Shown here piece by piece: positions 1-64,000 of a DNA stretch of 64,000 nt (its first letter is position 1; the number at the start of each line of letters is the position of its first letter). Both the position numbers and the translations under genes were made by a program. Source of the DNA: Verrucomicrobiota bacterium (lineage in GTDB: Bacteria > Verrucomicrobiota > Verrucomicrobiia > Opitutales > Seribacteraceae); assembly GCA_036128475.1 (NCBI GenBank), contig JAYYQI010000052.1, forward strand, positions 50,065 to 114,064. The letters run 5' to 3'. The notes beneath the pieces were generated by a model. It saw nothing but the letters and a program-made list of their open reading frames with translations. It did not search any database and had not been told where the DNA came from.

Positions 1-1025
1 CAAATCGAGGACATAAAGTAACCCACATATCAAGGAAATATGTAGGTTTGCCACATGAAGAATCAATTGGCGGCCTTAGGAATTTACGCATCAGTGGCTT
101 TGATCAACCATCTAGTATCGGTGGGATGAAATTATATGATTTGATTTATTCCCTTCGAGTTTTTCCTAGAATCCCACAATCCGATATAATCGTCACTAAC
201 ACGTTTTGGCTGCCAATGCTTTTATCAGGGACAAAAAAAGGGAAAGTATATGTGCATGTGCAAAGATTTCCCCGAAATCAGATGATTTTGTATAAGAGTG
301 CCGCTAGAATTCAAACAGTTTCAAAAATCATTCATAGGGAAATCCTTAGGCAAACTCCATCTGTTAGGAATATCGTTGGCCCCGTCATACATAACCCCTT
401 GCCTGCGGTTTTTAATCCTTTGGAAAAAATTGATTATCCTAGGGAGAAAGGGTCGATTCTTTATGTTGGAAGAATTCATCCTGAAAAAGGATTAGATCTT
501 TTTTTGGACTCATTTATTTCCATGAAAAAAAAATTTCCCAACAATTTGCAGTTAACTATCGTGGGACCATACCAATTTGATTCAGGAGGAGGAGGAGAAA
601 CTTATCTAAATATTCTTAAGGACAAAACGAGGCATTTTAAAAGGGAGATTCATTGGCAAGGAGCAATCTTTGATGATCATTCTTTGCGCGAACTTTATGC
701 TAAATCTGAATTTTTTGTCTACCCATCAATTGCGGACAAGGGCGAGGCTATGCCACTTGCTCCTTTGGAAGCAATGTCTGTTGGCTGCATTCCAATTTTA
801 AGTGATTTGGAATGCTTCAATGAATACATTGAAGAAAATATCAACGGACTGGTGTTTAAATCAAAACCACAACCTCGGCAAAACATAGATTATCTACTTG
901 AGCAAATTGTGAATGGAACCCTAAATTTATCCAAACTAAGTAAAAAAGCCCAGAAGAAGGCAGAGCAGTTTAGTTTATCGAGAATTGCTGATCAGTATAT
1001 CAATGATTTCAAATCATTAATTTAA
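1..1025 (+). CDS. Glycosyltransferase family 4 (GT-B), 5'-truncated by window edge
   Basis: ILYVGRIHPEKG and EAMPLAPLEAMSVG GT4 motifs. The frame is open upstream of the listed start (NRGHKVTHISRK from base 3). Confidence 0.85.
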   Translation, partial: NRGHKVTHISRKYVGLPHEESIGGLRNLRISGFDQPSSIGGMKLYDLIYSLRVFPRIPQSDIIVTNTFWLPMLLSGTKKGKVYVHVQRFPRNQMILYKSAARIQTVSKIIHREILRQTPSVRNIVGPVIHNPLPAVFNPLEKIDYPREKGSILYVGRIHPEKGLDLFLDSFISMKKKFPNNLQLTIVGPYQFDSGGGGETYLNILKDKTRHFKREIHWQGAIFDDHSLRELYAKSEFFVYPSIADKGEAMPLAPLEAMSVGCIPILSDLECFNEYIEENINGLVFKSKPQPRQNIDYLLEQIVNGTLNLSKLSKKAQKKAEQFSLSRIADQYINDFKSLI

Positions 1026-1085
1026 CTTTCTTCTTTACTATTAAATAGAAAAGAAATTTTGCGATAAACAGATAATAGCAAACAG

Positions 1086-1847
1086 TTATATTCTTACTTG
1101 AATACCTTGGGCTTTCATAGCCTCTTTTGCTTCTTGGATGGAAAATTCGCCAAAATGAAAAATACTTGCGGCCAGAACAGCACTGGCTTTACCTTGCAAG
1201 ATGCCTTCAGCCAGATGATGTAGTTTGCCTACTCCGCCAGATGCAATGACTGGTACATCGACCGCTTCGCTAATAGTTCTAGTTAAATCGATATCGTAGC
1301 CGTCCTTCGTACCGTCCCGATCCATACTGGTAAGCAAGATTTCTCCAGCTCCACGGCGAACGACTTCCCTTGCCCAAGCAGTTGCATCAAGTGTAGTAGG
1401 TTTGCGACCACCATGCGTGTATACAGCCCAGCGGTTTTCTCCAACGATACGTTTTGCATCAATTGCAACTACTATACATTGATTTCCAAATTGAGCAGAA
1501 GCTTGATCGAGAATCGCCGGATTTAGTATTGCGGCTGTATTGAGACTTACTTTGTCGGCTCCGCAAAGTAACATATTACGTATATCTTCGAGATTACGAA
1601 TGCCTCCACCAACCGTGACAGGCATGAAGCAAGAGGCTACGGTTTCCTCTACTACATTCCTCATGGTTTGCCTTTCATCGCTAGAGGCAGTGATGTCCAG
1701 GAAGACTAACTCATCTGCTCCTTGCATTTGATATGCTTTGGCAACTTCAACTGGATTACCAGCATCAATTAATTGTTGGAATTTTATTCCTTTAACAACA
1801 CGCCCAGCATCAACATCTAGGCAGGGGATTACCCGTGCGGAAAGCAT
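1086..1847 (-). CDS. hisF: Imidazole glycerol phosphate synthase cyclase subunit
   Basis: [45 protein letters not shown]-like motifs. Confidence 0.97.
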
Positions 1848-1877
1848 TTGGCAATGATGTTTGGATTTATGGTTGGC

Positions 1878-3638
1878 TTACTCGTCAGCGAATGCGACAT
1901 CAGGTTGGTATGTTAATACAAGTTTGTATTGTTGACCAGGTCGCATAATCAATGGATGTTCGCGAATTAAGAACTGAACATAATGAATATTTCCGGTGTA
2001 CGATTTATAGTCCGGATTATCAGTAACGGTTTCAAAAGAACTCCAATTTGCCTGAAAATCGTCGACTTCAACATTTGCTCGCAGACCCTGTTTCCCTTGG
2101 CGCAGAGATGTGCCAAGACGAAAAGTTTCATGCGGGGCACCTATTACCAATGCCAATCTCATTTTATCAAGTTGAATTTGATTTTTAACCTTGAAGGTAA
2201 ATTCCGATTTTATGGTACCTTCACCAAAAGTCCATTGAACTTGACAATTACCAATTCCAGGAACGATGTTTCCATCCGTTTTTACCAAATCAGGTTGATC
2301 AAACTTTAAGTACAAAGATTTTTTCAGCCCGATTCCCGTTACGCAATTTTTTCCACAGAATGAAGGTATCGTAATGATATCCCCAAAAGTGAGTTCAGGC
2401 AACATGACGGGTAAGTACTTATTGACAGGAGAATCGAAGATTCCTGAACAATGAGGATACGCCAAATTGTCAGATGTTAGGGATGAACCGGGGCCGATCA
2501 AAGGAAGTTGATATTGAACACCAATATTTTCATCACGATATAAAAAAAGCCCTTGTTCTTTTTTGTGAGATTTATCAAAAATTATAAACCTACCGGCAGT
2601 CTTGGAACGACTAGGGGGAGGTATGGCAAGTGAACCTCCAATAACCTTTGCCAATCTAGACCATTGGCACAAATATCTAACAGCATCGAAATTAGCCATC
2701 CGTGTCGTATGATTGGGTACGGTATTTCGTTCTTCGTCCCGAATCACTAAATCACCGTTTTCCTGATCGATATATGTGACAAAGAAAAATTGAAATAATC
2801 TCCTAAGGGTGTCTAGGTAGAGAGAAGTTTTTTCGGATGGGATCCAGTTGTCTCTCATTGCTTGCAGAATCAAGCTTATGCAATGAAGTTGTCCATAAGC
2901 CCCAACTGATCTTCCATAACTCCAACCCAGTCCGTCTTGTCTGGTTAAATCCGGAAGCAATTTCAAATATTTTTCTGCGAATGTGCGGAGCTTTGGAAGT
3001 TTGCGATCCTTAAGGTGAACATTTGCGTGAAGTTGAAGGGCTTGCCGAATGAAAATGAAGGAAAGTAATCCATAAATATCAAATACGCCACATTGAGAAT
3101 CAGGCTCGTCATTGAAGAAACCTGCACTGCTGTTTGTCTGAATTCTTTCTACAAACTTATCGATAACTTTTCCAGTATCGTCCTTTTTAGTAAGTCCAAA
3201 ACTAAATCTAGCAACGGACTTTGCTATGCTGAATGCTTGGAAATGATTTTTATGATCATCCCGAGCAAGTAAGCATTTGTCTAGTTGCTCACGAGTTGGG
3301 TCAAGCAATCTTTCCCAAACGGAGTTTCTTTCTTTAGAGGCCCCAAAGGAAAGCAAGCCCAATGCTGCATAAGCCATACCATTATCTAGTGCCTCATTAG
3401 TAAAGGCTTGCTGAGTAACGCATCTGGCCGTCAAGTCAAACAGATCAAAACCGTCCAGTTCAGTTTCTCCGGTTGCTCTAAAAAATTCCCCAATGGCCAA
3501 GGCTGCATGACCAGGTTCGTCTACTCGAACAAGTTCGCCTTTGCTCGGAACGACGGTACCGTCTTCATTGATATGCTTGATGTTGTTGCTTAGTAGTGCT
3601 CTAGCTAAATCCAAGCACTGGTCTGAAAAATTATACAT
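1878..3638 (-). CDS. Hypothetical protein (helical N-terminal part, beta-rich C-terminal part; weak resemblance to DUF2264-like proteins)
   Basis: 586-aa ORF co-oriented with rho and hisF; YGRS motif; no confident family. Confidence 0.6.
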   Translation of the reverse strand: MYNFSDQCLDLARALLSNNIKHINEDGTVVPSKGELVRVDEPGHAALAIGEFFRATGETELDGFDLFDLTARCVTQQAFTNEALDNGMAYAALGLLSFGASKERNSVWERLLDPTREQLDKCLLARDDHKNHFQAFSIAKSVARFSFGLTKKDDTGKVIDKFVERIQTNSSAGFFNDEPDSQCGVFDIYGLLSFIFIRQALQLHANVHLKDRKLPKLRTFAEKYLKLLPDLTRQDGLGWSYGRSVGAYGQLHCISLILQAMRDNWIPSEKTSLYLDTLRRLFQFFFVTYIDQENGDLVIRDEERNTVPNHTTRMANFDAVRYLCQWSRLAKVIGGSLAIPPPSRSKTAGRFIIFDKSHKKEQGLFLYRDENIGVQYQLPLIGPGSSLTSDNLAYPHCSGIFDSPVNKYLPVMLPELTFGDIITIPSFCGKNCVTGIGLKKSLYLKFDQPDLVKTDGNIVPGIGNCQVQWTFGEGTIKSEFTFKVKNQIQLDKMRLALVIGAPHETFRLGTSLRQGKQGLRANVEVDDFQANWSSFETVTDNPDYKSYTGNIHYVQFLIREHPLIMRPGQQYKLVLTYQPDVAFADE

Positions 3639-3708
3639 GTGCGACAGTAATAGGGAAAAACAATCGAAAAGCTAGAAAGTGTCTATTTTCGTGGGTTTTG
3701 TCAATTTG

Positions 3709-4845
3709 TTATGATGCATCGATGAGGTCGAGAAACTCTTGATTGGAAGATGTTTGACCCAATCGATCGAGGAGGCTTTCTGCAGCATCTATGATTTTCA
3801 TAGGAGCCATTGCTCGTCTAAGAAAAGAAATTTTTTCAAGTGATTTTGAATCTACTAAGTCTTCTTCCTTTCGAGTACCAGAGGAAGCGAGGTTGATCGC
3901 AGGCCAAAGTCTTAGTTCGGCAACCTTTCGATCAAGAATGATTTCACTATTTCCAGTCCCCTTAAATTCTTGAAAGATAAGCTCATCCATCTTCGAGCCT
4001 GTCTCAATAAGAGCCGTGGCGACAATTGTAAGCGACCCTGCTTCTTCGGAGTTTCTAGCCGAAGAAAATATTTGTCTTGGTTTTTCAAGTGCTCGAACAT
4101 CGAGACCACCAGTCATGGTACGTCCACTTTTCCCTGAATGTGCGTTGTATGCTCTGGATAATCGGGTGATGGAGTCCATTAATAACACAACATCTTTTTT
4201 GGATTCCACTAATCTTTTTGCTCTTTCAATGGCAAGTTCGGCAACCCGAAGATGACTCTTTACTTCTTCATCGTTGGAGGAAGCATAAATTTCAGCATCA
4301 ACGGTTCTTTTAAAATCTGTGACTTCCTCAGGTCTTTCGTCAATGAGCATGACCATGAGATGGCATTCGGGGTGGTTTTCTTCGATTCCCTTGGCGATAT
4401 CGTGTAAAATGGTTGTTTTACCTGCTCTGGGAGGAGCGACAATGAGTGCACGCTGCCCTTTTCCGATCGGGCAAAACATATCAAGTACTCTTGTGGTCAT
4501 TCTACCATCAGAAACTTCCAAATTGAGTTTGTCTTTCGGTTGAATGGTTGTGAGCTGATCAAAACGAAAAAGTTTTTTTCTTTCGTGAATGGGTAAACCA
4601 TCTACGGAATGAATGAATTGAACTTTTGGATTCGGCCGTTTTTTATCCGGATTTGCGTCAGCATATAATATGGAGCCTTTCTTAAGTTTGAATCTACGGA
4701 CTAGTTCTCTTGGAACAAAAGGATCCAATGGGGTTGTTTTGCCTCCGCGTTTTGGATCGAGCAAGGAACCTGTCTTGTTTTCACCAAGATCGAGTAAGCC
4801 CTCAACTTTTAAAAGTTCAGGAACCGTGTTGTCGGGTTCGCTCAT
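3709..4845 (-). CDS. rho: Transcription termination factor Rho (short form)
   Basis: PIGKGQR, APPRAGKT Walker A, LIDERPEEVTD, DSITRL, FKGTGNSE, SGTRKEE. Confidence 0.95.
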   Translation of the reverse strand: MSEPDNTVPELLKVEGLLDLGENKTGSLLDPKRGGKTTPLDPFVPRELVRRFKLKKGSILYADANPDKKRPNPKVQFIHSVDGLPIHERKKLFRFDQLTTIQPKDKLNLEVSDGRMTTRVLDMFCPIGKGQRALIVAPPRAGKTTILHDIAKGIEENHPECHLMVMLIDERPEEVTDFKRTVDAEIYASSNDEEVKSHLRVAELAIERAKRLVESKKDVVLLMDSITRLSRAYNAHSGKSGRTMTGGLDVRALEKPRQIFSSARNSEEAGSLTIVATALIETGSKMDELIFQEFKGTGNSEIILDRKVAELRLWPAINLASSGTRKEEDLVDSKSLEKISFLRRAMAPMKIIDAAESLLDRLGQTSSNQEFLDLIDAS

Positions 4846-4879
4846 ACAATTATCTTCAAATCGTTATCAATAAAAGCCC

Positions 4880-4913
4880 AAGGGGACAGAAAACTAAAAG
4901 GGGGGACATGAAA
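4880..4913 (-). repeat. Short imperfect direct repeat in the rho leader (C-rich on the rho mRNA strand)
   Basis: AAGGGGACAGAAAAC (4880-4894) and AAGGGGGACATGAAAC (4898-4913) on the + strand. Confidence 0.45.
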
Positions 4914-5028
4914 CGATGAAATTTGACATGTTAGTCTATCGCTTCTTGGACAATTACAAGATTACGATGCCAGTAAGTCAACAAAGTAAAGCAGAGACTT
5001 TCGAATTGATATCGTGCTTTAAAAAAAA

Positions 5029-6573
5029 TTGTCTATAAATGAGAAGTTAATGAAATCCTATTATCTTACCACCGCCATTGACTATGCGAATGGATCTCCC
5101 CATTTAGGGCATGCTTATGAGAAAGTGCTCGCTGATGTCATTGTTCGAACGCAGAAGGCTCTTGGCGTAGAATCTCATTTCCTTACTGGTTTGGATGAAC
5201 ATGGACAGAAAGTCCAACAAGGGGCACAAAAGGAAGGAGTTCAGCCTCAGGAAAGATGTGATCGAATAGCAAACGAATTTAAGCAATTGCTCAAAAGCTT
5301 AAATATATCCAATGACGATTATGTTAGAACCACGGAAACTAGACATAAGAATGTAGTATCCCATTTGCTCAAAGATCTCTACGAGAGGGAAGAGATTTAT
5401 CTTGCGGAATATAGCGGATTTTATTCCTTGCGGGCCGAACAATTTCTCCAGGAAAAAGATAAAATAAATGGCGAATGGCCCGAAATTTATGGAGAGGTTT
5501 CGGAAATTACTGAGAAGAATTACTTTTTCAAATTGAGTAAATATCAAGATTGGTTGCTTGAATATTTGCACAGTAACAAGGACTTTATTTTACCAAATCA
5601 TCGCCAAAATCAAGTTATAGAATTCCTCAAGGAACCCCTAAACGATCTTTGCATTTCTAGACCCAAATCTAGATTATCTTGGGGCATCCCCCTTCCTTTC
5701 GATAACGAATATGTAACTTATGTTTGGTTTGACGCATTGGTAAACTATGTCACGGGTGCTGGATTTGGCACGGAGAAATTCGATTTACATTGGCCTGCTG
5801 ACTTGCATGTAATTGGAAAGGATATACTGGCTCCACCTCATGCGATATACTGGCCGATTATGCTTAAGGCATGTAATTTGAGTTTACCCAAGCAAATTTT
5901 GGCTCATGGATGGTGGACGACCTCCGGAGCAAAAATGTCGAAAAGCACTGGAGAAACGGTGGATCCTCTCCAGTTGGCTGAAGATTATGGATCAGATTGC
6001 TTTCGCTATTTCTTGATGAGAGAAATGACTGTTGGTAAAGATGCGGAGTTTTCCATCGAAAGATTTGAATCAAGATACAGAGCTGATTTGGGTAATGATT
6101 TGGGTAATCTTGTGAGCCGGCTTCTTCATATGTGTCATTCGTATCTGGAAGGAGGGGTTTCAGAAGTTGGAGCCTTGGGTCAGCCGGAAGAAGACTTGGC
6201 CGAGCTATGGTTAAAGTCTCGGGATGTTGCATTAGAGCATTTTCAAAAACATCAATTCAGCCTGGGATTGGAATCCGTATTCAACTTCATTCGCTCAATT
6301 AATAAATATGCTGATTTGCGCCTTCCTTGGAAATTGGCCAAATCTCAAGATACAGATGACAGGCAAATGCTTAAAACCTGTCTTGCAACTATGGTGGAGG
6401 CTTTAAGGTTGGCCAATGCTCTCTTATATCCGGTTATGCCGGAAATTCATACTCTAATAAATGATAGGCTGGGCATTAATGGCAGTTCCAATTGGACCAC
6501 TGACTTAATTTGGGACCATCGCCTGACAGGTTCTCAGCTTAAAGAAAAGATTATTCTTTTTCCTCGGAAATAG
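5029..6573 (+). CDS. metG: Methionine--tRNA ligase (short form, no C-terminal tRNA-binding appendix); likely start ATG 5050
   Basis: HLGH and KMSKS class I motifs, GLDEHG, YVWFDAL, IGKDI. Confidence 0.96.
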   Translation: MSINEKLMKSYYLTTAIDYANGSPHLGHAYEKVLADVIVRTQKALGVESHFLTGLDEHGQKVQQGAQKEGVQPQERCDRIANEFKQLLKSLNISNDDYVRTTETRHKNVVSHLLKDLYEREEIYLAEYSGFYSLRAEQFLQEKDKINGEWPEIYGEVSEITEKNYFFKLSKYQDWLLEYLHSNKDFILPNHRQNQVIEFLKEPLNDLCISRPKSRLSWGIPLPFDNEYVTYVWFDALVNYVTGAGFGTEKFDLHWPADLHVIGKDILAPPHAIYWPIMLKACNLSLPKQILAHGWWTTSGAKMSKSTGETVDPLQLAEDYGSDCFRYFLMREMTVGKDAEFSIERFESRYRADLGNDLGNLVSRLLHMCHSYLEGGVSEVGALGQPEEDLAELWLKSRDVALEHFQKHQFSLGLESVFNFIRSINKYADLRLPWKLAKSQDTDDRQMLKTCLATMVEALRLANALLYPVMPEIHTLINDRLGINGSSNWTTDLIWDHRLTGSQLKEKIILFPRK

Positions 6574-7867
6574 TCTCTTGGGATATTTCCTCTTCCACAT
6601 ATTTAATCTCCATCCCAAGAACACGAGTCTCATCCGCTTCAGTGATCATTATTTCTAGGCCAAAAAGGCTTAATTTTTCACCTCGTGTCGGAATTCGGCC
6701 AATCTCTCGAGTAATCATTCCACCAATTGTGGCCATTTCGTCGTCTTTCAACTTTTGCTGAAGTTCTTGGGGCAATTCATGTACCGAAACTAGACCAGAA
6801 ATTTTCCATTTCTGTTTACTTATTGTTTCGATATTTTTTTCTTCAGCATCAAATTCATCCTGAATCTCGCCCACTACTTCTTCAAGTATATCCTCAAGGG
6901 TGATTACCCCATCTATGCCGCCAAATTCATCTCTCACTAAAGCCATGTGAACTTTTAATCGCATCATTCGCTTAAGAGCTACGGGTAAGGGCTCTTCTCC
7001 GGAAATGCTCGAAGGTGGCTTAGTAATTTTTCTCAGATCAAAACCTGATTCAAAAGAGGCCATTGATTTGAAAGCATACTTAACGTGAATGATACCAACG
7101 CAATGATCAAGATCCCCCTCGCAGAGTGGAATGCGGGTATGCCCACAAGATTTTGCAACTTCCAAATTATCTCCGAAAGGATGACTCGCGTCCAAAATTT
7201 GCACTAGATTTCTTGGGATCATGACATCTTTTACCTTTAATTGGCTCATCTCAAGGGTATTGCCCATGATTTCGATAACATTTGGATCTAGGTTTGCTGC
7301 CTCTCTTCCGATAGTTCTAATATGATCGGCAACTTCACTGGCTTCTTCTTGCTGGATGCTCTTGCGTTGGCTTGTTGACTGAAAAGACTTTTCTATAAAA
7401 GACAGAACTGAAGCAAGTGGTTTACAGATAAACTGAACCAAAATGACGACGGGTAAGCCAATCTTAAGATGAAGTTTCAAATGACTGGATTGCGAAATCT
7501 TTCTCGGATAAAGCCATGAGGATATCCGCTCAATAGCCACCGCACAAAATAAGATCAAAACATAGGACAAAGGATGCTCTGAGTAAGAGAACAAGTTTTC
7601 TGAAAAGGTGGCTAAAGTCACAAAGCCAAATAAAACTTGTATTGAAGAAAGAAGAGCAGCTTCCACATGAAACGGGCGTTCATGGTTGGGCACTTGGAGT
7701 CCTAGCCTGACTAGGCGTGTTACTCGGTCGGGTGCTTCCGGGGTAGCAACCAGTCCAGAACGAATGCGGTCAATAAATGTTCGAAAAATCCCAATATATG
7801 ATGTCCAAATGATAAGAATCACCCAGATTATTGATAAATATATTGCTTCTAGTTCTTCCAGAATCAT
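6551..7867 (-). CDS. HlyC/CorC (CNNM-like) CBS-domain transporter-associated protein
   Basis: N-terminal TM segments, VMIPR, HTRIP, VRDEFGG..G..TLEDILEEVVGEIQDEFD, C-terminal CorC domain. Confidence 0.9.
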   Translation of the reverse strand: MILEELEAIYLSIIWVILIIWTSYIGIFRTFIDRIRSGLVATPEAPDRVTRLVRLGLQVPNHERPFHVEAALLSSIQVLFGFVTLATFSENLFSYSEHPLSYVLILFCAVAIERISSWLYPRKISQSSHLKLHLKIGLPVVILVQFICKPLASVLSFIEKSFQSTSQRKSIQQEEASEVADHIRTIGREAANLDPNVIEIMGNTLEMSQLKVKDVMIPRNLVQILDASHPFGDNLEVAKSCGHTRIPLCEGDLDHCVGIIHVKYAFKSMASFESGFDLRKITKPPSSISGEEPLPVALKRMMRLKVHMALVRDEFGGIDGVITLEDILEEVVGEIQDEFDAEEKNIETISKQKWKISGLVSVHELPQELQQKLKDDEMATIGGMITREIGRIPTRGEKLSLFGLEIMITEADETRVLGMEIKYVEEEISQETISEEKE

Positions 7868-9009
7868 TTTTGGTGTGTCTTAGATTCTGAAAAATCCTTC
7901 AATGCATCGAGCACTTGCTCATTTTCATGTTCAGTACCAATAGAAATTCTCACATAATCCGAAAGTTCATCCGGTAATGGTCGTACAATAATACCTTTAG
8001 TTTGTAAATAATCTGATACTCTTTTCCCGTCACCCACTTTTGTAAGAATAAAATTGGCGGCACTCGAAACAAATTCAATTCCTAAACCGTGTAACCCTTT
8101 TTCCAAATGGCACATGCCGTCAAAGTTTCTTTTCCGACACTGTCTTACCCAACCTTGATCCTTCAATGCTGCAATAGCTGAGGCTTGAGCAATGGAGTTT
8201 ACATTGAAGGGTTGTCTGGCTTTTTGAAGAAGGTCTATCATTTCATCGGATGCGTAAGCATATCCAATGCGAAGACCAGCTAAGCCATAGATTTTCGAAA
8301 AAGTCCGCATGGCTATAATTTTTTTCCCTGAAGCCAAAAATGGAAGAAGATCAGGAGGATCTTCCAAATATTCGGCGTAAGCTTCGTCTAAACAGAAAAT
8401 TACATGATCCGGAAGTGCATTAATAAATTCGTAAATCTCGTGGTTGGTGTTTCGAGTTCCAGTTGGATTATTGGGGCTTGGAAGAAAAACGATTTTGGTC
8501 TTGGGGCCGATCGCCTTAAGAGCGAGGTCTAGGTCATGTTTCAAGTCTGGCATCTCTATTGCCACAGGAATTGCTCCCATTAGCAAAGCAATGAGCCGAT
8601 ATACGGAAAACGCATGAGTTCCAAAAACTACTTCATCTCCCGGATTAAGAAATACATGACCCAATAATTCGATAATTTCATTGGAACCGTTTCCCAGAAT
8701 GAATTGCGACGGTTGAAGAGAGAAATGCTTGGCCAACTCTTTTCGAAGGGCAGTTCCACTTCCTTCTGGGTATAGATGGACTTTTTCAAGGGCAATTTGT
8801 CCAGCTTTAATGGAATCTGGTGATGCTCCCCATGGATTCTCATTGGAAGCGAGCTTTATTATTTCTTTTAAGGCCAAGCCATTTTCCTCGGCAACATCTT
8901 CGATAGGCTTACCTGGGGTATAAGTGGGTTGTTCGAGAATGCGAGGATTCGCAAGTTGAGATAAATTCATCTTCATTGCTACGTTATTGTCTGTCGCATG
9001 GGACTTCAA
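7864..9009 (-). CDS. hisC: Histidinol-phosphate aminotransferase
   Basis: KLASNENP, GNGSNE, PNNPTG, DEAY, RTFSKIYGLAGLRIGY. Confidence 0.95.
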   Translation of the reverse strand: MKSHATDNNVAMKMNLSQLANPRILEQPTYTPGKPIEDVAEENGLALKEIIKLASNENPWGASPDSIKAGQIALEKVHLYPEGSGTALRKELAKHFSLQPSQFILGNGSNEIIELLGHVFLNPGDEVVFGTHAFSVYRLIALLMGAIPVAIEMPDLKHDLDLALKAIGPKTKIVFLPSPNNPTGTRNTNHEIYEFINALPDHVIFCLDEAYAEYLEDPPDLLPFLASGKKIIAMRTFSKIYGLAGLRIGYAYASDEMIDLLQKARQPFNVNSIAQASAIAALKDQGWVRQCRKRNFDGMCHLEKGLHGLGIEFVSSAANFILTKVGDGKRVSDYLQTKGIIVRPLPDELSDYVRISIGTEHENEQVLDALKDFSESKTHQK

Positions 9010-9069
9010 GTAAAAGCCGTTTTGGAAATCGCGTATTGAGAGAATTAAACAAAAGTCTATGATGTTGTT

Positions 9070-10017
9070 GTGAGAATTGCATTGTTTGGCGCCTCCGGAC
9101 TATTAGGTTGGGCAGTAAAAGCGCATATAGAACGTCGAGGTTATGAGGTTCATAATTTTTCTTGTACTCAAAAGTGTGCAAACCCTGAAAAATGGAATTT
9201 GGTTGATTTGTCCGAACCTGAGGCGTGCACAAGAGTACTACTCGATTTGTGGCCCGATGCCATTGTGAATTGTGCGGCGATTTCATCACCTGATTTTGTG
9301 AACCAAAACCCAGAGTACGCATGGAATATTAATGTTAATGGTGCTCAAAAGTTGGCTCAAATCGCTTCGCATTTGGGAGCAAGGTATATACATATTTCTA
9401 CAGACATGGTTTTTCCTGGACGGAAAGAACCCTATCGATCCACGGACCAACCTTCACCATTGAGCGAGTATGGCAGGCAAAAACTAGAAGCTGAAAAGAA
9501 GGTATTGTCTGTATCGGATGAAAATATTGTGGTTTTGCGAATAACCTTATTAAACGGCAATAGTCCTCAGGGAAATCGAAGTCCGCATGAAAGAATTTTG
9601 GGCGCCTTGAGGAAAAATGCTCCTGTTGTTCTGTTTGATGATGAATATAGGCAACCATGTTCTACTCACGAAGTTGCCTCGGTTATTTTGGAATTATTGG
9701 AACGGCCTAACCTAAATGGTCTTTTTCATTGGGCTGGAAGCGAGCTTATCACAAGATATGAATTGGGGTTAAGAATCCTAAAAAAGTTTGGTTTCGATCA
9801 TAAAAAAATTACAAGAGCATCTCTTGAAAGCGAAGTCGAGAGAGTGGGTAATCGACCAGCCTGTCTTGCGTTTGAACTTCAACCCTTAAGGGGGAAACTA
9901 AAAACCGAACCTGAAAGCATCGAATCTCAACTGAGCTCTTTGCAGGTGCCTGCGAGTCTTTATTCTTGGTTCCGGGAAAATGTTGATTATCCCGGAGTGT
10001 ATGTGTTGCGCATTTGA
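9070..10017 (+). CDS. dTDP-4-dehydrorhamnose reductase (RmlD)-like SDR
   Basis: GASGLLG, VNCAA, HISTDMVF, YGRQK (YxxxK). Confidence 0.85.
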   Translation: MRIALFGASGLLGWAVKAHIERRGYEVHNFSCTQKCANPEKWNLVDLSEPEACTRVLLDLWPDAIVNCAAISSPDFVNQNPEYAWNINVNGAQKLAQIASHLGARYIHISTDMVFPGRKEPYRSTDQPSPLSEYGRQKLEAEKKVLSVSDENIVVLRITLLNGNSPQGNRSPHERILGALRKNAPVVLFDDEYRQPCSTHEVASVILELLERPNLNGLFHWAGSELITRYELGLRILKKFGFDHKKITRASLESEVERVGNRPACLAFELQPLRGKLKTEPESIESQLSSLQVPASLYSWFRENVDYPGVYVLRI

Positions 10018-10727
10018 ATTTTACAATGAGTGTGCAATGTTTTTCTTCAAAATGCGAATCAGGCGTCATGAACATGGCCACAGATTGGTGGTTGTTCGAA
10101 AACGCCAAGGTTCCCAGCTTTCGACACTACCAGTGGAAACAGGTAGAAACTAGCTTTGGGTATGGGCAAGATTGGCAGTGGGTTGCTAAGCAAACAAACA
10201 TTCCAGTTCATGATTTGATACGACGCCCCACTGGAGGAGGTATCGTTAGGCACGGGTATGATTGGACATATTGCTTGGTTCTCCCCAAAAGCCACCAATC
10301 ATTTTCTATCCCTCCTCGCACGCTATATAAGGAATTGCACAACTCCATTGGCAAAGGCTTGGAGAGTCAAGGCGTTCAGACTGTATTACAACCCTGTGGG
10401 GAAAATAAAAAAGCAGCCATACCCGGGGATTGTTTTTTGGAACCCGTGAGTTGGGATTTGATGGATAGTGAGGCTTGCACAAAGATTGCAGGTGCGGCTA
10501 TGAAAAGAACTCGAAATGGAGTATTGGTTCAGGGAACGGTCGATTTACGGCAAAAATGGTCCATAAATAAAGAATTGTTTTTGGAAGATATAATTAAGGA
10601 AGTTGCACATTTACTCGATGAATCTCCAGAAATAAGGGAATGGCCCAAAGAACTATCTAGCCTTCGGGAAGGATTTGTGAGTGTTTTTTCTAGTATTGAG
10701 TGGAAGCGGGAAAGGAGAAAAATCTAG
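10014..10727 (+). CDS. Lipoate-protein ligase family (LipM/LipL-like octanoyltransferase)
   Basis: NMATD, RRPTGGG, CF..P..D, KIAGAA. Confidence 0.85.
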   Translation: MNFTMSVQCFSSKCESGVMNMATDWWLFENAKVPSFRHYQWKQVETSFGYGQDWQWVAKQTNIPVHDLIRRPTGGGIVRHGYDWTYCLVLPKSHQSFSIPPRTLYKELHNSIGKGLESQGVQTVLQPCGENKKAAIPGDCFLEPVSWDLMDSEACTKIAGAAMKRTRNGVLVQGTVDLRQKWSINKELFLEDIIKEVAHLLDESPEIREWPKELSSLREGFVSVFSSIEWKRERRKI

Positions 10728-11983
10728 GATTCACATCTGCGAAAAGTTACTACATTTTCGATGTGTCGCGTTTGGGGAAAAAGGTCAAAGGGCTGGACAT
10801 CAATGATTTCGTAGCCTCCTAAGATGAGACTTTTAGCATCTCTTGCTTGAGTTGCCGGATCGCATGACACATAGACAATTGTGTCTGGAGCAAAAGTTAT
10901 TGCTTGCAGAATAAAGCTAGGGTCACACCCTTTTCTTGGAGGATCGATTATAAGGCTTGCCGGGCGATGAGTTAGTTCTAGGTGACTGAAAATGGAGGAA
11001 GCATCCCCAAGTAAAAATTCAACATTGTTGATTTGATTTAATTTGGCGTTTGCTTGGGCTCCCTCGAAGCCCTCTCGGCTTATTTCGATACCGATTACCT
11101 TGTTAAAATGGGCAGCCCCTGAAAGCGCAAACAAACCGCCTCCACAGTAAGCATCAACCAGATAGTTCGAACCGCTTGCTTTAGCTGAAGAGATTACATG
11201 CTTTGTTAATCTTGGCAAAAGATACGGATTGTTTTGGAAAAATTCACCGGCTCTGAATTGAAAGATAAGATCATCAACTTTTTGCTCAACCAAACTTTTG
11301 GGGTCAGTAACAACCCCTCCCAAAGTATCTCGCAACAGTAAAGTTCCTCCTTTGCTTTTTTTCTTCAGTCGTTTGCTAATTTCATCGCGAGCACTGGGCA
11401 ACACCTCGTTAATTGCGTCGGTTGCTATTGGGCATGTTTCTACATCAACAAGAGCCTTTCGATTACCAAATTTCAAGAATCCGATTTCAAGAGGCATATC
11501 GGTTCTTTTTTTGCCATAATGTGGAGTTAGTTTAGAACGATAACCGTAAGTGGTGGGAGAGGCTATAGTAGGCTTGGCTTTAATATTAATACTTCCGATA
11601 CGGGCGAAGTTTTCCTCAACCTGTTGTTTTTTCCAAAGCAGCTGCCTTTCATATGACATATGTTGATATTGGCACCCCCCGCATATTCCAAAAAGAGAAC
11701 ATTTTGGCAGAACTCGATCATTGGATAGCTTAAGCACCTCGATGAAGTCTGCACTCGAATAATTGGAATGATTACGAAATATTCGGGCCCGTACTCTTTC
11801 CCCGGGTATACAAAAGGGCACTTGGATTACCCATCCCTTGTCTCGCCCAATTCCAAGTCCCAAATTTGAGAGGCTTTCAATTTCCAGATTCAAAATATGA
11901 TGATATGGGTATGGGTTTGGATTGAAACCTTTTGGCGAGTTTTGCATTATTTGGGTCTTAACGGGCTTAGTCCTTTCATGCAA
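10724..11983 (-). CDS. 23S rRNA (uracil-5)-methyltransferase, RlmD/TrmA family
   Basis: TRAM domain, CxxxxxCGGC Fe-S motif, FFQ, DAYCGGG, DPPRKG, YVSC, DLFPQT. Confidence 0.93.
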   Translation of the reverse strand: MHERTKPVKTQIMQNSPKGFNPNPYPYHHILNLEIESLSNLGLGIGRDKGWVIQVPFCIPGERVRARIFRNHSNYSSADFIEVLKLSNDRVLPKCSLFGICGGCQYQHMSYERQLLWKKQQVEENFARIGSINIKAKPTIASPTTYGYRSKLTPHYGKKRTDMPLEIGFLKFGNRKALVDVETCPIATDAINEVLPSARDEISKRLKKKSKGGTLLLRDTLGGVVTDPKSLVEQKVDDLIFQFRAGEFFQNNPYLLPRLTKHVISSAKASGSNYLVDAYCGGGLFALSGAAHFNKVIGIEISREGFEGAQANAKLNQINNVEFLLGDASSIFSHLELTHRPASLIIDPPRKGCDPSFILQAITFAPDTIVYVSCDPATQARDAKSLILGGYEIIDVQPFDLFPQTRHIENVVTFRRCES

Positions 11984-12003
11984 AATAGTTTTTCATTCAA
12001 CCT

Positions 12004-12807
12004 ATGAGAGAAAAAATAACAAGCGTTGCCAATTTGCGAATCAAGGAGTTGGTCCGATTGCGGAATTCGTCCAAGCATCGTGCTAAGTTAGGCTACTTTG
12101 TTGTAGAAGGAATAACCGAAATAAAAGCATTGATAGAAGCTGGTAAAGAATTGGAAGGAATCTTTTTTTCAATGGAAAGCTTAAGTGATCAAAAGTTAAA
12201 CAATCTAGTAGTGGGATTAGATCCAGCTATCCCTCAATTTGAATTATCAATTGAGGCGATGCGCAAAATTTCATACACAAAATCCAGTCATTCAATTGTT
12301 GGAATGACAAAAATCTGGAAACTGGACTTACCTCCTGTTGACAGAAAGATCCCGCCAGTGACATTAGTTTTGGATGAAGTGGAAAAGCCAGGCAATCTGG
12401 GAGCGATGCTTCGAACTGCAGAAGCTATGGGAGTTGAGCAAGTAGTACTTTCGGATTCCTGTGTAGATTTTTTTAACCCCAATGTAATTCGGTCCTCAAG
12501 AGGATTGTTTTCGGTTTTCCCAGTTGCCCAAGGAACTAAAACTGAAGTATGGGAATGGTTGAAAAAATCAGATTTTCAGGTGGTGGGAACTAGTTCAAAT
12601 TATGGAAAGAACATACATGAATTTCCATTTTCCTTACCCTTGGCACTGATAATGGGAAATGAAAAAGTGGGGCTCGGGTCTTTCTGGTTAGAGCACATAC
12701 AAAACTTTGTTGCCATACCGATGCTAGGTTCGGCTAGTTCATTAAATCTAAATGCCGCGGCCGCCTGCTCTTTGATGGAATGCAATCGTTTGACCGGAAG
12801 AGTCTAG
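12004..12807 (+). CDS. TrmH/SpoU family RNA methyltransferase
   Basis: PGNLGAMLRTA, MGNEKVGL, IPM.G..SSLN. Confidence 0.92.
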   Translation: MREKITSVANLRIKELVRLRNSSKHRAKLGYFVVEGITEIKALIEAGKELEGIFFSMESLSDQKLNNLVVGLDPAIPQFELSIEAMRKISYTKSSHSIVGMTKIWKLDLPPVDRKIPPVTLVLDEVEKPGNLGAMLRTAEAMGVEQVVLSDSCVDFFNPNVIRSSRGLFSVFPVAQGTKTEVWEWLKKSDFQVVGTSSNYGKNIHEFPFSLPLALIMGNEKVGLGSFWLEHIQNFVAIPMLGSASSLNLNAAAACSLMECNRLTGRV

Positions 12808-13799
12808 AGGGTCCGAAGCCAAGGAATCGTTTTCTCAAGAGCATCTTCCATTGAGATTACAGGATAGTATCCTAAATCCCTTTTGGCTGATTCATTAGAA
12901 AACCAATGGTCTTGGGCAAGCTGGCAGGCAACAAATCTAGTCATTGGAATCTCCCTACGAATACCTAAGACTTTCCAAGTTAACTCGGTAATTTTTCCTA
13001 TGGAATATGCCTTGCGAAAAGAAACGCACTTTTTTAAGGGAGGCAAATCCAGTTTGGGAAATAATTCATTCAGCCATCCCCAGAGCGAAATGGGTTCATC
13101 TTGGCCAATAAAATATGGATTTCCGCCTAGATTTTGATGTAAGAGTAATCTTTCCATTGCAAGCAAGTGAGCATGAACCACATTTTCGATGTGGGTTAGG
13201 TCAACCAGATTGTTTCCGTCGCCAACAATACGAAGCTTTTTTTCTCGATGTCTAGAAATTACCTTAGGCAGGAGATGTGGATCTCCTTTTCCCCAGAACA
13301 AGTGTGGACGCAGGGCAAGGGTTTGGAAAGTATCGGAATGATTTGACTCTAAAACCATTTTTTCAGCGAGTGCTTTAGTGTGGGAATAAGGAGAAATTTT
13401 ATTTTGGACATATGGAAGAGATTCATCTCCATTTTGAACTGGCTTACCGGAAAAAACTACACTGGGTGAGCTTGTGTATATAAAGGCGGATACGCTGGAA
13501 GATTCACTTGCCCGAAGAATATTTTTGGTAGCAATGAAATTAGCGGCATAATAATCAGAATATCTTCCACCAACTCCCGCTTTAGCTGCAGCATGAAAGA
13601 CCACTGATACATCTTTCATAATCTCGCGGGATAGCGTTTCCCGAGAAAGGTCACACTGATGATATGCGACTCCATCTATTGTATTTTTTTTAACTGGGGT
13701 CCTTCTAGTTACCACTTTAACTTCATAACTGGCTTTCAGCAATTTTTTGGTTAGAGCTCTTCCTAAAAAACCCGTTCCGCCCGTGACTAGGATTTTCAT
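12804..13799 (-). CDS. oleD: 2-alkyl-3-oxoalkanoate reductase (OleD-like, 3-beta-HSD family)
   Basis: VTGGTGFLG, HAAAKAGV, YTSSPSVVF, YSHTK, ALRPHL.WG.GDPHLLP, PMTRFVA.QL; ATGA-coupled to oleC. Confidence 0.8.
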   Translation of the reverse strand: MKILVTGGTGFLGRALTKKLLKASYEVKVVTRRTPVKKNTIDGVAYHQCDLSRETLSREIMKDVSVVFHAAAKAGVGGRYSDYYAANFIATKNILRASESSSVSAFIYTSSPSVVFSGKPVQNGDESLPYVQNKISPYSHTKALAEKMVLESNHSDTFQTLALRPHLFWGKGDPHLLPKVISRHREKKLRIVGDGNNLVDLTHIENVVHAHLLAMERLLLHQNLGGNPYFIGQDEPISLWGWLNELFPKLDLPPLKKCVSFRKAYSIGKITELTWKVLGIRREIPMTRFVACQLAQDHWFSNESAKRDLGYYPVISMEDALEKTIPWLRTL

Positions 13800-15460
13800 G
13801 AACCCAAGGAGTTTTTCTTAGTTGATAGGAGTCGCGTCCATTTTTTCGCTAATGACAGGCGATGAATTTTGGTGTTGTGCCTTGCATCAACAGGAAGGCT
13901 GTACTCACGAAAAATTTTGCTTATCTTGTATTTGGTGAGTCTTTCGTTGAATAAAAGAAGTAGTTCTTCCTTAATTTCCTCGAAAGTTTTATTTACCTTG
14001 TGATCTAGTTCTACGATTATGCACGGCTCTTTCGGATTTGCTTTTCCCAATCCAATGAGAGCCGATCGATATACTCCATCTACGCTATTGGCGATAGGCT
14101 CACACCTCTCCGTTTCCAGAATCCCCGCCGGTGTGTTAACGCATTCTACTTTTCTTCCAAGGAAGCGAAGCAAACCCATTTCATCCATATAACCAAGGTC
14201 GCCCATTCTGTGAAATGCCTTTCCATCGAAGATAAATCTTGAATCGCGTGTTGCACCGGGCATCCGATCGTATCCATCCGTCACAACCTTTCCCGTAACG
14301 CAAATTTCTCCTACTGTCATAGAGTTTTTGATTGGTTTTATGCGTTCTTCAAAATCATGAGGAACCGGACTATTTCTTGGTTGAATGAGCATTATTTCAA
14401 CACCAGTTACAGGTTTTCCCAAACAAGAACCATCACCCGAAACAATTGAATCGAAGTTAGCATTGACCACTGAGTGATCGCAAAAAGCTACGGGAAGAGC
14501 TTCTGTTGCTCCATAGGGTAAATAAATCCGGGCATTAGGTGCAACTTGTGATAATCTTCTGACTAGGGTCGGGTGGGTAGGTGCACCTGCAAGCATCAGT
14601 CTTTTTAAATGAAGAAGTTTGATCTTGTTGGATTCGCAATGTCTGGCAATTTTCTCACCGATGAGTGGTGAACAAAACGCAGTGGTTACCTGATAATCTC
14701 GGATGTTTTTTACCAATTTGCTTCCATCCGATTTAGCAGGTGATTTGGGATTCATGTTTGGTATGACCGAAGTAATTCCAAGGGCAGGATTAAATAGAGA
14801 AAAAACAGGTAAAGTGGTTAAATCAATTTCTCCAGGAGAGAGTCCGAATTCAGTTTTTAGAGCTAAAACTTGTGCTCTAAAATTGGAATGAAGGTATCGT
14901 ACTCCTTTGGCTAGTCCGGTAGACCCAGAAGTGAATATTATTGCAGCCAAGTCACTAGGTTTGGGGAAAAAAGTATCAAATTCATCCTCGCTCTTATTTG
15001 TCTTGCTGAATTTTTCGTAGGAATTCTTATTGATGATGATTTTCTTGAGGATTGACGAAAAAGTTCTTCTTAAGAAAATGGAAAAGAAGCCTACGAGGGG
15101 AATACTTACGAGTGCAGTGGGTTTTGAATGTCGTATGCATTGAATGGCTTTTTTAATTCCCATTCCAGGATCAACGATTATTGGTATGGCCCCAATATAT
15201 ATGATCGCCAGGCAAGTAATGATCAAATCGTAGCCTGGTTTTACCATAAGCAAAGTTCGATCACCCCTTTGTAATCCTTTCTTTCGCAATAAGTGAGCGG
15301 CCATTTGAGTTTCATTGAAAAGAGATGCAAAATCTTTTGTTTTGAACTTTGCTGAAGCGTGGATTATTGCAGGTTTGTTGGGGTATTTATGAGCAATTTG
15401 GGCTATATGCTCAATCAGGCTTCCGGGTTGCGAAGCGTTTCCCTGTTTCCCAGTAGTCAA
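13796..15460 (-). CDS. oleC: Olefin beta-lactone synthetase (OleC-like ANL enzyme); start likely TTG 15460 overlapping the trxB stop
   Basis: [53 protein letters not shown] (OleC-type PVD.RHN.KI). Confidence 0.82.
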
Positions 15461-16386
15461 CTTTGCTCGGCAAGCCAGCGTTCGGCTTCGATGGCCGCTT
15501 GGCAGCCCATGCCTGCGGCAGTAATGGCTTGGCGATAAACATGATCCGCACAATCGCCCGCAACATAAATGCCTGGGATTGAAGTCTTAACCATACTTCC
15601 CTCTGAAGGTACTAAATAGCCATTTTCGTCCAGATCAAGAATGCCTTCAAATGGTTTTGTGTTGGGAGTGTGACCAATGGCGATGAATACACCTTTGCAG
15701 TCTAGATCAAAAGGCTCTTTTCCATCTAAGTTTCCAATTCTAACTGCTCGAACTTTTTCGTCTTCACCAGCTAAAATTTCTTCGAGAATCGAATTCCATT
15801 GAACCTTGATTTTATCATGAGCCAATACCCTTTCTGCCATTATTTTAGATGCTCTTAGGGAATTTCTTCTATGAATGAGAGTAACAGAGGAACAAAATCT
15901 CGTAAGAAAAAGAGCTTCTTCGCATGCAGAGTCACCGCCCCCCACTACAACCACATCCATATCACGATAAAATGCCCCATCACAAGTTGCGCAAGTGGTC
16001 ACTCCCTTCCCGCCGTACATTTCCATTTCACCTGGTATCCCAAGTAATCTTGGTGCGGCGCCTGTTGATATAATGACGGCTTTAGTCTCCATTTCATCAT
16101 TTCCACTTCTAAGAATCTTTGTATCAGATGAGAAATCCACTCCGTCTATATATGAATTCTTGACCCGAGCTCCAAACTTGAGAGCTTGCTTTCGCAAGCT
16201 ATCCATCAACATGTAACCGTCTACTCCATCAGGAAAACCTGGAAAGTTCTCTACCTCAGATGTCGTGGTTAATTGTCCACCAGGTTGCTTTCCCTCAATG
16301 ATTAAAGGGTTAAGGTTGGCTCGGGCGGTATAAATTCCAGCCGTGAATCCGGCACATCCGGTACCAAGAATGATAACATTTTCCAT
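15457..16386 (-). CDS. trxB: Thioredoxin reductase
   Basis: [35 protein letters not shown]. Confidence 0.97.
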
Positions 16387-16452
16387 AATTTGATGATTGT
16401 ATTGTAAAATTGGATTGATGATCTTTGCGTATATTCAATAAAAGTCGAGATC

Positions 16453-17253
16453 ATGTCTTGGATTGATAGCCATTGTCACCTACAAAGTTTTCAAAAAAAA
16501 GGAGACCTTAATAAAGTCTTAGAGCGTTCGACAGAAGCTGGGGTTAAAAAGTTGATCGCAATTGGTACTTCCCCCGAAGATTGGCAAATTTACCGTGATT
16601 TAGCCTTTGCCCAGGAAGGACAGAATCGAATTTATCATACAATTGGATTACATCCTTGTTACGTTAAGGATGATTGGGATGAAATTTTGGAAGTCATGCA
16701 AACTTTCTTAAATGATAAATGTCGCCCTGTTGCACTGGGCGAAATTGGCCTTGATTATTTTCGCCTTCCTAAAAATAAAACTTTAAGGGAAAATGTGATC
16801 CTTGCTCAAAAGGATGCCCTGAGGAAACAATTAACTTATGCCAAATCCTTAAATTTGCCTGTAGTCGTTCATTCGAGAGAGTCCTTTGAGGATTGTATTT
16901 TAATAATAGAAAAAAGTGGAATTTCTTGGGCACAGGTTGTATTTCATTGCTTTTCGGGCGGAGAAAACGAGATTAAAATTCTTAACGAAAAGGGTGCACG
17001 AGCATCCTTCACCGGAATGATTACTTATCCACAAAACAAATATTTATTAAATGCCGCTTCAAAACAACCAATTGACTTATTGATGCTAGAGACGGATAGC
17101 CCTTATTTATCACCCGTCCCATACCGTGGACAGATTAATGAACCTGCGCGTATTCCTGAAATAGGAGACTTTATTTCAAAAAGCTTTGGTATTTGCATAG
17201 ATGAACTTTCTGAAGTTACTTCCCAAGCTACTGAGAGTTTTTTTGGATTGTGA
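16453..17253 (+). CDS. TatD family DNase
   Basis: DSHCH, GLHP, GEIGLDY, HSR, HCF, ETDSPYL. Confidence 0.93.
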   Translation: MSWIDSHCHLQSFQKKGDLNKVLERSTEAGVKKLIAIGTSPEDWQIYRDLAFAQEGQNRIYHTIGLHPCYVKDDWDEILEVMQTFLNDKCRPVALGEIGLDYFRLPKNKTLRENVILAQKDALRKQLTYAKSLNLPVVVHSRESFEDCILIIEKSGISWAQVVFHCFSGGENEIKILNEKGARASFTGMITYPQNKYLLNAASKQPIDLLMLETDSPYLSPVPYRGQINEPARIPEIGDFISKSFGICIDELSEVTSQATESFFGL

Positions 17254-17335
17254 GTAAACGCTTCAATATTTGTCGATCATTGTATTCAGTAATGAAATTC
17301 TTCAAAAAAAAGGTGTAAAGTCGTTTAAATTTGTT

Positions 17336-17341
17336 TATAAT
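17336..17341 (+). promoter_or_regulatory. Candidate sigma70 -10 box for the 17365 ORF
   Basis: Perfect TATAAT 23 nt upstream of the ATG; only a weak -35 (GTGTAA at 17-bp spacing). Confidence 0.3.
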
Positions 17342-17364
17342 ACTACTCCATCAATCATTCTACA

Positions 17365-18114
17365 ATGTCGGACGATATAATACCCACTGAAGACGATACA
17401 CAGCCGTTAACGGACAAAAAATCAACATCACCTTCCGAAAAGAAGAGATTGGCTCGTTCAGAGGTTAGAAAAGCCTTACGTGTTCAGCGTAATAAGTTAA
17501 TAGATCTGAGAAAGGGCATGAAGGAGGGTCAAGACTTAATTGACGACATAGATTCTTGCAGGGGTGAGATTGACCTTCTGATGAAGGAACTTCAGTCCAT
17601 TGAAGAGGGTGGACACACGACTTTTCTTTCAGCCAAGGAGCTTATAGCCCCTAAAAAAGATGTTTCATCCAAGAAAAAAACGATCAAGGAAGGAATTAAT
17701 AGTCTTCAGAAAGAGATATCTGCCATGGAGCAAAGTCTTTACAACCCCAATCTAGAGCAGAGAGAGAGAGATAGGATTATTCAGAAAATATCTGAGCGAA
17801 ACAAAGCGAAAGAAGACTTAGATGAGGAACTTGTTGCCTTAAAGCAATACAATCATACGAGATTTGTAGAAGCTCGTGATGAAAATAGAAAAAATATTGA
17901 ATTGGAAGAGAAGCTATCTGACATCGAATCCAATCTTGCTGACTTAGAACTGAAGCTACTTGATGCTGTAGAAGCACACGATCATGCATTAATGGAAGAA
18001 ATGAAGAGAAAAATTGCAGAACTACTATTAATTAAAGATACACTCATTAAGCCCGAAAAAGACCCTTTCCTTCAAGACGAAGACGAAACTGAAAAAGATT
18101 TATTAAAGGAGTAA
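17365..18114 (+). CDS. Hypothetical, highly charged coiled-coil protein
   Basis: E/K/L-rich heptad pattern over most of 249 aa. Confidence 0.7.
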   Translation: MSDDIIPTEDDTQPLTDKKSTSPSEKKRLARSEVRKALRVQRNKLIDLRKGMKEGQDLIDDIDSCRGEIDLLMKELQSIEEGGHTTFLSAKELIAPKKDVSSKKKTIKEGINSLQKEISAMEQSLYNPNLEQRERDRIIQKISERNKAKEDLDEELVALKQYNHTRFVEARDENRKNIELEEKLSDIESNLADLELKLLDAVEAHDHALMEEMKRKIAELLLIKDTLIKPEKDPFLQDEDETEKDLLKE

Positions 18115-18125
18115 AATTTAAGCGT

Positions 18126-19853
18126 TTAGTTTTTATTGTCTGCATAGATTGTTACTCGGGCATTTAAGCCCTTGATAAGTATTTTTGCCCTTTTTATTGC
18201 ATTCGCAGTTGAAAGGGTTGGATTACTCGCTGTGTAAGGAAAAATATTATTTCTGTTCATTCGATAAAGAAGCCCAGAATTTTTAAGTATTTTGAATAAA
18301 TCTCTTCTTAACTCACACAAAAGTAAATGGCAATTTTTCTCCTTTAAGTAATCGTCTAATTCTGCAAGGACCATCACTGATGTTGCATCTAGATGGCGAG
18401 CATGCAAAAGTTTTAAAATCAGCACCTTGATATTTTTAGAGTCACCAACCCGTCTCATTTGCTCGTAAAAAAGATCTGCAGCTGCAAATGACAAAACCCC
18501 TTCTACATGGACGATGGAAACTTCCGGTTGTATAGGTCTTGTTTTTTCAGAAAAGGATTCGAGTTCTCCATGTTCATTATATCCTTGTTCTTCAAGTTCT
18601 GGCTGAGAGACCTTCTTAAGTAAAAATAAAATGGAAGTAATCACGCCAACAAAAACGGCTATCTGTAGAGAAAAGATCAACCCAAAGGATAGTGTCACCC
18701 AGAAAGTAATGGCATCAGATTTGGTCGAGCGAGATACAATGTTGATTTGCCGTCCCTTAATCAGAGAAAAGCCTATAAACAGTACAAGGGTTGCCAAGGA
18801 GGGAAGCGGAATAAACTCGACTGTCTTTCCCAAAAGAAAGAAGCCTAAGAGAACGAGTAATCCAGTGTATATATTAGAATTACGAGTAGATGCACCCGAT
18901 TGTATGTTTAGAGATGATCGAGTGAGAGAGCCAGATGCAGGCATACAAGTTAAAAGAGAGCAGCCAATATTGGTTAGGCCTATGGAAAGTGTTTCTTTAT
19001 TGGTGTCAATTCGATCTCCCACTCTTGAAGCTAATGATTTTCCTATGGAAAGCCCTTCCAGCAAGCAAAGCAGTGACAGAGCTACGGATACCCAAAGGAT
19101 TTCTTGCCAATAATCAAAAAATAGATTTTTCGAGTTCGGATCAATAAGGACAAAATTTGACTCGAAGGAACTGAGTGTCGAAAACATCCAACCGTGTGTA
19201 GATAAAATAACTCCAATTAAAGAGCTTATAACCAGAGTTAGGGCCACATTGGGCAATATTTTGAATCTTGAATTAAGAAAGATGTAAATGATGGCTGTGG
19301 ACAAACTTATTGTAACAGCAGGCAAAGAAAGATCACCTATATGAATGAAGAGATGTTTTACCATCCCAGGAAAAGATGAAGCAGAATGATCTTCTGGGGG
19401 AGGGATGCCAATTATATGTTTGGTTTGGTTTGCAATGATCAAACATGCAGCGGCTGTTATATAACCCGTAACTACAGTTCGGGAAATAAATTTAACCATA
19501 TAAGAAAGCCTAAAGACATAAGCAAGAGAGAGAATTATTCCGGTAAGGCCGACAATCCAGGGCAATAGTCGAAGCCCATCTTTATCTACTTGACCATCAA
19601 TACCCACAAAACCAAGCCCAGCAAAGAAAGCGAAGAGAAGAACAGATGTTGCATTTGTAGGACCTAAAGTAATGAACCTGGAGCCACCGAAAACGGCTCC
19701 CAAAAAAACAGCCAATGAAGACGACAACATGCCGTAATGAATTGGCAGGCCAGCCACAAGGGCATAAGCCATACCTTGAGGGATCGCTAATAAAGATACA
19801 TTGAGAGATGATCTGAAATCATTCTTTATTTTTGACTGTGAATAATGTCTCAA
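18126..19853 (-). CDS. SulP/SLC26 anion permease with STAS domain
   Basis: AIPQGMAYALVAGLP, GPT, SGSLTRS, C-terminal STAS (LDATS). Confidence 0.93.
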   Translation of the reverse strand: MRHYSQSKIKNDFRSSLNVSLLAIPQGMAYALVAGLPIHYGMLSSSLAVFLGAVFGGSRFITLGPTNATSVLLFAFFAGLGFVGIDGQVDKDGLRLLPWIVGLTGIILSLAYVFRLSYMVKFISRTVVTGYITAAACLIIANQTKHIIGIPPPEDHSASSFPGMVKHLFIHIGDLSLPAVTISLSTAIIYIFLNSRFKILPNVALTLVISSLIGVILSTHGWMFSTLSSFESNFVLIDPNSKNLFFDYWQEILWVSVALSLLCLLEGLSIGKSLASRVGDRIDTNKETLSIGLTNIGCSLLTCMPASGSLTRSSLNIQSGASTRNSNIYTGLLVLLGFFLLGKTVEFIPLPSLATLVLFIGFSLIKGRQINIVSRSTKSDAITFWVTLSFGLIFSLQIAVFVGVITSILFLLKKVSQPELEEQGYNEHGELESFSEKTRPIQPEVSIVHVEGVLSFAAADLFYEQMRRVGDSKNIKVLILKLLHARHLDATSVMVLAELDDYLKEKNCHLLLCELRRDLFKILKNSGLLYRMNRNNIFPYTASNPTLSTANAIKRAKILIKGLNARVTIYADNKN

Positions 19854-19879
19854 GTTTAGATATGTGGTATAAACTTGTA

Positions 19880-21091
19880 TCAGGGATTGGATTTAGAGTA
19901 TGATGACTTTACTCTAGACCATCGGTTAAACAATTGATCATAATTTAGTTGAGTAGCTTCAAATTCAGCTTCAAGGGTTTTCAGTAGCTTGTATTTTGCA
20001 TTACCTTTTACTTTAGACAATTTTTCTTCGTTTAGGTCAACGATACGCGATTTTAATATGCTCACTCGCTGTAAGTTATTAATAGAAGTTGTTTTCAGAA
20101 ATTCGATCGCTTTAGCCACTTCTGTTTCTAATAGCTTGTGGTTGGATTTAATATTTTTATCTACCTCATTTTTAATGGCATTATCTAAATTATTTTTATT
20201 TAGCATGAGTTCTAGATTCTTTATAGAAGATAATATATCGGGAATACGACCAAAAGCGTAAATAGAACTGATGTGTGTATATTCATAAACATCATGGCCT
20301 TCTTTAAATACATCACCTACAGACTTTAAGTCATTTCTTATGGATATATTTTCTTCATTTAACTGGAGAATTTCAGAATTTATGGCAATGCTTTCAATAT
20401 TAGTATCCTTCGAATCAAGTGTATCTTGAAGTTCAACTTTAGTACGCCTAATTCTATTTTTTAGTGTGCTTAAATTATTTTGCATTTCAACAAACATAGG
20501 ATGCAATGGCTCATTTTTGCTTTCCTCAAGAAACTGTTCGTTTAAATTCTGCTTTACTGCTGCAGTAATTAAATCAGCTGCTTTTATTGAGTGACCTTTG
20601 CCCGTTATGTTAATTTGGTTATCGTTTTCTTTATCTATTGAAACGGAAAAAAGTCCAGATAAGATAGAACCTGAATTCTCTATATAAAACTTACTCTGAA
20701 AAGGTGCAAATAGTTGCTCCTTAACGGTAGGAAATGCATTAATCTTTTCGTGTAAAGATTTCAGAAACTTTTTGCCTTTGAGAACTTGTACAAAATGAGT
20801 CTTGCCCCAAGAGTCCACAGACTCAATGTTAATAGAAATGGTTTTTTCTGCCCATCCCGTTGAACTTGAAAATTTCAATCCCGTTGAATTTTTTTCTCTA
20901 TGGTTTGCCCTTGAATCAATGTTACTTTGGTTAGTAGTTGCAACGCTTACATTCTGTTCCTTATCACTTTCTGCAAGATGCTCCCACTTCATTTCATCCT
21001 CTACCTCCGACCTGAATGAACTGTAGAAGAAAATTGCTAAAGTTAACGCTATTAGAGATATGCATACATAGGTCTGCATTATTGCATGCAA
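19880..21091 (-). CDS. Hypothetical membrane-anchored coiled-coil protein, distantly Wzz/GumC-like
   Basis: N-terminal TM, INITGKGHSIKAADLITAAV segment, long coiled coil; AT-rich. Confidence 0.55.
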   Translation of the reverse strand: MHAIMQTYVCISLIALTLAIFFYSSFRSEVEDEMKWEHLAESDKEQNVSVATTNQSNIDSRANHREKNSTGLKFSSSTGWAEKTISINIESVDSWGKTHFVQVLKGKKFLKSLHEKINAFPTVKEQLFAPFQSKFYIENSGSILSGLFSVSIDKENDNQINITGKGHSIKAADLITAAVKQNLNEQFLEESKNEPLHPMFVEMQNNLSTLKNRIRRTKVELQDTLDSKDTNIESIAINSEILQLNEENISIRNDLKSVGDVFKEGHDVYEYTHISSIYAFGRIPDILSSIKNLELMLNKNNLDNAIKNEVDKNIKSNHKLLETEVAKAIEFLKTTSINNLQRVSILKSRIVDLNEEKLSKVKGNAKYKLLKTLEAEFEATQLNYDQLFNRWSRVKSSYSKSNP

Positions 21092-21154
21092 ATCCAGAAT
21101 TTAGTTATTTGCAATCCTTGAACGCATATATTCAAATAGAGATAATTAGTTATT

Positions 21155-21688
21155 ATGACTAAGGAAAAGTTCCCTGTTGAATATTCAAGGAATCTAACAT
21201 CGATTCAGAGATCTTTATATGCTTATATCCTTTCTCTTCTCCCAAATCGAACAGATGCCGAAGACGTTCTGCAGGAGACAAATTTAATTCTTTGTCAAAA
21301 GGCTTCCGAATATGACCCGGCAGGTCATTTCCAGGGTTGGGCATTTAAGATAGCAAGATTTCAGGTTATGAAGCAGATTACAAAAAATAAAAGGAGTAAA
21401 TTACATTTCAATAATGATATCGTTGAAAACTTAACCACAGATGACTTTGATCCTGAAAGAATAAGAATTACCCAAAAAGCTTTGCAATATTGTTATGAAA
21501 TTCTACCAGAGCATATGAGAACCGTTGCCAAAATGAGATTTCGGGAAGAGATGAATCTTAAGGAGATTTCAGTAAAGATCAAAAGGCCACTTGGCTCGAT
21601 TTCAGCAACCTTACACAGGATTCGATCCAATTTGAGCAAGTGTGTGCAGAATAAGATGTTGGCGTATAAAAGGGAGGCCGAATATTAA
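21155..21688 (+). CDS. ECF RNA polymerase sigma factor (Rhodopirellula/Verrucomicrobium type)
   Basis: LYAYILSLLP..DAEDVLQET, F.GWAFKIARFQV, region-4 HTH ending L.RIR..L..CV. Confidence 0.9.
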   Translation: MTKEKFPVEYSRNLTSIQRSLYAYILSLLPNRTDAEDVLQETNLILCQKASEYDPAGHFQGWAFKIARFQVMKQITKNKRSKLHFNNDIVENLTTDDFDPERIRITQKALQYCYEILPEHMRTVAKMRFREEMNLKEISVKIKRPLGSISATLHRIRSNLSKCVQNKMLAYKREAEY

Positions 21689-21729
21689 AAAAACAAAAAA
21701 ATATGTATTTTTTTTGATATCTCGCGCTA

Positions 21730-22839
21730 ATGCCTGTTAGTCACACATATCCCATGAGCGAAGAAATTAGTTTAGAAGAAGTCGATCTATTGACGAGTCA
21801 GGTGCTTGATGAAGCCATTAGTTCTGATGATTTTGCTAGGCTGGAAACTCTTTTATTGAATCCAGTTTACCGAAGACGCTATCTTGACTTAATGTTGCAA
21901 GAATCTTTGCTGCATTGGGAAGAAAGTAAACCTGAGTCACTTACATTTGAAGATCCGATAAAGCCAAGATTGTTTCCATTTCCTATAATTAGTGCAGTTG
22001 CCGCTATTTTTGTCGCTGTTGGTGGAATGATTTTTATTAAATTTCCTGATATCTTGGAGGATTTCTATCTTTCCGAAAAAGAAGTAACCTTCCATAAAAG
22101 TAGTGTTGATTCAGATAAACCTATAAACCCGCAAACTCATTTTTCTGCTTCTGGTGTAGATGCGACTTTTTTACTTAGTAATCCCTCCGCATCCGCTTCC
22201 GCTTATGAAACTGCAGAGTTTCAGGCCAAACATGGCATAGAAGCCTTACTAAAGAACCGAACATTTGATAATAAGGGTCATATCAGTCTACATCCTAAAT
22301 TTTCAACTTGGAGTCGTTTGGAAAAATGTGGAGTACCCTCAGAAAACGGAGTTTTGCCACTTTCCGGCAGTGATATGTTCAAATTCTCCCAGATGGTGAT
22401 TGATGTGGATTCTCAAATTGCTGAAATTGCTGAAACCATCCAAGTTGTTGACTTACGAAATTTACAGGACTCTTTTGGTGAGGGCTCTGCTACAGTTGAT
22501 GCCGCCGTTCTTTTCAATCAGGCTCATGGAGTGGCCAACGACAGCACTGAGTTTACTTTGTCCATCCATGCACTCTCATGTTCAACTGAAAATACACATG
22601 AAAGCTTGGCCTCAAGCAAAAGCACTATTTTGAGTGACTTGAGCCCACAATCTTGGGAAGAAGTAAAGTCTGAAATTGTTCTCCCCGAGAAGACGGATTT
22701 CCTTGTCTTAGCTTTTTCTGCTAAGAAAATCGGACCGGATGCTTTAATTGCGGATGCTTCGCACCACTATGCGGATAATTTGAATATTAATCTTTCCCTC
22801 CAGTCATCTGGAGTTAGAACCGTAATCGAGATACTATAA
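21730..22839 (+). CDS. Probable anti-sigma factor (single TM, extracytoplasmic beta-sandwich)
   Basis: Directly follows the ECF sigma; N-terminal L..LL.....RRRYL motif, one TM, C-terminal D..P.SWE....LP..TDFL domain. Confidence 0.65.
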   Translation: MPVSHTYPMSEEISLEEVDLLTSQVLDEAISSDDFARLETLLLNPVYRRRYLDLMLQESLLHWEESKPESLTFEDPIKPRLFPFPIISAVAAIFVAVGGMIFIKFPDILEDFYLSEKEVTFHKSSVDSDKPINPQTHFSASGVDATFLLSNPSASASAYETAEFQAKHGIEALLKNRTFDNKGHISLHPKFSTWSRLEKCGVPSENGVLPLSGSDMFKFSQMVIDVDSQIAEIAETIQVVDLRNLQDSFGEGSATVDAAVLFNQAHGVANDSTEFTLSIHALSCSTENTHESLASSKSTILSDLSPQSWEEVKSEIVLPEKTDFLVLAFSAKKIGPDALIADASHHYADNLNINLSLQSSGVRTVIEIL

Positions 22840-22901
22840 TCATTGCTCCGTTATCGTTTGACGAGAGGACTCTGTATAAGCATATAAATCTACACTTGTA
22901 G

Positions 22902-24128
22902 ATGTATTATGTTCTAAGTTCATTTTTCTTTTTTGGTTTCTGTTCCATCTGGGCACAACGCAATATCTCTGCATCCTCAATTTCACCTATTTCCATTAGT
23001 GAAGAAATTCGAACTTCCTGGGGAAACGACGAACCAAAAAAACTCTGGTCTTTAAATATCGGATCTGGCTTTTCCTCGGTTGTGGACATCGGAGAAAAAT
23101 CTTTCTGCCAAGGATATAAGGAAGGCAAGAATACTCTTTTTTGCGTTGAATCAACGACTGGAAAAATATTGTGGACTCATGAATATCCTTGTGCTCTTGC
23201 CGCCAAAAATTTTCGTGGAGGAAGTCGCTGCACTCCCTCGGTTTACGAAAATGTCATCTATCTTCCAAGTCATGAAGGAGATCTTTATGCATTGAATGTA
23301 GATTCTGGTAAAATAATTTGGAGCATTAATTTGGTTAGAAATTTTGGTGGGGTTCGCCCAACTTGGGGCTTTTCAGGATCGCCTCTTCTAATCGAAGGTA
23401 AGCTCATTTTGCAAACAGGTTCCCCTCAAGGTTCAGTAGTGGCTTTGGATGCTAAATCTGGAAAATTGATATGGAGAGCGGGTGCGAGACAAGCGGGCTA
23501 TGCTTCACCCGTGTTAAGAGCGAATTCTAGAGAAATTATGATTTTCAATCAGTACGGACTTTCAATGCATGACTTGGACAGTGGCAGGGAAACGAAATCA
23601 TATCAACATAAGACACGCTTTGGGATCAATGCGGCCAAACCCTTAGATTTAGGAGATAAAGTTTTACTAACCAGTGGATACGGAAAGGGTAGTGCCTTGG
23701 TAGATGTTCGTGGTTCTCAAATGCGAGAATTATGGGTTTTGGATTCGATTTCCTGCCACATATCTTCGCCTATTCAAATAGGCGGCTATGTCTATGGGAT
23801 TCATGGACAAATTGGCACTCGCTCCAGCTATGCGACTTTGTTTTGTTTGGATGTGAATAGTGCTCGTAAAATCTGGGAGGTGAGAGGTCTTGGTTTAGGC
23901 TCACTTGTTGCAGTAGGAGATATATTGGTTATTCTAACGGAGGATGGTGAACTTATTTTGGGTAAGTCGGATGGAAGAAAATTCGCCGAACTAGCCAATT
24001 TTCAAGTCCTAAGCGGGAAGGATAATTGGATACAACCTACATACTATAAGGGAAGAATGCATTGTCGGAGTAGTTCTGGAGAATGGGTTTGCCTAAAGAT
24101 GGGAGTTGAAACACAAAGGAGTGATTAA
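22902..24128 (+). CDS. Exported PQQ-binding-like beta-propeller repeat protein
   Basis: Signal-like N-terminus; repeated L.ALD..SGK..W blades; WGFSGSP, GYASP. Confidence 0.85.
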   Translation: MYYVLSSFFFFGFCSIWAQRNISASSISPISISEEIRTSWGNDEPKKLWSLNIGSGFSSVVDIGEKSFCQGYKEGKNTLFCVESTTGKILWTHEYPCALAAKNFRGGSRCTPSVYENVIYLPSHEGDLYALNVDSGKIIWSINLVRNFGGVRPTWGFSGSPLLIEGKLILQTGSPQGSVVALDAKSGKLIWRAGARQAGYASPVLRANSREIMIFNQYGLSMHDLDSGRETKSYQHKTRFGINAAKPLDLGDKVLLTSGYGKGSALVDVRGSQMRELWVLDSISCHISSPIQIGGYVYGIHGQIGTRSSYATLFCLDVNSARKIWEVRGLGLGSLVAVGDILVILTEDGELILGKSDGRKFAELANFQVLSGKDNWIQPTYYKGRMHCRSSSGEWVCLKMGVETQRSD

Positions 24129-24571
24129 CCTCCTAAGAGAGCCATTTTGGTTTTTTCCAACAATTTACAAAGCTCGCGTTTTTCACGATTGCTAAATCCT
24201 CTGGTCATACTTGACTCCAGTTCAATGGCAATTTTCTTTGCTGTATTGTATTTTTCGGTACCTTTTTCAGTTATGCCAAGAATTTTTCTTCTTTGGTCCT
24301 GCAAGCTGGATTTTCGATGAATCAATCCTGCATTTTCCATTCTCAAAACAAGGCCGGCAATATTGTTTGCATCTGTTGACATTAAACTTTTTAGATCGCT
24401 TTGGTTAAGGAACTTATCTACAGCTTCAGAAATCCATCGAAGCGCAGTGTATTGATCCGGGGTAATACCAAGAGTTACCAATCTATTGCGAAAAACTGAG
24501 TTCAACTTTATCCAACATGAACGCAGTAATGGAGGTAATTCAGCAATATCCCTATTTTTAGAAATCTCCAT
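24125..24571 (-). CDS. MarR family transcriptional regulator
   Basis: GITPDQY..L, LVLRMENAGLI.R....DQRR..L.ITEKG; divergent from the 18-gene operon. Confidence 0.92.
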   Translation of the reverse strand: MEISKNRDIAELPPLLRSCWIKLNSVFRNRLVTLGITPDQYTALRWISEAVDKFLNQSDLKSLMSTDANNIAGLVLRMENAGLIHRKSSLQDQRRKILGITEKGTEKYNTAKKIAIELESSMTRGFSNREKRELCKLLEKTKMALLGG

Positions 24572-24587
24572 ATTTTAAAAATCTGAT

Positions 24588-24617
24588 TTGACAGAATTAT
24601 ACATACAGGTACTAAAT
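24588..24617 (+). promoter_or_regulatory. Candidate promoter of the 18-gene operon in the 75-bp divergent intergenic region
   Basis: Perfect TTGACA at 24588-24593; only a weak -10 (TACTAA/CTAAAT). Confidence 0.4.
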
Positions 24618-24646
24618 GTTTTTCTTTCATACAATCTTTTTCTCAT

Positions 24647-26995
24647 ATGAGCTCCCTTAAAAAAATAAACCTACTACTCGCATCAATTTTACTTTTGGGA
24701 TTTTTGGGATGCCAAAGCGACTGGCGCGTAGCTAAATTTTCCAAGAAAATATTAGGTATTGGCGACAGGCTTCCTGATCAAACCACTGAGGCTCAGTCGC
24801 AGGTTCGTACGGATTGGTTATTTTGGAGAGGGCCCTCGGGGACTGGTTATTCGCAACAAAATGACTTTCCTATGGATTTTAACCAATCCCTTCTTTGGAC
24901 CCATGAGATCCAGGGAGGTGGGGTGCCTGTCGTTGCTGGTGGTCGCATGTATCAATTTGGATATTATGGAACGACAGAAGATCTCCAAGAAGCATTGGTA
25001 TGTTTTGATTCGAGTTCAGGGAAAGTTTTATGGGAAAGACGACATAGTGACTTTATTAGTGATATCGTCTATAATCGATATGGTGTCGGGGCTGCATGCG
25101 TAGACCCATCTAGCGGAAATGTCTTTTTTCAAACAAGTCCAGGAGTGCTTGTAGGTTATGATCGTGATGGTTCATTACTGTGGGAACGGTCGCTGATGGA
25201 GGAATTTGCTCGATTAACTTTTCCAAATGGTCGAACAGGTGGTCCTTGCGTGGACGAAAACCTAGTAATCATCCACGCTATAACTGCAAACTGGGGTAAA
25301 CAAGGACCGGCTCGGGATCGTTTCTATGCATTCGATAAAGAAACAGGTAAATTGGTTTGGGTCTCAACTCCTGGAATAACACCCAAAGACAGCTCTTTTG
25401 CCCCTCTGATTTTCGAAGATCTTCCAGATGGCAGAAGAGTCTTTTATAGTGGAACCGGATGTGGTCATGTTGTTTGCATAGACGCACGTACGGGGCAACC
25501 GCTTTGGCGTTTTCAAATGTCGTATGGTGGGGTCAATGCCGGAGTGGTTATACATGAAGATACAATCATAGCCGTGCACGGAAAGGAAAACATTGATACA
25601 TCTGTAATTGGCAGAATGGTAGCGATTCGTAAGCCAAGAAATTTACCTTCTGTAGGAGAGGATATTATGATTTTGGGTAAGGAGCACGAGGTTTGGAGAA
25701 ACAACCGAATGGAATCCTTCACCAGCACACCTGTGTACAATGCAAACCGTCTTTACTGCACAATTAAACGCGGAGAGCTTATCTGTCTGGACGCAAATAC
25801 TGGCAAACAAATTTGGCATTTGAAGCTTGCTCCCGATCAAATTCACGCCTCGCCAACAATGGCAGGTGATACACTTTTTGTACCGATGTTTAATGGGAAA
25901 GTTTTCATTGTGAAAGACGAGGGCCAAGAGCCTAAGGTTTTAAGTGAAATGGATCTTGGTTCAGCCTGCTTGGCTGCACCGGCTATTGCCCATGGAAAAG
26001 TTTTCGTCCAGTCAAAAAAGAAGTTGTATTGTTTTGGTGCAGCTGATTCTTCGCCTGCGTTTATAAGCTCGCCTTTGAAGCAATTTAATTCAACGGGTCC
26101 AGCGGTTTCTCTGCAAGTTGTCCCCGCTGAGTTTGCTTTACTTGCGGGAAAAAGCGAAAGATTCGAAGTTTTCTCTCTAGATTCTGCAGGTCGCCGAATA
26201 GAAAAACTGGAAAAAGGTTTGACTTGGGAAAAGTGGGTTCCACCCACGGCAAAAGTTCAATCGAAGGTGGACGCGACTATTAGTCAACAAGGTATACTTA
26301 CCGCAGAACCAGATGCTCTTTTGTCGGCTGGAGCGATTAAGGTTTCAAGTGGATCGCTTAGTGGAGTTACCAGAGGGCGCGTCATTCCAAATTTACCTTA
26401 CAATGAAAATTTTGAGGATGGTTTTGCGTTTCAGCATACGAGTTCCGATCAAATATCCTTTTCATATCCTCCTTTACCGTGGTTGGGGGCTAGGATGAGG
26501 TGGCAAGTTCAAAAAATGGGAGAAAATACTGTTGCGGGAAACACTCTTGACCGAGTCTTATTCCAACGAGCCATTAATTTTCTGGGTCATAAAGATATGA
26601 GCAACTATACGATGGAAGCAGATGTAATGACGGACGGAGATCGCAGAATCAAATCGAATGTCGGACTTATCAACCAAAGATATATCTTTGTTCTTGTTGG
26701 AAATAGCCAAAAACTGGAAGTTGTCTCGAACTTTGATAGATTTCGACACTCAGTTCCCTTTTCAATCAGAACCAATACTTGGTATCGTCTTAAAACACGC
26801 GTTGATCTTGCTTCTTCAAATACAGGAGTTATAAAAGCGAAAGTTTGGCCCAAAGAAGAAGAAGAACCAGATTCTTGGACCTTAGAAGTTGAGCACACTA
26901 ATGCTCATGTTAAAGGTGCTCCGGGTATATATGCAATGTCTCCTCAGAGTAAGAAGAAAGTATACATAGATAATATTTCCATAAGCCAGAACTAA
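24647..26995 (+). CDS. Lipoprotein: PQQ-like beta-propeller + Ig-like linker + C-terminal concanavalin/DUF1080-like domain
   Basis: Lipobox FLGC, WRGPSGTG, repeated D..TG...W blades, C-terminal YTMEADV...WYRLK..KVWP..EPD.W. Confidence 0.8.
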   Translation: MSSLKKINLLLASILLLGFLGCQSDWRVAKFSKKILGIGDRLPDQTTEAQSQVRTDWLFWRGPSGTGYSQQNDFPMDFNQSLLWTHEIQGGGVPVVAGGRMYQFGYYGTTEDLQEALVCFDSSSGKVLWERRHSDFISDIVYNRYGVGAACVDPSSGNVFFQTSPGVLVGYDRDGSLLWERSLMEEFARLTFPNGRTGGPCVDENLVIIHAITANWGKQGPARDRFYAFDKETGKLVWVSTPGITPKDSSFAPLIFEDLPDGRRVFYSGTGCGHVVCIDARTGQPLWRFQMSYGGVNAGVVIHEDTIIAVHGKENIDTSVIGRMVAIRKPRNLPSVGEDIMILGKEHEVWRNNRMESFTSTPVYNANRLYCTIKRGELICLDANTGKQIWHLKLAPDQIHASPTMAGDTLFVPMFNGKVFIVKDEGQEPKVLSEMDLGSACLAAPAIAHGKVFVQSKKKLYCFGAADSSPAFISSPLKQFNSTGPAVSLQVVPAEFALLAGKSERFEVFSLDSAGRRIEKLEKGLTWEKWVPPTAKVQSKVDATISQQGILTAEPDALLSAGAIKVSSGSLSGVTRGRVIPNLPYNENFEDGFAFQHTSSDQISFSYPPLPWLGARMRWQVQKMGENTVAGNTLDRVLFQRAINFLGHKDMSNYTMEADVMTDGDRRIKSNVGLINQRYIFVLVGNSQKLEVVSNFDRFRHSVPFSIRTNTWYRLKTRVDLASSNTGVIKAKVWPKEEEEPDSWTLEVEHTNAHVKGAPGIYAMSPQSKKKVYIDNISISQN

Positions 26996-27012
26996 TCCTT
27001 TAATTATATCAA

Positions 27013-28530
27013 ATGAAGTTTTATAAATCATATTCTCTAGCATTATTGTTTCTAAGTCTATCCTTAGTGGTGCACGGCAAAGATTGGCCGACCTGGGGTG
27101 GTAATTCTTCACGCAACATGGTCTCTGTCGAAAGTCAAATCGTTATGGATTTTAATCCTGGCGAAATGGATGACGATGAAAAGGTCGATATGTCCACGAC
27201 CAAAAACATAAAATGGGTAGCAAAATTAGGCTCTCAGGCATACGGAAATGTAACGATCTCTAATGGTAGGGTTTTTGTAGGCACCAACAATGAATCTCCA
27301 AGAGACGAGGGTAAAAAGGGAGATCGTGGTGTAGTCATGTGTTTTGATGAAAAAACAGGAGATTTAGTATGGCAACTTGTTATCCCTAAGCTCGGTGCCG
27401 GTAAAGTCAGTGATTGGGAATACATCGGAGTATGCTCTTCACCAGCCATTGAAGGGGAGCGAGTCTATGTTGTGACCAACAAGTGCGAGGTTGTCTGTTT
27501 GGATATACAAGGATTCGCAAACGGAAACGACGGTCCCTTTGTCGATGAAGCAAACTATGTTCGCCCGAAAGGAACACAGGACGCTCTTAATAAAAAAGTG
27601 GATGCGGATATTTTATGGATGTATGACATGCGAGATGAATTGGGAGTTTTTCCTCATAATGTGACGAGTTCCTCTCCCTTGATAATTGGTGATTCACTCT
27701 TTGTTGCGACATCCAACGGAGTCGATTGGTCTCATACCAACATTCCAAGTCCTCTTTCGCCAAGTTGGATTGCACTGGATAAGAATACTGGTGAATTAAT
27801 AGGAGAAGATGGCTCTGGGGCGAGTGCGGGTGCATTACATGCGGCATGGTCTTCATTGACCTATGGCAAAATCAATGGAGAAGAGATTCTTATTTGGGGG
27901 GGAACGGATGGCTATTGCTACGGCTATCACAACAAGACTCAGAAAGATGCAGACGGATATGACCTTTTCCAACCCAAATGGAAAGTTGATTGTAATGAAT
28001 TAAGCTATCGAAAGGACAAGGATGGGAAGAAGATTCCATATGCCACACCACCGGGACCTAGTGAGCTTATTGGAACACCCATTCTTTACGAAAATAAGGT
28101 TTATTGTGCAATAGGCCAAGATCCTGAGCATGGAGACGGCGTTGGTAGGCTTACTTGCATTGATGCATTGAGTGGTAAAGTTCTTTGGAAATATACCGAT
28201 GTCGGAAGAACGATCTCAACTGCATCGGTTCACGAAGGGTTAGTCTACCTAGCTGAATATGCAGGCATTATACATTGTCTCGATGCAAACACTGGAGAAG
28301 TATATTGGCAGCACGATTCATTCAGTCGAATTTGGGGCTCCACATTGGTTGTTGATGGAAAGGTTTTGCTTGGTAACGAGGATGGTGATCTGCTCATTCT
28401 AGACCATGGTAAAAATAAACCAAAGGTTACGAACGTCAATATGGGAGCTCCTGTTTACAGTTCTCCAGTGGTGGCTAATGGAACTCTTTATGTTGCGACC
28501 CAAACCCACCTCTATGCGGTTGGTAAATGA
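27013..28530 (+). CDS. Exported PQQ-binding-like beta-propeller protein
   Basis: Signal peptide, DWPTWGG..RNM, NIKWVAKLGSQAYG, repeated propeller blades, terminal SSPVVANG.LYV. Confidence 0.87.
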   Translation: MKFYKSYSLALLFLSLSLVVHGKDWPTWGGNSSRNMVSVESQIVMDFNPGEMDDDEKVDMSTTKNIKWVAKLGSQAYGNVTISNGRVFVGTNNESPRDEGKKGDRGVVMCFDEKTGDLVWQLVIPKLGAGKVSDWEYIGVCSSPAIEGERVYVVTNKCEVVCLDIQGFANGNDGPFVDEANYVRPKGTQDALNKKVDADILWMYDMRDELGVFPHNVTSSSPLIIGDSLFVATSNGVDWSHTNIPSPLSPSWIALDKNTGELIGEDGSGASAGALHAAWSSLTYGKINGEEILIWGGTDGYCYGYHNKTQKDADGYDLFQPKWKVDCNELSYRKDKDGKKIPYATPPGPSELIGTPILYENKVYCAIGQDPEHGDGVGRLTCIDALSGKVLWKYTDVGRTISTASVHEGLVYLAEYAGIIHCLDANTGEVYWQHDSFSRIWGSTLVVDGKVLLGNEDGDLLILDHGKNKPKVTNVNMGAPVYSSPVVANGTLYVATQTHLYAVGK

Positions 28531-28548
28531 TAGGGTTACGGAGGTAAC

Positions 28549-28761
28549 ATGGGAAAATCATTAGTTTGGGGTCTTTTTGTAATTCTTTTTTTTCTGCATC
28601 AAGATTTCTGGTGGTGGGATGACGCTGACTTAATCTTTGGCTTTATGCCCATTGGTCTTGCTTACCATGCAGGATTTTCTATGGCTTGTGCTTTCCTTGG
28701 GTGGCTTGCCATTTCCTATGCATGGCCGCATGATTTAGAGAAATTTGCGGAAGAAGAATAA
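28549..28761 (+). CDS. Small membrane protein, DUF3311-like SSS transporter accessory subunit
   Basis: 70 aa, two TMs, LHQDFWWW..FGFMPIGLAYH; immediately upstream of the SSS symporter. Confidence 0.8.
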   Translation: MGKSLVWGLFVILFFLHQDFWWWDDADLIFGFMPIGLAYHAGFSMACAFLGWLAISYAWPHDLEKFAEEE

Positions 28762-28797
28762 AGTAACAATTCAATCTATCCATTTTAAGGAAATGAA

Positions 28798-30495
28798 ATG
28801 ACCACACTCTCCGTAATCATTGGATACCTTTGCCTCTTACTTGCATTGGGTTTTTTTAGTAACCGTTTGTTTCGAGGAACCAGCAAGGATTATTTTGTGG
28901 CCAGTCATAGCATTGGTCCATTCCTCTTATTAATGAGTGTTTTTGGTACGACCATGACAGCATTTGCTCTCGTTGGTTCTACTGGAAAATCCTTTGAGCG
29001 CGGGATTGGAACCTATGGATTAATGGCTTCTATTAGCGGTCTGGTACATGCAGCCATTTTTTTCCTGATAGGCATTAGACTCTGGGCCTTTGGTAAAAAA
29101 CATGGATTCATTACCCAAATTCAATTCTTCCGTGCTCGTTTCGAATCAGACTCCATTGGCTACCTACTTTTTCCAATACTTGTACTATTGGTTATTCCCT
29201 ATCTTTTGATTGGAATTATTGGAGCCGGTAAAACGATCGAACCGGTAACCGCGGGTGCATTTCCAGCTTTATTCACGAATCCCACGGCACCCCAATGGCT
29301 TGGGGGTGTGCCTCCATGGCTTACGGGTCTTGTGGTCTCTTTAGTGGTTCTAAGTTATGTCTTTATGGGTGGCTCCAGAGGTGCGGCCTTCGCAAACACT
29401 TTCCAAACCATAGTATTTATGATTATGGGCTTAGTTGCCTTTACTTTTATTATAAATGCCTTGGGAGGGATAGATAATGCAGGCAAGGTACCGGCACGCA
29501 TCAATGAAAAAGGCATTATTGTTCAAGATTTTCGGTTCGATAAAGAGAGCGGCCTGCTGCAGCAAAATGATCCGCCTAAAACTATCGGGCGTGTTATTGC
29601 ATCGGAAAATTCAGATTTCACCGATAAGCAACCTCATTTTTGGCGAGAGCCTATTGCGGTTGAATTTAAAACTAAAAACCGCAAAACCGGCGAACTTGTT
29701 CCATTCGAAAGGGAATTGGGTATTCCATTCATTACATTTGTTACCTATTTATTTATTCCACTCAGTGTTGGAATGTTTCCTCATTTGTTTCAACATTGGC
29801 TTACCGCAAAAAGTGCCAAATCCTTTAGACTTACTGTCATTGCCCATCCGCTCTGCATAATGGTCGTTTGGGTTCCTTGCGTTTTGGTTGGCGCATGGGC
29901 GAGTGGAGTGCTTCCTGCAGGTATTCCTCCTCCTGCGGTCCTTTCTGCAATGCTCAATCTTTTAGTTGGAGACCCGGTTCTAATTGGACTTTTAACGGCT
30001 GGAGTCCTAGCTGCAATTATGTCTTCGCTAGATTCACAATTTCTTTGCCTAGGCACAATCTTTACAAATGACATTGTCATTCATCGTGCAGGAAAAAACA
30101 AATATTCAGATAAACAGATTATCTTCATTGCCCGATGCTTCATTATTGCGATTGTAGCCTTAACCTACGGTCTTGCCATGCTCGCCAAGGATGCGAATGT
30201 TTTTGATCTGGCAATCTGGTGCTTTAGCGGATTTTCGGCACTCTTCCCAGTTGTTTTCGCAGCACTTTATTGGAAGAGAACTACTAAAGAAGGAGCGATT
30301 GCAAGTGTTCTAGCTGCACTTTTCAGTTGGTTGTATTATTTTCATGAATCAGGATATGGAGGAGAATATATGGTCGGACCAGGAATAGTACCTGCTGCGA
30401 TCTGTTTTGGTGCATCAGCTTTAGCATTGGTATTGGTCTCCCTTTTCACCACTCCTCCTTCGAAAAAAACGATAGAAAAATTTTTCCCAAAGTAA
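28798..30495 (+). CDS. Sodium:solute symporter (SSS family)
   Basis: DYFVA, many TMs, AAIMSSLDSQ, ALYWKR. Confidence 0.92.
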   Translation: MTTLSVIIGYLCLLLALGFFSNRLFRGTSKDYFVASHSIGPFLLLMSVFGTTMTAFALVGSTGKSFERGIGTYGLMASISGLVHAAIFFLIGIRLWAFGKKHGFITQIQFFRARFESDSIGYLLFPILVLLVIPYLLIGIIGAGKTIEPVTAGAFPALFTNPTAPQWLGGVPPWLTGLVVSLVVLSYVFMGGSRGAAFANTFQTIVFMIMGLVAFTFIINALGGIDNAGKVPARINEKGIIVQDFRFDKESGLLQQNDPPKTIGRVIASENSDFTDKQPHFWREPIAVEFKTKNRKTGELVPFERELGIPFITFVTYLFIPLSVGMFPHLFQHWLTAKSAKSFRLTVIAHPLCIMVVWVPCVLVGAWASGVLPAGIPPPAVLSAMLNLLVGDPVLIGLLTAGVLAAIMSSLDSQFLCLGTIFTNDIVIHRAGKNKYSDKQIIFIARCFIIAIVALTYGLAMLAKDANVFDLAIWCFSGFSALFPVVFAALYWKRTTKEGAIASVLAALFSWLYYFHESGYGGEYMVGPGIVPAAICFGASALALVLVSLFTTPPSKKTIEKFFPK

Positions 30496-30527
30496 AACGA
30501 ATTGTGAATTCGTAAATTCAAGCTTTA

Positions 30528-31616
30528 TTGACTTACCCTATGCCAAACGAACAAGAAATTAAGCAGGCGGCGGACGAATTAAACGCTCATGTCGTTGAAA
30601 TCATAAAGTGGCACTTTTCGCCAGAAACCGGTTGTCCATTTTGGCTAGACTGGGCTAAGGAACAAAACTGGAATCCAATCGATGAGGTTTCCAATTTTGA
30701 TGACCTTTGCCAAAAGTTTCCAAATTTTCAAGATGAATGGCTTCGCGATTTGCCTAATGATGTATGGGTGCCGAAAGCTTTTGAGAATAGGCCATTTAAT
30801 ATCTTCGAGACTGGAGGTACGACCGGCATGCCTAAGCAAAGAATAGGTTGGGACGATTTCAGAATCGATTACACGGCTTTCTCGGACACCTTGAGTGATG
30901 AACACTTTCCACGAAATCACTACTGGATGATGGTCGGTCCGACAGGCCCTCGTCGCCTTAGGCTTGCAATCGAGCATTTGGCCAACGAACGAGGCTGCTC
31001 ATGTTATTTCGTAGACTTAGATCCCCGTTGGGTGAAACGCTTAATAGCTGGCAAGCAATTTGATCAGGCTCGTGCTTACATGGATCATGTAGTAGATCAG
31101 GCCTTAACCATTTTAAAGCATCGTAATATAAGTGCACTTTTTACCACACCCAAACTTCTCGAGGCCTTGGCAGAGAGAAAAGATTTGGTCAAAGCGGGTA
31201 TTAAGGGTGTATTTTGTGGTGGTACCACCATGGATAAACAATATGCCCGCTTTCTCGTCGAAGAGGTATGTGAAGGAGGTCAAATTGGTTTTGTGCCGAC
31301 TTATGGAAATACTCTTATGGGTCTGGCTAGGCATCATCCCATTGGGCCAGAGAATGATTATTCTATAGCTTACTATGCACCGCAACCACGTGCAGTTCTC
31401 AGGGTTGTTAATCCGGATACAAACAAAGCGGTTGATTATGATACTTGGGGTAGAGTTGAGCTAACTACACTGACCAAAGAATTTTTTATGCCGCGTTTCC
31501 TAGAACGAGACGAGGCTCTGCGACGTAAGCCATGGGATAAAGCACCATGGGATGGCGTTGCGGAGGTGCGCCCATTTGGAGCAATGGAGAAAAAAATCGT
31601 AGAAGGAGTGTATTAA
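30528..31616 (+). CDS. EhpF/GriC-type truncated adenylating enzyme (arylcarboxylate reductase component)
   Basis: WHFSPETGCPFWL N-terminal signature, ETGGTTGMPK P-loop, DLDPRWVK, GGT, YGNTL, ERD; only ~360 aa (no ANL C-terminal subdomain). Confidence 0.8.
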   Translation: MTYPMPNEQEIKQAADELNAHVVEIIKWHFSPETGCPFWLDWAKEQNWNPIDEVSNFDDLCQKFPNFQDEWLRDLPNDVWVPKAFENRPFNIFETGGTTGMPKQRIGWDDFRIDYTAFSDTLSDEHFPRNHYWMMVGPTGPRRLRLAIEHLANERGCSCYFVDLDPRWVKRLIAGKQFDQARAYMDHVVDQALTILKHRNISALFTTPKLLEALAERKDLVKAGIKGVFCGGTTMDKQYARFLVEEVCEGGQIGFVPTYGNTLMGLARHHPIGPENDYSIAYYAPQPRAVLRVVNPDTNKAVDYDTWGRVELTTLTKEFFMPRFLERDEALRRKPWDKAPWDGVAEVRPFGAMEKKIVEGVY

Positions 31617-31621
31617 TTATT

Positions 31622-33055
31622 ATGAGTATTCCACACATATCTTGTTTGCGTATGGGTCAGCCATACCGAAGTTATAATGAATCCAAAGTTAAGGATTATC
31701 GTGATGGTTCCGTTAAAGCGACATTAAGCCAAGTAAATGCTGGGATTATTCGTCGCGATCTCAGAGAAATTAGCCGAGCGCGCCAAGCCCTTAATCAATT
31801 TTCCACTCAAGAATTGATTGAAATTAGTGCAAAGGCTGGTGAGCTTTTTCTTAAAGAAACGTTACCGCTCGGAAATGATGGGCACCAACAATCTGCACAG
31901 GATTACTTGGAGACCCTTTCATCCACTAGTGGTCTGCCTCACGTCATGGTGCAGCGCAATATGGATAAGATACATTATGCACTTACGCACTTGGAATTGA
32001 TTCTCAATGGACTAACGAGGGGAATAGATTTTTCTATTTTAGATCAAGGCTACGGGGAGCAGGCTGGTGCACCGGTCTGCTTTTATCCAACTACAGAAGC
32101 GCTTGGTTTGGTGATGCCAAGTAATTCACCGGCGGTTAATTCTCTTTGGTTGCCTTCGATTGCATTAAAGATACCTGTCATTATGAAACCAGGAAGAGAA
32201 GAACCTTGGACTCCTTATCGTTTGATGCAAGCGTTTATCGCAGCAGGCTGTCCCAAGGAAGCATTTGGTTTTTATCCTACGGATCATGAAGGAGCCGGGG
32301 ATATACTTAAACTCTGCGGGCGTGCTTTAATCTTCGGCGATAAAAGTACGACTGATCTTTATGCCGGTAATCCCGGAGTACAGGTTCATGGTCCTGGTTT
32401 TAGTAAAATTCTCATTGGTGAAGATGAGATTGAGAATTGGGAAAAGTACATTGATGTAATGGTTTCTTCTATTTCGGATAATGGTGGCCGAAGTTGCGTA
32501 AATGCTTCCGCCGTAATTGTACCGAAATATGCTAGGGAAATTGCAGATGCTCTTGGGAAACGACTCGGGCCACTAAAGCCTCTTCCAATTGATGACCCTA
32601 ATGCAGTGCTCTCTGGCTTTGCTAATCCCAAAATGGGGGAATGGATCGATCAAACCCTAGAAGCTGATTTTGCCGAAAAAGGTGCAATTGATGCCACTGC
32701 ACCATACAGAGACGGACCCCGTTTGGTTCAGGCAGAGGGCGGGACTTACCTTAGGCCAACTATTGCTTACTGCGAATCTATGGATCATGCTCTCTCCAAC
32801 CGAGAGTTTCTTTGTCCATACGCCAGTGTAGTGGAAGTACCCCAAAGAGATATGCTTAACTCTATTGGTCCAACGCTAGTTGTAACTGCAATTACCGGAG
32901 ACAAAAATTTCCAAAATCAATTATTAGCAGCATCGAATGTTGAACGCTTAAATTTAGGGGCAATTTCAACCATGAAGATTTCCTGGGATCAACCCCATGA
33001 AGGAAATATGTTTGAATTTCTTTACAAGCGTCGTTCCATCGGGATGGCGGCTTGA
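31622..33055 (+). CDS. EhpG/GriD-type aldehyde-dehydrogenase-fold acyl reductase (start likely ATG 31622)
   Basis: PSNSP, MKPGREEP, HGPGFSK in place of ELGG, catalytic Cys in NGGRSCVNAS, REFLCP, PHEG..FEFL. Confidence 0.8.
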   Translation: MSIPHISCLRMGQPYRSYNESKVKDYRDGSVKATLSQVNAGIIRRDLREISRARQALNQFSTQELIEISAKAGELFLKETLPLGNDGHQQSAQDYLETLSSTSGLPHVMVQRNMDKIHYALTHLELILNGLTRGIDFSILDQGYGEQAGAPVCFYPTTEALGLVMPSNSPAVNSLWLPSIALKIPVIMKPGREEPWTPYRLMQAFIAAGCPKEAFGFYPTDHEGAGDILKLCGRALIFGDKSTTDLYAGNPGVQVHGPGFSKILIGEDEIENWEKYIDVMVSSISDNGGRSCVNASAVIVPKYAREIADALGKRLGPLKPLPIDDPNAVLSGFANPKMGEWIDQTLEADFAEKGAIDATAPYRDGPRLVQAEGGTYLRPTIAYCESMDHALSNREFLCPYASVVEVPQRDMLNSIGPTLVVTAITGDKNFQNQLLAASNVERLNLGAISTMKISWDQPHEGNMFEFLYKRRSIGMAA

Positions 33056-33076
33056 TTTGTTTCGAAAATTTTTTGC

Positions 33077-34306
33077 ATGGACACTCTTTCCCTAGAGGAA
33101 TTTTCCAATGATTCCTTTTTCGATAGGGAATCTAAGATAAGCCAAACTGTTTTGTTTGGTGCGGGTATATCTTCATCAATCGGACAACATGCAAAATCTT
33201 TAGGAAATCACGCTCTTTTGGTTTCAGATCGCGGCATCCGGGCAGCTGGACATCTAGATAGAGTTCAAGGGTTGATAGTGGATGCCAATGTAAGGGTAAC
33301 CGTTTTCGATCAATCCATCGAGAATCCTACCGAATCTAGTGTAGCACGCTGTGCGATGATTGCCAGAGATGCAAAAGTCGACCTCATCGTTGGTTTGGGA
33401 GGCGGGAGCTCGATGGATACGGCCAAGGGTTGTAATTTCCTGCTTACCAATGGAGGGAAAATGGAGGACTTCTGGGGGGTGGGGAAAGCCCGTCTTCCGA
33501 TGCTTCCATTAATCGCTATTCCAACCACGGCAGGGACAGGAAGTGAGTGCCAATCGTTTGCCCTGATTTCTCATGATCAAACGCATGCGAAAATGGCATG
33601 TGGCGACACGAAAGCATTACCTGCGATTACGCTGCTTGATCCTGAATTAACTCTCTCGCAACCAGCATCTGTAACTGCCTGCACTGGAATTGATGCCCTG
33701 GCTCATGCACTGGAGTCGGCTGTCACTAGTAAGCGTTGCGAACTTTCAAGTCGGCATGCCAAGATTGCCTTTCAACTTTTAAATCAATCACTACCGGTTG
33801 TATTCAATAATCCGAATGATCTTGATGCAAGAGGCGGAACTCTATTAGGAGCATCGCATGCAGGTGCTGCAATTGAGCAAAGCATGCTGGGTGCGGCTCA
33901 TTCCATGGCCAATCCGTTGACTGCAATGTATGGAACCATTCACGGGATAGCTGTTGGATTGGCCCTTCCTTGGGTTATGAAATTTAATGCCGAGGAGAGC
34001 GAATGCCGTAATATCTATGCTGATTTTGCCAAGGTTGCAGGAATTGCCAAAATGGATTGTTCGGATGAAGAAGGTTCAAATATCCTGATAAAAAGGGTTA
34101 AAGAACTTTTGGATTTAGCCAAACTTTCGACTTATCATAATAATATGAATTTCGAACTCGCAGCAATCCCTGAGCTTTCCTTAGCGGCCTCCAAACAATG
34201 GACGGCTGGCTTTAACCCTCGGGATATAGATGCTCAGGACTTTGAATGCCTTTACACTCATCTTTTCCAAAACCTTTCGAAGACACCAGTCATTCAAAGA
34301 GGATAG
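33077..34306 (+). CDS. Iron-containing alcohol dehydrogenase
   Basis: GLGGGSSMDTAK, PTTAGTGSE, GIDALAHALES, HSMAN, HG metal ligands. Confidence 0.93.
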   Translation: MDTLSLEEFSNDSFFDRESKISQTVLFGAGISSSIGQHAKSLGNHALLVSDRGIRAAGHLDRVQGLIVDANVRVTVFDQSIENPTESSVARCAMIARDAKVDLIVGLGGGSSMDTAKGCNFLLTNGGKMEDFWGVGKARLPMLPLIAIPTTAGTGSECQSFALISHDQTHAKMACGDTKALPAITLLDPELTLSQPASVTACTGIDALAHALESAVTSKRCELSSRHAKIAFQLLNQSLPVVFNNPNDLDARGGTLLGASHAGAAIEQSMLGAAHSMANPLTAMYGTIHGIAVGLALPWVMKFNAEESECRNIYADFAKVAGIAKMDCSDEEGSNILIKRVKELLDLAKLSTYHNNMNFELAAIPELSLAASKQWTAGFNPRDIDAQDFECLYTHLFQNLSKTPVIQRG

Positions 34307-34312
34307 CTTAAA

Positions 34313-35458
34313 ATGAAAGCACTGGCACAGTTGATTATTCGAAAGGCAGCAAAACCATATGTCTTTTTAATTTTCTTTTTTTGCCAACAACTTTTCGCTG
34401 ACTGGCCGAGGCATCGTGGCGATGCAGCCTTAAATGGTAGAACTAATGCCGAATTAGGCACAAAACTAGATCTTCTTTGGTCTTATGAAACTGGTGAATT
34501 CCTAAAATCATCCGTGGTGGTTGAGGAAGGCATTGCGTTTGTTGGCTCCGACGATGGACTTCTCCATGCGATCGAACTTGAAACGGGTAAAAAGAAATGG
34601 GCATTTAAAACAGAAATGGCCATCGAAGCCCCTCCGTTACTTTATGGCGGTCAAGTGATTGTTGGTTCAACGGATGGCTTTCTGTATTCGATTGGTCAGA
34701 AATCCGGTAAATTAACCTGGAAATACGAAACGATGGGCGAGATTATGGGAGCTGCCAATCAAGCCATTCGCCCAACCAGCAAGGACGATGTACTCGTGGT
34801 GGGAAGCTATGATAATTTTGTTCATTGTGTTGAAACAAAATCCGGAAAACCCGTTTGGAAGTTTGAAGCCCAGAATTATATCAATGGTGTTCCCACAATC
34901 TACAATCAAGAGAATGTCGTCTTTGGTGGATGCGATGCAATGTTATACGTCATTGGACTGGAAGACGGCAAAAGCGTACGCTCCATTGAAGTGGAAGCCC
35001 CGATTGCAGCGTCAGTGGCAATTGCAGATGGAGTGGGTTATGTTGGAGATATGGACCGATCCGTGACCGCTTTTAATTTGGATTCCGGAGAGATTGTCTG
35101 GAATTATCAGCAAAAGAGTTTCCCCTATTTCTCTTCTCCTGCACTTTCCAACCAAAACCTATTTATAGGTGGAAGAGATAAAGGAATGCATTGCATAGAC
35201 CGGATAAACGGAAAGCAAGTCTGGAGGTTTTCGGCACGAGGAAGAATTGATAGTTCGCCTGTAGTAACCAAGGATAAAGTTATTTTTGGCGCTATGGACG
35301 GAAAATTGTATCTTGTTTCCCGAAAAGAAGGCAAAGAGGTTTCTTCCTACGAGATAGGAGAACCCATTTCCTCCACCCCAGCAATTGTGGAAACTAAAAT
35401 AATCGTTGGATGCGAGGATGGAAATGTTTATGCCTTTGAAACGAAAGAAAAGAAATGA
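34313..35458 (+). CDS. BamB-like/PQQ-like beta-propeller repeat protein, exported
   Basis: ADWPRHRGD after a hydrophobic stretch; regular GS.DG.LY...G...W blades. Confidence 0.87.
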   Translation: MKALAQLIIRKAAKPYVFLIFFFCQQLFADWPRHRGDAALNGRTNAELGTKLDLLWSYETGEFLKSSVVVEEGIAFVGSDDGLLHAIELETGKKKWAFKTEMAIEAPPLLYGGQVIVGSTDGFLYSIGQKSGKLTWKYETMGEIMGAANQAIRPTSKDDVLVVGSYDNFVHCVETKSGKPVWKFEAQNYINGVPTIYNQENVVFGGCDAMLYVIGLEDGKSVRSIEVEAPIAASVAIADGVGYVGDMDRSVTAFNLDSGEIVWNYQQKSFPYFSSPALSNQNLFIGGRDKGMHCIDRINGKQVWRFSARGRIDSSPVVTKDKVIFGAMDGKLYLVSRKEGKEVSSYEIGEPISSTPAIVETKIIVGCEDGNVYAFETKEKK

Positions 35459-36792
35459 GTGCGGATACAATCATCAAACCAGATAAGGAGACTAAGGCAG
35501 AAACAAAACCTGGTAATTATTTTGTTTCCAATTATCCACCGTTTTCTTTTTGGAATGAAGAAGAGGTTCCCTGCGTGGAGTCAATGCTCGGAAGCCCAAC
35601 CCCCGGAACTGCACCGCTTGGAATTTATTATCATGTTCCATTCTGTCGAAAGCGTTGCCACTTCTGTTATTTCCGAGTTTATACCGACAAGAATTCTCAT
35701 GATGTTCGTCGATACATGGATGCGACCATTAACGAACTAAAGGCTTATGCGAATTCACCTTATCTGGCCGGCAGAAAACCGAAGTTCATTTATTTTGGAG
35801 GGGGTACGCCCTCATATTTGTCTGCCCAGCAATTGACTGAATTAACCGACCGGATGAAGGAAATTATTCCATGGGACGAAGCGGAGGAAGTGACCTTTGA
35901 GTGCGAACCAGGAACTCTTTCCGAGAAAAAACTGGAAGTCATTAAAAATTTTGGGGTTACACGTTTGAGTTTAGGGATTGAAAACTTCAATGATCATATT
36001 CTTGAGATCAATGGACGTGCTCATCGATCGCAGGAAGTATTTAAGGCATACGATTTCGCAAGAAATCTTGGTTTTCAAAACATAAATATAGATTTGATTG
36101 CGGGGATGCTCGAAGAAACTGATTCCAATTGGAAAGATTGCATAGAACGGGTGTTGGATCTTTCTCCTGATTGCATCACCGTTTACCAAATGGAGGTTCC
36201 CTTTAACACCACCATTTTCAAATCCATGAAAGAGGAGGGTAAGCTAACCGCACCAGTTGCTGATTGGCCAACTAAGCGGAAATGGGTCACGCAGGCTTAC
36301 GAGAGTCTGGAAAAAGCAGGTTATACAATAACTAGTGCTTACACCGCCGTAAAAGACCCCAACAATACCAAGTTTGTTTATCGTGACCGCCTTTGGGCGG
36401 GTGCCGATATGGTTGCATTGGGAGTTGCATCTTTTGGACATTTAGGCGGGATCCATTATCAGAACCAAACTCACTTTGATACTTACTGCGAAACACAGGA
36501 AAATAAAAGCAGTGCAGTTCGCCGTGCATTACTGACAACTGAAGACGAAAGGTTTCTAAGAGAGTTCATACTTCAGTGGAAACTTGGTCGTGTAAATCCA
36601 GCCTATTTTCTTCAAAAGTTTGGCGTTGATATTAATCGTCGATTTGAAGACATATTTACGGAGTGGAAGGATTCGGGTGATCTTTATGAAGAAGATGGTA
36701 ATTTATTGCTTACTCGAGATGCGCTCTTACGTATAGATTCGATGCTCCATAGATTCTTCCTGCCAAAGCATAGGGATTCGAAATACGTCTAA
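35455..36792 (+). CDS. HemN-like radical SAM enzyme (class C methyltransferase-like; not true HemN/HemW)
   Basis: YHVPFCRKRCHFC, YFGGGTPS, RLSLG, NIDLIAG; lacks the HemN RNFQGY and HemW HNxxYW motifs. Confidence 0.85.
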   Translation: MSADTIIKPDKETKAETKPGNYFVSNYPPFSFWNEEEVPCVESMLGSPTPGTAPLGIYYHVPFCRKRCHFCYFRVYTDKNSHDVRRYMDATINELKAYANSPYLAGRKPKFIYFGGGTPSYLSAQQLTELTDRMKEIIPWDEAEEVTFECEPGTLSEKKLEVIKNFGVTRLSLGIENFNDHILEINGRAHRSQEVFKAYDFARNLGFQNINIDLIAGMLEETDSNWKDCIERVLDLSPDCITVYQMEVPFNTTIFKSMKEEGKLTAPVADWPTKRKWVTQAYESLEKAGYTITSAYTAVKDPNNTKFVYRDRLWAGADMVALGVASFGHLGGIHYQNQTHFDTYCETQENKSSAVRRALLTTEDERFLREFILQWKLGRVNPAYFLQKFGVDINRRFEDIFTEWKDSGDLYEEDGNLLLTRDALLRIDSMLHRFFLPKHRDSKYV

Positions 36793-36808
36793 AACTTGGG
36801 TTTTCCTA

Positions 36809-37354
36809 ATGAATGCTTCAACTCTTCCAGATATACTTTATCCTCTTAGTTTTATACGTAGTGCGAGGGGGTTACCAAAATTAAGGTATGAGAATCTAAA
36901 TCCAGAAGATTTACCCGAACCCTACCAAACTCTCTTATTCCATGAAGGGGATATGACTTCCCGCCTTGAGGCATATCACGAATCCCCTCTCCAGGTAAAA
37001 ACTCTCAATAGCTCAAATGATGGGAAAAAATATTTTCGTGAAGTTATTCTTAATTCCACAAATTCCGGAAAACCCACGGAGTATGGGGCTATTGAAATAC
37101 AATTAAATTCTCTCCCAGATGATGTCTGTGAGAAAATCAAGGAAGCTCGAAAACCCCTTGGTGGGATACTTAATGAGTACAGGATACCTTATTCCAGTTC
37201 CCCTCGAGGATTCCTGAAAGTAACCCCGGATGGACCCATAATTGATGCCTTTGGAGAAGTGGAATCTGATTACCTTTATGGTAGAAGTAATCAGATTTCT
37301 GGATTTAATCGGGAAACCATTGCTCGGATTGTGGAAATTTTACCAGCGTTATGA
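36809..37354 (+). CDS. Chorismate pyruvate-lyase-like protein (UbiC/DUF98 fold)
   Basis: LL.H.GDMT..LE, REVIL, EYG.I.I, PLG.IL, R..IVEIL pattern typical of the chorismate lyase fold. Confidence 0.7.
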   Translation: MNASTLPDILYPLSFIRSARGLPKLRYENLNPEDLPEPYQTLLFHEGDMTSRLEAYHESPLQVKTLNSSNDGKKYFREVILNSTNSGKPTEYGAIEIQLNSLPDDVCEKIKEARKPLGGILNEYRIPYSSSPRGFLKVTPDGPIIDAFGEVESDYLYGRSNQISGFNRETIARIVEILPAL

Positions 37355-37389
37355 GAGTAAATCTCGCTTGTGTAGTTTGACATTGTCGC

Positions 37390-38676
37390 TTGAATGATAA
37401 AAGTATGATTTCTTTAAAAACTCAGTACGATGCCATCGTTATAGGAGGTGGGCCCGCAGGCTCTACCACCGCAGCTCTTTTGGCGGAAAAGGGTCATGAT
37501 GTCTTAATTGTAGAAAAAGAAAAATTTCCGCGCTACCATGTAGGTGAGTCGTTGATGCCCTTTTGCTATTTCCCTTTGGAGCGTCTTGGTCTCGTTGATA
37601 CTTTGATGCAGTCGGCTAATCCTAGGAAATACTGCGTTCAGTTTGTTAGGCAGGACGGTTTCTTGTCGCAACCATTCTATTTTTTTCAGCACTTTGATCA
37701 TCCATCATCTACCACTTGGCAAGTATGGCGATCAGAGTTTGACAAAATGATAATGGACAAAGCACGGGAAAACGGTGCATCTGTCATGGAAGAGGCAAAG
37801 GCGAAAAATCTTATCAAGTCCGGAGAAAACAGAGTTGAAGGCGTGAATGTTGTGTCCAAAGAACTTGGAGAGCACGAATTGAGCGCGTCTATTGTTGTAG
37901 ATGCATCAGGAAGGGATTGTTTCTCGGCTCACAAACAAAATTGGATGGTTCGTGATCCTGAGTTAAAGAAGGTTGCCTTGTGGACATATTACAAAGGAGC
38001 GAAGCGCGATCCTGGTTTAGATGAAGGGGCAACCACGGTAGCCTACTTGCCAGACAAAGGATGGTTTTGGTACATACCTTTGAGTGGAGATATGGTAAGC
38101 GTTGGTATTGTGGCTGAGCGGGATTATCTTTTTAACGGTTCAACCAAAGACCATGCAGAAATCTTCGAGCGCGAAGTTCAAAATAACGAGTGGATTAAAG
38201 AACACTTATCCGAGGGGCAACAAACTGGAGAATATCGAATTACCGGTGAATATTCTTATCGAAATAAATTTTGTTCCATCGATGGACTTGTACTTGCGGG
38301 CGATGCCCTTGGTTTTTTGGACCCCGTTTTCTCATCTGGTGTCTTTCTGGCCCTGAAAAGTGGCGTAATGTTGGCGGATGAAATTGATCAAGTGATGCAA
38401 CAAGGGAAACCGATAAAATCCTCTTCCTTTGAGAATTACGGCAAACGCATGCAGTCATCGATCGAAACCATGCGCAAGATCGTTTACGCTTTTTATGACA
38501 AGGAATTTAGTTTTGGAGATTTGGTGAAAAGGGGTGACCATCTTCGATCAGCTCTTACTGATTGTTTGGTTGGAAATGTGGATGATAAGGACTTTCGTGA
38601 ACTCTTTGACGCAATGTCAGATCTTGCTGAACTACCTGAGCCCGTTGAGCATGGGCTCGCTCACGCTTCTTCGTGA
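37390..38676 (+). CDS. Flavin-dependent halogenase (phenolic/PltA-like clade)
   Basis: GGGPAG, FPRYHVGESL, Lys at residue 80 (NPRKYC), WFWYIP (WxWxIP), GDALGFLDPVFSSG (FxxPxxSxG). Confidence 0.78.
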   Translation: MNDKSMISLKTQYDAIVIGGGPAGSTTAALLAEKGHDVLIVEKEKFPRYHVGESLMPFCYFPLERLGLVDTLMQSANPRKYCVQFVRQDGFLSQPFYFFQHFDHPSSTTWQVWRSEFDKMIMDKARENGASVMEEAKAKNLIKSGENRVEGVNVVSKELGEHELSASIVVDASGRDCFSAHKQNWMVRDPELKKVALWTYYKGAKRDPGLDEGATTVAYLPDKGWFWYIPLSGDMVSVGIVAERDYLFNGSTKDHAEIFEREVQNNEWIKEHLSEGQQTGEYRITGEYSYRNKFCSIDGLVLAGDALGFLDPVFSSGVFLALKSGVMLADEIDQVMQQGKPIKSSSFENYGKRMQSSIETMRKIVYAFYDKEFSFGDLVKRGDHLRSALTDCLVGNVDDKDFRELFDAMSDLAELPEPVEHGLAHASS

Positions 38677-39971
38677 AGCTCGCTTTTCTAACTCCCGGAA
38701 CGGGTAATTATTACTGCGGAGTATGCATGCGGGACAATTCACTTGCCCGGCAATTGATTGTTCTTGGGCACGAGGTTACTATGCTGCCCACCTATCTGCC
38801 ACATTTTCTAGATGAGGAAGAAGCAACTTCCGATGAGCCGATTTTCTTTGGTGGTATCAATGTTTATCTCCAACACAAGTTTTCTTTATTTCGTCATACG
38901 CCAAAATGGGTAGATAAAGCTTTTGATAACAAATGGCTTTTACGCAAAGCTGCTGCCCGCAGCGGGATGACCTCAAGCAAAGACTTGGGTGAAATTACCC
39001 TATCGACATTTCGCGGAGAAGACGGACCTTTGGTTAAGGAAGTAAGAAAGGTCCTTGATTGGTTTAAGACCCAGGGAATCCCGGATGTAATTTTTCTTTC
39101 TACGATCATGCTTGCCGGTATCGGAAAGGTTTTGAAAAGGGAGCTCAAGGTTCCGGTCTATGGTTTTTTGCAGGGTGAAGATTCATTTCTTGATTCGCTC
39201 CTTCCTGAATACCGAGTGGAAGCATGGAAACTTCTTTCCAGTGATGTTGCCAAGTTGAATGGTTGTATTGCACCAAGTCAATATTTCGGAAATCTTATGG
39301 CTGAACGCCTCCAACTGGAACCCGAATGTGTTAAATTCCACCCAAATGGTATAACTACGGAAGGAATCACTCCCGCCGAAGAGCCACCTAAGGTTCAAAC
39401 TTTGGGGTATTTAGCAAGATTATGCCCACTAAAGGGTTTAGACTTATTGGTCGACGCATTCATAGTACTCAAAGAATCTCCCAAGTTTTCGGATTTGCGT
39501 TTAGAAATTGCAGGGGGCATGACATCCGAAGACGAACCTTATGTTGATGACCAGCACAGGAAACTAGTACAAGCCGGACTCTCCGATTATTTTTCCATTC
39601 ATCCAAATTTGGATCGTGAACAAAAATTGAAATTTCTTAAATCCCTCTCGGTATTCTCCGTACCTGCTAGGTATCCAGAAGCTTTTGGCCTTTATGCTGT
39701 TGAGGCAATGGCATCGGGGATCCCCGTTGTTTTGCCATCCGAGGGAGCTTTCCCTGAATTAATAAATACCACGCAGGGTGGTTGTGTTTATGATGCTACA
39801 AAATCTGGAGCTCTTTTAGATGCATTGGAATCCTTGTTGGATGATCCGACTAAAGCCAAGGAAATGGGATTGTTGGGACATCATGCTGTTGCTCAAAATT
39901 ATGCCAATGAAAATCTCGCCTCTCGACTTGTGGAGGAAATTATCTCTCCTTCACAACACGCTAAAATCTAA
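38673..39971 (+). CDS. Glycosyltransferase family 4 with N-terminal YCGVC motif
   Basis: GYLARLCPLKG, EAFGLYAVEAMASG, N-terminal PGTGNYYCGVCMRDN. Confidence 0.88.
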   Translation: MKLAFLTPGTGNYYCGVCMRDNSLARQLIVLGHEVTMLPTYLPHFLDEEEATSDEPIFFGGINVYLQHKFSLFRHTPKWVDKAFDNKWLLRKAAARSGMTSSKDLGEITLSTFRGEDGPLVKEVRKVLDWFKTQGIPDVIFLSTIMLAGIGKVLKRELKVPVYGFLQGEDSFLDSLLPEYRVEAWKLLSSDVAKLNGCIAPSQYFGNLMAERLQLEPECVKFHPNGITTEGITPAEEPPKVQTLGYLARLCPLKGLDLLVDAFIVLKESPKFSDLRLEIAGGMTSEDEPYVDDQHRKLVQAGLSDYFSIHPNLDREQKLKFLKSLSVFSVPARYPEAFGLYAVEAMASGIPVVLPSEGAFPELINTTQGGCVYDATKSGALLDALESLLDDPTKAKEMGLLGHHAVAQNYANENLASRLVEEIISPSQHAKI

Positions 39972-39980
39972 GAAATACAA

Positions 39981-40406
39981 ATGAGTACTGAATTTTCTAT
40001 TACCCGACGGGTTGAATTTTCCGAAACCGATCTGGCCGGAATCATGCACTTTACCAATTTTTATCGTTGGATGGAGATTTGCGAACATGAGTTCCTTCGC
40101 AGTCTCGGACTATCGGTGGATATGGAAGATGAAAACGGTCGCTTTGGATGGCCACGGGTTAAAACATCGTGTCGCTTTAAGCGCCCCTTGCGTTTTGAAG
40201 AAGAGGTTGAAGTGAAATTGATTATTACCGAGATTCGGGATCGCTCGATTGCTTATGCCTTTCAATTTTGGAAAGATGAGGACGGGGAGCGGGTCAAAGC
40301 GGCAGTTGGCGAAGTGGTAGCTGCCTGCGTAAGGTTCGATCAGGCAAGTGGCTCAATGACCCCCATCATGATTCCAGAAGTGGTTAAGTCAAAGATCTCT
40401 CCTTAA
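39981..40406 (+). CDS. Hotdog-fold acyl-CoA thioesterase (4-hydroxybenzoyl-CoA thioesterase/YbgC family)
   Basis: RVEFSETDLAGIMHFTNFYRWME, F..PLRF. Confidence 0.88.
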   Translation: MSTEFSITRRVEFSETDLAGIMHFTNFYRWMEICEHEFLRSLGLSVDMEDENGRFGWPRVKTSCRFKRPLRFEEEVEVKLIITEIRDRSIAYAFQFWKDEDGERVKAAVGEVVAACVRFDQASGSMTPIMIPEVVKSKISP

Positions 40407-40411
40407 AATGA

Positions 40412-40439
40412 ATGAATTCATGCATTGCATGAGTTTCAT
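40412..40439. promoter_or_regulatory. Palindromic operator-like element inside the operon
   Basis: Perfect TCATGCA-T-TGCATGA core (40418-40432), imperfectly extendable, in the largest (53-bp) gap of the operon. Confidence 0.4.
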
Positions 40440-40459
40440 GTGTTAGTAGACTGAAACTT

Positions 40460-40975
40460 ATGCATTATTTACAATTCGCTTTTTTAACGGTTATTTGCTG
40501 GGGAACCTATGGGGTCTGTATGCATATCGGATCAAGTAACATGGGAGACAAGGAGAATGGTCGAATTATGGCATTCCTATGGGTGGGCTTAGCCTATTTC
40601 TTAACGGCAGTGGTGGCACCCCTGATCATTTTGAAACTTAAAGGGGGCAATATCGCTTTCTGGACATTTCCGACTAAGGGTTGGCAGTGGTCGCTGATTG
40701 CAGGAACCTTGGGTGCGATTGGAGCCTTGGGTGTTTTACTAGCTTTCGGTAAGATGCCATCACCAGCCTATGTGCCGGTAATCATGTCCGTTATTTTTGC
40801 AGGTGCTCCGATTGTAAACGCAATTGTGAGTACGACCAAAGAGGGAAACTGGCCTCATGTGAAACTCCCTTTTATTCTGGGAATTGCGATGGCTGCAATC
40901 GGAGGTTACTTGGCTACCAAGCATGCCCCGAAACCTCCGAAAGTGCCGCCTGCTGCCGAGTCGACAAAATCTTAA
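40460..40975 (+). CDS. Small multi-TM membrane protein (DMT/EamA half-like)
   Basis: Approximately five hydrophobic helices; WGTYG, AG.LGA.GA, FAGAPIVN. Confidence 0.7.
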   Translation: MHYLQFAFLTVICWGTYGVCMHIGSSNMGDKENGRIMAFLWVGLAYFLTAVVAPLIILKLKGGNIAFWTFPTKGWQWSLIAGTLGAIGALGVLLAFGKMPSPAYVPVIMSVIFAGAPIVNAIVSTTKEGNWPHVKLPFILGIAMAAIGGYLATKHAPKPPKVPPAAESTKS

Positions 40976-40990
40976 GGGGAAAAGTTCTCA

Positions 40991-42274
40991 ATGAGCGAAA
41001 CCTCCCGAGACCATGAAGTGGTGACAAGGTGGGAGCGTAAGCGTTGGGCTGATTTTAAGGAAAATCTTTCCAAAGTCTCGGAATCAAATCAATTTCAGCA
41101 AAAACATATTGATGCACTTTACTCATTAAATGAGTGGGATTGTTTTGCAGATTTTCTAAACGCCTGCCCGTTTACTGAAAAAAAGAATCTGACTATGGAT
41201 CGGGAAGAGCACCCGCCTTATGGATCGAATCTGACTTTTCCTATTTCCGATTATAAGAAATTCAATCAGACCAGCGGAACTCAAGGTATGCCTATGGCTT
41301 GGTTGGATACGATGGAGGATTGGAAATGGATGCTTGGAAATTGGGATCAGGTATTGGAAGCTGGAGGAGTACACCGCGGAGCCCGATGTTTTTTTGCATT
41401 CTCTTTTGGTCCCTTTCTTGGTTTTTGGACGGCATATGAAGCAGCTACTCAGAGGGGTTGCGTATGCATTCCTGCAGGAGGGCAGAGTACGGAGCAACGA
41501 TTGCATAGTATTATCAAACAAGAAGCCGAGCATTTATTTTGCACACCTACTTATGCTATGCGTTTGACCTCTTTTGCTGAGGAATCAGGAATCGATCTTT
41601 CAGGTCATGTATTGAAATCAATCATTGTGGCTGGCGAAACTGGCGGAAGTTCACACGAAGTGAGAAATCGAATCATTTCAGCCTGGGCAAAAGGTATGAA
41701 AATTCAGGATCATTATGGAATGACGGAAGTCGGGCCGGTAGCCTATGAAACCCCAGGAGGGCAGGGTGGCTTGAGGATTATTCTAGATTCTTATTATCCT
41801 GAAGTCATTGATCCGAAAACCCTTGATTCTGTTAATGATGGAGAGAGGGGCGAGTTGGTGCTAACAACACTTGGCCGAGTGGGTTGCCCAGTCTTTCGAT
41901 ACCGAACGGGCGATCTTGTAAAAGCACGACAGGGTTACGATCAAAACGGTTTGCCCACTTTTGACCTTGAAGGAGGTATACTTGGGCGGACGGATGACAT
42001 GGTAGTGGTAAGGGGGGTAAATCTCTATCCTTCAGCGGTTGATTCCATAGTCACCCGTTTTCCTGAAATCAAGGAATACCAAGTGATTTTTGAAAACCGT
42101 GATTCCATGATGGAAGCAAAAGTAAAAATCGAATGTGAAGAGAATATGTCTTCGGTATTGGAAGCTTCCCTGCAGGAATCTTTTTCTTTGCGTATTCCGG
42201 TTGAGATTGTCGAATCAGGATCTTTACCTCGTCACGAAATGAAAGCAAAGCGCTGGATCAAATCGGACCAATAA
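40991..42274 (+). CDS. Phenylacetate--CoA ligase (PaaK)-like aryl-CoA ligase
   Basis: QTSGTQG, TPTY, AGE, YGMTE, YRTGD, GRTDDM..VRGVNLYP. Confidence 0.88.
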   Translation: MSETSRDHEVVTRWERKRWADFKENLSKVSESNQFQQKHIDALYSLNEWDCFADFLNACPFTEKKNLTMDREEHPPYGSNLTFPISDYKKFNQTSGTQGMPMAWLDTMEDWKWMLGNWDQVLEAGGVHRGARCFFAFSFGPFLGFWTAYEAATQRGCVCIPAGGQSTEQRLHSIIKQEAEHLFCTPTYAMRLTSFAEESGIDLSGHVLKSIIVAGETGGSSHEVRNRIISAWAKGMKIQDHYGMTEVGPVAYETPGGQGGLRIILDSYYPEVIDPKTLDSVNDGERGELVLTTLGRVGCPVFRYRTGDLVKARQGYDQNGLPTFDLEGGILGRTDDMVVVRGVNLYPSAVDSIVTRFPEIKEYQVIFENRDSMMEAKVKIECEENMSSVLEASLQESFSLRIPVEIVESGSLPRHEMKAKRWIKSDQ

Positions 42275-42286
42275 TAATTTGTAAAA

Positions 42287-42979
42287 ATGAATAAGATGAT
42301 AGAAATCTCTAACCTGTCAAAATCCTTCCCTTCTCCGGATGTGGAGGAGATTGTGCGTGTATTTAGTGGGGTTGATCTTGTGGTGGAAGAGGGCAGTTCG
42401 ATTGCGATCGTGGGACCGTCTGGCTCAGGCAAGAGTACACTTCTCAATATCATTGGCCTGCTAGACAAGCCGAGTGCTGGAAAAATCATAGTCGATCAAA
42501 AAGATTTGACTCGATTACATGAAGCAGAAGTTTCTGAGTACAGGAATCAGACCGTTGGGTTTGTATTTCAAGCTCATCATCTGCTTCCTTCTTGTACGGT
42601 TCTTGAGAATGTAATGCTGCCCGGATTGGCAGGTTTTGGCACGAAAGCTAATGGAGAATTAAAGGATAGGGCTAATGACCTATTAAAAGAAGTTGGGCTC
42701 GGGCATCGCGTCACTCATCTACCAGGGCAAATTTCCGGAGGGGAGAGACAACGGGTGGCCATTGCCCGCTCATTGATCAATCAACCTTCGGTACTTTTGG
42801 CAGATGAGCCTACGGGTGCCTTAGACAGAAAAAATTCCGAGCATCTGGTCAATTTGCTCAAGGAACTGAACGAACAGAGATCTCTGACGTTAGTAATGGT
42901 AACTCACTCTATAAGCAGTGCGAGCCAGATGAAACAAGCCTACCATTTGGACGAGGGCAGTTTAACGCGGGAGAGATAA
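42287..42979 (+). CDS. ABC transporter ATP-binding protein (LolD/MacB type)
   Basis: GPSGSGKST, ISGGERQRVAIAR, LADEPTGALD, VTH. Confidence 0.95.
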   Translation: MNKMIEISNLSKSFPSPDVEEIVRVFSGVDLVVEEGSSIAIVGPSGSGKSTLLNIIGLLDKPSAGKIIVDQKDLTRLHEAEVSEYRNQTVGFVFQAHHLLPSCTVLENVMLPGLAGFGTKANGELKDRANDLLKEVGLGHRVTHLPGQISGGERQRVAIARSLINQPSVLLADEPTGALDRKNSEHLVNLLKELNEQRSLTLVMVTHSISSASQMKQAYHLDEGSLTRER

Positions 42980-45900
42980 TGAGTCTTTGGCAGGTAATCG
43001 GAAGAAACCTACTTTTTTTCCGCCGGCACAACCTTGGGATCATTCTGGCGGCCGCCATGTGTTCCCTCGTATTGACGGGTGCTTTGACGGTCGGGGATTC
43101 AGTCCGTGCCACCCTTCGGAGTTTGGCTGAACAAAGAATAGGAAAGGGAGATATTGCCATGCTTTCCCCCGACGGTTTTTTTGAAGAGGATTTGGCGACC
43201 CGTATCCATGATGGACTAAATGACGAACAAGCAGTTATTGCCCCCATTGCATTATTCCGGGGTATGATGACATCTCCGGATGGATCAGTACAGGCGGTCA
43301 ATGTACAGGTTCTTGGAGTTGACGAGAGATTTTGGCAGCTTGCTCCGGAATTCGCTTATACTCCCATGGGCACATGGTCGATGGAAAAAGAGTTTAGTGA
43401 ATGGAGCTCAAATGTCTTCTTCGTAAACGAACGTTTGGCCAAACGCCTAAAAGCAGAAGTGGGAGACCGCCTAATCTTAAGGATGGAGGAGCCAAGTTTG
43501 TTTTCAAGAGACGCGCCTCTATCAGGTGAGCGAGACAATAAGTTTGTTACAATGAATGAAGAATTTGGAGGTATTGTTTCGGCGAATGGATTTGGTAATT
43601 TTGGTTTGCAGGGAAATCAACGGGAACCACTTACCGTTTTTGTTTCGCTAACAGCCTTGCAAAAGAAATTGTTTCGATCCTTGGACGAAATTTCCGGTAG
43701 TACCAGTTTTGCCAATTTTCTTCTAATCGGAAAGGGGGGCAAAGGAGAAATTGATTTGGTAAAGGCAAAGAAGGCAATGGATGAAAGTTGGAAACTTGCA
43801 GATGCAGGCATCGAGATAAAGGATTTGAATAGTTCTAGTGAATGGAGCATTCGAACCCGGCAAGTATTTTTATCTGACGGTTTGGTTGCTAAGGGTAGAA
43901 GTCTGGATTCCAAAGCAAGCGGAGTCCTGACCTATTTGGTAAATGCGATCGAAAAGAGTTCGGAGGGCAATGGAAGTGCACTGATACCATATTCGATGAT
44001 TTCAGCCGTGGAACCCAGGAAGGTATCATTTTTAGACGAACAATGGCAGGATGATCAAATTGCCCTTAATCAATGGGCGACTGAGGACCTGAATGCATCG
44101 CTAGGCGACAAAATAAACGTTAGCTTTTACACCGTTGGAGAAAGAAGAAAATTGATCGAAGCATCGAGAAACTTTGTTTTGGGAAAAATCCTACCTTCAC
44201 CCAGTCCTTTATCTAAAGATCAGGAGAGTGATTGGACTCCAAGATTTCCAGGTCTTTCGGATGCGGAATCTTGCGGGGAATGGGATACAGGCATTCCAAT
44301 TGTGCATAAAGTGCGAGATCGAGACGAAGACTATTGGGATCAATATCGTGGTACTCCCAAGGGCTTTATCTCACTTAAGGCAGGGCAAGAAATGTGGGGT
44401 AATCGATGGGGCTCTCTTACTGGTTTGCGCATAGGTAAAACTGAATATTCCAGAGAAGAACTGACTTCCAAATTACGAAAAAACCTAAAGGCTGAGGATG
44501 CGGGTTTGGTTCTTCGTGGATTACGCTTGGATGCCAAACAATCGGTTGAATCACCAGTGGACTTTGGACAGCTCTTTATGGGATTTAGTTTTTTCGTGAT
44601 TGCTGCCGTTCTTGCGATAACGGGAATGCTCTTCAATTTTTCACTGGAACAGCGAAGCGGGCAGATTGGATTGCTACGAGCACTAGGTTGGAAAACGCAA
44701 AGAATAAAAAGGGTGTTTTTGGGAGAGGGGTTGTTCGTTGCCTTTGCAGGTTCTGCGGTTGGAGTATTTTTGGCTTCAATTTATGGAAAAGTAATCCTTG
44801 AACTTTTGAGTGGAAAATGGAGTGGGGCGGTTTCGGGCACTCGTTTTGATTATGATGCCACAGTAAGCTCAATGATTGTGGGTGGGGTGTCTTCATCCAT
44901 TGTATGTTTTCTATCCATGTTTTGGTCAGCGAAGAAATTGTTGAATCGTGAACCGAGAGAGCTTCTGCATTCTGGTAATGAGGGAATCCAAAATGAATCT
45001 TCGATGGGATCTTCATCAAAATGGTATCAATGGGTGGGAATCTTTTGTATTGCTGGAGCGATAGTCTTGGCATGGTCAGTTGGGCTGACAAGCCATCAGG
45101 CCTCCATGACTTTTTTTGGAGCAGGTGGACTCCTTCTGATAGGGGGGATGTTCTTATTTCGATTTAGTCTGGGAAGGAGAATTACAGGTAATCATAATAT
45201 AGCAAACCCTTCCCAACTTTTTCGTAGAAACCTGAATCGAAGGAGGGGCAGAGGATTAGTAACAGTCGGTGCGATGGCTGCAGGAACATTCTTAGTTGTG
45301 AGTACAGGGGCTTTTCGCAAAGCACCTGATGTTGGGCACGATAATTTCAAGTCAGGGACTGGCGGCTTTTCCTTTTGGGGAGAATCTGCTTCTCCCATAT
45401 ATGATGACTTAAATGGCAGGGAAGCCGCTGAGCTTTTTGATTTAAACAAAAGCCTGTTTTTAGATGCCAAAGTTATTCCTCTTCGTGTTCGGGAAGGGGA
45501 TGATGCGAGTTGTTTGAATTTAAACAAAGCGCTTCGTCCAAGAATTTATGGAATTAAGCCTAGTGACTTTATTGGTAGATTTGAATTTACGGAAGGTAAC
45601 TGGACGACCCTAAACAAAAAGATTGAGGGGAATGTCGTACCTGCTCTTGTTGATCAGAACACAATGTTATGGGCATTAAAAATGGGACTTGGTGATCGCA
45701 TCCAATTTATGGATGGAGAAGGTAGACCCTTTGAGATCGAATTGATGGGTGCCTTCAAGGGATCGATGTTACAGGGTGCTCTCTTCATTAAGGAAGAAGA
45801 TTTCCTGAACAAGTTTAAGCAACAGGGTGGATATCGTAGTTTTATGCTTGCCGGAAAATTTGAAGATGGGCAGATGTTAGCCAATCATCTGGAGGATCGA

Positions 45901-46350
45901 ATGTATCAGCATGGAATGGAATTTAGAGAATCCAGAGAAAGGCTTACTGAGCTCCAAACTGTGGAGAATACATATTTGTCAATTTTTCAGGGTTTGGGTG
46001 GCCTCGGGATGTTGATAGGAACTTGTGGGTTAGGTCTAGTTGTTGCTCGCAATCTTGTTGAAAGAAGTAACGAAACGGCCCTTTTGGAAGCCTTGGGATA
46101 CAGGCTCGAAAACATACGAAAGTATGCCCTGTTGGAACATGTGCAATTAGCCTTTTGGGGGATTGCCATAGGCTCTACATCGGCAATTCTTGGTATTGCC
46201 CCTGCCTTGTTTGGCGGAGTAACAGATAAGCCTAGTACAGGCTTCTTTTGGTTCTTTATTGCATTAACCTTGCTTGCTTTTTTCTGGGTTTACCTCGCCG
46301 TTTTCTTGACCTTACGAAAAAGCCAGCTTCATTTGTTGAAGAATGAATAA
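42979..46350 (+). CDS. Large duplicated FtsX/MacB-type ABC permease
   Basis: Two FtsX-like TM modules (R..QIGLLRALG; R..ETALLEALG) with large periplasmic loops; TAATG-coupled to the ATPase. Confidence 0.88.
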   Translation: MSLWQVIGRNLLFFRRHNLGIILAAAMCSLVLTGALTVGDSVRATLRSLAEQRIGKGDIAMLSPDGFFEEDLATRIHDGLNDEQAVIAPIALFRGMMTSPDGSVQAVNVQVLGVDERFWQLAPEFAYTPMGTWSMEKEFSEWSSNVFFVNERLAKRLKAEVGDRLILRMEEPSLFSRDAPLSGERDNKFVTMNEEFGGIVSANGFGNFGLQGNQREPLTVFVSLTALQKKLFRSLDEISGSTSFANFLLIGKGGKGEIDLVKAKKAMDESWKLADAGIEIKDLNSSSEWSIRTRQVFLSDGLVAKGRSLDSKASGVLTYLVNAIEKSSEGNGSALIPYSMISAVEPRKVSFLDEQWQDDQIALNQWATEDLNASLGDKINVSFYTVGERRKLIEASRNFVLGKILPSPSPLSKDQESDWTPRFPGLSDAESCGEWDTGIPIVHKVRDRDEDYWDQYRGTPKGFISLKAGQEMWGNRWGSLTGLRIGKTEYSREELTSKLRKNLKAEDAGLVLRGLRLDAKQSVESPVDFGQLFMGFSFFVIAAVLAITGMLFNFSLEQRSGQIGLLRALGWKTQRIKRVFLGEGLFVAFAGSAVGVFLASIYGKVILELLSGKWSGAVSGTRFDYDATVSSMIVGGVSSSIVCFLSMFWSAKKLLNREPRELLHSGNEGIQNESSMGSSSKWYQWVGIFCIAGAIVLAWSVGLTSHQASMTFFGAGGLLLIGGMFLFRFSLGRRITGNHNIANPSQLFRRNLNRRRGRGLVTVGAMAAGTFLVVSTGAFRKAPDVGHDNFKSGTGGFSFWGESASPIYDDLNGREAAELFDLNKSLFLDAKVIPLRVREGDDASCLNLNKALRPRIYGIKPSDFIGRFEFTEGNWTTLNKKIEGNVVPALVDQNTMLWALKMGLGDRIQFMDGEGRPFEIELMGAFKGSMLQGALFIKEEDFLNKFKQQGGYRSFMLAGKFEDGQMLANHLEDRMYQHGMEFRESRERLTELQTVENTYLSIFQGLGGLGMLIGTCGLGLVVARNLVERSNETALLEALGYRLENIRKYALLEHVQLAFWGIAIGSTSAILGIAPALFGGVTDKPSTGFFWFFIALTLLAFFWVYLAVFLTLRKSQLHLLKNE

Positions 46351-47092
46351 ATTACTATCCGAGTTTGCGAGGGAAAACTTTATGGTTTTCTTTTGCGTTC
46401 TATTTTTACTGGCATCCGGTTGCGTGCATCACAGTTCAAAAAATAAAACTCCGAAAAGCTCCATTCAGATCGATTCTTTAGACCAAGGAAAAATAGTAGC
46501 CGAGCAAGCCTGGAAACTGGAATTCAGCGAGGACTTTTCAGGTGTCGATGTTGGTGCTGAACCAGAAAATATTTTTATTTTGGATGGCGAATACACGGTG
46601 CAAAAAGAGAGGGATGACAATAAATGCCTAACGCTACCTGGAACTCCAATGGGAGATTTTGGCTTACTTTTCGGACCCAGGGAGAGGGAAAAACCTTTGG
46701 AACTAAACTTTGCTTTTTTTGCGACTAAAAAAGGTCGTCGTATGCCTTCAATCGCTGCAAGTATAGGAGGCGTAAGAGGGTATCGACTGAGGCTAAACCC
46801 TGCGGCTAGAAATATAGTAGTCTCCATGCATGAAACGGTTCTTAAGCAGTTATCTTTTGTATGGGAAGGTGACCAGTGGTGGAGGATCCGATTTCAAGTC
46901 ATTCCGGTCGCGACTAAAGAAGCGACTAGATTGCAATTCAAACTTTGGCCAAAGGCACAAAATGAACCAAAGGAATGGGTTTTATGTGAAGAGTTTGATA
47001 TTGAGTACACGGGGGGAAAGTGTGCTCTTTGGGGCTTCCCTTATTCAAGTACACCCATCCTTTTTGATGATATTGCAGTTCTCTCCAACTAA
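46343..47092 (+). CDS. Lipoprotein with concanavalin/DUF1080-like beta-sandwich domain
   Basis: Lipobox LASGC; WWRIRF...KLWP...EP..W resembles the C-terminal domain of 24647-26995. Confidence 0.7.
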   Translation: MNKLLSEFARENFMVFFCVLFLLASGCVHHSSKNKTPKSSIQIDSLDQGKIVAEQAWKLEFSEDFSGVDVGAEPENIFILDGEYTVQKERDDNKCLTLPGTPMGDFGLLFGPREREKPLELNFAFFATKKGRRMPSIAASIGGVRGYRLRLNPAARNIVVSMHETVLKQLSFVWEGDQWWRIRFQVIPVATKEATRLQFKLWPKAQNEPKEWVLCEEFDIEYTGGKCALWGFPYSSTPILFDDIAVLSN

Positions 47093-47129
47093 TAGGGCAT
47101 TATCTTCGGAAAAAATAAGTTATAACTTA

Positions 47130-49430
47130 ATGAAAAGCTGGTTTAAGCAATGGACAGCATTGAGCATTCTTGGTCTAATGTCTCCGCTTTTCACCCTTGG
47201 TTCTTCAGGGAGCGAAACAATCCTTTTCAATGAAAAGGTTCTCCCTCTGTTGGAAGAGTATTGCTACGATTGTCATGGCGATGGAGCAAAGAAGGGAGAT
47301 TTTGCCATGGATGAATTGATTGCTCTCGGAAATGTTTCAAAACATTCAGAAAAATGGGATCGTATTTGGAAAAACATTTACAATCGAAATATGCCTCCGG
47401 CCAATGTGCCCCAACCATCGGATATTGAAATAAGTACGATTCTTTCCTGGATTGAAGATGCCTCCTTTGGACATAATCCCAATTACTATGACCCTGCACA
47501 TGTTGTCCTGAGAAGGTTAAACAGAATCGAGTACGAAAATACCGTACAAGATTTGTTCGGCATTGAAATTGATGTGAAAAATTATTTTCCGGCAGATGAT
47601 ACCGGTTATGGTTTTGATACCATTGGCGAGGTGCTGACACTTTCTCCATTATTGATGGAAAAATATTTAGGAATGGCCGAAATTGTCATGGAAGAAACAT
47701 TGGGCCCGATAGATGATAAGAGCTTAAGACACCGCTTTAAACCCAATGACCTAAAGGGTGGGAGTGAGCAAGACGGGATGCGGGTACTTGCCTCCAAAGG
47801 AAGCCTTTCTCTGACATTCATCTCTTCTCAAGAAGGACAACACACGGTAAAGGTTAAAGCGACCGCCAGTTTGGCGGGAGATGAATTGGCAAAAATGAGC
47901 GTTGCTGTTAACGGAAAACAGATTACCGAATTTTCAATCGATGCAGAATATCCTAATAAGAAGGAGTATGTGTTTACATTTGGTGCAAAACCTAATTTTA
48001 GCAACCAGATAACCTTAACCTTTCCCAATGACTTTTGGGATCCCAAAAATAAAGACCCAAAAAGAAGAGACAGAAATCTTTTTGTAGAATCGGTGGAGAT
48101 ATCTTCGCCAGAAGGTGTGCCTCAAAATGTAATAATGACAAGGATGCATCTTTTAGGGAAATGGAAGACCGAAGAAATTGGCGATGAGGAAGCAAAGACA
48201 TCTTTTGATAGATGGTTGCCCCGTATATACCGATCGCCACTCGACCCATCCCAATTTGAACGGCATATATCGTTGTATAAAAAAATGAAGCAGAAAGGCT
48301 TGAACACCTTGGAATCATTGAGGCAGACTTTCAAAGCAGCATTGATCTCTCCAAATTTTATTTTTCGAGAAGAAAAAAAGTTGAAAGTAAACCCCTCAAC
48401 ACAACCCCGCTTGCTCGATGAATATGCTTTAGCCCACCGGATGTCATACTTTCTATGGAGTTCAGTACCTGACGATGAGCTTTGGGATCTTGCCACTCAG
48501 GGAAAACTGAGGGCCAATTTGCGGGAAGAAGTTAAGCGTATGATTCGTAATCCCAAGATCGATCAATTCGTAAAAAACTTCTGTGGGCAATGGCTCCAGC
48601 TAAGAGATCTAAACTTGGTCAACCCGAACCCAGCTCAATTTCCTACATTTTCAGAAGAGGTACGAGAATTGATGATTTTGGAAACCGAAAAATTCTTTAA
48701 GCACTTGCTCGTGGAAAATCTACCTCTCGAGCTTTTGCTGAGTGCTGATTTTTCAATGATTAATCAGGAGCTTGCAAAATACTATGGAGTTTCAGGTGAC
48801 TTTAGTAATGATTTTCAAAAAGTAGTTTTTCGAGGAGAAGACTTGAATCAGAGGGGAGGTTTACTCACTCATGGATCCATTTTGACAATTACTTCAAATC
48901 CCACTCGAACATCACCCGTAAAGCGGGGAAAGTGGATTTTGGATAATTTGTTGGCAGCCCCTCCGAGAGACCCACCACCGGGAGTCACTGAATTAGAAGA
49001 GCCTAATGACTCTGACTTTAAAAAATTGACCATTAGGGAGCAGATGGCGATGCATTCGAGAAGCCCAACCTGCTACTCCTGTCACGCAAGTATGGACAAC
49101 CTAGGTTATGCACTGGAAAACTTCAATGCAGTCGGAAAATGGCGAGATCACGAAGGCGGAAAAAGTATAGATGTAACTGGCAAATTGAGCTCTGGAGAAA
49201 AATTTACCGGTGTCAGAGAACTGCAAAGATTTTTGAAAGAAAACAAAAAACAGGCAATTATTCGATGCCTCGCTCAGAAGCTTTTGATTTATGGAATAGG
49301 ACGTGGTCTTAATTTTAAAGACCGCGTTGTGGTTGATGATGTAATTAGCATTGGAAAGCAAGAGGAAATCAAGCTAGCGGATTTAGTTTTCAAAGTAATT
49401 CAAAGCAAGCCGTTTCAACTTTCCCAATAA
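47130..49430 (+). CDS. Planctomycete-type cytochrome c domain + DUF1587/1592/1588/1585 protein (start likely ATG 47130)
   Basis: CYDCHG, MPP, RRLNRIEYENT, SYFLWSS.PD, F.GQWL, RTSPVKRG.W, CYSCH. Confidence 0.9.
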   Translation: MKSWFKQWTALSILGLMSPLFTLGSSGSETILFNEKVLPLLEEYCYDCHGDGAKKGDFAMDELIALGNVSKHSEKWDRIWKNIYNRNMPPANVPQPSDIEISTILSWIEDASFGHNPNYYDPAHVVLRRLNRIEYENTVQDLFGIEIDVKNYFPADDTGYGFDTIGEVLTLSPLLMEKYLGMAEIVMEETLGPIDDKSLRHRFKPNDLKGGSEQDGMRVLASKGSLSLTFISSQEGQHTVKVKATASLAGDELAKMSVAVNGKQITEFSIDAEYPNKKEYVFTFGAKPNFSNQITLTFPNDFWDPKNKDPKRRDRNLFVESVEISSPEGVPQNVIMTRMHLLGKWKTEEIGDEEAKTSFDRWLPRIYRSPLDPSQFERHISLYKKMKQKGLNTLESLRQTFKAALISPNFIFREEKKLKVNPSTQPRLLDEYALAHRMSYFLWSSVPDDELWDLATQGKLRANLREEVKRMIRNPKIDQFVKNFCGQWLQLRDLNLVNPNPAQFPTFSEEVRELMILETEKFFKHLLVENLPLELLLSADFSMINQELAKYYGVSGDFSNDFQKVVFRGEDLNQRGGLLTHGSILTITSNPTRTSPVKRGKWILDNLLAAPPRDPPPGVTELEEPNDSDFKKLTIREQMAMHSRSPTCYSCHASMDNLGYALENFNAVGKWRDHEGGKSIDVTGKLSSGEKFTGVRELQRFLKENKKQAIIRCLAQKLLIYGIGRGLNFKDRVVVDDVISIGKQEEIKLADLVFKVIQSKPFQLSQ

Positions 49431-49491
49431 GATGATTTGATTAATTTGTCCTAATTCATTACTGTTTGGTAATTAGTATTTTATAACTTTT

Positions 49492-50802
49492 ATGAAAATC
49501 ACTCGCAGATCTGCCCTAAGAGGCTTTGGAGTCTCAATTTCACTCCCTGTGCTGGAGTCTTTTGGGAGGACTGGCTTTTCGGAAATTCCCTTAAGAATGG
49601 GTTTTACCTACATTCCCAATGGCGTAATTATAGATGAGTGGCGTCCCAAAGAGACTGGATCTCTCGGGAAATTGCCTGAGAGCTTGCAACCACTCCAGAA
49701 TTACACAAAGGACTTTCAGCTAATGAGCGGACTGGATCATACCAAAGCCTATGCGAATGGTGATGGTGGCGGTGATCATGCTCGGGCAAATGCGACTTTT
49801 CTCACTGGGTGTCAGGCAAAGAAGACTGCAGGCAAGGATATTAAGATCGGTGTTTCAGTTGATCAAATTGCAGCTGATGCTATCGGTGACAGGACAAAAC
49901 TTAGATCACTGGAACTGAGTTGCGATGGAGTGAGAAAGTCCGGAAAATGCGACTCGGGTTACAGTTGTGCTTACCAATACAATCTTTCGTGGAAAACGGA
50001 GTCTATGCCCATGGTTCCGGAGTCCAATCCTCGGCTGGTCTTTGAAAGGCTTTTTGGTAATGCGTCTTCTCCTCTCGATCGTAAAGCCCAGCTTAAAAGA
50101 AGGGCCCTTAATAAGAGTATTCTTGATTTTGCCTTAGAAAGTGCGAAAGGTTTCAATAATCGGCTGAGTAAAATGGATCAAGATAAACTCGATGAATACT
50201 TTTCGAGTGTTAGGGAATTGGAAAAAAGAATCGAGAGGGAAGAAAAAAATGGGGCACAAATATCTTATCTTCATAGACCCGAAGGAATTCCAGACAATTA
50301 TCAAGAGCATCTTAGAATCATGTTCGATATGATGGCCCTAGCTTTTCAAAGTGATTCTACTCGGATCAGCTCGTTCCTGTTGGCACATGACGGAAGCAAT
50401 CGTAGTTTTCGAGACATTGGAGTGCCAGAGGGACATCATTCTCTTTCTCATCATAAAAATGATCCAGATAAAATTAAGAAACTAGCACTGATCGATCGAT
50501 TTTATTCCGAACAATTTGCTTATTTTATGCACAAACTTTCAACCATGAAAGAGGTCGACGGAAGCAGACTTCTCGATCATTGTATGATCGTGTTCGGAGG
50601 AGGAATCAGCGATGGTAATCGACATAGACATTCTGATCTTCCGGTTCTTCTTGCTGGTGGTAAGGCACATGGTCTCGCAAATGGTCGCCATGTTGATTAT
50701 GGCAGTGTACCCATGACAAATCTATTTCTTGCTCTTTTGGAAAAATTTGACATCGAAGCTAAGCAATTCGGGGATAGTACAGGGGTACTTAGAGGTATTT
50801 GA
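49492..50802 (+). CDS. DUF1552 family protein (Tat-like signal)
   Basis: TRRSALRG, YIPNG, SVDQIAA, CDSGYSCAY, HHSLSHH, DGNRH, FGDSTG. Confidence 0.9.
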   Translation: MKITRRSALRGFGVSISLPVLESFGRTGFSEIPLRMGFTYIPNGVIIDEWRPKETGSLGKLPESLQPLQNYTKDFQLMSGLDHTKAYANGDGGGDHARANATFLTGCQAKKTAGKDIKIGVSVDQIAADAIGDRTKLRSLELSCDGVRKSGKCDSGYSCAYQYNLSWKTESMPMVPESNPRLVFERLFGNASSPLDRKAQLKRRALNKSILDFALESAKGFNNRLSKMDQDKLDEYFSSVRELEKRIEREEKNGAQISYLHRPEGIPDNYQEHLRIMFDMMALAFQSDSTRISSFLLAHDGSNRSFRDIGVPEGHHSLSHHKNDPDKIKKLALIDRFYSEQFAYFMHKLSTMKEVDGSRLLDHCMIVFGGGISDGNRHRHSDLPVLLAGGKAHGLANGRHVDYGSVPMTNLFLALLEKFDIEAKQFGDSTGVLRGI

Positions 50803-50939
50803 GTTTTCGATTTCTTTTACCTTTGTGCTTCTAAGGACTTTATAATCAAAAGATTATTGATCTGTTTTTCGGAGTGTATTCGTTCATGTAAGGAAAATCT
50901 TGCCATGATTGGCAAATTTGAAAAGACTTATCTCTTTAC

Positions 50940-51869
50940 TTGCCCGTGAACAGTCTAAATCGATTACTTTTCTTTTCCTTGGGTAGCATTTTCTTGTTGC
51001 TTGTCCCTTTGTTCTGGCTCGCGTTGACATTTGATTACATTGCTTTAGAGAATTTTGTGTTGCGCTTGAGCAAATCGAAATTCGTTGGGTATCCAATACC
51101 CGAGCTTTTAGGAAGTCCTCCAGAAGAAAATGTGCCCGATCAAATTCATCGGATTAATTTGTCCATAAGTGTGTTCATCTTGAGTTACGCTGTTTTTCTA
51201 ATTGTTATAAGTTATTTAAGAGGAGCTGTCCTACAATTCAAAGCTTTAGGATGTGCTATTCTTATTCCCTTATTCGCAGGGGTCGTTTTATTTTGGTTAA
51301 GGTTTAATGCCGGAGATCATATTGTTTCCAAATCCGAGAAAGCGGAATTGTTCGAATTTTCGTTTTACTCAATTGCAACATGTTTGGTGCTCTTTTTCTT
51401 CGTTTTTCGTAAGTCCAAAAAAGCGGTACGAACAAATGAAAATTTAGCTGAAAAGACAACATCTCGAGTGCCTGAAAACATCCAAGTTGTTGCCCCAGGA
51501 AAAGCTGAATTGCCTGCAGAGGGTGAACAGGTATCGGCGGATATTGAGTCAAGCCAAACAATAGATGGATCAAATGATGAAAATGTTAATGTTGAGAAGG
51601 GTGAGGGTGTTGGAGATTTAGTTGCAGTTGAAGAAGAACCCTCAATTGCCTTGGAGGGAAATAACCAAGAAATTACTAATGAGAATGAAGGAAACACAAA
51701 AGAGGGTTCAGCAGTCTCAGAAAAAGAAGACAATTCTGCCGATATTGATTTAGCGAAATTGGAAGATGTAGATTCTTCAGGAAAAGAAGTGGTCGAAACC
51801 GAATCCGTTGAAGTTGCTAGTTTTAATGAGGATGGCTCTTCTGAGAAGCAAACGGTTTCCACGGAGTAA
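50940..51869 (+). CDS. Hypothetical membrane protein with acidic low-complexity tail
   Basis: Four hydrophobic segments followed by an E/D/S-rich tail. Confidence 0.65.
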   Translation: MPVNSLNRLLFFSLGSIFLLLVPLFWLALTFDYIALENFVLRLSKSKFVGYPIPELLGSPPEENVPDQIHRINLSISVFILSYAVFLIVISYLRGAVLQFKALGCAILIPLFAGVVLFWLRFNAGDHIVSKSEKAELFEFSFYSIATCLVLFFFVFRKSKKAVRTNENLAEKTTSRVPENIQVVAPGKAELPAEGEQVSADIESSQTIDGSNDENVNVEKGEGVGDLVAVEEEPSIALEGNNQEITNENEGNTKEGSAVSEKEDNSADIDLAKLEDVDSSGKEVVETESVEVASFNEDGSSEKQTVSTE

Positions 51870-51955
51870 GGTGATGATGATAAACCTCGGAATGAAGAAG
51901 TTGAAGAAATGAAGTTGGAAGATCCAGTTTCTGTAGACAAAACCTAAGTAAGCAA

Positions 51956-53356
51956 ATGCGAAAATTCCTTTCATATATTTCTCTCATTACCTTATTTATT
52001 TTGGGTATTTTCTTACTGGAGGGTGCGTGTTTTAGGCTTGTTGAAAATTATGCTCAGTTTCGGTTGCAATTAGCTTGGGGTGAAAAAGGAAAGGGTTCGT
52101 TTCATGAAATATTTAGAAAACTACCTCTTGATCACTTCAAGTTGCCCCCATCATCTCCTATAGAAGAAAAAGGGTTATCAGAAAGGCTTGTCCGGGAAAA
52201 CCAATATTCAAGCAAGATTTTGAGTTTTTCCAGACCGACTAGGGATCTCTTTAAGGAAGAGGTTGAAAATACACTTGATCCAATTGGAATCTTTGAGATT
52301 AGAGATTTTGGCCCTATTAAAAGTATAGTTTTACCTGGGCTTAAGCTGCCAGCCACCCAAGAGGAAGTCGTAAGAAAAAGAGCTAGAAGAATTGGGGATC
52401 CTATGGAGTATGCCCGAGGAATTTTTGTCTTGGTTATGGAAAAATCCAGCGAAACGAACTTTGCTGAGCTATTCAAGAAATTTGAGACTACATTCGGCTT
52501 TTTGCTCGGTCGTGGAATGGCATGTGCCATCATTGACGTAAATTCGGAGTCTGACTTGATGGATAAGGTTAGATTTTTGCAATCCAAACATCCAATGATT
52601 GCAAAGAATGTATTTGCTTATGCTCGCGAAACCTCCGCGAACCTTCTATTGAAGGCTTGTTCGATTGAACCTGATTTATTCAAAGCCGTCGTGGTAAATG
52701 ATCCATCTTTTGTGCTTCCCCCACCTGCTTATCGAGGACTCCCATGGTTTCTTGTTGAATTAGGAGGACTGCCAACCTCGATCGAGGATGATCGAGGCGA
52801 AAATCTACTCAAGTGGATTCAGTTATCTCGGGATTCAGATTTTCTTTACCCTTCAAGATTGGGCGGTTTATTGCATTTGCAAAATCCGCGAGATACTTAT
52901 CAAACATCATCTTTTGCCATCTCGTTTTTACTTGAAGCCCTTGGCTTTTGTGAAGCGGTTGGAGATTCGTGGCCAATGTCAAAACCCTACGAACAGAGAG
53001 AACCAATCGTTGCAAATACGAAAACTATTCGTTATCAAACTCGCACAGAAGTAAATCAAATTGATTTGCTTGAAGTAGAGAGAACGAATTTGGAGCTAAC
53101 GAAAGGAGAAGGAAAAGTAGACCTTACCGTGAAAGCATCTTTTGACTGCGATATTGTACGTGGCTACAGAGAAATCCATGCCGGAGATCCAGACCTATTC
53201 CTTATAAGCAATCGAGATTTAGTTCTAAAGATTGGACTGGGTTTTGAAGAAATGGGAGAAGATGTTCTTAAACAGGTAGCAGAACGCGATCCTTTATTTT
53301 ACAGATTCTACCGATCACTACGAGTGCTTGAAGCAGATGCTTCTCCACTCAATTAA
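51956..53356 (+). CDS. Hypothetical exported protein, possibly a degenerate alpha/beta-hydrolase fold
   Basis: N-terminal signal/TM; GRGMACAIIDV and VFAYARETSANLLL...PDLFKAVVV segments. Confidence 0.55.
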   Translation: MRKFLSYISLITLFILGIFLLEGACFRLVENYAQFRLQLAWGEKGKGSFHEIFRKLPLDHFKLPPSSPIEEKGLSERLVRENQYSSKILSFSRPTRDLFKEEVENTLDPIGIFEIRDFGPIKSIVLPGLKLPATQEEVVRKRARRIGDPMEYARGIFVLVMEKSSETNFAELFKKFETTFGFLLGRGMACAIIDVNSESDLMDKVRFLQSKHPMIAKNVFAYARETSANLLLKACSIEPDLFKAVVVNDPSFVLPPPAYRGLPWFLVELGGLPTSIEDDRGENLLKWIQLSRDSDFLYPSRLGGLLHLQNPRDTYQTSSFAISFLLEALGFCEAVGDSWPMSKPYEQREPIVANTKTIRYQTRTEVNQIDLLEVERTNLELTKGEGKVDLTVKASFDCDIVRGYREIHAGDPDLFLISNRDLVLKIGLGFEEMGEDVLKQVAERDPLFYRFYRSLRVLEADASPLN

Positions 53357-53363
53357 TACTTCA

Positions 53364-54644
53364 CTAAACGAAGCGAGTTATTCCAGGTACGGGAGGTTGG
53401 GGTACTTCAAGTCCCTTATCCCAATCCATGTGGGGTGGCGTTAAATCCTCCTTGGAATTCAAGGCATCCTCATAGGTAATTTTCTGACCAGTATAGGATG
53501 CCATTCTGCCTAAAATTGCAACCATGGTGCTATGAGCGGACTTCTCGCCATCATTAAATGGATTGGCGTTCCTAATCGATGCGAACAATTCGTCGTGTTC
53601 TGTCTGGTACATGTCATTATTCTCTCCCCTATATCGCCATGAATCATCACCAGCAATAATCGTGTGTCGGTTTTTGGCCGAACTGGACCCTTTCGTTCCG
53701 TATAGCTCAACCTCATAACTGCCAACCGTCCCGTTTTGCTGTCGGGAAAAGTGGTATCCCCGTGCACCATTTTGCCATTGGTAGACACAGGCAAAATGAT
53801 CGAAAATATTACCATACTTATCGGGATCGTCATAGACTTGCCTGCCTCCCGAACCCTCAGCCTCGATCGGAGTTTCATCTCCCATTGCCCACTGCATCAT
53901 ATCAATGCAATGTACTGCTTGTTCCACGATGGAGTCTCCCGAGAGCCATAAATGGGCGTTCCAGTTTCTTAATTGGGCTTCCAAATCCCCCCATCCATCT
54001 TCCCTTGTTTTTTTCCAGACTTCTCCACCATTATAGGTGCTATACATTGCATGCACATCACCCAAGGCACCATCCAAAATACGTCCAAACACCTCACGTT
54101 TAGGAAAGTGATGCCTCCAACAGAAACCAGACATGAAGCCGAGATTCTTTTCTTTAGCTTTTTTGGCCAACTCAATGACCTTTCTTACGCCTGGGGCATC
54201 AACTGCAACCGGTTTTTCAAAAAAACAATGGACTCCTTTTTCTACTGCGTATTCTAGGTGTTGAGGTCTGAAAGAAGGAGGAGAAGTAAGAATTACAACA
54301 TCCACGCCAGAGTCGATAACCTTTTTATAGGCGTCAAAGCCCGTAAATGTGGTTTCGGGCGTCACTTGATATTTACTTTTTCCGCGAGCCTTCAAAATTC
54401 TGCTTCTAAGCTTGATTCTGTCTTCGAATAAATCTCCTATGGCAGTAAGAGCAACATGATCATCGGCATTCATCGCCTGAGCGGCAGCACCACTACCACG
54501 ACCTCCAATGCCAACTAAGCCAATTTTTAGCACCTTATCATTCTCAACGGCTCTGGCTATATTTGGAGCTGTCAATATGGTTGATGCTGTTATTGCTGAA
54601 CTCGTTTTAACGAAGCTTCTACGAGAAAAATTGTTTGTTTCCAT
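53364..54644 (-). CDS. Tat-exported Gfo/Idh/MocA oxidoreductase (start likely ATG 54644)
   Basis: SRRSFVK Tat motif, IGLVGIGGRG.GA, EKPVAVD, EQAVH..D. Confidence 0.92.
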   Translation of the reverse strand: METNNFSRRSFVKTSSAITASTILTAPNIARAVENDKVLKIGLVGIGGRGSGAAAQAMNADDHVALTAIGDLFEDRIKLRSRILKARGKSKYQVTPETTFTGFDAYKKVIDSGVDVVILTSPPSFRPQHLEYAVEKGVHCFFEKPVAVDAPGVRKVIELAKKAKEKNLGFMSGFCWRHHFPKREVFGRILDGALGDVHAMYSTYNGGEVWKKTREDGWGDLEAQLRNWNAHLWLSGDSIVEQAVHCIDMMQWAMGDETPIEAEGSGGRQVYDDPDKYGNIFDHFACVYQWQNGARGYHFSRQQNGTVGSYEVELYGTKGSSSAKNRHTIIAGDDSWRYRGENNDMYQTEHDELFASIRNANPFNDGEKSAHSTMVAILGRMASYTGQKITYEDALNSKEDLTPPHMDWDKGLEVPQPPVPGITRFV

Positions 54645-54788
54645 AATGATTAATGTGCAGATTACTTGAGTAATGAAAAGAGATTTATGATCGAGTTTGA
54701 ACATTTTTTATTCAAGATGATCGAAAGGAGTAAAAGACTTTTCGATTATAGGAGTGAAAATACATAGTAAAAAAACACCATGAATTAA

Positions 54789-55266
54789 ATGAAAGCCTTA
54801 TTTATCTTTCTTTTATTTTTGTCATTTTCCATTCTCCATGCGGAAAAAAATCGTATTTGTTGTAGGAAAAAAAAGTCATGATTATTTTTCACATGAACAT
54901 ATTGCGGGCTGTAAATTGCTGGCCAACCATTTGGATTCTGCCAACATCGGAATCTATTCGGATGTTCGTAAATGCGTTTTAACAAGAGGAGAAAATCAAC
55001 ATTTGGCTTAGGCTTTTCAAAGAGGTCCGGATCATAGTTTTGGTAGAGGCTTTTGATTTACCGGACGACATAATCATGTGAATTGGGGTGCTATACATTA
55101 CAGAAAGCTGGTTTTGAATGCCATTGCATGGATTGCCAAGGTAGATATCCCGCAAGGTGGATTAAACCCAGGAAATGTTTCGGTTGCCGACTTGCAAGAA
55201 AATCAAGAATATCCTCATAAAGAATTTAAATGCTCAAGATATTTAGCGAGCCCTTTCTCAATTTAA
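54789..55266 (+). pseudogene. ThuA-like domain protein pseudogene
   Basis: Signal peptide MKALFIFLL.., frameshift in the A7 run at 54844-54850, then IVFVVGKKSH..HEHIAGCKLLA; in-frame TAG 55009 and TGA 55054; C-terminal GRGF*FTG.HNHVNWG..RKLVLNAIAWIA; central part apparently deleted. Confidence 0.8.
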
Positions 55267-55325
55267 TCATCAGTTGAAATAAATGAGATGGCGAAACATT
55301 TTATATATTTTATAGTAAAAAGAGT

Positions 55326-56468
55326 ATGAACCGAAAAATTCTATGTGTTGATGATGAAGAAGCTATCCTCAAGGGATTTCAGCTTAATTTGAGAAAAAAC
55401 TTTGAGGTTCATCTAGCATCAGATGGGGTCGAGGGACTTAAGGTTTTTGATGAAAACAAGGATTTTGCGGTCGTTTTGTCTGACATGAGAATGCCCAGAA
55501 TGGATGGGGCAACTATGTTATCCGAAATTAAACAGAGGGATCACGAAGTCGTGACAGTTCTTTTAACAGGTCACACAGATTTCGAATCCGCAATGTCAGC
55601 GGTTAATAACGGTAATGTTTTCCGCATGCTCTCAAAGCCCTGTCCTCCAGAAACTCTAATTAAGGCTCTCAATGAAGCGGTGGAGTTACATGACTTGATC
55701 ATAAGCAAGCGGGTACTTCTCGATAATACTTTGCGTGGTGCTGTAGATGCTCTTTCGCAAGCGTTGTCCATTGCGAAACCATTATTTTTTGGGAGAGCCC
55801 AAAGAGTAAGAAGAATCGCCAACGAACTTGCGGAGATGATGAAAATCCCGAACTCTTGGCGAGTTGATGTTGCTGCAGTCTTCTCGCAATTGGCATATCT
55901 ATCGCTTCCTGAATCCGTTAGTGAGGAGGTCTATCACAAACGAAAGTTAAGCTCCGAATTGAAGGAAATTGTAAAACGCTTACCGGAGGATACGACCAAT
56001 ATTATAGAAAAAATTCCTGGTCTTGAAGAAATTGGGAAAATTTTAGACAAAGTAGAAATCCAGCACAGGTATGAGGAAGACGACCCTAATGGTGTCAGAA
56101 TTGGAGCGTCTATATTAAAAGTCGCATTGGACTTTGATTATTATGAAGAACAAGGACATGCAAGGAGTATTATTGTCCAAACTTTGATGGGTAGGGTTAA
56201 GGATTACGACCCCAAGGTTACTGAATGCTTATCCGAGATTCTCGTAGTAACCGAGCAAACATTTACCCTTGAGGAACTAGCTATAAAGGATCTTGAAGTT
56301 GGAATGAGATTAGCCCAAGATCTCAGGCTCAACGAAGATGGTTTTTTGGTTGCTTCTTCAGGAGCAGATATCGACCGGCAACTGCTTAAGGTGATAAGAA
56401 ACTACAATTCTTGCTATTTGGAGAGCCCTTTCCCGAAGAAAATTCAAGTTACGAAACCTGTTGGCTAA
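55326..56468 (+). CDS. Response regulator (REC + HD-like output domain)
   Basis: CVDDE, SDMRMPRMDG, LLTG, KP; degenerate HD-GYP-like C-terminus. Confidence 0.88.
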   Translation: MNRKILCVDDEEAILKGFQLNLRKNFEVHLASDGVEGLKVFDENKDFAVVLSDMRMPRMDGATMLSEIKQRDHEVVTVLLTGHTDFESAMSAVNNGNVFRMLSKPCPPETLIKALNEAVELHDLIISKRVLLDNTLRGAVDALSQALSIAKPLFFGRAQRVRRIANELAEMMKIPNSWRVDVAAVFSQLAYLSLPESVSEEVYHKRKLSSELKEIVKRLPEDTTNIIEKIPGLEEIGKILDKVEIQHRYEEDDPNGVRIGASILKVALDFDYYEEQGHARSIIVQTLMGRVKDYDPKVTECLSEILVVTEQTFTLEELAIKDLEVGMRLAQDLRLNEDGFLVASSGADIDRQLLKVIRNYNSCYLESPFPKKIQVTKPVG

Positions 56469-56627
56469 GAGCTTTAAATTGTCTGACAAAGACAAAAAGT
56501 AACATTGATGCAAGGTAATGAAAGAAAACAATCGATCACCTTTCATACTTCGAGGATTTCTATTACTGTTAATGATAAAAGTTCGCTTGTAATTCTAATT
56601 GTGCTTTAAGTATATGGTAGATTTGCT

Positions 56628-58283
56628 TTGAAGGTACGTTCTTACATAATCGTCCTTACTAGTGGGAGCTTGTTAGGTGCTCTTACAATTACACTCTTCG
56701 GTTGGTTCACTTTCAGTGGATTGAGGGATGCGACGAATGAGTTAGAGCGTGAAGCCAAAAACTCCGGCAGTTCTTCGGAAGAATTTTCCGATGTAGAAGC
56801 ATTTCTGGCTACGACTCGAGAAATTTTTACAACAATGGAAATATATCCGGAGGATTATGCTGGAATATTCAATGTTGCTTATGATTCCATAACTTTAGCA
56901 AAAGAAGGAATTAATGTATTGTCGGATAAGCATTTTTCTACCTACACCGATGCACTATTGTCTCCTATTTCCAGAGAGATTAGAATGTTGGAAGAATCAA
57001 TTAGGACCATCGAGAGGCTTAAACCAACAAGTAAAGAAGATGAGGTTTGGCACAAGAGAACAGCAAGATGGTTGAAATATAAAGAGATTCGAGAAGGATT
57101 GAAAAAAAACCTAGATAGACTCGAGATAAAGGCACATAATAATCTCTTAGAGGCAAACAAGTTACTGTCGTTTAAGTGGAAAGAGCTCGAAGAAAGAGAG
57201 TCAACTGCTCAAATTTCTCTTACAGTTGTAATTATAATTTACTTCATGCTGATATCTGCTCTTGCTTTTTTAACTTATCGAAGTTTTGCCCGCCCTATAA
57301 CTAAGCTTGAGGAAGCAGCATCAAGATCAATCGAAAAAAATCAACCATTCAACGCAGCTGAAATCGGACCTGCTGAAATAAAGTCTTTAACCAGAAGATT
57401 ACAGGGTTTGATTATTGGACTTGAGGGTACAGTAAAACAAAGAACCGCAGCTCTTGAAAAAAAGACCAATCAGTTAAAGTTGGAAATAAAACAGAGAAAG
57501 GAACTGGAAACCCAGCTTGTTCATGCCCAAAAAATGGAAGCAGTTGGTCAACTGGCTTCTGGAATTGCCCATGAGATAAATTCTCCATCCCAGTTTGCTA
57601 ACGATAATATTTTATTTCTTAAGGATGCAGTTGATGGTTTCATTGCGAAAATTTCTGGCTCCAATGATATACCTGATGATAATGATTTGACTTTCTTTTT
57701 GGAGAATGCCCCAGAGGCTGTCCAGCAAGCTAAAGAGGGAATTTCTCGAATTACCACTATTGTGAAATCGATGAAGAACTTTGCCTACCGTGACGCTGAG
57801 TCTGCGAAGAAACCTAATGACCTCAATCTAGCAATCCAGTCAACTATAGTGGTTGCTACCAATGAGTGGAAATACCATGCAGAAGTTGTTAAAAACCTAG
57901 ATGAAACTCTGCCTATGGTTCCTTGTAATGTAGGAGAAATTAATCAGGTTGTTTTAAACCTGATTGTTAATGGTGCTCACGCAATTCGAGATAAGTTTGA
58001 ATCTAAAGGTAAAGGGGAAATAAACATTACAACAAAGCATTACCCAACCGATGATTGCGTTGTGATTGCCATAACGGACAATGGCGGAGGAATTCCAAAG
58101 AAAGTACAGGAAAGAATATTTGAACCATTTTTTACTACAAAAGAGGTGGGGATTGGAACTGGTCAGGGACTAGCGATTGCCCACAATGTGGTGGTAAAGT
58201 CTCACAGTGGACAAATTTGGTTTCAAAGTGAAGATGGGCAAGGGACAACCTTTTATATAAAGCTTCCCATGAGTCGAAATTGA
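56628..58283 (+). CDS. Sensor histidine kinase (two TMs, HAMP, HisKA, HATPase)
   Basis: QKMEAVGQLASGIAHEINSP, NLIVN, DNGGG, FEPFFTTK, GTGQGL. Confidence 0.95.
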   Translation: MKVRSYIIVLTSGSLLGALTITLFGWFTFSGLRDATNELEREAKNSGSSSEEFSDVEAFLATTREIFTTMEIYPEDYAGIFNVAYDSITLAKEGINVLSDKHFSTYTDALLSPISREIRMLEESIRTIERLKPTSKEDEVWHKRTARWLKYKEIREGLKKNLDRLEIKAHNNLLEANKLLSFKWKELEERESTAQISLTVVIIIYFMLISALAFLTYRSFARPITKLEEAASRSIEKNQPFNAAEIGPAEIKSLTRRLQGLIIGLEGTVKQRTAALEKKTNQLKLEIKQRKELETQLVHAQKMEAVGQLASGIAHEINSPSQFANDNILFLKDAVDGFIAKISGSNDIPDDNDLTFFLENAPEAVQQAKEGISRITTIVKSMKNFAYRDAESAKKPNDLNLAIQSTIVVATNEWKYHAEVVKNLDETLPMVPCNVGEINQVVLNLIVNGAHAIRDKFESKGKGEINITTKHYPTDDCVVIAITDNGGGIPKKVQERIFEPFFTTKEVGIGTGQGLAIAHNVVVKSHSGQIWFQSEDGQGTTFYIKLPMSRN

Positions 58284-58295
58284 TACTATCCCAAA

Positions 58296-59489
58296 ATGAA
58301 AATTCTTTTTTTGGTTTGTTTGGTCTTCATTATTGGTTGCTCGGAAGATTCGCAGAAAACCGAAAATCATAGTTCAAAAGGCCAAGACCTCCCTTTCCCT
58401 GTGGTCCGCAAAATGGAGATTTCAAAAAAGGAACAAAAGAGACTTGAAACTGATCTGTTCAAATCGAAATTTGTTCGAATTAATCCCGGTAAATTTATGA
58501 TGGGTAGCGACGATAACGAGACGGGAAGAGGGCAAGATGAGCTCTTGCACGAGGTTCATCTAACAGAACCGTTCTATATTTCAAAATTTGAGACAACTAT
58601 TCATGACTGGAATTCTGTGTACCTGTCTCGTATGCGAAATCCCCATTTCACGCTCAATTCCGAGGATAAATCACTAATAATGATTATTTATAAAAGTCTG
58701 CAACTAAGCCCATCTTTTAAAGAAATGTTGACTCAGACTTTCCAGGAAAGATTTGCCTTGCTGGAAAATAAGGAAATCCAAGATAGAAGAATAAGACTCA
58801 ATCAATTTGAAAAGATTCTTGATTATTGGAATAAAATTAATGAAGGGCAGAGGAAGAAAATCGCTTTGGAAGAGTCATTTTCTGTAGATCAGGTCACTCA
58901 AAGGTTAAATAATATACACGGACATCAAATCCAACTACCCGTTAATCAAGTATCTTATACTCAAGCAGTGGCATATTGTCATAAACTAACTGAAGATACA
59001 TACATCAAAGGAGAATTGCCTTCTAAAATGATCTATCGTTTACCAACGGAAGCTGAATGGGAATACGCATGCCGTGCTGGCATGCAAGGAGTTTCAGGGT
59101 TGGATGATGGCAAAAGTCTCTCTGGCCTGAATGCAAATCTAGATGGAGGTCAAAGAAATTTTATAATTGGTAAGGATTCCACGCTTATTAATCGAGGAAA
59201 GCTAATTCCGGTGGGAGCAGAGTTCACTAGATTTAAACCAAATCGATGGGGTATTTATGATATGCATGGTAGTGTTAAGGAATGGTGTTATGACTTTTAT
59301 GGTAAATATTCCAATGAAGATGTAATCAATCCAATTGGTCCAATAAGAGGAAAAGCGAGGGTCTTGCGTGGTGGGAGTTTTTACAGGACTGCTTATGAAT
59401 GTCGCTCATCAAGTCGCGATAAGCTAGATCCTTCATGGCGAGGGTCCGAAATTGGATTTAGAGTTGTTTTAGGGTTTCCCCTCAGATAA
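58296..59489 (+). CDS. FGE-sulfatase (SUMF1)-like domain lipoprotein
   Basis: Lipobox IIGC, F.MGS, RLPTEAEWEYACRAG, N.WG.YDMHG.V.EW, RGGS, GFRV. Confidence 0.9.
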   Translation: MKILFLVCLVFIIGCSEDSQKTENHSSKGQDLPFPVVRKMEISKKEQKRLETDLFKSKFVRINPGKFMMGSDDNETGRGQDELLHEVHLTEPFYISKFETTIHDWNSVYLSRMRNPHFTLNSEDKSLIMIIYKSLQLSPSFKEMLTQTFQERFALLENKEIQDRRIRLNQFEKILDYWNKINEGQRKKIALEESFSVDQVTQRLNNIHGHQIQLPVNQVSYTQAVAYCHKLTEDTYIKGELPSKMIYRLPTEAEWEYACRAGMQGVSGLDDGKSLSGLNANLDGGQRNFIIGKDSTLINRGKLIPVGAEFTRFKPNRWGIYDMHGSVKEWCYDFYGKYSNEDVINPIGPIRGKARVLRGGSFYRTAYECRSSSRDKLDPSWRGSEIGFRVVLGFPLR

Positions 59490-59494
59490 CCGAT

Positions 59495-60487
59495 TTATTG
59501 ACTTAAAAAATCCTGCACTACGGATGACGCTATTTCGCTCGGAAGCGTGAAGATGGTCACTCGGTCAACCCGGGCAATATTCAAACCAAGACATTCCCCT
59601 TTAAGATTAAAAACGGGCCCTCCCATAGCTGTTTTGTTTAAAGGAATGTCATGCTGAAAAATCATGGGAAAGTTATCTTTCCTTTTAGATACAGGACCGC
59701 TCATTTGCATATTGCGATTGAAAAGCTCAAAGGTTACTGACTTATGGCCGAGCGTTACTTCAAGTTTAAGCTTTGTATCCTTTCGATCAAGGGAAAGCTT
59801 AACCACGTCACCAGGATCTTTTTGGCTTACGATTTTTACAACTTGTTCACTGGAAACGATCTTTCTTCCGTCAATTTCACGAATTACGTCATTCATTAAG
59901 ACGCCGGCTTTGTCGGCTGCTGCTTGAGGTACGACTTCGGTAATTAGCACACCTGCCTTCGCAGATTGATTCCGTAAAAGTACGCCCATGACTCCACCTT
60001 CACGCCCAATGCTTCTCCATTTTCCACTCATTACCCCCACGCGAATTTCACTTAGGTCTTCGTATGCAGAAAGCACCCATGAACCTGCTGCGGTTTCATT
60101 TGCATCAGACCACTCTACATGGGGGAAAGAGGGGTTATCGGTTATGAGTTGATATAATGCAAGATCAGAGGATTCATCACGTTTACGAATTTTCAATTTA
60201 TACTCATTTCCATTTGCAAGTCTTGCAATTCGAGCTCCCACACAAGAACTTGCCTTAGTTAAAACAAATCCTTTGGGATCTACCAATGCTCCAAGTGCAA
60301 TCAACTTGTCATTCCGAAGTAATTTGACGGTTCCTTGTAGAGCCTTGGTCCTACTTTCCTGAAATGCATTCTGTACCGAAGTGCCATTTAGGCGAAATTC
60401 TTCAGATAAGATATCGCCCTTGTCTTGCCCAAAAATAAATCCGTAAATGGGAGTGAGGAAAAAAAGTAAAATAGGGACAGCTTTCAT
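59495..60487 (-). CDS. Trypsin-like/PDZ protein, predicted catalytically inactive
   Basis: LTKAS in place of the His motif, AMGGP in place of GDSGGP, PDZ inserted before the C-terminal lobe. Confidence 0.75.
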   Translation of the reverse strand: MKAVPILLFFLTPIYGFIFGQDKGDILSEEFRLNGTSVQNAFQESRTKALQGTVKLLRNDKLIALGALVDPKGFVLTKASSCVGARIARLANGNEYKLKIRKRDESSDLALYQLITDNPSFPHVEWSDANETAAGSWVLSAYEDLSEIRVGVMSGKWRSIGREGGVMGVLLRNQSAKAGVLITEVVPQAAADKAGVLMNDVIREIDGRKIVSSEQVVKIVSQKDPGDVVKLSLDRKDTKLKLEVTLGHKSVTFELFNRNMQMSGPVSKRKDNFPMIFQHDIPLNKTAMGGPVFNLKGECLGLNIARVDRVTIFTLPSEIASSVVQDFLSQ

Positions 60488-61518
60488 TGTGGACCTCGAT
60501 ACCCAAGTTTTATCTGCGAGGACATTGTTTTTTTACCCCTTTCGTAGGTAATCCGTAGGATCTCCCCCGGATTTTTTCCTGATATATGAATAGTAAGAGT
60601 TTCTCTCGTTTTAATCTTAATGGAATCAACTTGTTTGATGATATCTCCTGCCAGAAGTCCGGCTTGATAGGCTGGAGTATCTTCTATCACCTCGAGAATT
60701 TCCAATCCATTCAATCTTTCTTCACATCGTACTCCCAGAAAACCTCCCTGTTCAAGCCTTTCTAGAGTAAATAGTTTTTTATCTTGGAAAAATTCCCAAT
60801 TCGCATGAAAGGATTCTATCGGGATATGAAAATTCTCATCAGGTTGGCTTGAGACTCTACTATGAATAGCAATGACTTTTCCGTTAAAGTCAAACAAGGG
60901 ACCGCCAGAGTCTCCTCCAAGGAGTCGGCTATCAGTTTGCATGGTTTCGTCTTGTTTGGCGATTATTCTTCCAAGCCGGACAACGGGTCCTCGCTCAGGG
61001 TCAAATCCGCCCGGATGCCCAATTGCGAAACACCAATCTTCCACCTTGGAATCATTCCGGGGAGAAAGAGGAGCATAAGGCAAACTTTCGGAAGTCTTAA
61101 TTTTTAGCATACCAGCGTCGGATAATTCCGACCCACCCAAACTGGTTGCCCTGTATTCACGACCATCGCTTAGTTTTACATTCATTTTTTTCCCCGTGGA
61201 ACCGATAACGTGTGCCGCTGTTAGTACAAGTCCATCTTCTGAGACGATAACACCACTTCCCGCACCATCTCCAGCTTCAATGGCAACAAGACATTCCATA
61301 GTTGAGGGTAGAAGGCTTTGTAATCGATCTTGTATTTCTGTAAGATCATCAATGTTTTCCGGGAATGGTTTTTCCCAAGCACTCGCTTCATTGGAAACTT
61401 CTTTGGTTCCGGTTGCTGAATGGCAGGGGCAGATCAAACCAAATCCGACGAAACAATACGAAGCTAGTAGACCGAATGTACGAGGATTTAGTATTTTATA
61501 CATAAAATGATATAACAT
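60484..61518 (-). CDS. Trypsin-like serine protease with PDZ domain (HtrA-like)
   Basis: GSGV, LTAAHV, D in SDAG, GGDSGGP, C-terminal PDZ (GFLGV). Confidence 0.92.
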   Translation of the reverse strand: MLYHFMYKILNPRTFGLLASYCFVGFGLICPCHSATGTKEVSNEASAWEKPFPENIDDLTEIQDRLQSLLPSTMECLVAIEAGDGAGSGVIVSEDGLVLTAAHVIGSTGKKMNVKLSDGREYRATSLGGSELSDAGMLKIKTSESLPYAPLSPRNDSKVEDWCFAIGHPGGFDPERGPVVRLGRIIAKQDETMQTDSRLLGGDSGGPLFDFNGKVIAIHSRVSSQPDENFHIPIESFHANWEFFQDKKLFTLERLEQGGFLGVRCEERLNGLEILEVIEDTPAYQAGLLAGDIIKQVDSIKIKTRETLTIHISGKNPGEILRITYERGKKTMSSQIKLGYRGPQ

Positions 61519-61526
61519 TTGATAAA

Positions 61527-62426
61527 TTACTTTATGTAACCTGAAAGGCGTTTACACAAGTTAGGGAATGGAGAAAGAGAATACTTATAGAAATAGAGCG
61601 GGGTGGGGTTTGGGGAATTGTTCAAAAATGTTTTGTATTTACTTTGATTAATGTCTGAAAGGGCTGAATCTGCAATTATCAAGTCTGGTAGTAGATGCGT
61701 AGCCGTGCTTTGGGATATCATTTTTAATACCGCAGCAATTTTATTTCCCGAAAAGTTTTGAATTTCACTTTTAATCCCTTCCACCTCAGAAAATGTCGTA
61801 ATACCCTTTTTAAACTCTTCCGGATTTTCAACGCTTGTAAAAATAGTGATCTCGGGTTCGAGGGACCAAAAATCCCCATTTACTCCAACGATTTGATTCT
61901 GTGCAAAAACATATTGTCCTTTACTTGGTGCTGAGATGTAGCGGGCGAACCGAAATGCCTGTTTGTTATCTCTTGCCCATGGAGGAACGACTGCCGAATA
62001 CATTGTAGTGGTCGCATTTTGGTCAAGTCGAAGCTTGGAGGAATGGAAACAGATCGGAATTTCTGAAAATGTTCCATTTGTTTCCGTAATGGTTCTGAAG
62101 TCGTATTCATTAGAAGCAATCAAGAGATCGAATTTATCATCTCTGTTATGAATAATTTCCTCTAGCTGATCTTCGTTTTCAAAGGTTGTTATGAGATATT
62201 CGTATCCATATTCGTCGCGAAAGTGATTTGATATTTCTGCTATGCTTTCTCTTAATTCCTGTATGACCAGCAATCTCAAATCCGCATTTTCCTCTTTGGG
62301 CTGAATTTTCTTCCAAACTACTAGCATCGAGGCAAGCACCATCATTGATAATAGAGATAGGGTTACGCCTGTATATCGAGGCACTCTGAAATGCTTTTTT
62401 AATTCAGTTTTAGGTTCCCTATGCAT
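61527..62426 (-). CDS. Membrane-anchored hypothetical protein, degenerate ModA-like substrate-binding repeats
   Basis: One TM; LRESIAEISNHF..EYG and second-repeat ITTFSEVEG segments; AFRFARYI. Confidence 0.45.
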   Translation of the reverse strand: MHREPKTELKKHFRVPRYTGVTLSLLSMMVLASMLVVWKKIQPKEENADLRLLVIQELRESIAEISNHFRDEYGYEYLITTFENEDQLEEIIHNRDDKFDLLIASNEYDFRTITETNGTFSEIPICFHSSKLRLDQNATTTMYSAVVPPWARDNKQAFRFARYISAPSKGQYVFAQNQIVGVNGDFWSLEPEITIFTSVENPEEFKKGITTFSEVEGIKSEIQNFSGNKIAAVLKMISQSTATHLLPDLIIADSALSDINQSKYKTFLNNSPNPTPLYFYKYSLSPFPNLCKRLSGYIK

Positions 62427-62592
62427 GGTCTTCTATCCTTTATTTTGTAATCTTGTCGTTCAAGCTTCGATTCACTGAGGGCAAATGAAAATCTAGCTCA
62501 AGTGATTTTTTTGATTCCTATTAGAATGTTTTTAATTCGCAGTTTCAGACGAATCTTGATTCCCATTCACTTACAAATTAGAAGTAGTTTGA

Positions 62593-63321
62593 ATGTCAGC
62601 ATTTTCACAAAATGAAGAGGATCGGAGTGAGAATATAAAATACCCTTTGGTAATTGAAAATCTTCGTAAGAGCTATCCCTTACAGTCTGGGGAAGTTCAA
62701 AATGTGGTGGAGGTTGAAAGTTTTGAACTAAACCAAGGTAGCCAACTTGCCATTCAAGGGGTAAGTGGTACTGGTAAAAGTACATTTCTTAATTTGATCG
62801 CAGGTATTGTGAAACCGGATTTTGGAGTCATTCGAATGGGAGAGATTGAGCTAAGCAACCTTTCTGAGCATGCAAGAGACCGGGCGAGAGCTCAGTTAAT
62901 AGGGTATGTTTTTCAAAACTTTCACTTGCTTCAAGGGTGCACCGCCTTGGAGAATGTGATGGTATCCATGGCTATAAACCAAAATGCCACAAGGGACCGG
63001 GCTCGTGAACTAATTTCACATGTGGGATTATCGAAAAAGGAGAATTTTCTTCCATCTCAATTATCTATTGGTCAGCAACAAAGAGTTGGGATTGCGAGAG
63101 CTTTGGCCAACACACCAAAGTTGATGTTGGCAGATGAGCCAACTGGAAATTTGGATTCGGAGAACGCAAAACGATCTATCGATTTATTGTCTTCTCTATG
63201 CTCGAGTAATCATTGCACCTTGCTGGTGGTGAGTCATGATGAAAAGATAATTAACCGCTTCGAGAAATCGATGCATTGGCAAGACATCAATCGAGCAAAA
63301 GGTTTTGATTTTGAATATTAA
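62593..63321 (+). CDS. ABC transporter ATP-binding protein (LolD type)
   Basis: GVSGTGKST, LSIGQQQRVGIARA, LADEPTGNLD, VSHD. Confidence 0.93.
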   Translation: MSAFSQNEEDRSENIKYPLVIENLRKSYPLQSGEVQNVVEVESFELNQGSQLAIQGVSGTGKSTFLNLIAGIVKPDFGVIRMGEIELSNLSEHARDRARAQLIGYVFQNFHLLQGCTALENVMVSMAINQNATRDRARELISHVGLSKKENFLPSQLSIGQQQRVGIARALANTPKLMLADEPTGNLDSENAKRSIDLLSSLCSSNHCTLLVVSHDEKIINRFEKSMHWQDINRAKGFDFEY

Positions 63322-64000
63322 CTCCTCAACTGGGCTCGTAATTTTTTTGGCTCGAAAGGGCTTTAGGCAGCACTTGTTTGGATCTTTGCTGGCTGCATTT
63401 TCCATCGCTTTAGCTGGGGGACTTTTCTTGAGCACTCTAAAGATTGAAGAGCAAACAAAGGCATCTTTCAACAATGCAAATGGAGGATTTGATGCTGTAT
63501 TGGGAGCTCGTGGTTCCAAATTACAGCTGATTTTAAATGCACTTTTTCATATGGATGCTTCCCCTGGTAATCTTCCATGGGAGCAATATGAATTGATAAA
63601 GCAGACTCCTGGGGTCAAGGAGGCTTACCCAATTGCAGTGGGAGATAATTATTTTGGGTATCGTCTGGTAGGTACTGAACCAGAACTGTTTATGAACCAC
63701 GAGTGGACAACAGGAAAAAAATATCAACTGAAGAGTGGGAGAATATTTTCGACAATGGCGAAAGAGGCTTTGGTTGGTTCTTTTGTCGCTAATAAGCTGA
63801 AACTTCGGATTGGTGATAAGTTTCAACCATATCATGGTTTGAATTTCATCGAAAATACCCAGCATCAAGATATTTATGTAGTTGTTGGTATTTTGGAAGC
63901 GACAGGGACTCCAAGTGATCAAGTTATTTGGGTTCCAATAAAGGGTATACAACTGATGGACGGACATGATCAGGAGATGGCTCAATCCGTTAGTGCTGTC
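63311..64000 (+). CDS. MacB/FtsX-type ABC permease, 3'-truncated by window edge (not in ORF track)
   Basis: Open frame from TTG 63311: ..ARKGFRQHLFGSLLAAFSIALAGG..FDAVLGARGSKLQLILNALFH..GNLPW..PIAVGD. Confidence 0.85.
   Translation, partial: MNINSSTGLVIFLARKGFRQHLFGSLLAAFSIALAGGLFLSTLKIEEQTKASFNNANGGFDAVLGARGSKLQLILNALFHMDASPGNLPWEQYELIKQTPGVKEAYPIAVGDNYFGYRLVGTEPELFMNHEWTTGKKYQLKSGRIFSTMAKEALVGSFVANKLKLRIGDKFQPYHGLNFIENTQHQDIYVVVGILEATGTPSDQVIWVPIKGIQLMDGHDQEMAQSVSAV

Follow-up and report, generated by a model that had tools for sequence, protein, structure and literature searches.

We analysed a window of 64,000 nt from a Verrucomicrobiota bacterium (Seribacteraceae; assembly GCA_036128475.1, contig JAYYQI010000052.1, positions 50,065 to 114,064 of the forward strand). 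Between positions 24647 and 47092 it holds 18 intact open reading frames (ORFs), all on the plus strand and including one of 70 aa (28549-28761). Spacing is tight, as the initial annotation of this DNA had reported: with the ALDH-like gene starting at 31622, intergenic gaps range from -8 to 53 bp and four neighbouring pairs overlap. The run does not end there, as co-oriented DUF1592/DUF1552 genes follow after a short gap; downstream of the 18-gene cluster of G001, a genome from another family, no DUF1592/DUF1552-type neighbour is present.

A MarR-family regulator (PF01047; 24125-24571, minus strand), likely the repressor of the operon, is encoded divergently from the first gene, here and in 35 of 80 loci. 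The spacer between them contains a predicted MarR operator, an imperfect palindrome with the core TAC-N6-GTA (24596-24615), directly preceded by a TTGACA hexamer (24588-24593). This 20-bp palindrome is conserved before the operon in all 36 MarR-linked loci, and it recurs ahead of displaced gene blocks in genomes G201 and G280. The 10.5-Mb chromosome of G201 has exactly two sites that match the strict pattern, one ahead of each half of the cluster, and in G280 a displaced PaaK-like CoA ligase gene has its own copy in front. The link to MarR that had been proposed thus gains support from both the divergent promoter and the displaced members, and the genes likely form one regulon. Note that G123 has operon genes and no site matching the strict pattern, and that in four genomes the halogenase gene lies apart from the rest of the cluster with no palindrome there. 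Judged from these sequence patterns, the 18 genes behind the shared palindrome are likely a MarR-repressed operon.

Enzymes and envelope proteins of the operon

Most family labels given to the products earlier were borne out: three PQQ_2 propellers, SSF, AMP-binding/EhpF, ALDH-like, iron-containing alcohol dehydrogenase (Fe-ADH), HemN-like radical SAM, flavin halogenase-like, GT4, 4HBT, PaaK-like, ABC ATPase and FtsX permease, with only a weak match for the EamA-like protein (PF00892, E = 0.005). The reported absence of a PKS, NRPS or carrier protein also stands, as no ketosynthase, NRPS or carrier-protein family was found in the 17 larger ORFs. The 70-aa ORF encodes a small membrane protein, likely an accessory subunit of the adjacent symporter, which it accompanies in 35 of 80 loci. 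The symporter itself (SSS, PF00474; 28798-30495) is a likely importer of an acid precursor; an MFS protein lies in or beside its position in 21 of 56 loci, and its best match, below cut-off, is the aromatic acid/H+ symporter family.

Next come an EhpF/GriC-like adenylating enzyme (30528-31616; EhpF E = 2e-42, with the same C-terminal end) and an EhpG/GriD-like acyl reductase of ALDH fold (31622-33055; 26% to the Pantoea protein in the EhpG position, pairwise E = 6e-40). Aligned to KauB, the reductase has kept the catalytic Cys and Asn and lost the general-base Glu, as the motifs in the homologs shown also indicate. An EhpF-like gene with an adjacent ALDH-fold partner occurs in 55 of 80 close and 67 of 80 distant loci. 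The GriC/GriD-like label is therefore upheld and, by its sequence features, this is a two-protein reductase of the EhpF/EhpG type. In a quick tree its clade is well separated from other EhpF-like representatives, so substrate specificity should not be transferred from them. Outside relatives include an EhpF-like domain fused to a zinc ADH and another fused to a class III aminotransferase.

An Fe-ADH follows (PF00465; 33077-34306), and further downstream a HemN-like (class C) radical SAM enzyme (35455-36792), a predicted methyltransferase with CxxxCxxC and GGGTP motifs that matches HemN and NocN and scores below every HemN/HemW cut-off. The protein at 36809-37354 has no Pfam or NCBIfam match. 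Its structure matches chorismate-lyase/Rv2949c-like clusters in the Atlas (TM 0.71-0.74 to the Rv2949c-like entries), with an hhalign probability of only 54%. The residues that we take to form the UbiC active site are R77, E78, M35, L115 and E156 (E. coli numbering, Met1). UbiC M35, T36, R77, E78, P114, G116 and E156 are kept in 31/31 aligned homologs, L115 in 30 and R127 in 22. Fold and retained residues agree with the earlier chorismate-lyase-like assignment, and we regard the protein as a predicted 4-hydroxybenzoate (4-HB) synthase. The flavin-dependent halogenase-like enzyme (CndH/PltA type, PF04820; 37390-38676) has GxGxxG, WxWxIP and the aligned Lys, with WFWYIP in all 20 homologs listed; its family includes hydroxylases, and it also matches QhpG, LodB and GoxB, all below cut-off. 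The operon has no carrier-protein gene for its substrate, which would instead be a CoA ester. A hotdog thioesterase of the 4HBT family (PF13279; 39981-40406), whose best PDB match is named 4-hydroxybenzoyl-CoA thioesterase, a small DMT/EamA-like membrane protein with at least four hydrophobic segments (40460-40975) and a PaaK-like aryl-CoA ligase (family matches; 40991-42274) complete this set. No ring-cleavage gene is found among the operon families.

The remaining genes concern the cell envelope. The GT4 glycosyltransferase (PF00534; 38673-39971) carries an N-terminal CxxC, and C15, C18 and E344 are invariant in 49/49 sequences. A LolD/YbbA-like ABC ATPase (PF00005; 42287-42979) is followed by a single-chain type VII permease (PF02687 twice; 42979-46350) with two FtsX units and two periplasmic domains; the best Foldseek match of its model (pLDDT 86) is YbbAP (E = 5e-16). 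The operon encodes neither MacA nor TolC, which together with the YbbP-like transporter points to periplasmic hand-off rather than the export from the cell that had been proposed.

Three propellers belong to the operon. PQ1 (24647-26995; PF13360), its first product, is a predicted lipoprotein with a lipobox-like N-terminus, a PQQ-like propeller and C-terminal domains, found in 62 of 80 loci. PQ2 (27013-28530; 65 of 80 loci) is a predicted exported eight-bladed propeller with invariant His, Asp, Glu and Asn residues. Its nearest folds are the scaffold-like BamB and YxaL (Z 34-35); the PQQ-dependent dehydrogenase fold scores lower (Z 27-28), and family scores are far below PQQ-dehydrogenase cut-offs. 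PQ3 (34313-35458), also predicted to be exported, is ACSF4/AfsK-like (PF13570, 204 bits, over the cut-off) with an invariant Cys within GGCD. A fourth, accessory exported propeller, PQQ0 (PF13360; 22902-24128, plus strand), is convergent to the MarR gene here, heads the operon in G001 and, in several Chthoniobacter-like loci, comes after the lyase. The last gene (46343-47092) encodes a predicted lipoprotein that is kept after the permease in five loci (L081, L137, L162, L163 and L165); no Pfam or NCBIfam family matched it, and no match lies behind its earlier description as lectin-like.

Distribution of the aromatic and envelope modules

The genes co-occur in other genomes, and G001 carries all 18 in identical order. 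The EhpF-like gene is present in 26/26 near-complete genomes of the host family versus 3/200 across the phylum, counts that, like all those by genome here, are phylogenetically non-independent. Lyase and halogenase accompany the reductase in 68 and 64 of 69 reductase-positive genomes, respectively, and each occurs in only 3 of 32 reductase-negative ones. Of 101 genomes, 72 have aromatic genes; the GT4 or the ABC permease is present in every one of these, and both are present in 65. Eleven of the 101 keep the GT4 or the permease without any aromatic gene. The genes thus fall into two tiers: an aromatic module, and an envelope module, marked by the GT4 and ABC genes, that also occurs alone. This speaks against the suggestion that the GT4 is simply the final step of a 4-HB pathway, as it and the permease are retained where lyase, halogenase and reductase are lacking. 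In the phylum sample, furthermore, the reductase is present in only 3 of 17 GT4-positive genomes, which leaves room for a different GT4 substrate.

The envelope module tracks exported propellers. Exported PQQ-like propellers occur in 17/17 GT4-positive versus 6/183 GT4-negative genomes of the phylum sample, and first-look propeller candidates, a loose proxy, have medians of 36 (carriers), 24 and 2 per genome in three genome classes. In reductase-negative genomes PQ3 adjoins the GT4 or the ABC genes, with PQ3, GT4, ABC ATPase and permease contiguous in six loci. This envelope core also adjoins an unrelated module of terpenoid cyclase and redox genes.

Some loci have proteins that group with Pyrinomonadaceae and Vicinamibacterales records; there the genes for the reductase pair lie together with those for GT4, ABC and a propeller, and in Acidobacteriota-type loci the reductase, GT4 and ABC genes are directly adjacent. 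Among 80 distant loci, GT4 lies near the reductase in 39, and lyase, halogenase and radical SAM genes in only 1, 2 and 2; 4-HB may therefore not be the substrate everywhere. The Fe-ADH is found in 47/80 close and only 6/80 distant loci, where the GT4 can directly follow the reductase. The alcohol step, which had been proposed to lead from aldehyde to benzyl alcohol, hence looks optional.

Proposed function and competing explanations

We propose, at a probability of about one in two, that the operon joins an aromatic module to an envelope module and delivers a decorated, reduced glycoside derived from 4-HB to periplasmic propellers. Family knowledge suggests that 4-HB would be made from chorismate by the lyase or taken up by the SSS or MFS transporter, and that the PaaK-like ligase would activate it as a CoA ester. 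Halogenation and C-methylation would take place on this ester, after which the thioesterase would release the acid. The EhpF/EhpG-like pair could then adenylate the acid and reduce it to the aldehyde, with optional conversion to the alcohol by the Fe-ADH. In the most speculative part of the scheme, the CxxC-GT4 would glycosylate the aromatic product, the ABC transporter would extract the glycoside, and PQ1, PQ2, PQ3 and their paralogs might bind it as a ligand, cofactor or modifying group. Genomes with the envelope module alone may work with a different aglycone (a cyclic-terpenoid module is present in many of them) or obtain one by salvage.

A bolder and less probable extension is that the operon makes, glycosylates and delivers an undescribed aromatic cofactor for exported PQQ-like propellers, a large orphan family in Verrucomicrobiota, Acidobacteriota and phyla related to them. 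In that case the CxxC-GT4, YbbAP-type ABC transporter and PQ3 would be a general platform for loading an aryl or cyclic-terpenoid aglycone, and genomes with the platform only would live by salvage, like many users of PQQ.

The initial annotation had favoured a core-less pathway to a hydroxybenzyl glycoside, halogenated or methylated, that is then exported; read as secondary metabolism with secretion, this would leave the propellers as bystanders or as helpers in uptake. Every required enzyme type is indeed present and co-inherited, a small glycoside might leave through the DMT-like protein, and a dibrominated 4-HB derivative made by a planctomycete has been ascribed to a proposed lyase and halogenase pair (10.1101/723874). 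We nevertheless consider secretion unlikely. The reductase gene is in every near-complete genome of the host family and single copy in G000, a pattern expected of a housekeeping-like envelope product more than of a specialised metabolite that is secreted; the permease is YbbP-like in an operon without MacA or TolC; GT4 and ABC persist without aromatic genes and track propellers; and few distant homologs have an ADH gene nearby. A gastrodin-like compound that is secreted is the less likely outcome.

It is doubtful, too, that one regulator controls two separable functions. In this reading one gene set would take up, activate and reduce aromatic acids in order to scavenge or detoxify them, while GT4 and ABC, as an independent envelope set, would build or move a glycolipid or modify the propellers themselves. 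Importers, CoA ligases, thioesterases and MarR proteins are typical of aromatic-acid handling, and all four are encoded here; SSS and MFS exchange beside the reductase, the envelope core exists without aromatic genes and beside the terpenoid module, and the nearest folds of PQ2 are scaffold-like. But a chorismate lyase is biosynthetic and accompanies nearly every reductase, the operon has no ring-cleavage gene, the dependence is one-way, with 72/72 aromatic genomes having GT4 or permease, and reductase, GT4 and ABC adjoin one another in Acidobacteriota-type loci. Very improbable is a role in respiratory quinone synthesis, where the lyase would supply 4-HB and the other enzymes would tailor the head group. 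The UbiC fold and residues fit this, as does the radical SAM enzyme, since class C enzymes methylate menaquinone (MenK). Against it, the operon has no prenyltransferase, and an E. coli UbiA query finds only a 53-residue match (E = 0.003) in G000 (80% complete), whose three UbiA-family genes are, from sequence and neighbours, presumably heme O synthase-, MenA- and EboC-like.

Comparison with known systems

A literature search found no publication describing this gene set, in keeping with the earlier statement that no characterised pathway holds it whole. The closest parallels to the reductase are GriC/GriD of grixazone synthesis in Streptomyces griseus, which reduce 3-amino-4-hydroxybenzoate to the aldehyde (PMC10179220), and EhpF/EhpG of D-alanylgriseoluteic acid synthesis in Pantoea agglomerans. 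In both, as here, an adenylating enzyme is encoded next to an ALDH-fold reductase that lacks the Glu. Unlike them, our pair forms a separate, highly conserved clade joined to lyase, halogenase, GT4, ABC and propellers, with no genes for phenazine or aminohydroxybenzoate synthesis; none of the phenazine (ehp/esm) core genes phzA/B, D, E, F and G is among the operon families, in contrast to the Pantoea locus.

Bmp5 is a single-component, FMO-type enzyme. BaaB, with about 44% similarity to it, is assigned with BaaA to 3,5-dibromo-p-anisic acid in Planctomycetales strain 10988, an assignment that was not genetically tested (10.1101/723874). The baaA-baaB locus, which with the bmp clusters is among the nearest known systems, likewise places a chorismate-lyase-like gene beside one for a flavin halogenase; the host is again a PVC bacterium, and no megasynthase is involved. 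Our halogenase, of Trp-halogenase/CndH/PltA type with no FMO-family match, may differ in type from BaaB, to go by the published similarity of the latter; that report names no reductase, glycosyltransferase or transporter in the locus (10.1101/723874), and its acid is not reduced, unlike the one proposed here.

In E. coli YbbAP-TesA, an enzyme in the periplasm is offered hydrophobic molecules by YbbP (PMC12646458). Both systems have a single-chain type VII permease encoded with periplasmic partners. Our permease is only 11-14% identical to YbbP, with larger periplasmic domains, and its partners are propellers and a lipoprotein, with no TesA-like hydrolase in the operon.

The mycobacterial pathway to p-hydroxybenzoic acid derivatives and phenolic glycolipids uses the Rv2949c lyase, FadD22 and glycosyltransferases. 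It shares with our operon the Rv2949c-like fold, a ligase for aryl acids and a glycosylation step tied to the envelope. Here, by contrast, there is no PKS, the glycosyltransferase is of another family, the carboxyl would be reduced rather than extended or esterified, and the halogenase and propellers lack a mycobacterial counterpart. Aryl polyene, xanthomonadin and flexirubin clusters contain an aryl-CoA ligase, a hotdog thioesterase, a halogenase-like enzyme, a glycosyltransferase and envelope trafficking genes, all shared with the operon (the FlxY match to the ligase is below cut-off). The operon differs in having no ketosynthase or carrier protein among its 17 larger ORFs, and a carboxylate reductase in place of chain extension.

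Lacking a core synthase, the cluster is invisible to miners keyed on such enzymes, and some of its parts are shared with other little-studied phyla. Exported PQQ-like propellers without a known job abound in genomes of these lineages, and their link to a single glycosyltransferase, a single transporter and a defined aromatic pathway opens a direct route to their function. If our proposal is true, biocatalysis would gain a two-protein aryl-acid reductase of natural origin and a halogenase acting on CoA esters, and the pathway could be supplying halogenated aromatics steadily and unnoticed. Records and sequencing runs of relatives of the host family point to seawater.

A conserved operon and its relatives

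All 18 genes of the operon (24647–47092) are intact ORFs in one orientation, spaced by −8 to 53 bp and divergent from a MarR gene, just as the initial annotation had described the run. Its family labels also held up on database comparison, save for 'lectin-like', for which the lipoprotein LEC gave no supporting match. In order, the genes encode two exported PQQ-like propellers (PQ1, PQ2), a small ORF, a sodium:solute symporter (SSS), an EhpF-like adenylating enzyme (Ehp) and ALDH-fold reductase (ALD), an Fe-ADH (ADH), a third propeller (PQ3), a HemN-like radical SAM enzyme (SAM), a chorismate-lyase-fold protein (LYA), a flavin halogenase-like protein (HAL), a glycosyltransferase (GT4), a 4HBT thioesterase (TE), a DMT/EamA-like protein (DMT), a PaaK-like ligase (PaK), an ABC protein, a YbbP-like permease (PERM) and LEC. 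The operon has a GC content of 42–46% (~40% in its surroundings), and the host genome (1.95 Mb, 80% complete) is without a close second copy of each operon gene. The one RNA-Seq run with words in common with the operon (5% of words) produced short contigs falling in 17 of 30 bins, read with no silent-stretch control and uninformative on strand, level or co-transcription; a second RNA run gave no operon contigs.

Nearest relatives are Opitutales-type Verrucomicrobiota records. The co-occurrence of these genes in other genomes, which the initial annotation had put up for checking, was borne out: a genome from another family of the same order (G001) keeps all 18 in identical order, with an extra propeller (PQQ0) in front and without the divergent MarR gene. 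A scan of species-representative genomes returned 326 Ehp relatives, the best 80 of which are 70–96% identical. Within 10 kb of these best 80, on contigs that are often cut, we found PQ2 in 65, PQ1 in 62, ALD in 55, ADH in 47, SSS in 39, MarR in 35, SAM in 28, LYA in 26 and HAL in 20. In the host family, Ehp is present in 67 of 76 genomes, including all 26 near-complete ones. It is also found in 69 of 101 genomes from the order to which G201 (a Limisphaerales record) belongs, but in only 3 of 200 in a phylum-wide sample of near-complete genomes. We found no description of the gene set in literature whose coverage leaves out most subscription journals. The system is real, conserved and uncharacterised, and it is a new combination of known kinds of enzyme.

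More distant relatives came from a metagenome scan with 563 matches, of which 80 were kept (53–60% identical to Ehp among the matches listed). Around these 80, many on short contigs, ALD occurs in 67, GT4 in 39, ABC in 26, a PQ1-like gene in 19, PERM in 18, PQ2 in 16, TE in 8, ADH in 6, PaK in 5, HAL and SAM in 2 each and LYA in 1. Source labels of 10 distant proteins include Pyrinomonadaceae, Vicinamibacterales, Calditrichia and one Acidimicrobiia, several being without a taxon; Planctomycetota were seen solely as Atlas cluster labels for LYA. No relative was found on viral contigs, and the 29 plasmid records are each below 60% identity, none from the host clade. Eight loci with 70–75% identical copies and verrucomicrobial-type neighbours (L043, L052, L058, L044, L047, L071, L076, L079) are titled Bifidobacterium or Akkermansia muciniphila, titles that look wrong. 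At one locus (G202:C7, L094:9444-12559), SAM, LYA and HAL are fragmented, through sequencing errors or decay.

Aromatic genes and the envelope core

Across the 101 genomes of the G201 order, LYA accompanies Ehp in 68 of 69 Ehp-positive genomes, versus 3 of 32 Ehp-negative ones; HAL is found in 64 of the 69 and in the same 3 of the 32, and GT4 and PERM each in 66 and 12, respectively. Summed, 72 genomes carry aromatic genes, every one of them with GT4 or PERM and 65 with both; 11 have GT4 or PERM alone, and 18 have neither. A search of five envelope-only genomes, among them the single-contig G320, turned up no SAM or PaK ortholog, and a PQ2 ortholog in three. In envelope-only genomes PQ3 abuts GT4 at three loci, and the ABC–PERM pair is retained, often with LEC. 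The dependence is thus one-way, of the aromatic module on the envelope core. In the phylum sample, GT4 occurs in 17 of 200 genomes, just 3 of which carry Ehp. Among 14 genomes fetched, PQ3, GT4, ABC and PERM are contiguous at six loci and GT4–ABC–PERM at three more; the four-gene core is thus more widespread than the aromatic module.

Propellers follow GT4. Of the 200 phylum genomes, 23 carry PQQ0-type propellers: 17 of 17 GT4-positive versus 6 of 183 GT4-negative genomes. The positives come from roughly a dozen families, two of which (f18 and f22) show contrasts internally. First-look propeller candidates, a loose proxy among kin that are not independent, number 9–75 (median 36) in the 72 aromatic genomes of the order sample and 13–80 (median 24) in its 11 envelope-only genomes. 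In the group of 18 with neither, 17 have 0–9 (median 2). Per Mb, the medians of the three groups are 6.7, 5.0 and 0.5. DUF1552 served to control for the expansion of gene families in general. Five GT4-positive genomes, among them G001 with its full operon, gave no DUF1552 match and two others did, which weakens the view that the link is a mere by-product of Planctomycete-type family expansions; however, five GT4-negative genomes of the order lack DUF1552 as well, so the confound remains there.

The core also closes a long run in another genome (G089), with several propellers, a radical SAM gene, a DUF116–polyprenyl synthase, a squalene-cyclase-like enzyme and Fe-S/NuoF-like redox genes. The squalene-cyclase-like enzyme was found in 19 of 200 phylum genomes, every one propeller-positive, and in 54 of 101 order genomes, with none among the 18 lacking the core; it was not found in G000 (the host genome) or G001. 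Replacement of the aromatic module by this terpenoid one is ruled out, both being together in 47 of 72 genomes. For planctomycete SHC-like enzymes, Santana-Molina et al. (PMC7306690) suggest non-hopanoid triterpenes as products. The co-oriented run (L255 and L256, G089:C3:39000-66100) also holds a membrane 4Fe-4S protein, NuoEF-like genes and a 2Fe-2S/FAD oxidoreductase beside the GT4–PQ3–ABC core, and genes resembling it occur at three further loci (L258, L260, L267); we read the run as a second satellite of this system, one of terpenoid and redox character.

A putative MarR operator

A 20-bp imperfect palindrome with the core TAC-N6-GTA occurs in 36 of 36 MarR–PQ1 spacers, the window copy (24596–24615) lying right behind a TTGACA; it is a putative MarR binding site. 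Since the pattern was derived from those 36 spacers, the test must come from other sites. It scores ahead of PQ1 in seven loci beyond the training set, and also ahead of displaced blocks; the genes are thus likely to share one regulon. The complete 10.5-Mb chromosome of G201, where 2 Mb separate the two halves of the cluster, has exactly 2 strict sites, one ahead of each half; a reversed control pattern has three matches there, so it is site placement, not number, that is the evidence. One genome (G280) has 3 sites, ahead of a displaced CoA ligase, ahead of PQ1 and, weakly, at an unrelated place; two others (G203, G204) have a single strict site each, ahead of PQ1, and G123 has none. Further sites in the host genome are weak only (at most 16.5 bits versus 24.9), none ahead of a related gene. 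The motif was not seen in the 45 distant metagenome loci listed (at least 7 kb each), and a promoter scanner called no + strand promoter in the MarR–PQ1 spacer.

Enzymes, mechanism and alternatives

LYA aligns with UbiC at a profile probability of 54%, and the UbiC residues M35, T36, R77, E78, P114, G116, G140, R141 and E156, active-site positions among them, are kept in 31 of 31 homologs; a PDB sequence search with LYA gave no match. An MFS transporter stands in or beside the SSS place in 21 of 56 loci, its best match, below cutoff, being the aromatic acid/H+ symporter family. This suggests import as a further source of the acid.

Ehp aligns with EhpF across its full length. ALD retains the Asn and Cys of ALDH enzymes but not the general-base Glu; its identity to the protein that follows EhpF in a Pantoea phenazine cluster is 26%. 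For GriC and GriD, adenylation of 3-amino-4-hydroxybenzoate and its reduction to the aldehyde are described (PMC10179220). In two outside relatives, the Ehp domain is fused to aldehyde-using enzymes. A natural Ehp–ALD fusion, sought in three long homologs, was not among them: P0171 (Streptomyces records) joins an EhpF-like domain to a class III aminotransferase with no ALD match, P0223 joins one to a zinc alcohol dehydrogenase, and P0240 is without a family.

Both the halogenase motifs and the aligned Lys occur in HAL, whose nearest enzymes, those of the CndH/PltA type, act on thioester-bound substrates. As the operon lacks a carrier gene, the simplest interpretation is that PaK forms a CoA ester and TE releases it. 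SAM resembles HemN and is separate from the other HemN-family gene of the host.

Modelling gives PQ2 eight propeller blades (pLDDT 90); YxaL and BamB are the closest folds, and PQQ dehydrogenases lie somewhat further off. The His, Asp, Glu, Asn and Trp residues of PQ2 that are invariant in 50 of 50 sequences should lie in loops on one shared face, judging from blade topology and secondary structure. PQ3 has an invariant Cys (37/37) and GT4 an invariant CxxC (49/49). A complex prediction of the first periplasmic domain of PERM with PQ3, run without controls, scored 0.00.

From the gene order, linkage, motifs and folds that we observe, we infer chemical steps and a hand-off in which 4-hydroxybenzoate (4-HB), made or imported, would be tailored while a CoA ester and the tailored acid reduced to the aldehyde, and optionally to the alcohol; the reduced product would then be glycosylated and presented to the propellers in the periplasm. 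We give the whole mechanism about even odds. Against it, GT4 is frequent in genomes without aromatic genes, LYA, HAL and SAM are seldom beside distant reductases, HAL stands apart from the other genes and without a palindrome in four genomes, and in a quick tree the reductase clade appears distant from other EhpF-like proteins. The frequency of GT4 alone also bears on two separable functions under one regulator, a doubtful reading given that every aromatic genome in the order sample has GT4 or PERM. A glycoside that is secreted, rather than presented to propellers, would use the same enzymes and is unlikely; genes for MacA and TolC are absent from the operon. The UbiC-like residues of LYA could also serve quinone supply, a very improbable reading.

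The displaced HAL genes (L110:14766-17328, L111:3004-5596, L112:10834-13462 and L114) lie directly behind a gene that we take to be cation/proton antiporter-like, with a LysR-like regulator in three. Pairing of halogenase and antiporter is familiar from halogenated natural-product clusters. A paralogous SAM (41%) and HAL (40%) pair sits in another cluster (G203:C56, L089:9086-13715), which also holds one more large ORF and a gene that looks antiporter-like.

Around the operon, on its strand, a DUF1592/DUF1588 cytochrome-c-like gene and then a DUF1552 gene occupy 46830–50802, the former likely starting near 47131 rather than at the listed 46830; G001 has no such linkage. An ECF sigma factor and a likely anti-sigma gene (21155–22839) lie upstream of PQQ0 on the same strand. 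Elsewhere in the host genome, L169 (G000:C45:12015-15437) is presumably an ebo-type cluster, with an EboC-like UbiA member and neighbours; ebo-type clusters are a further PVC pathway tied to periplasmic export.
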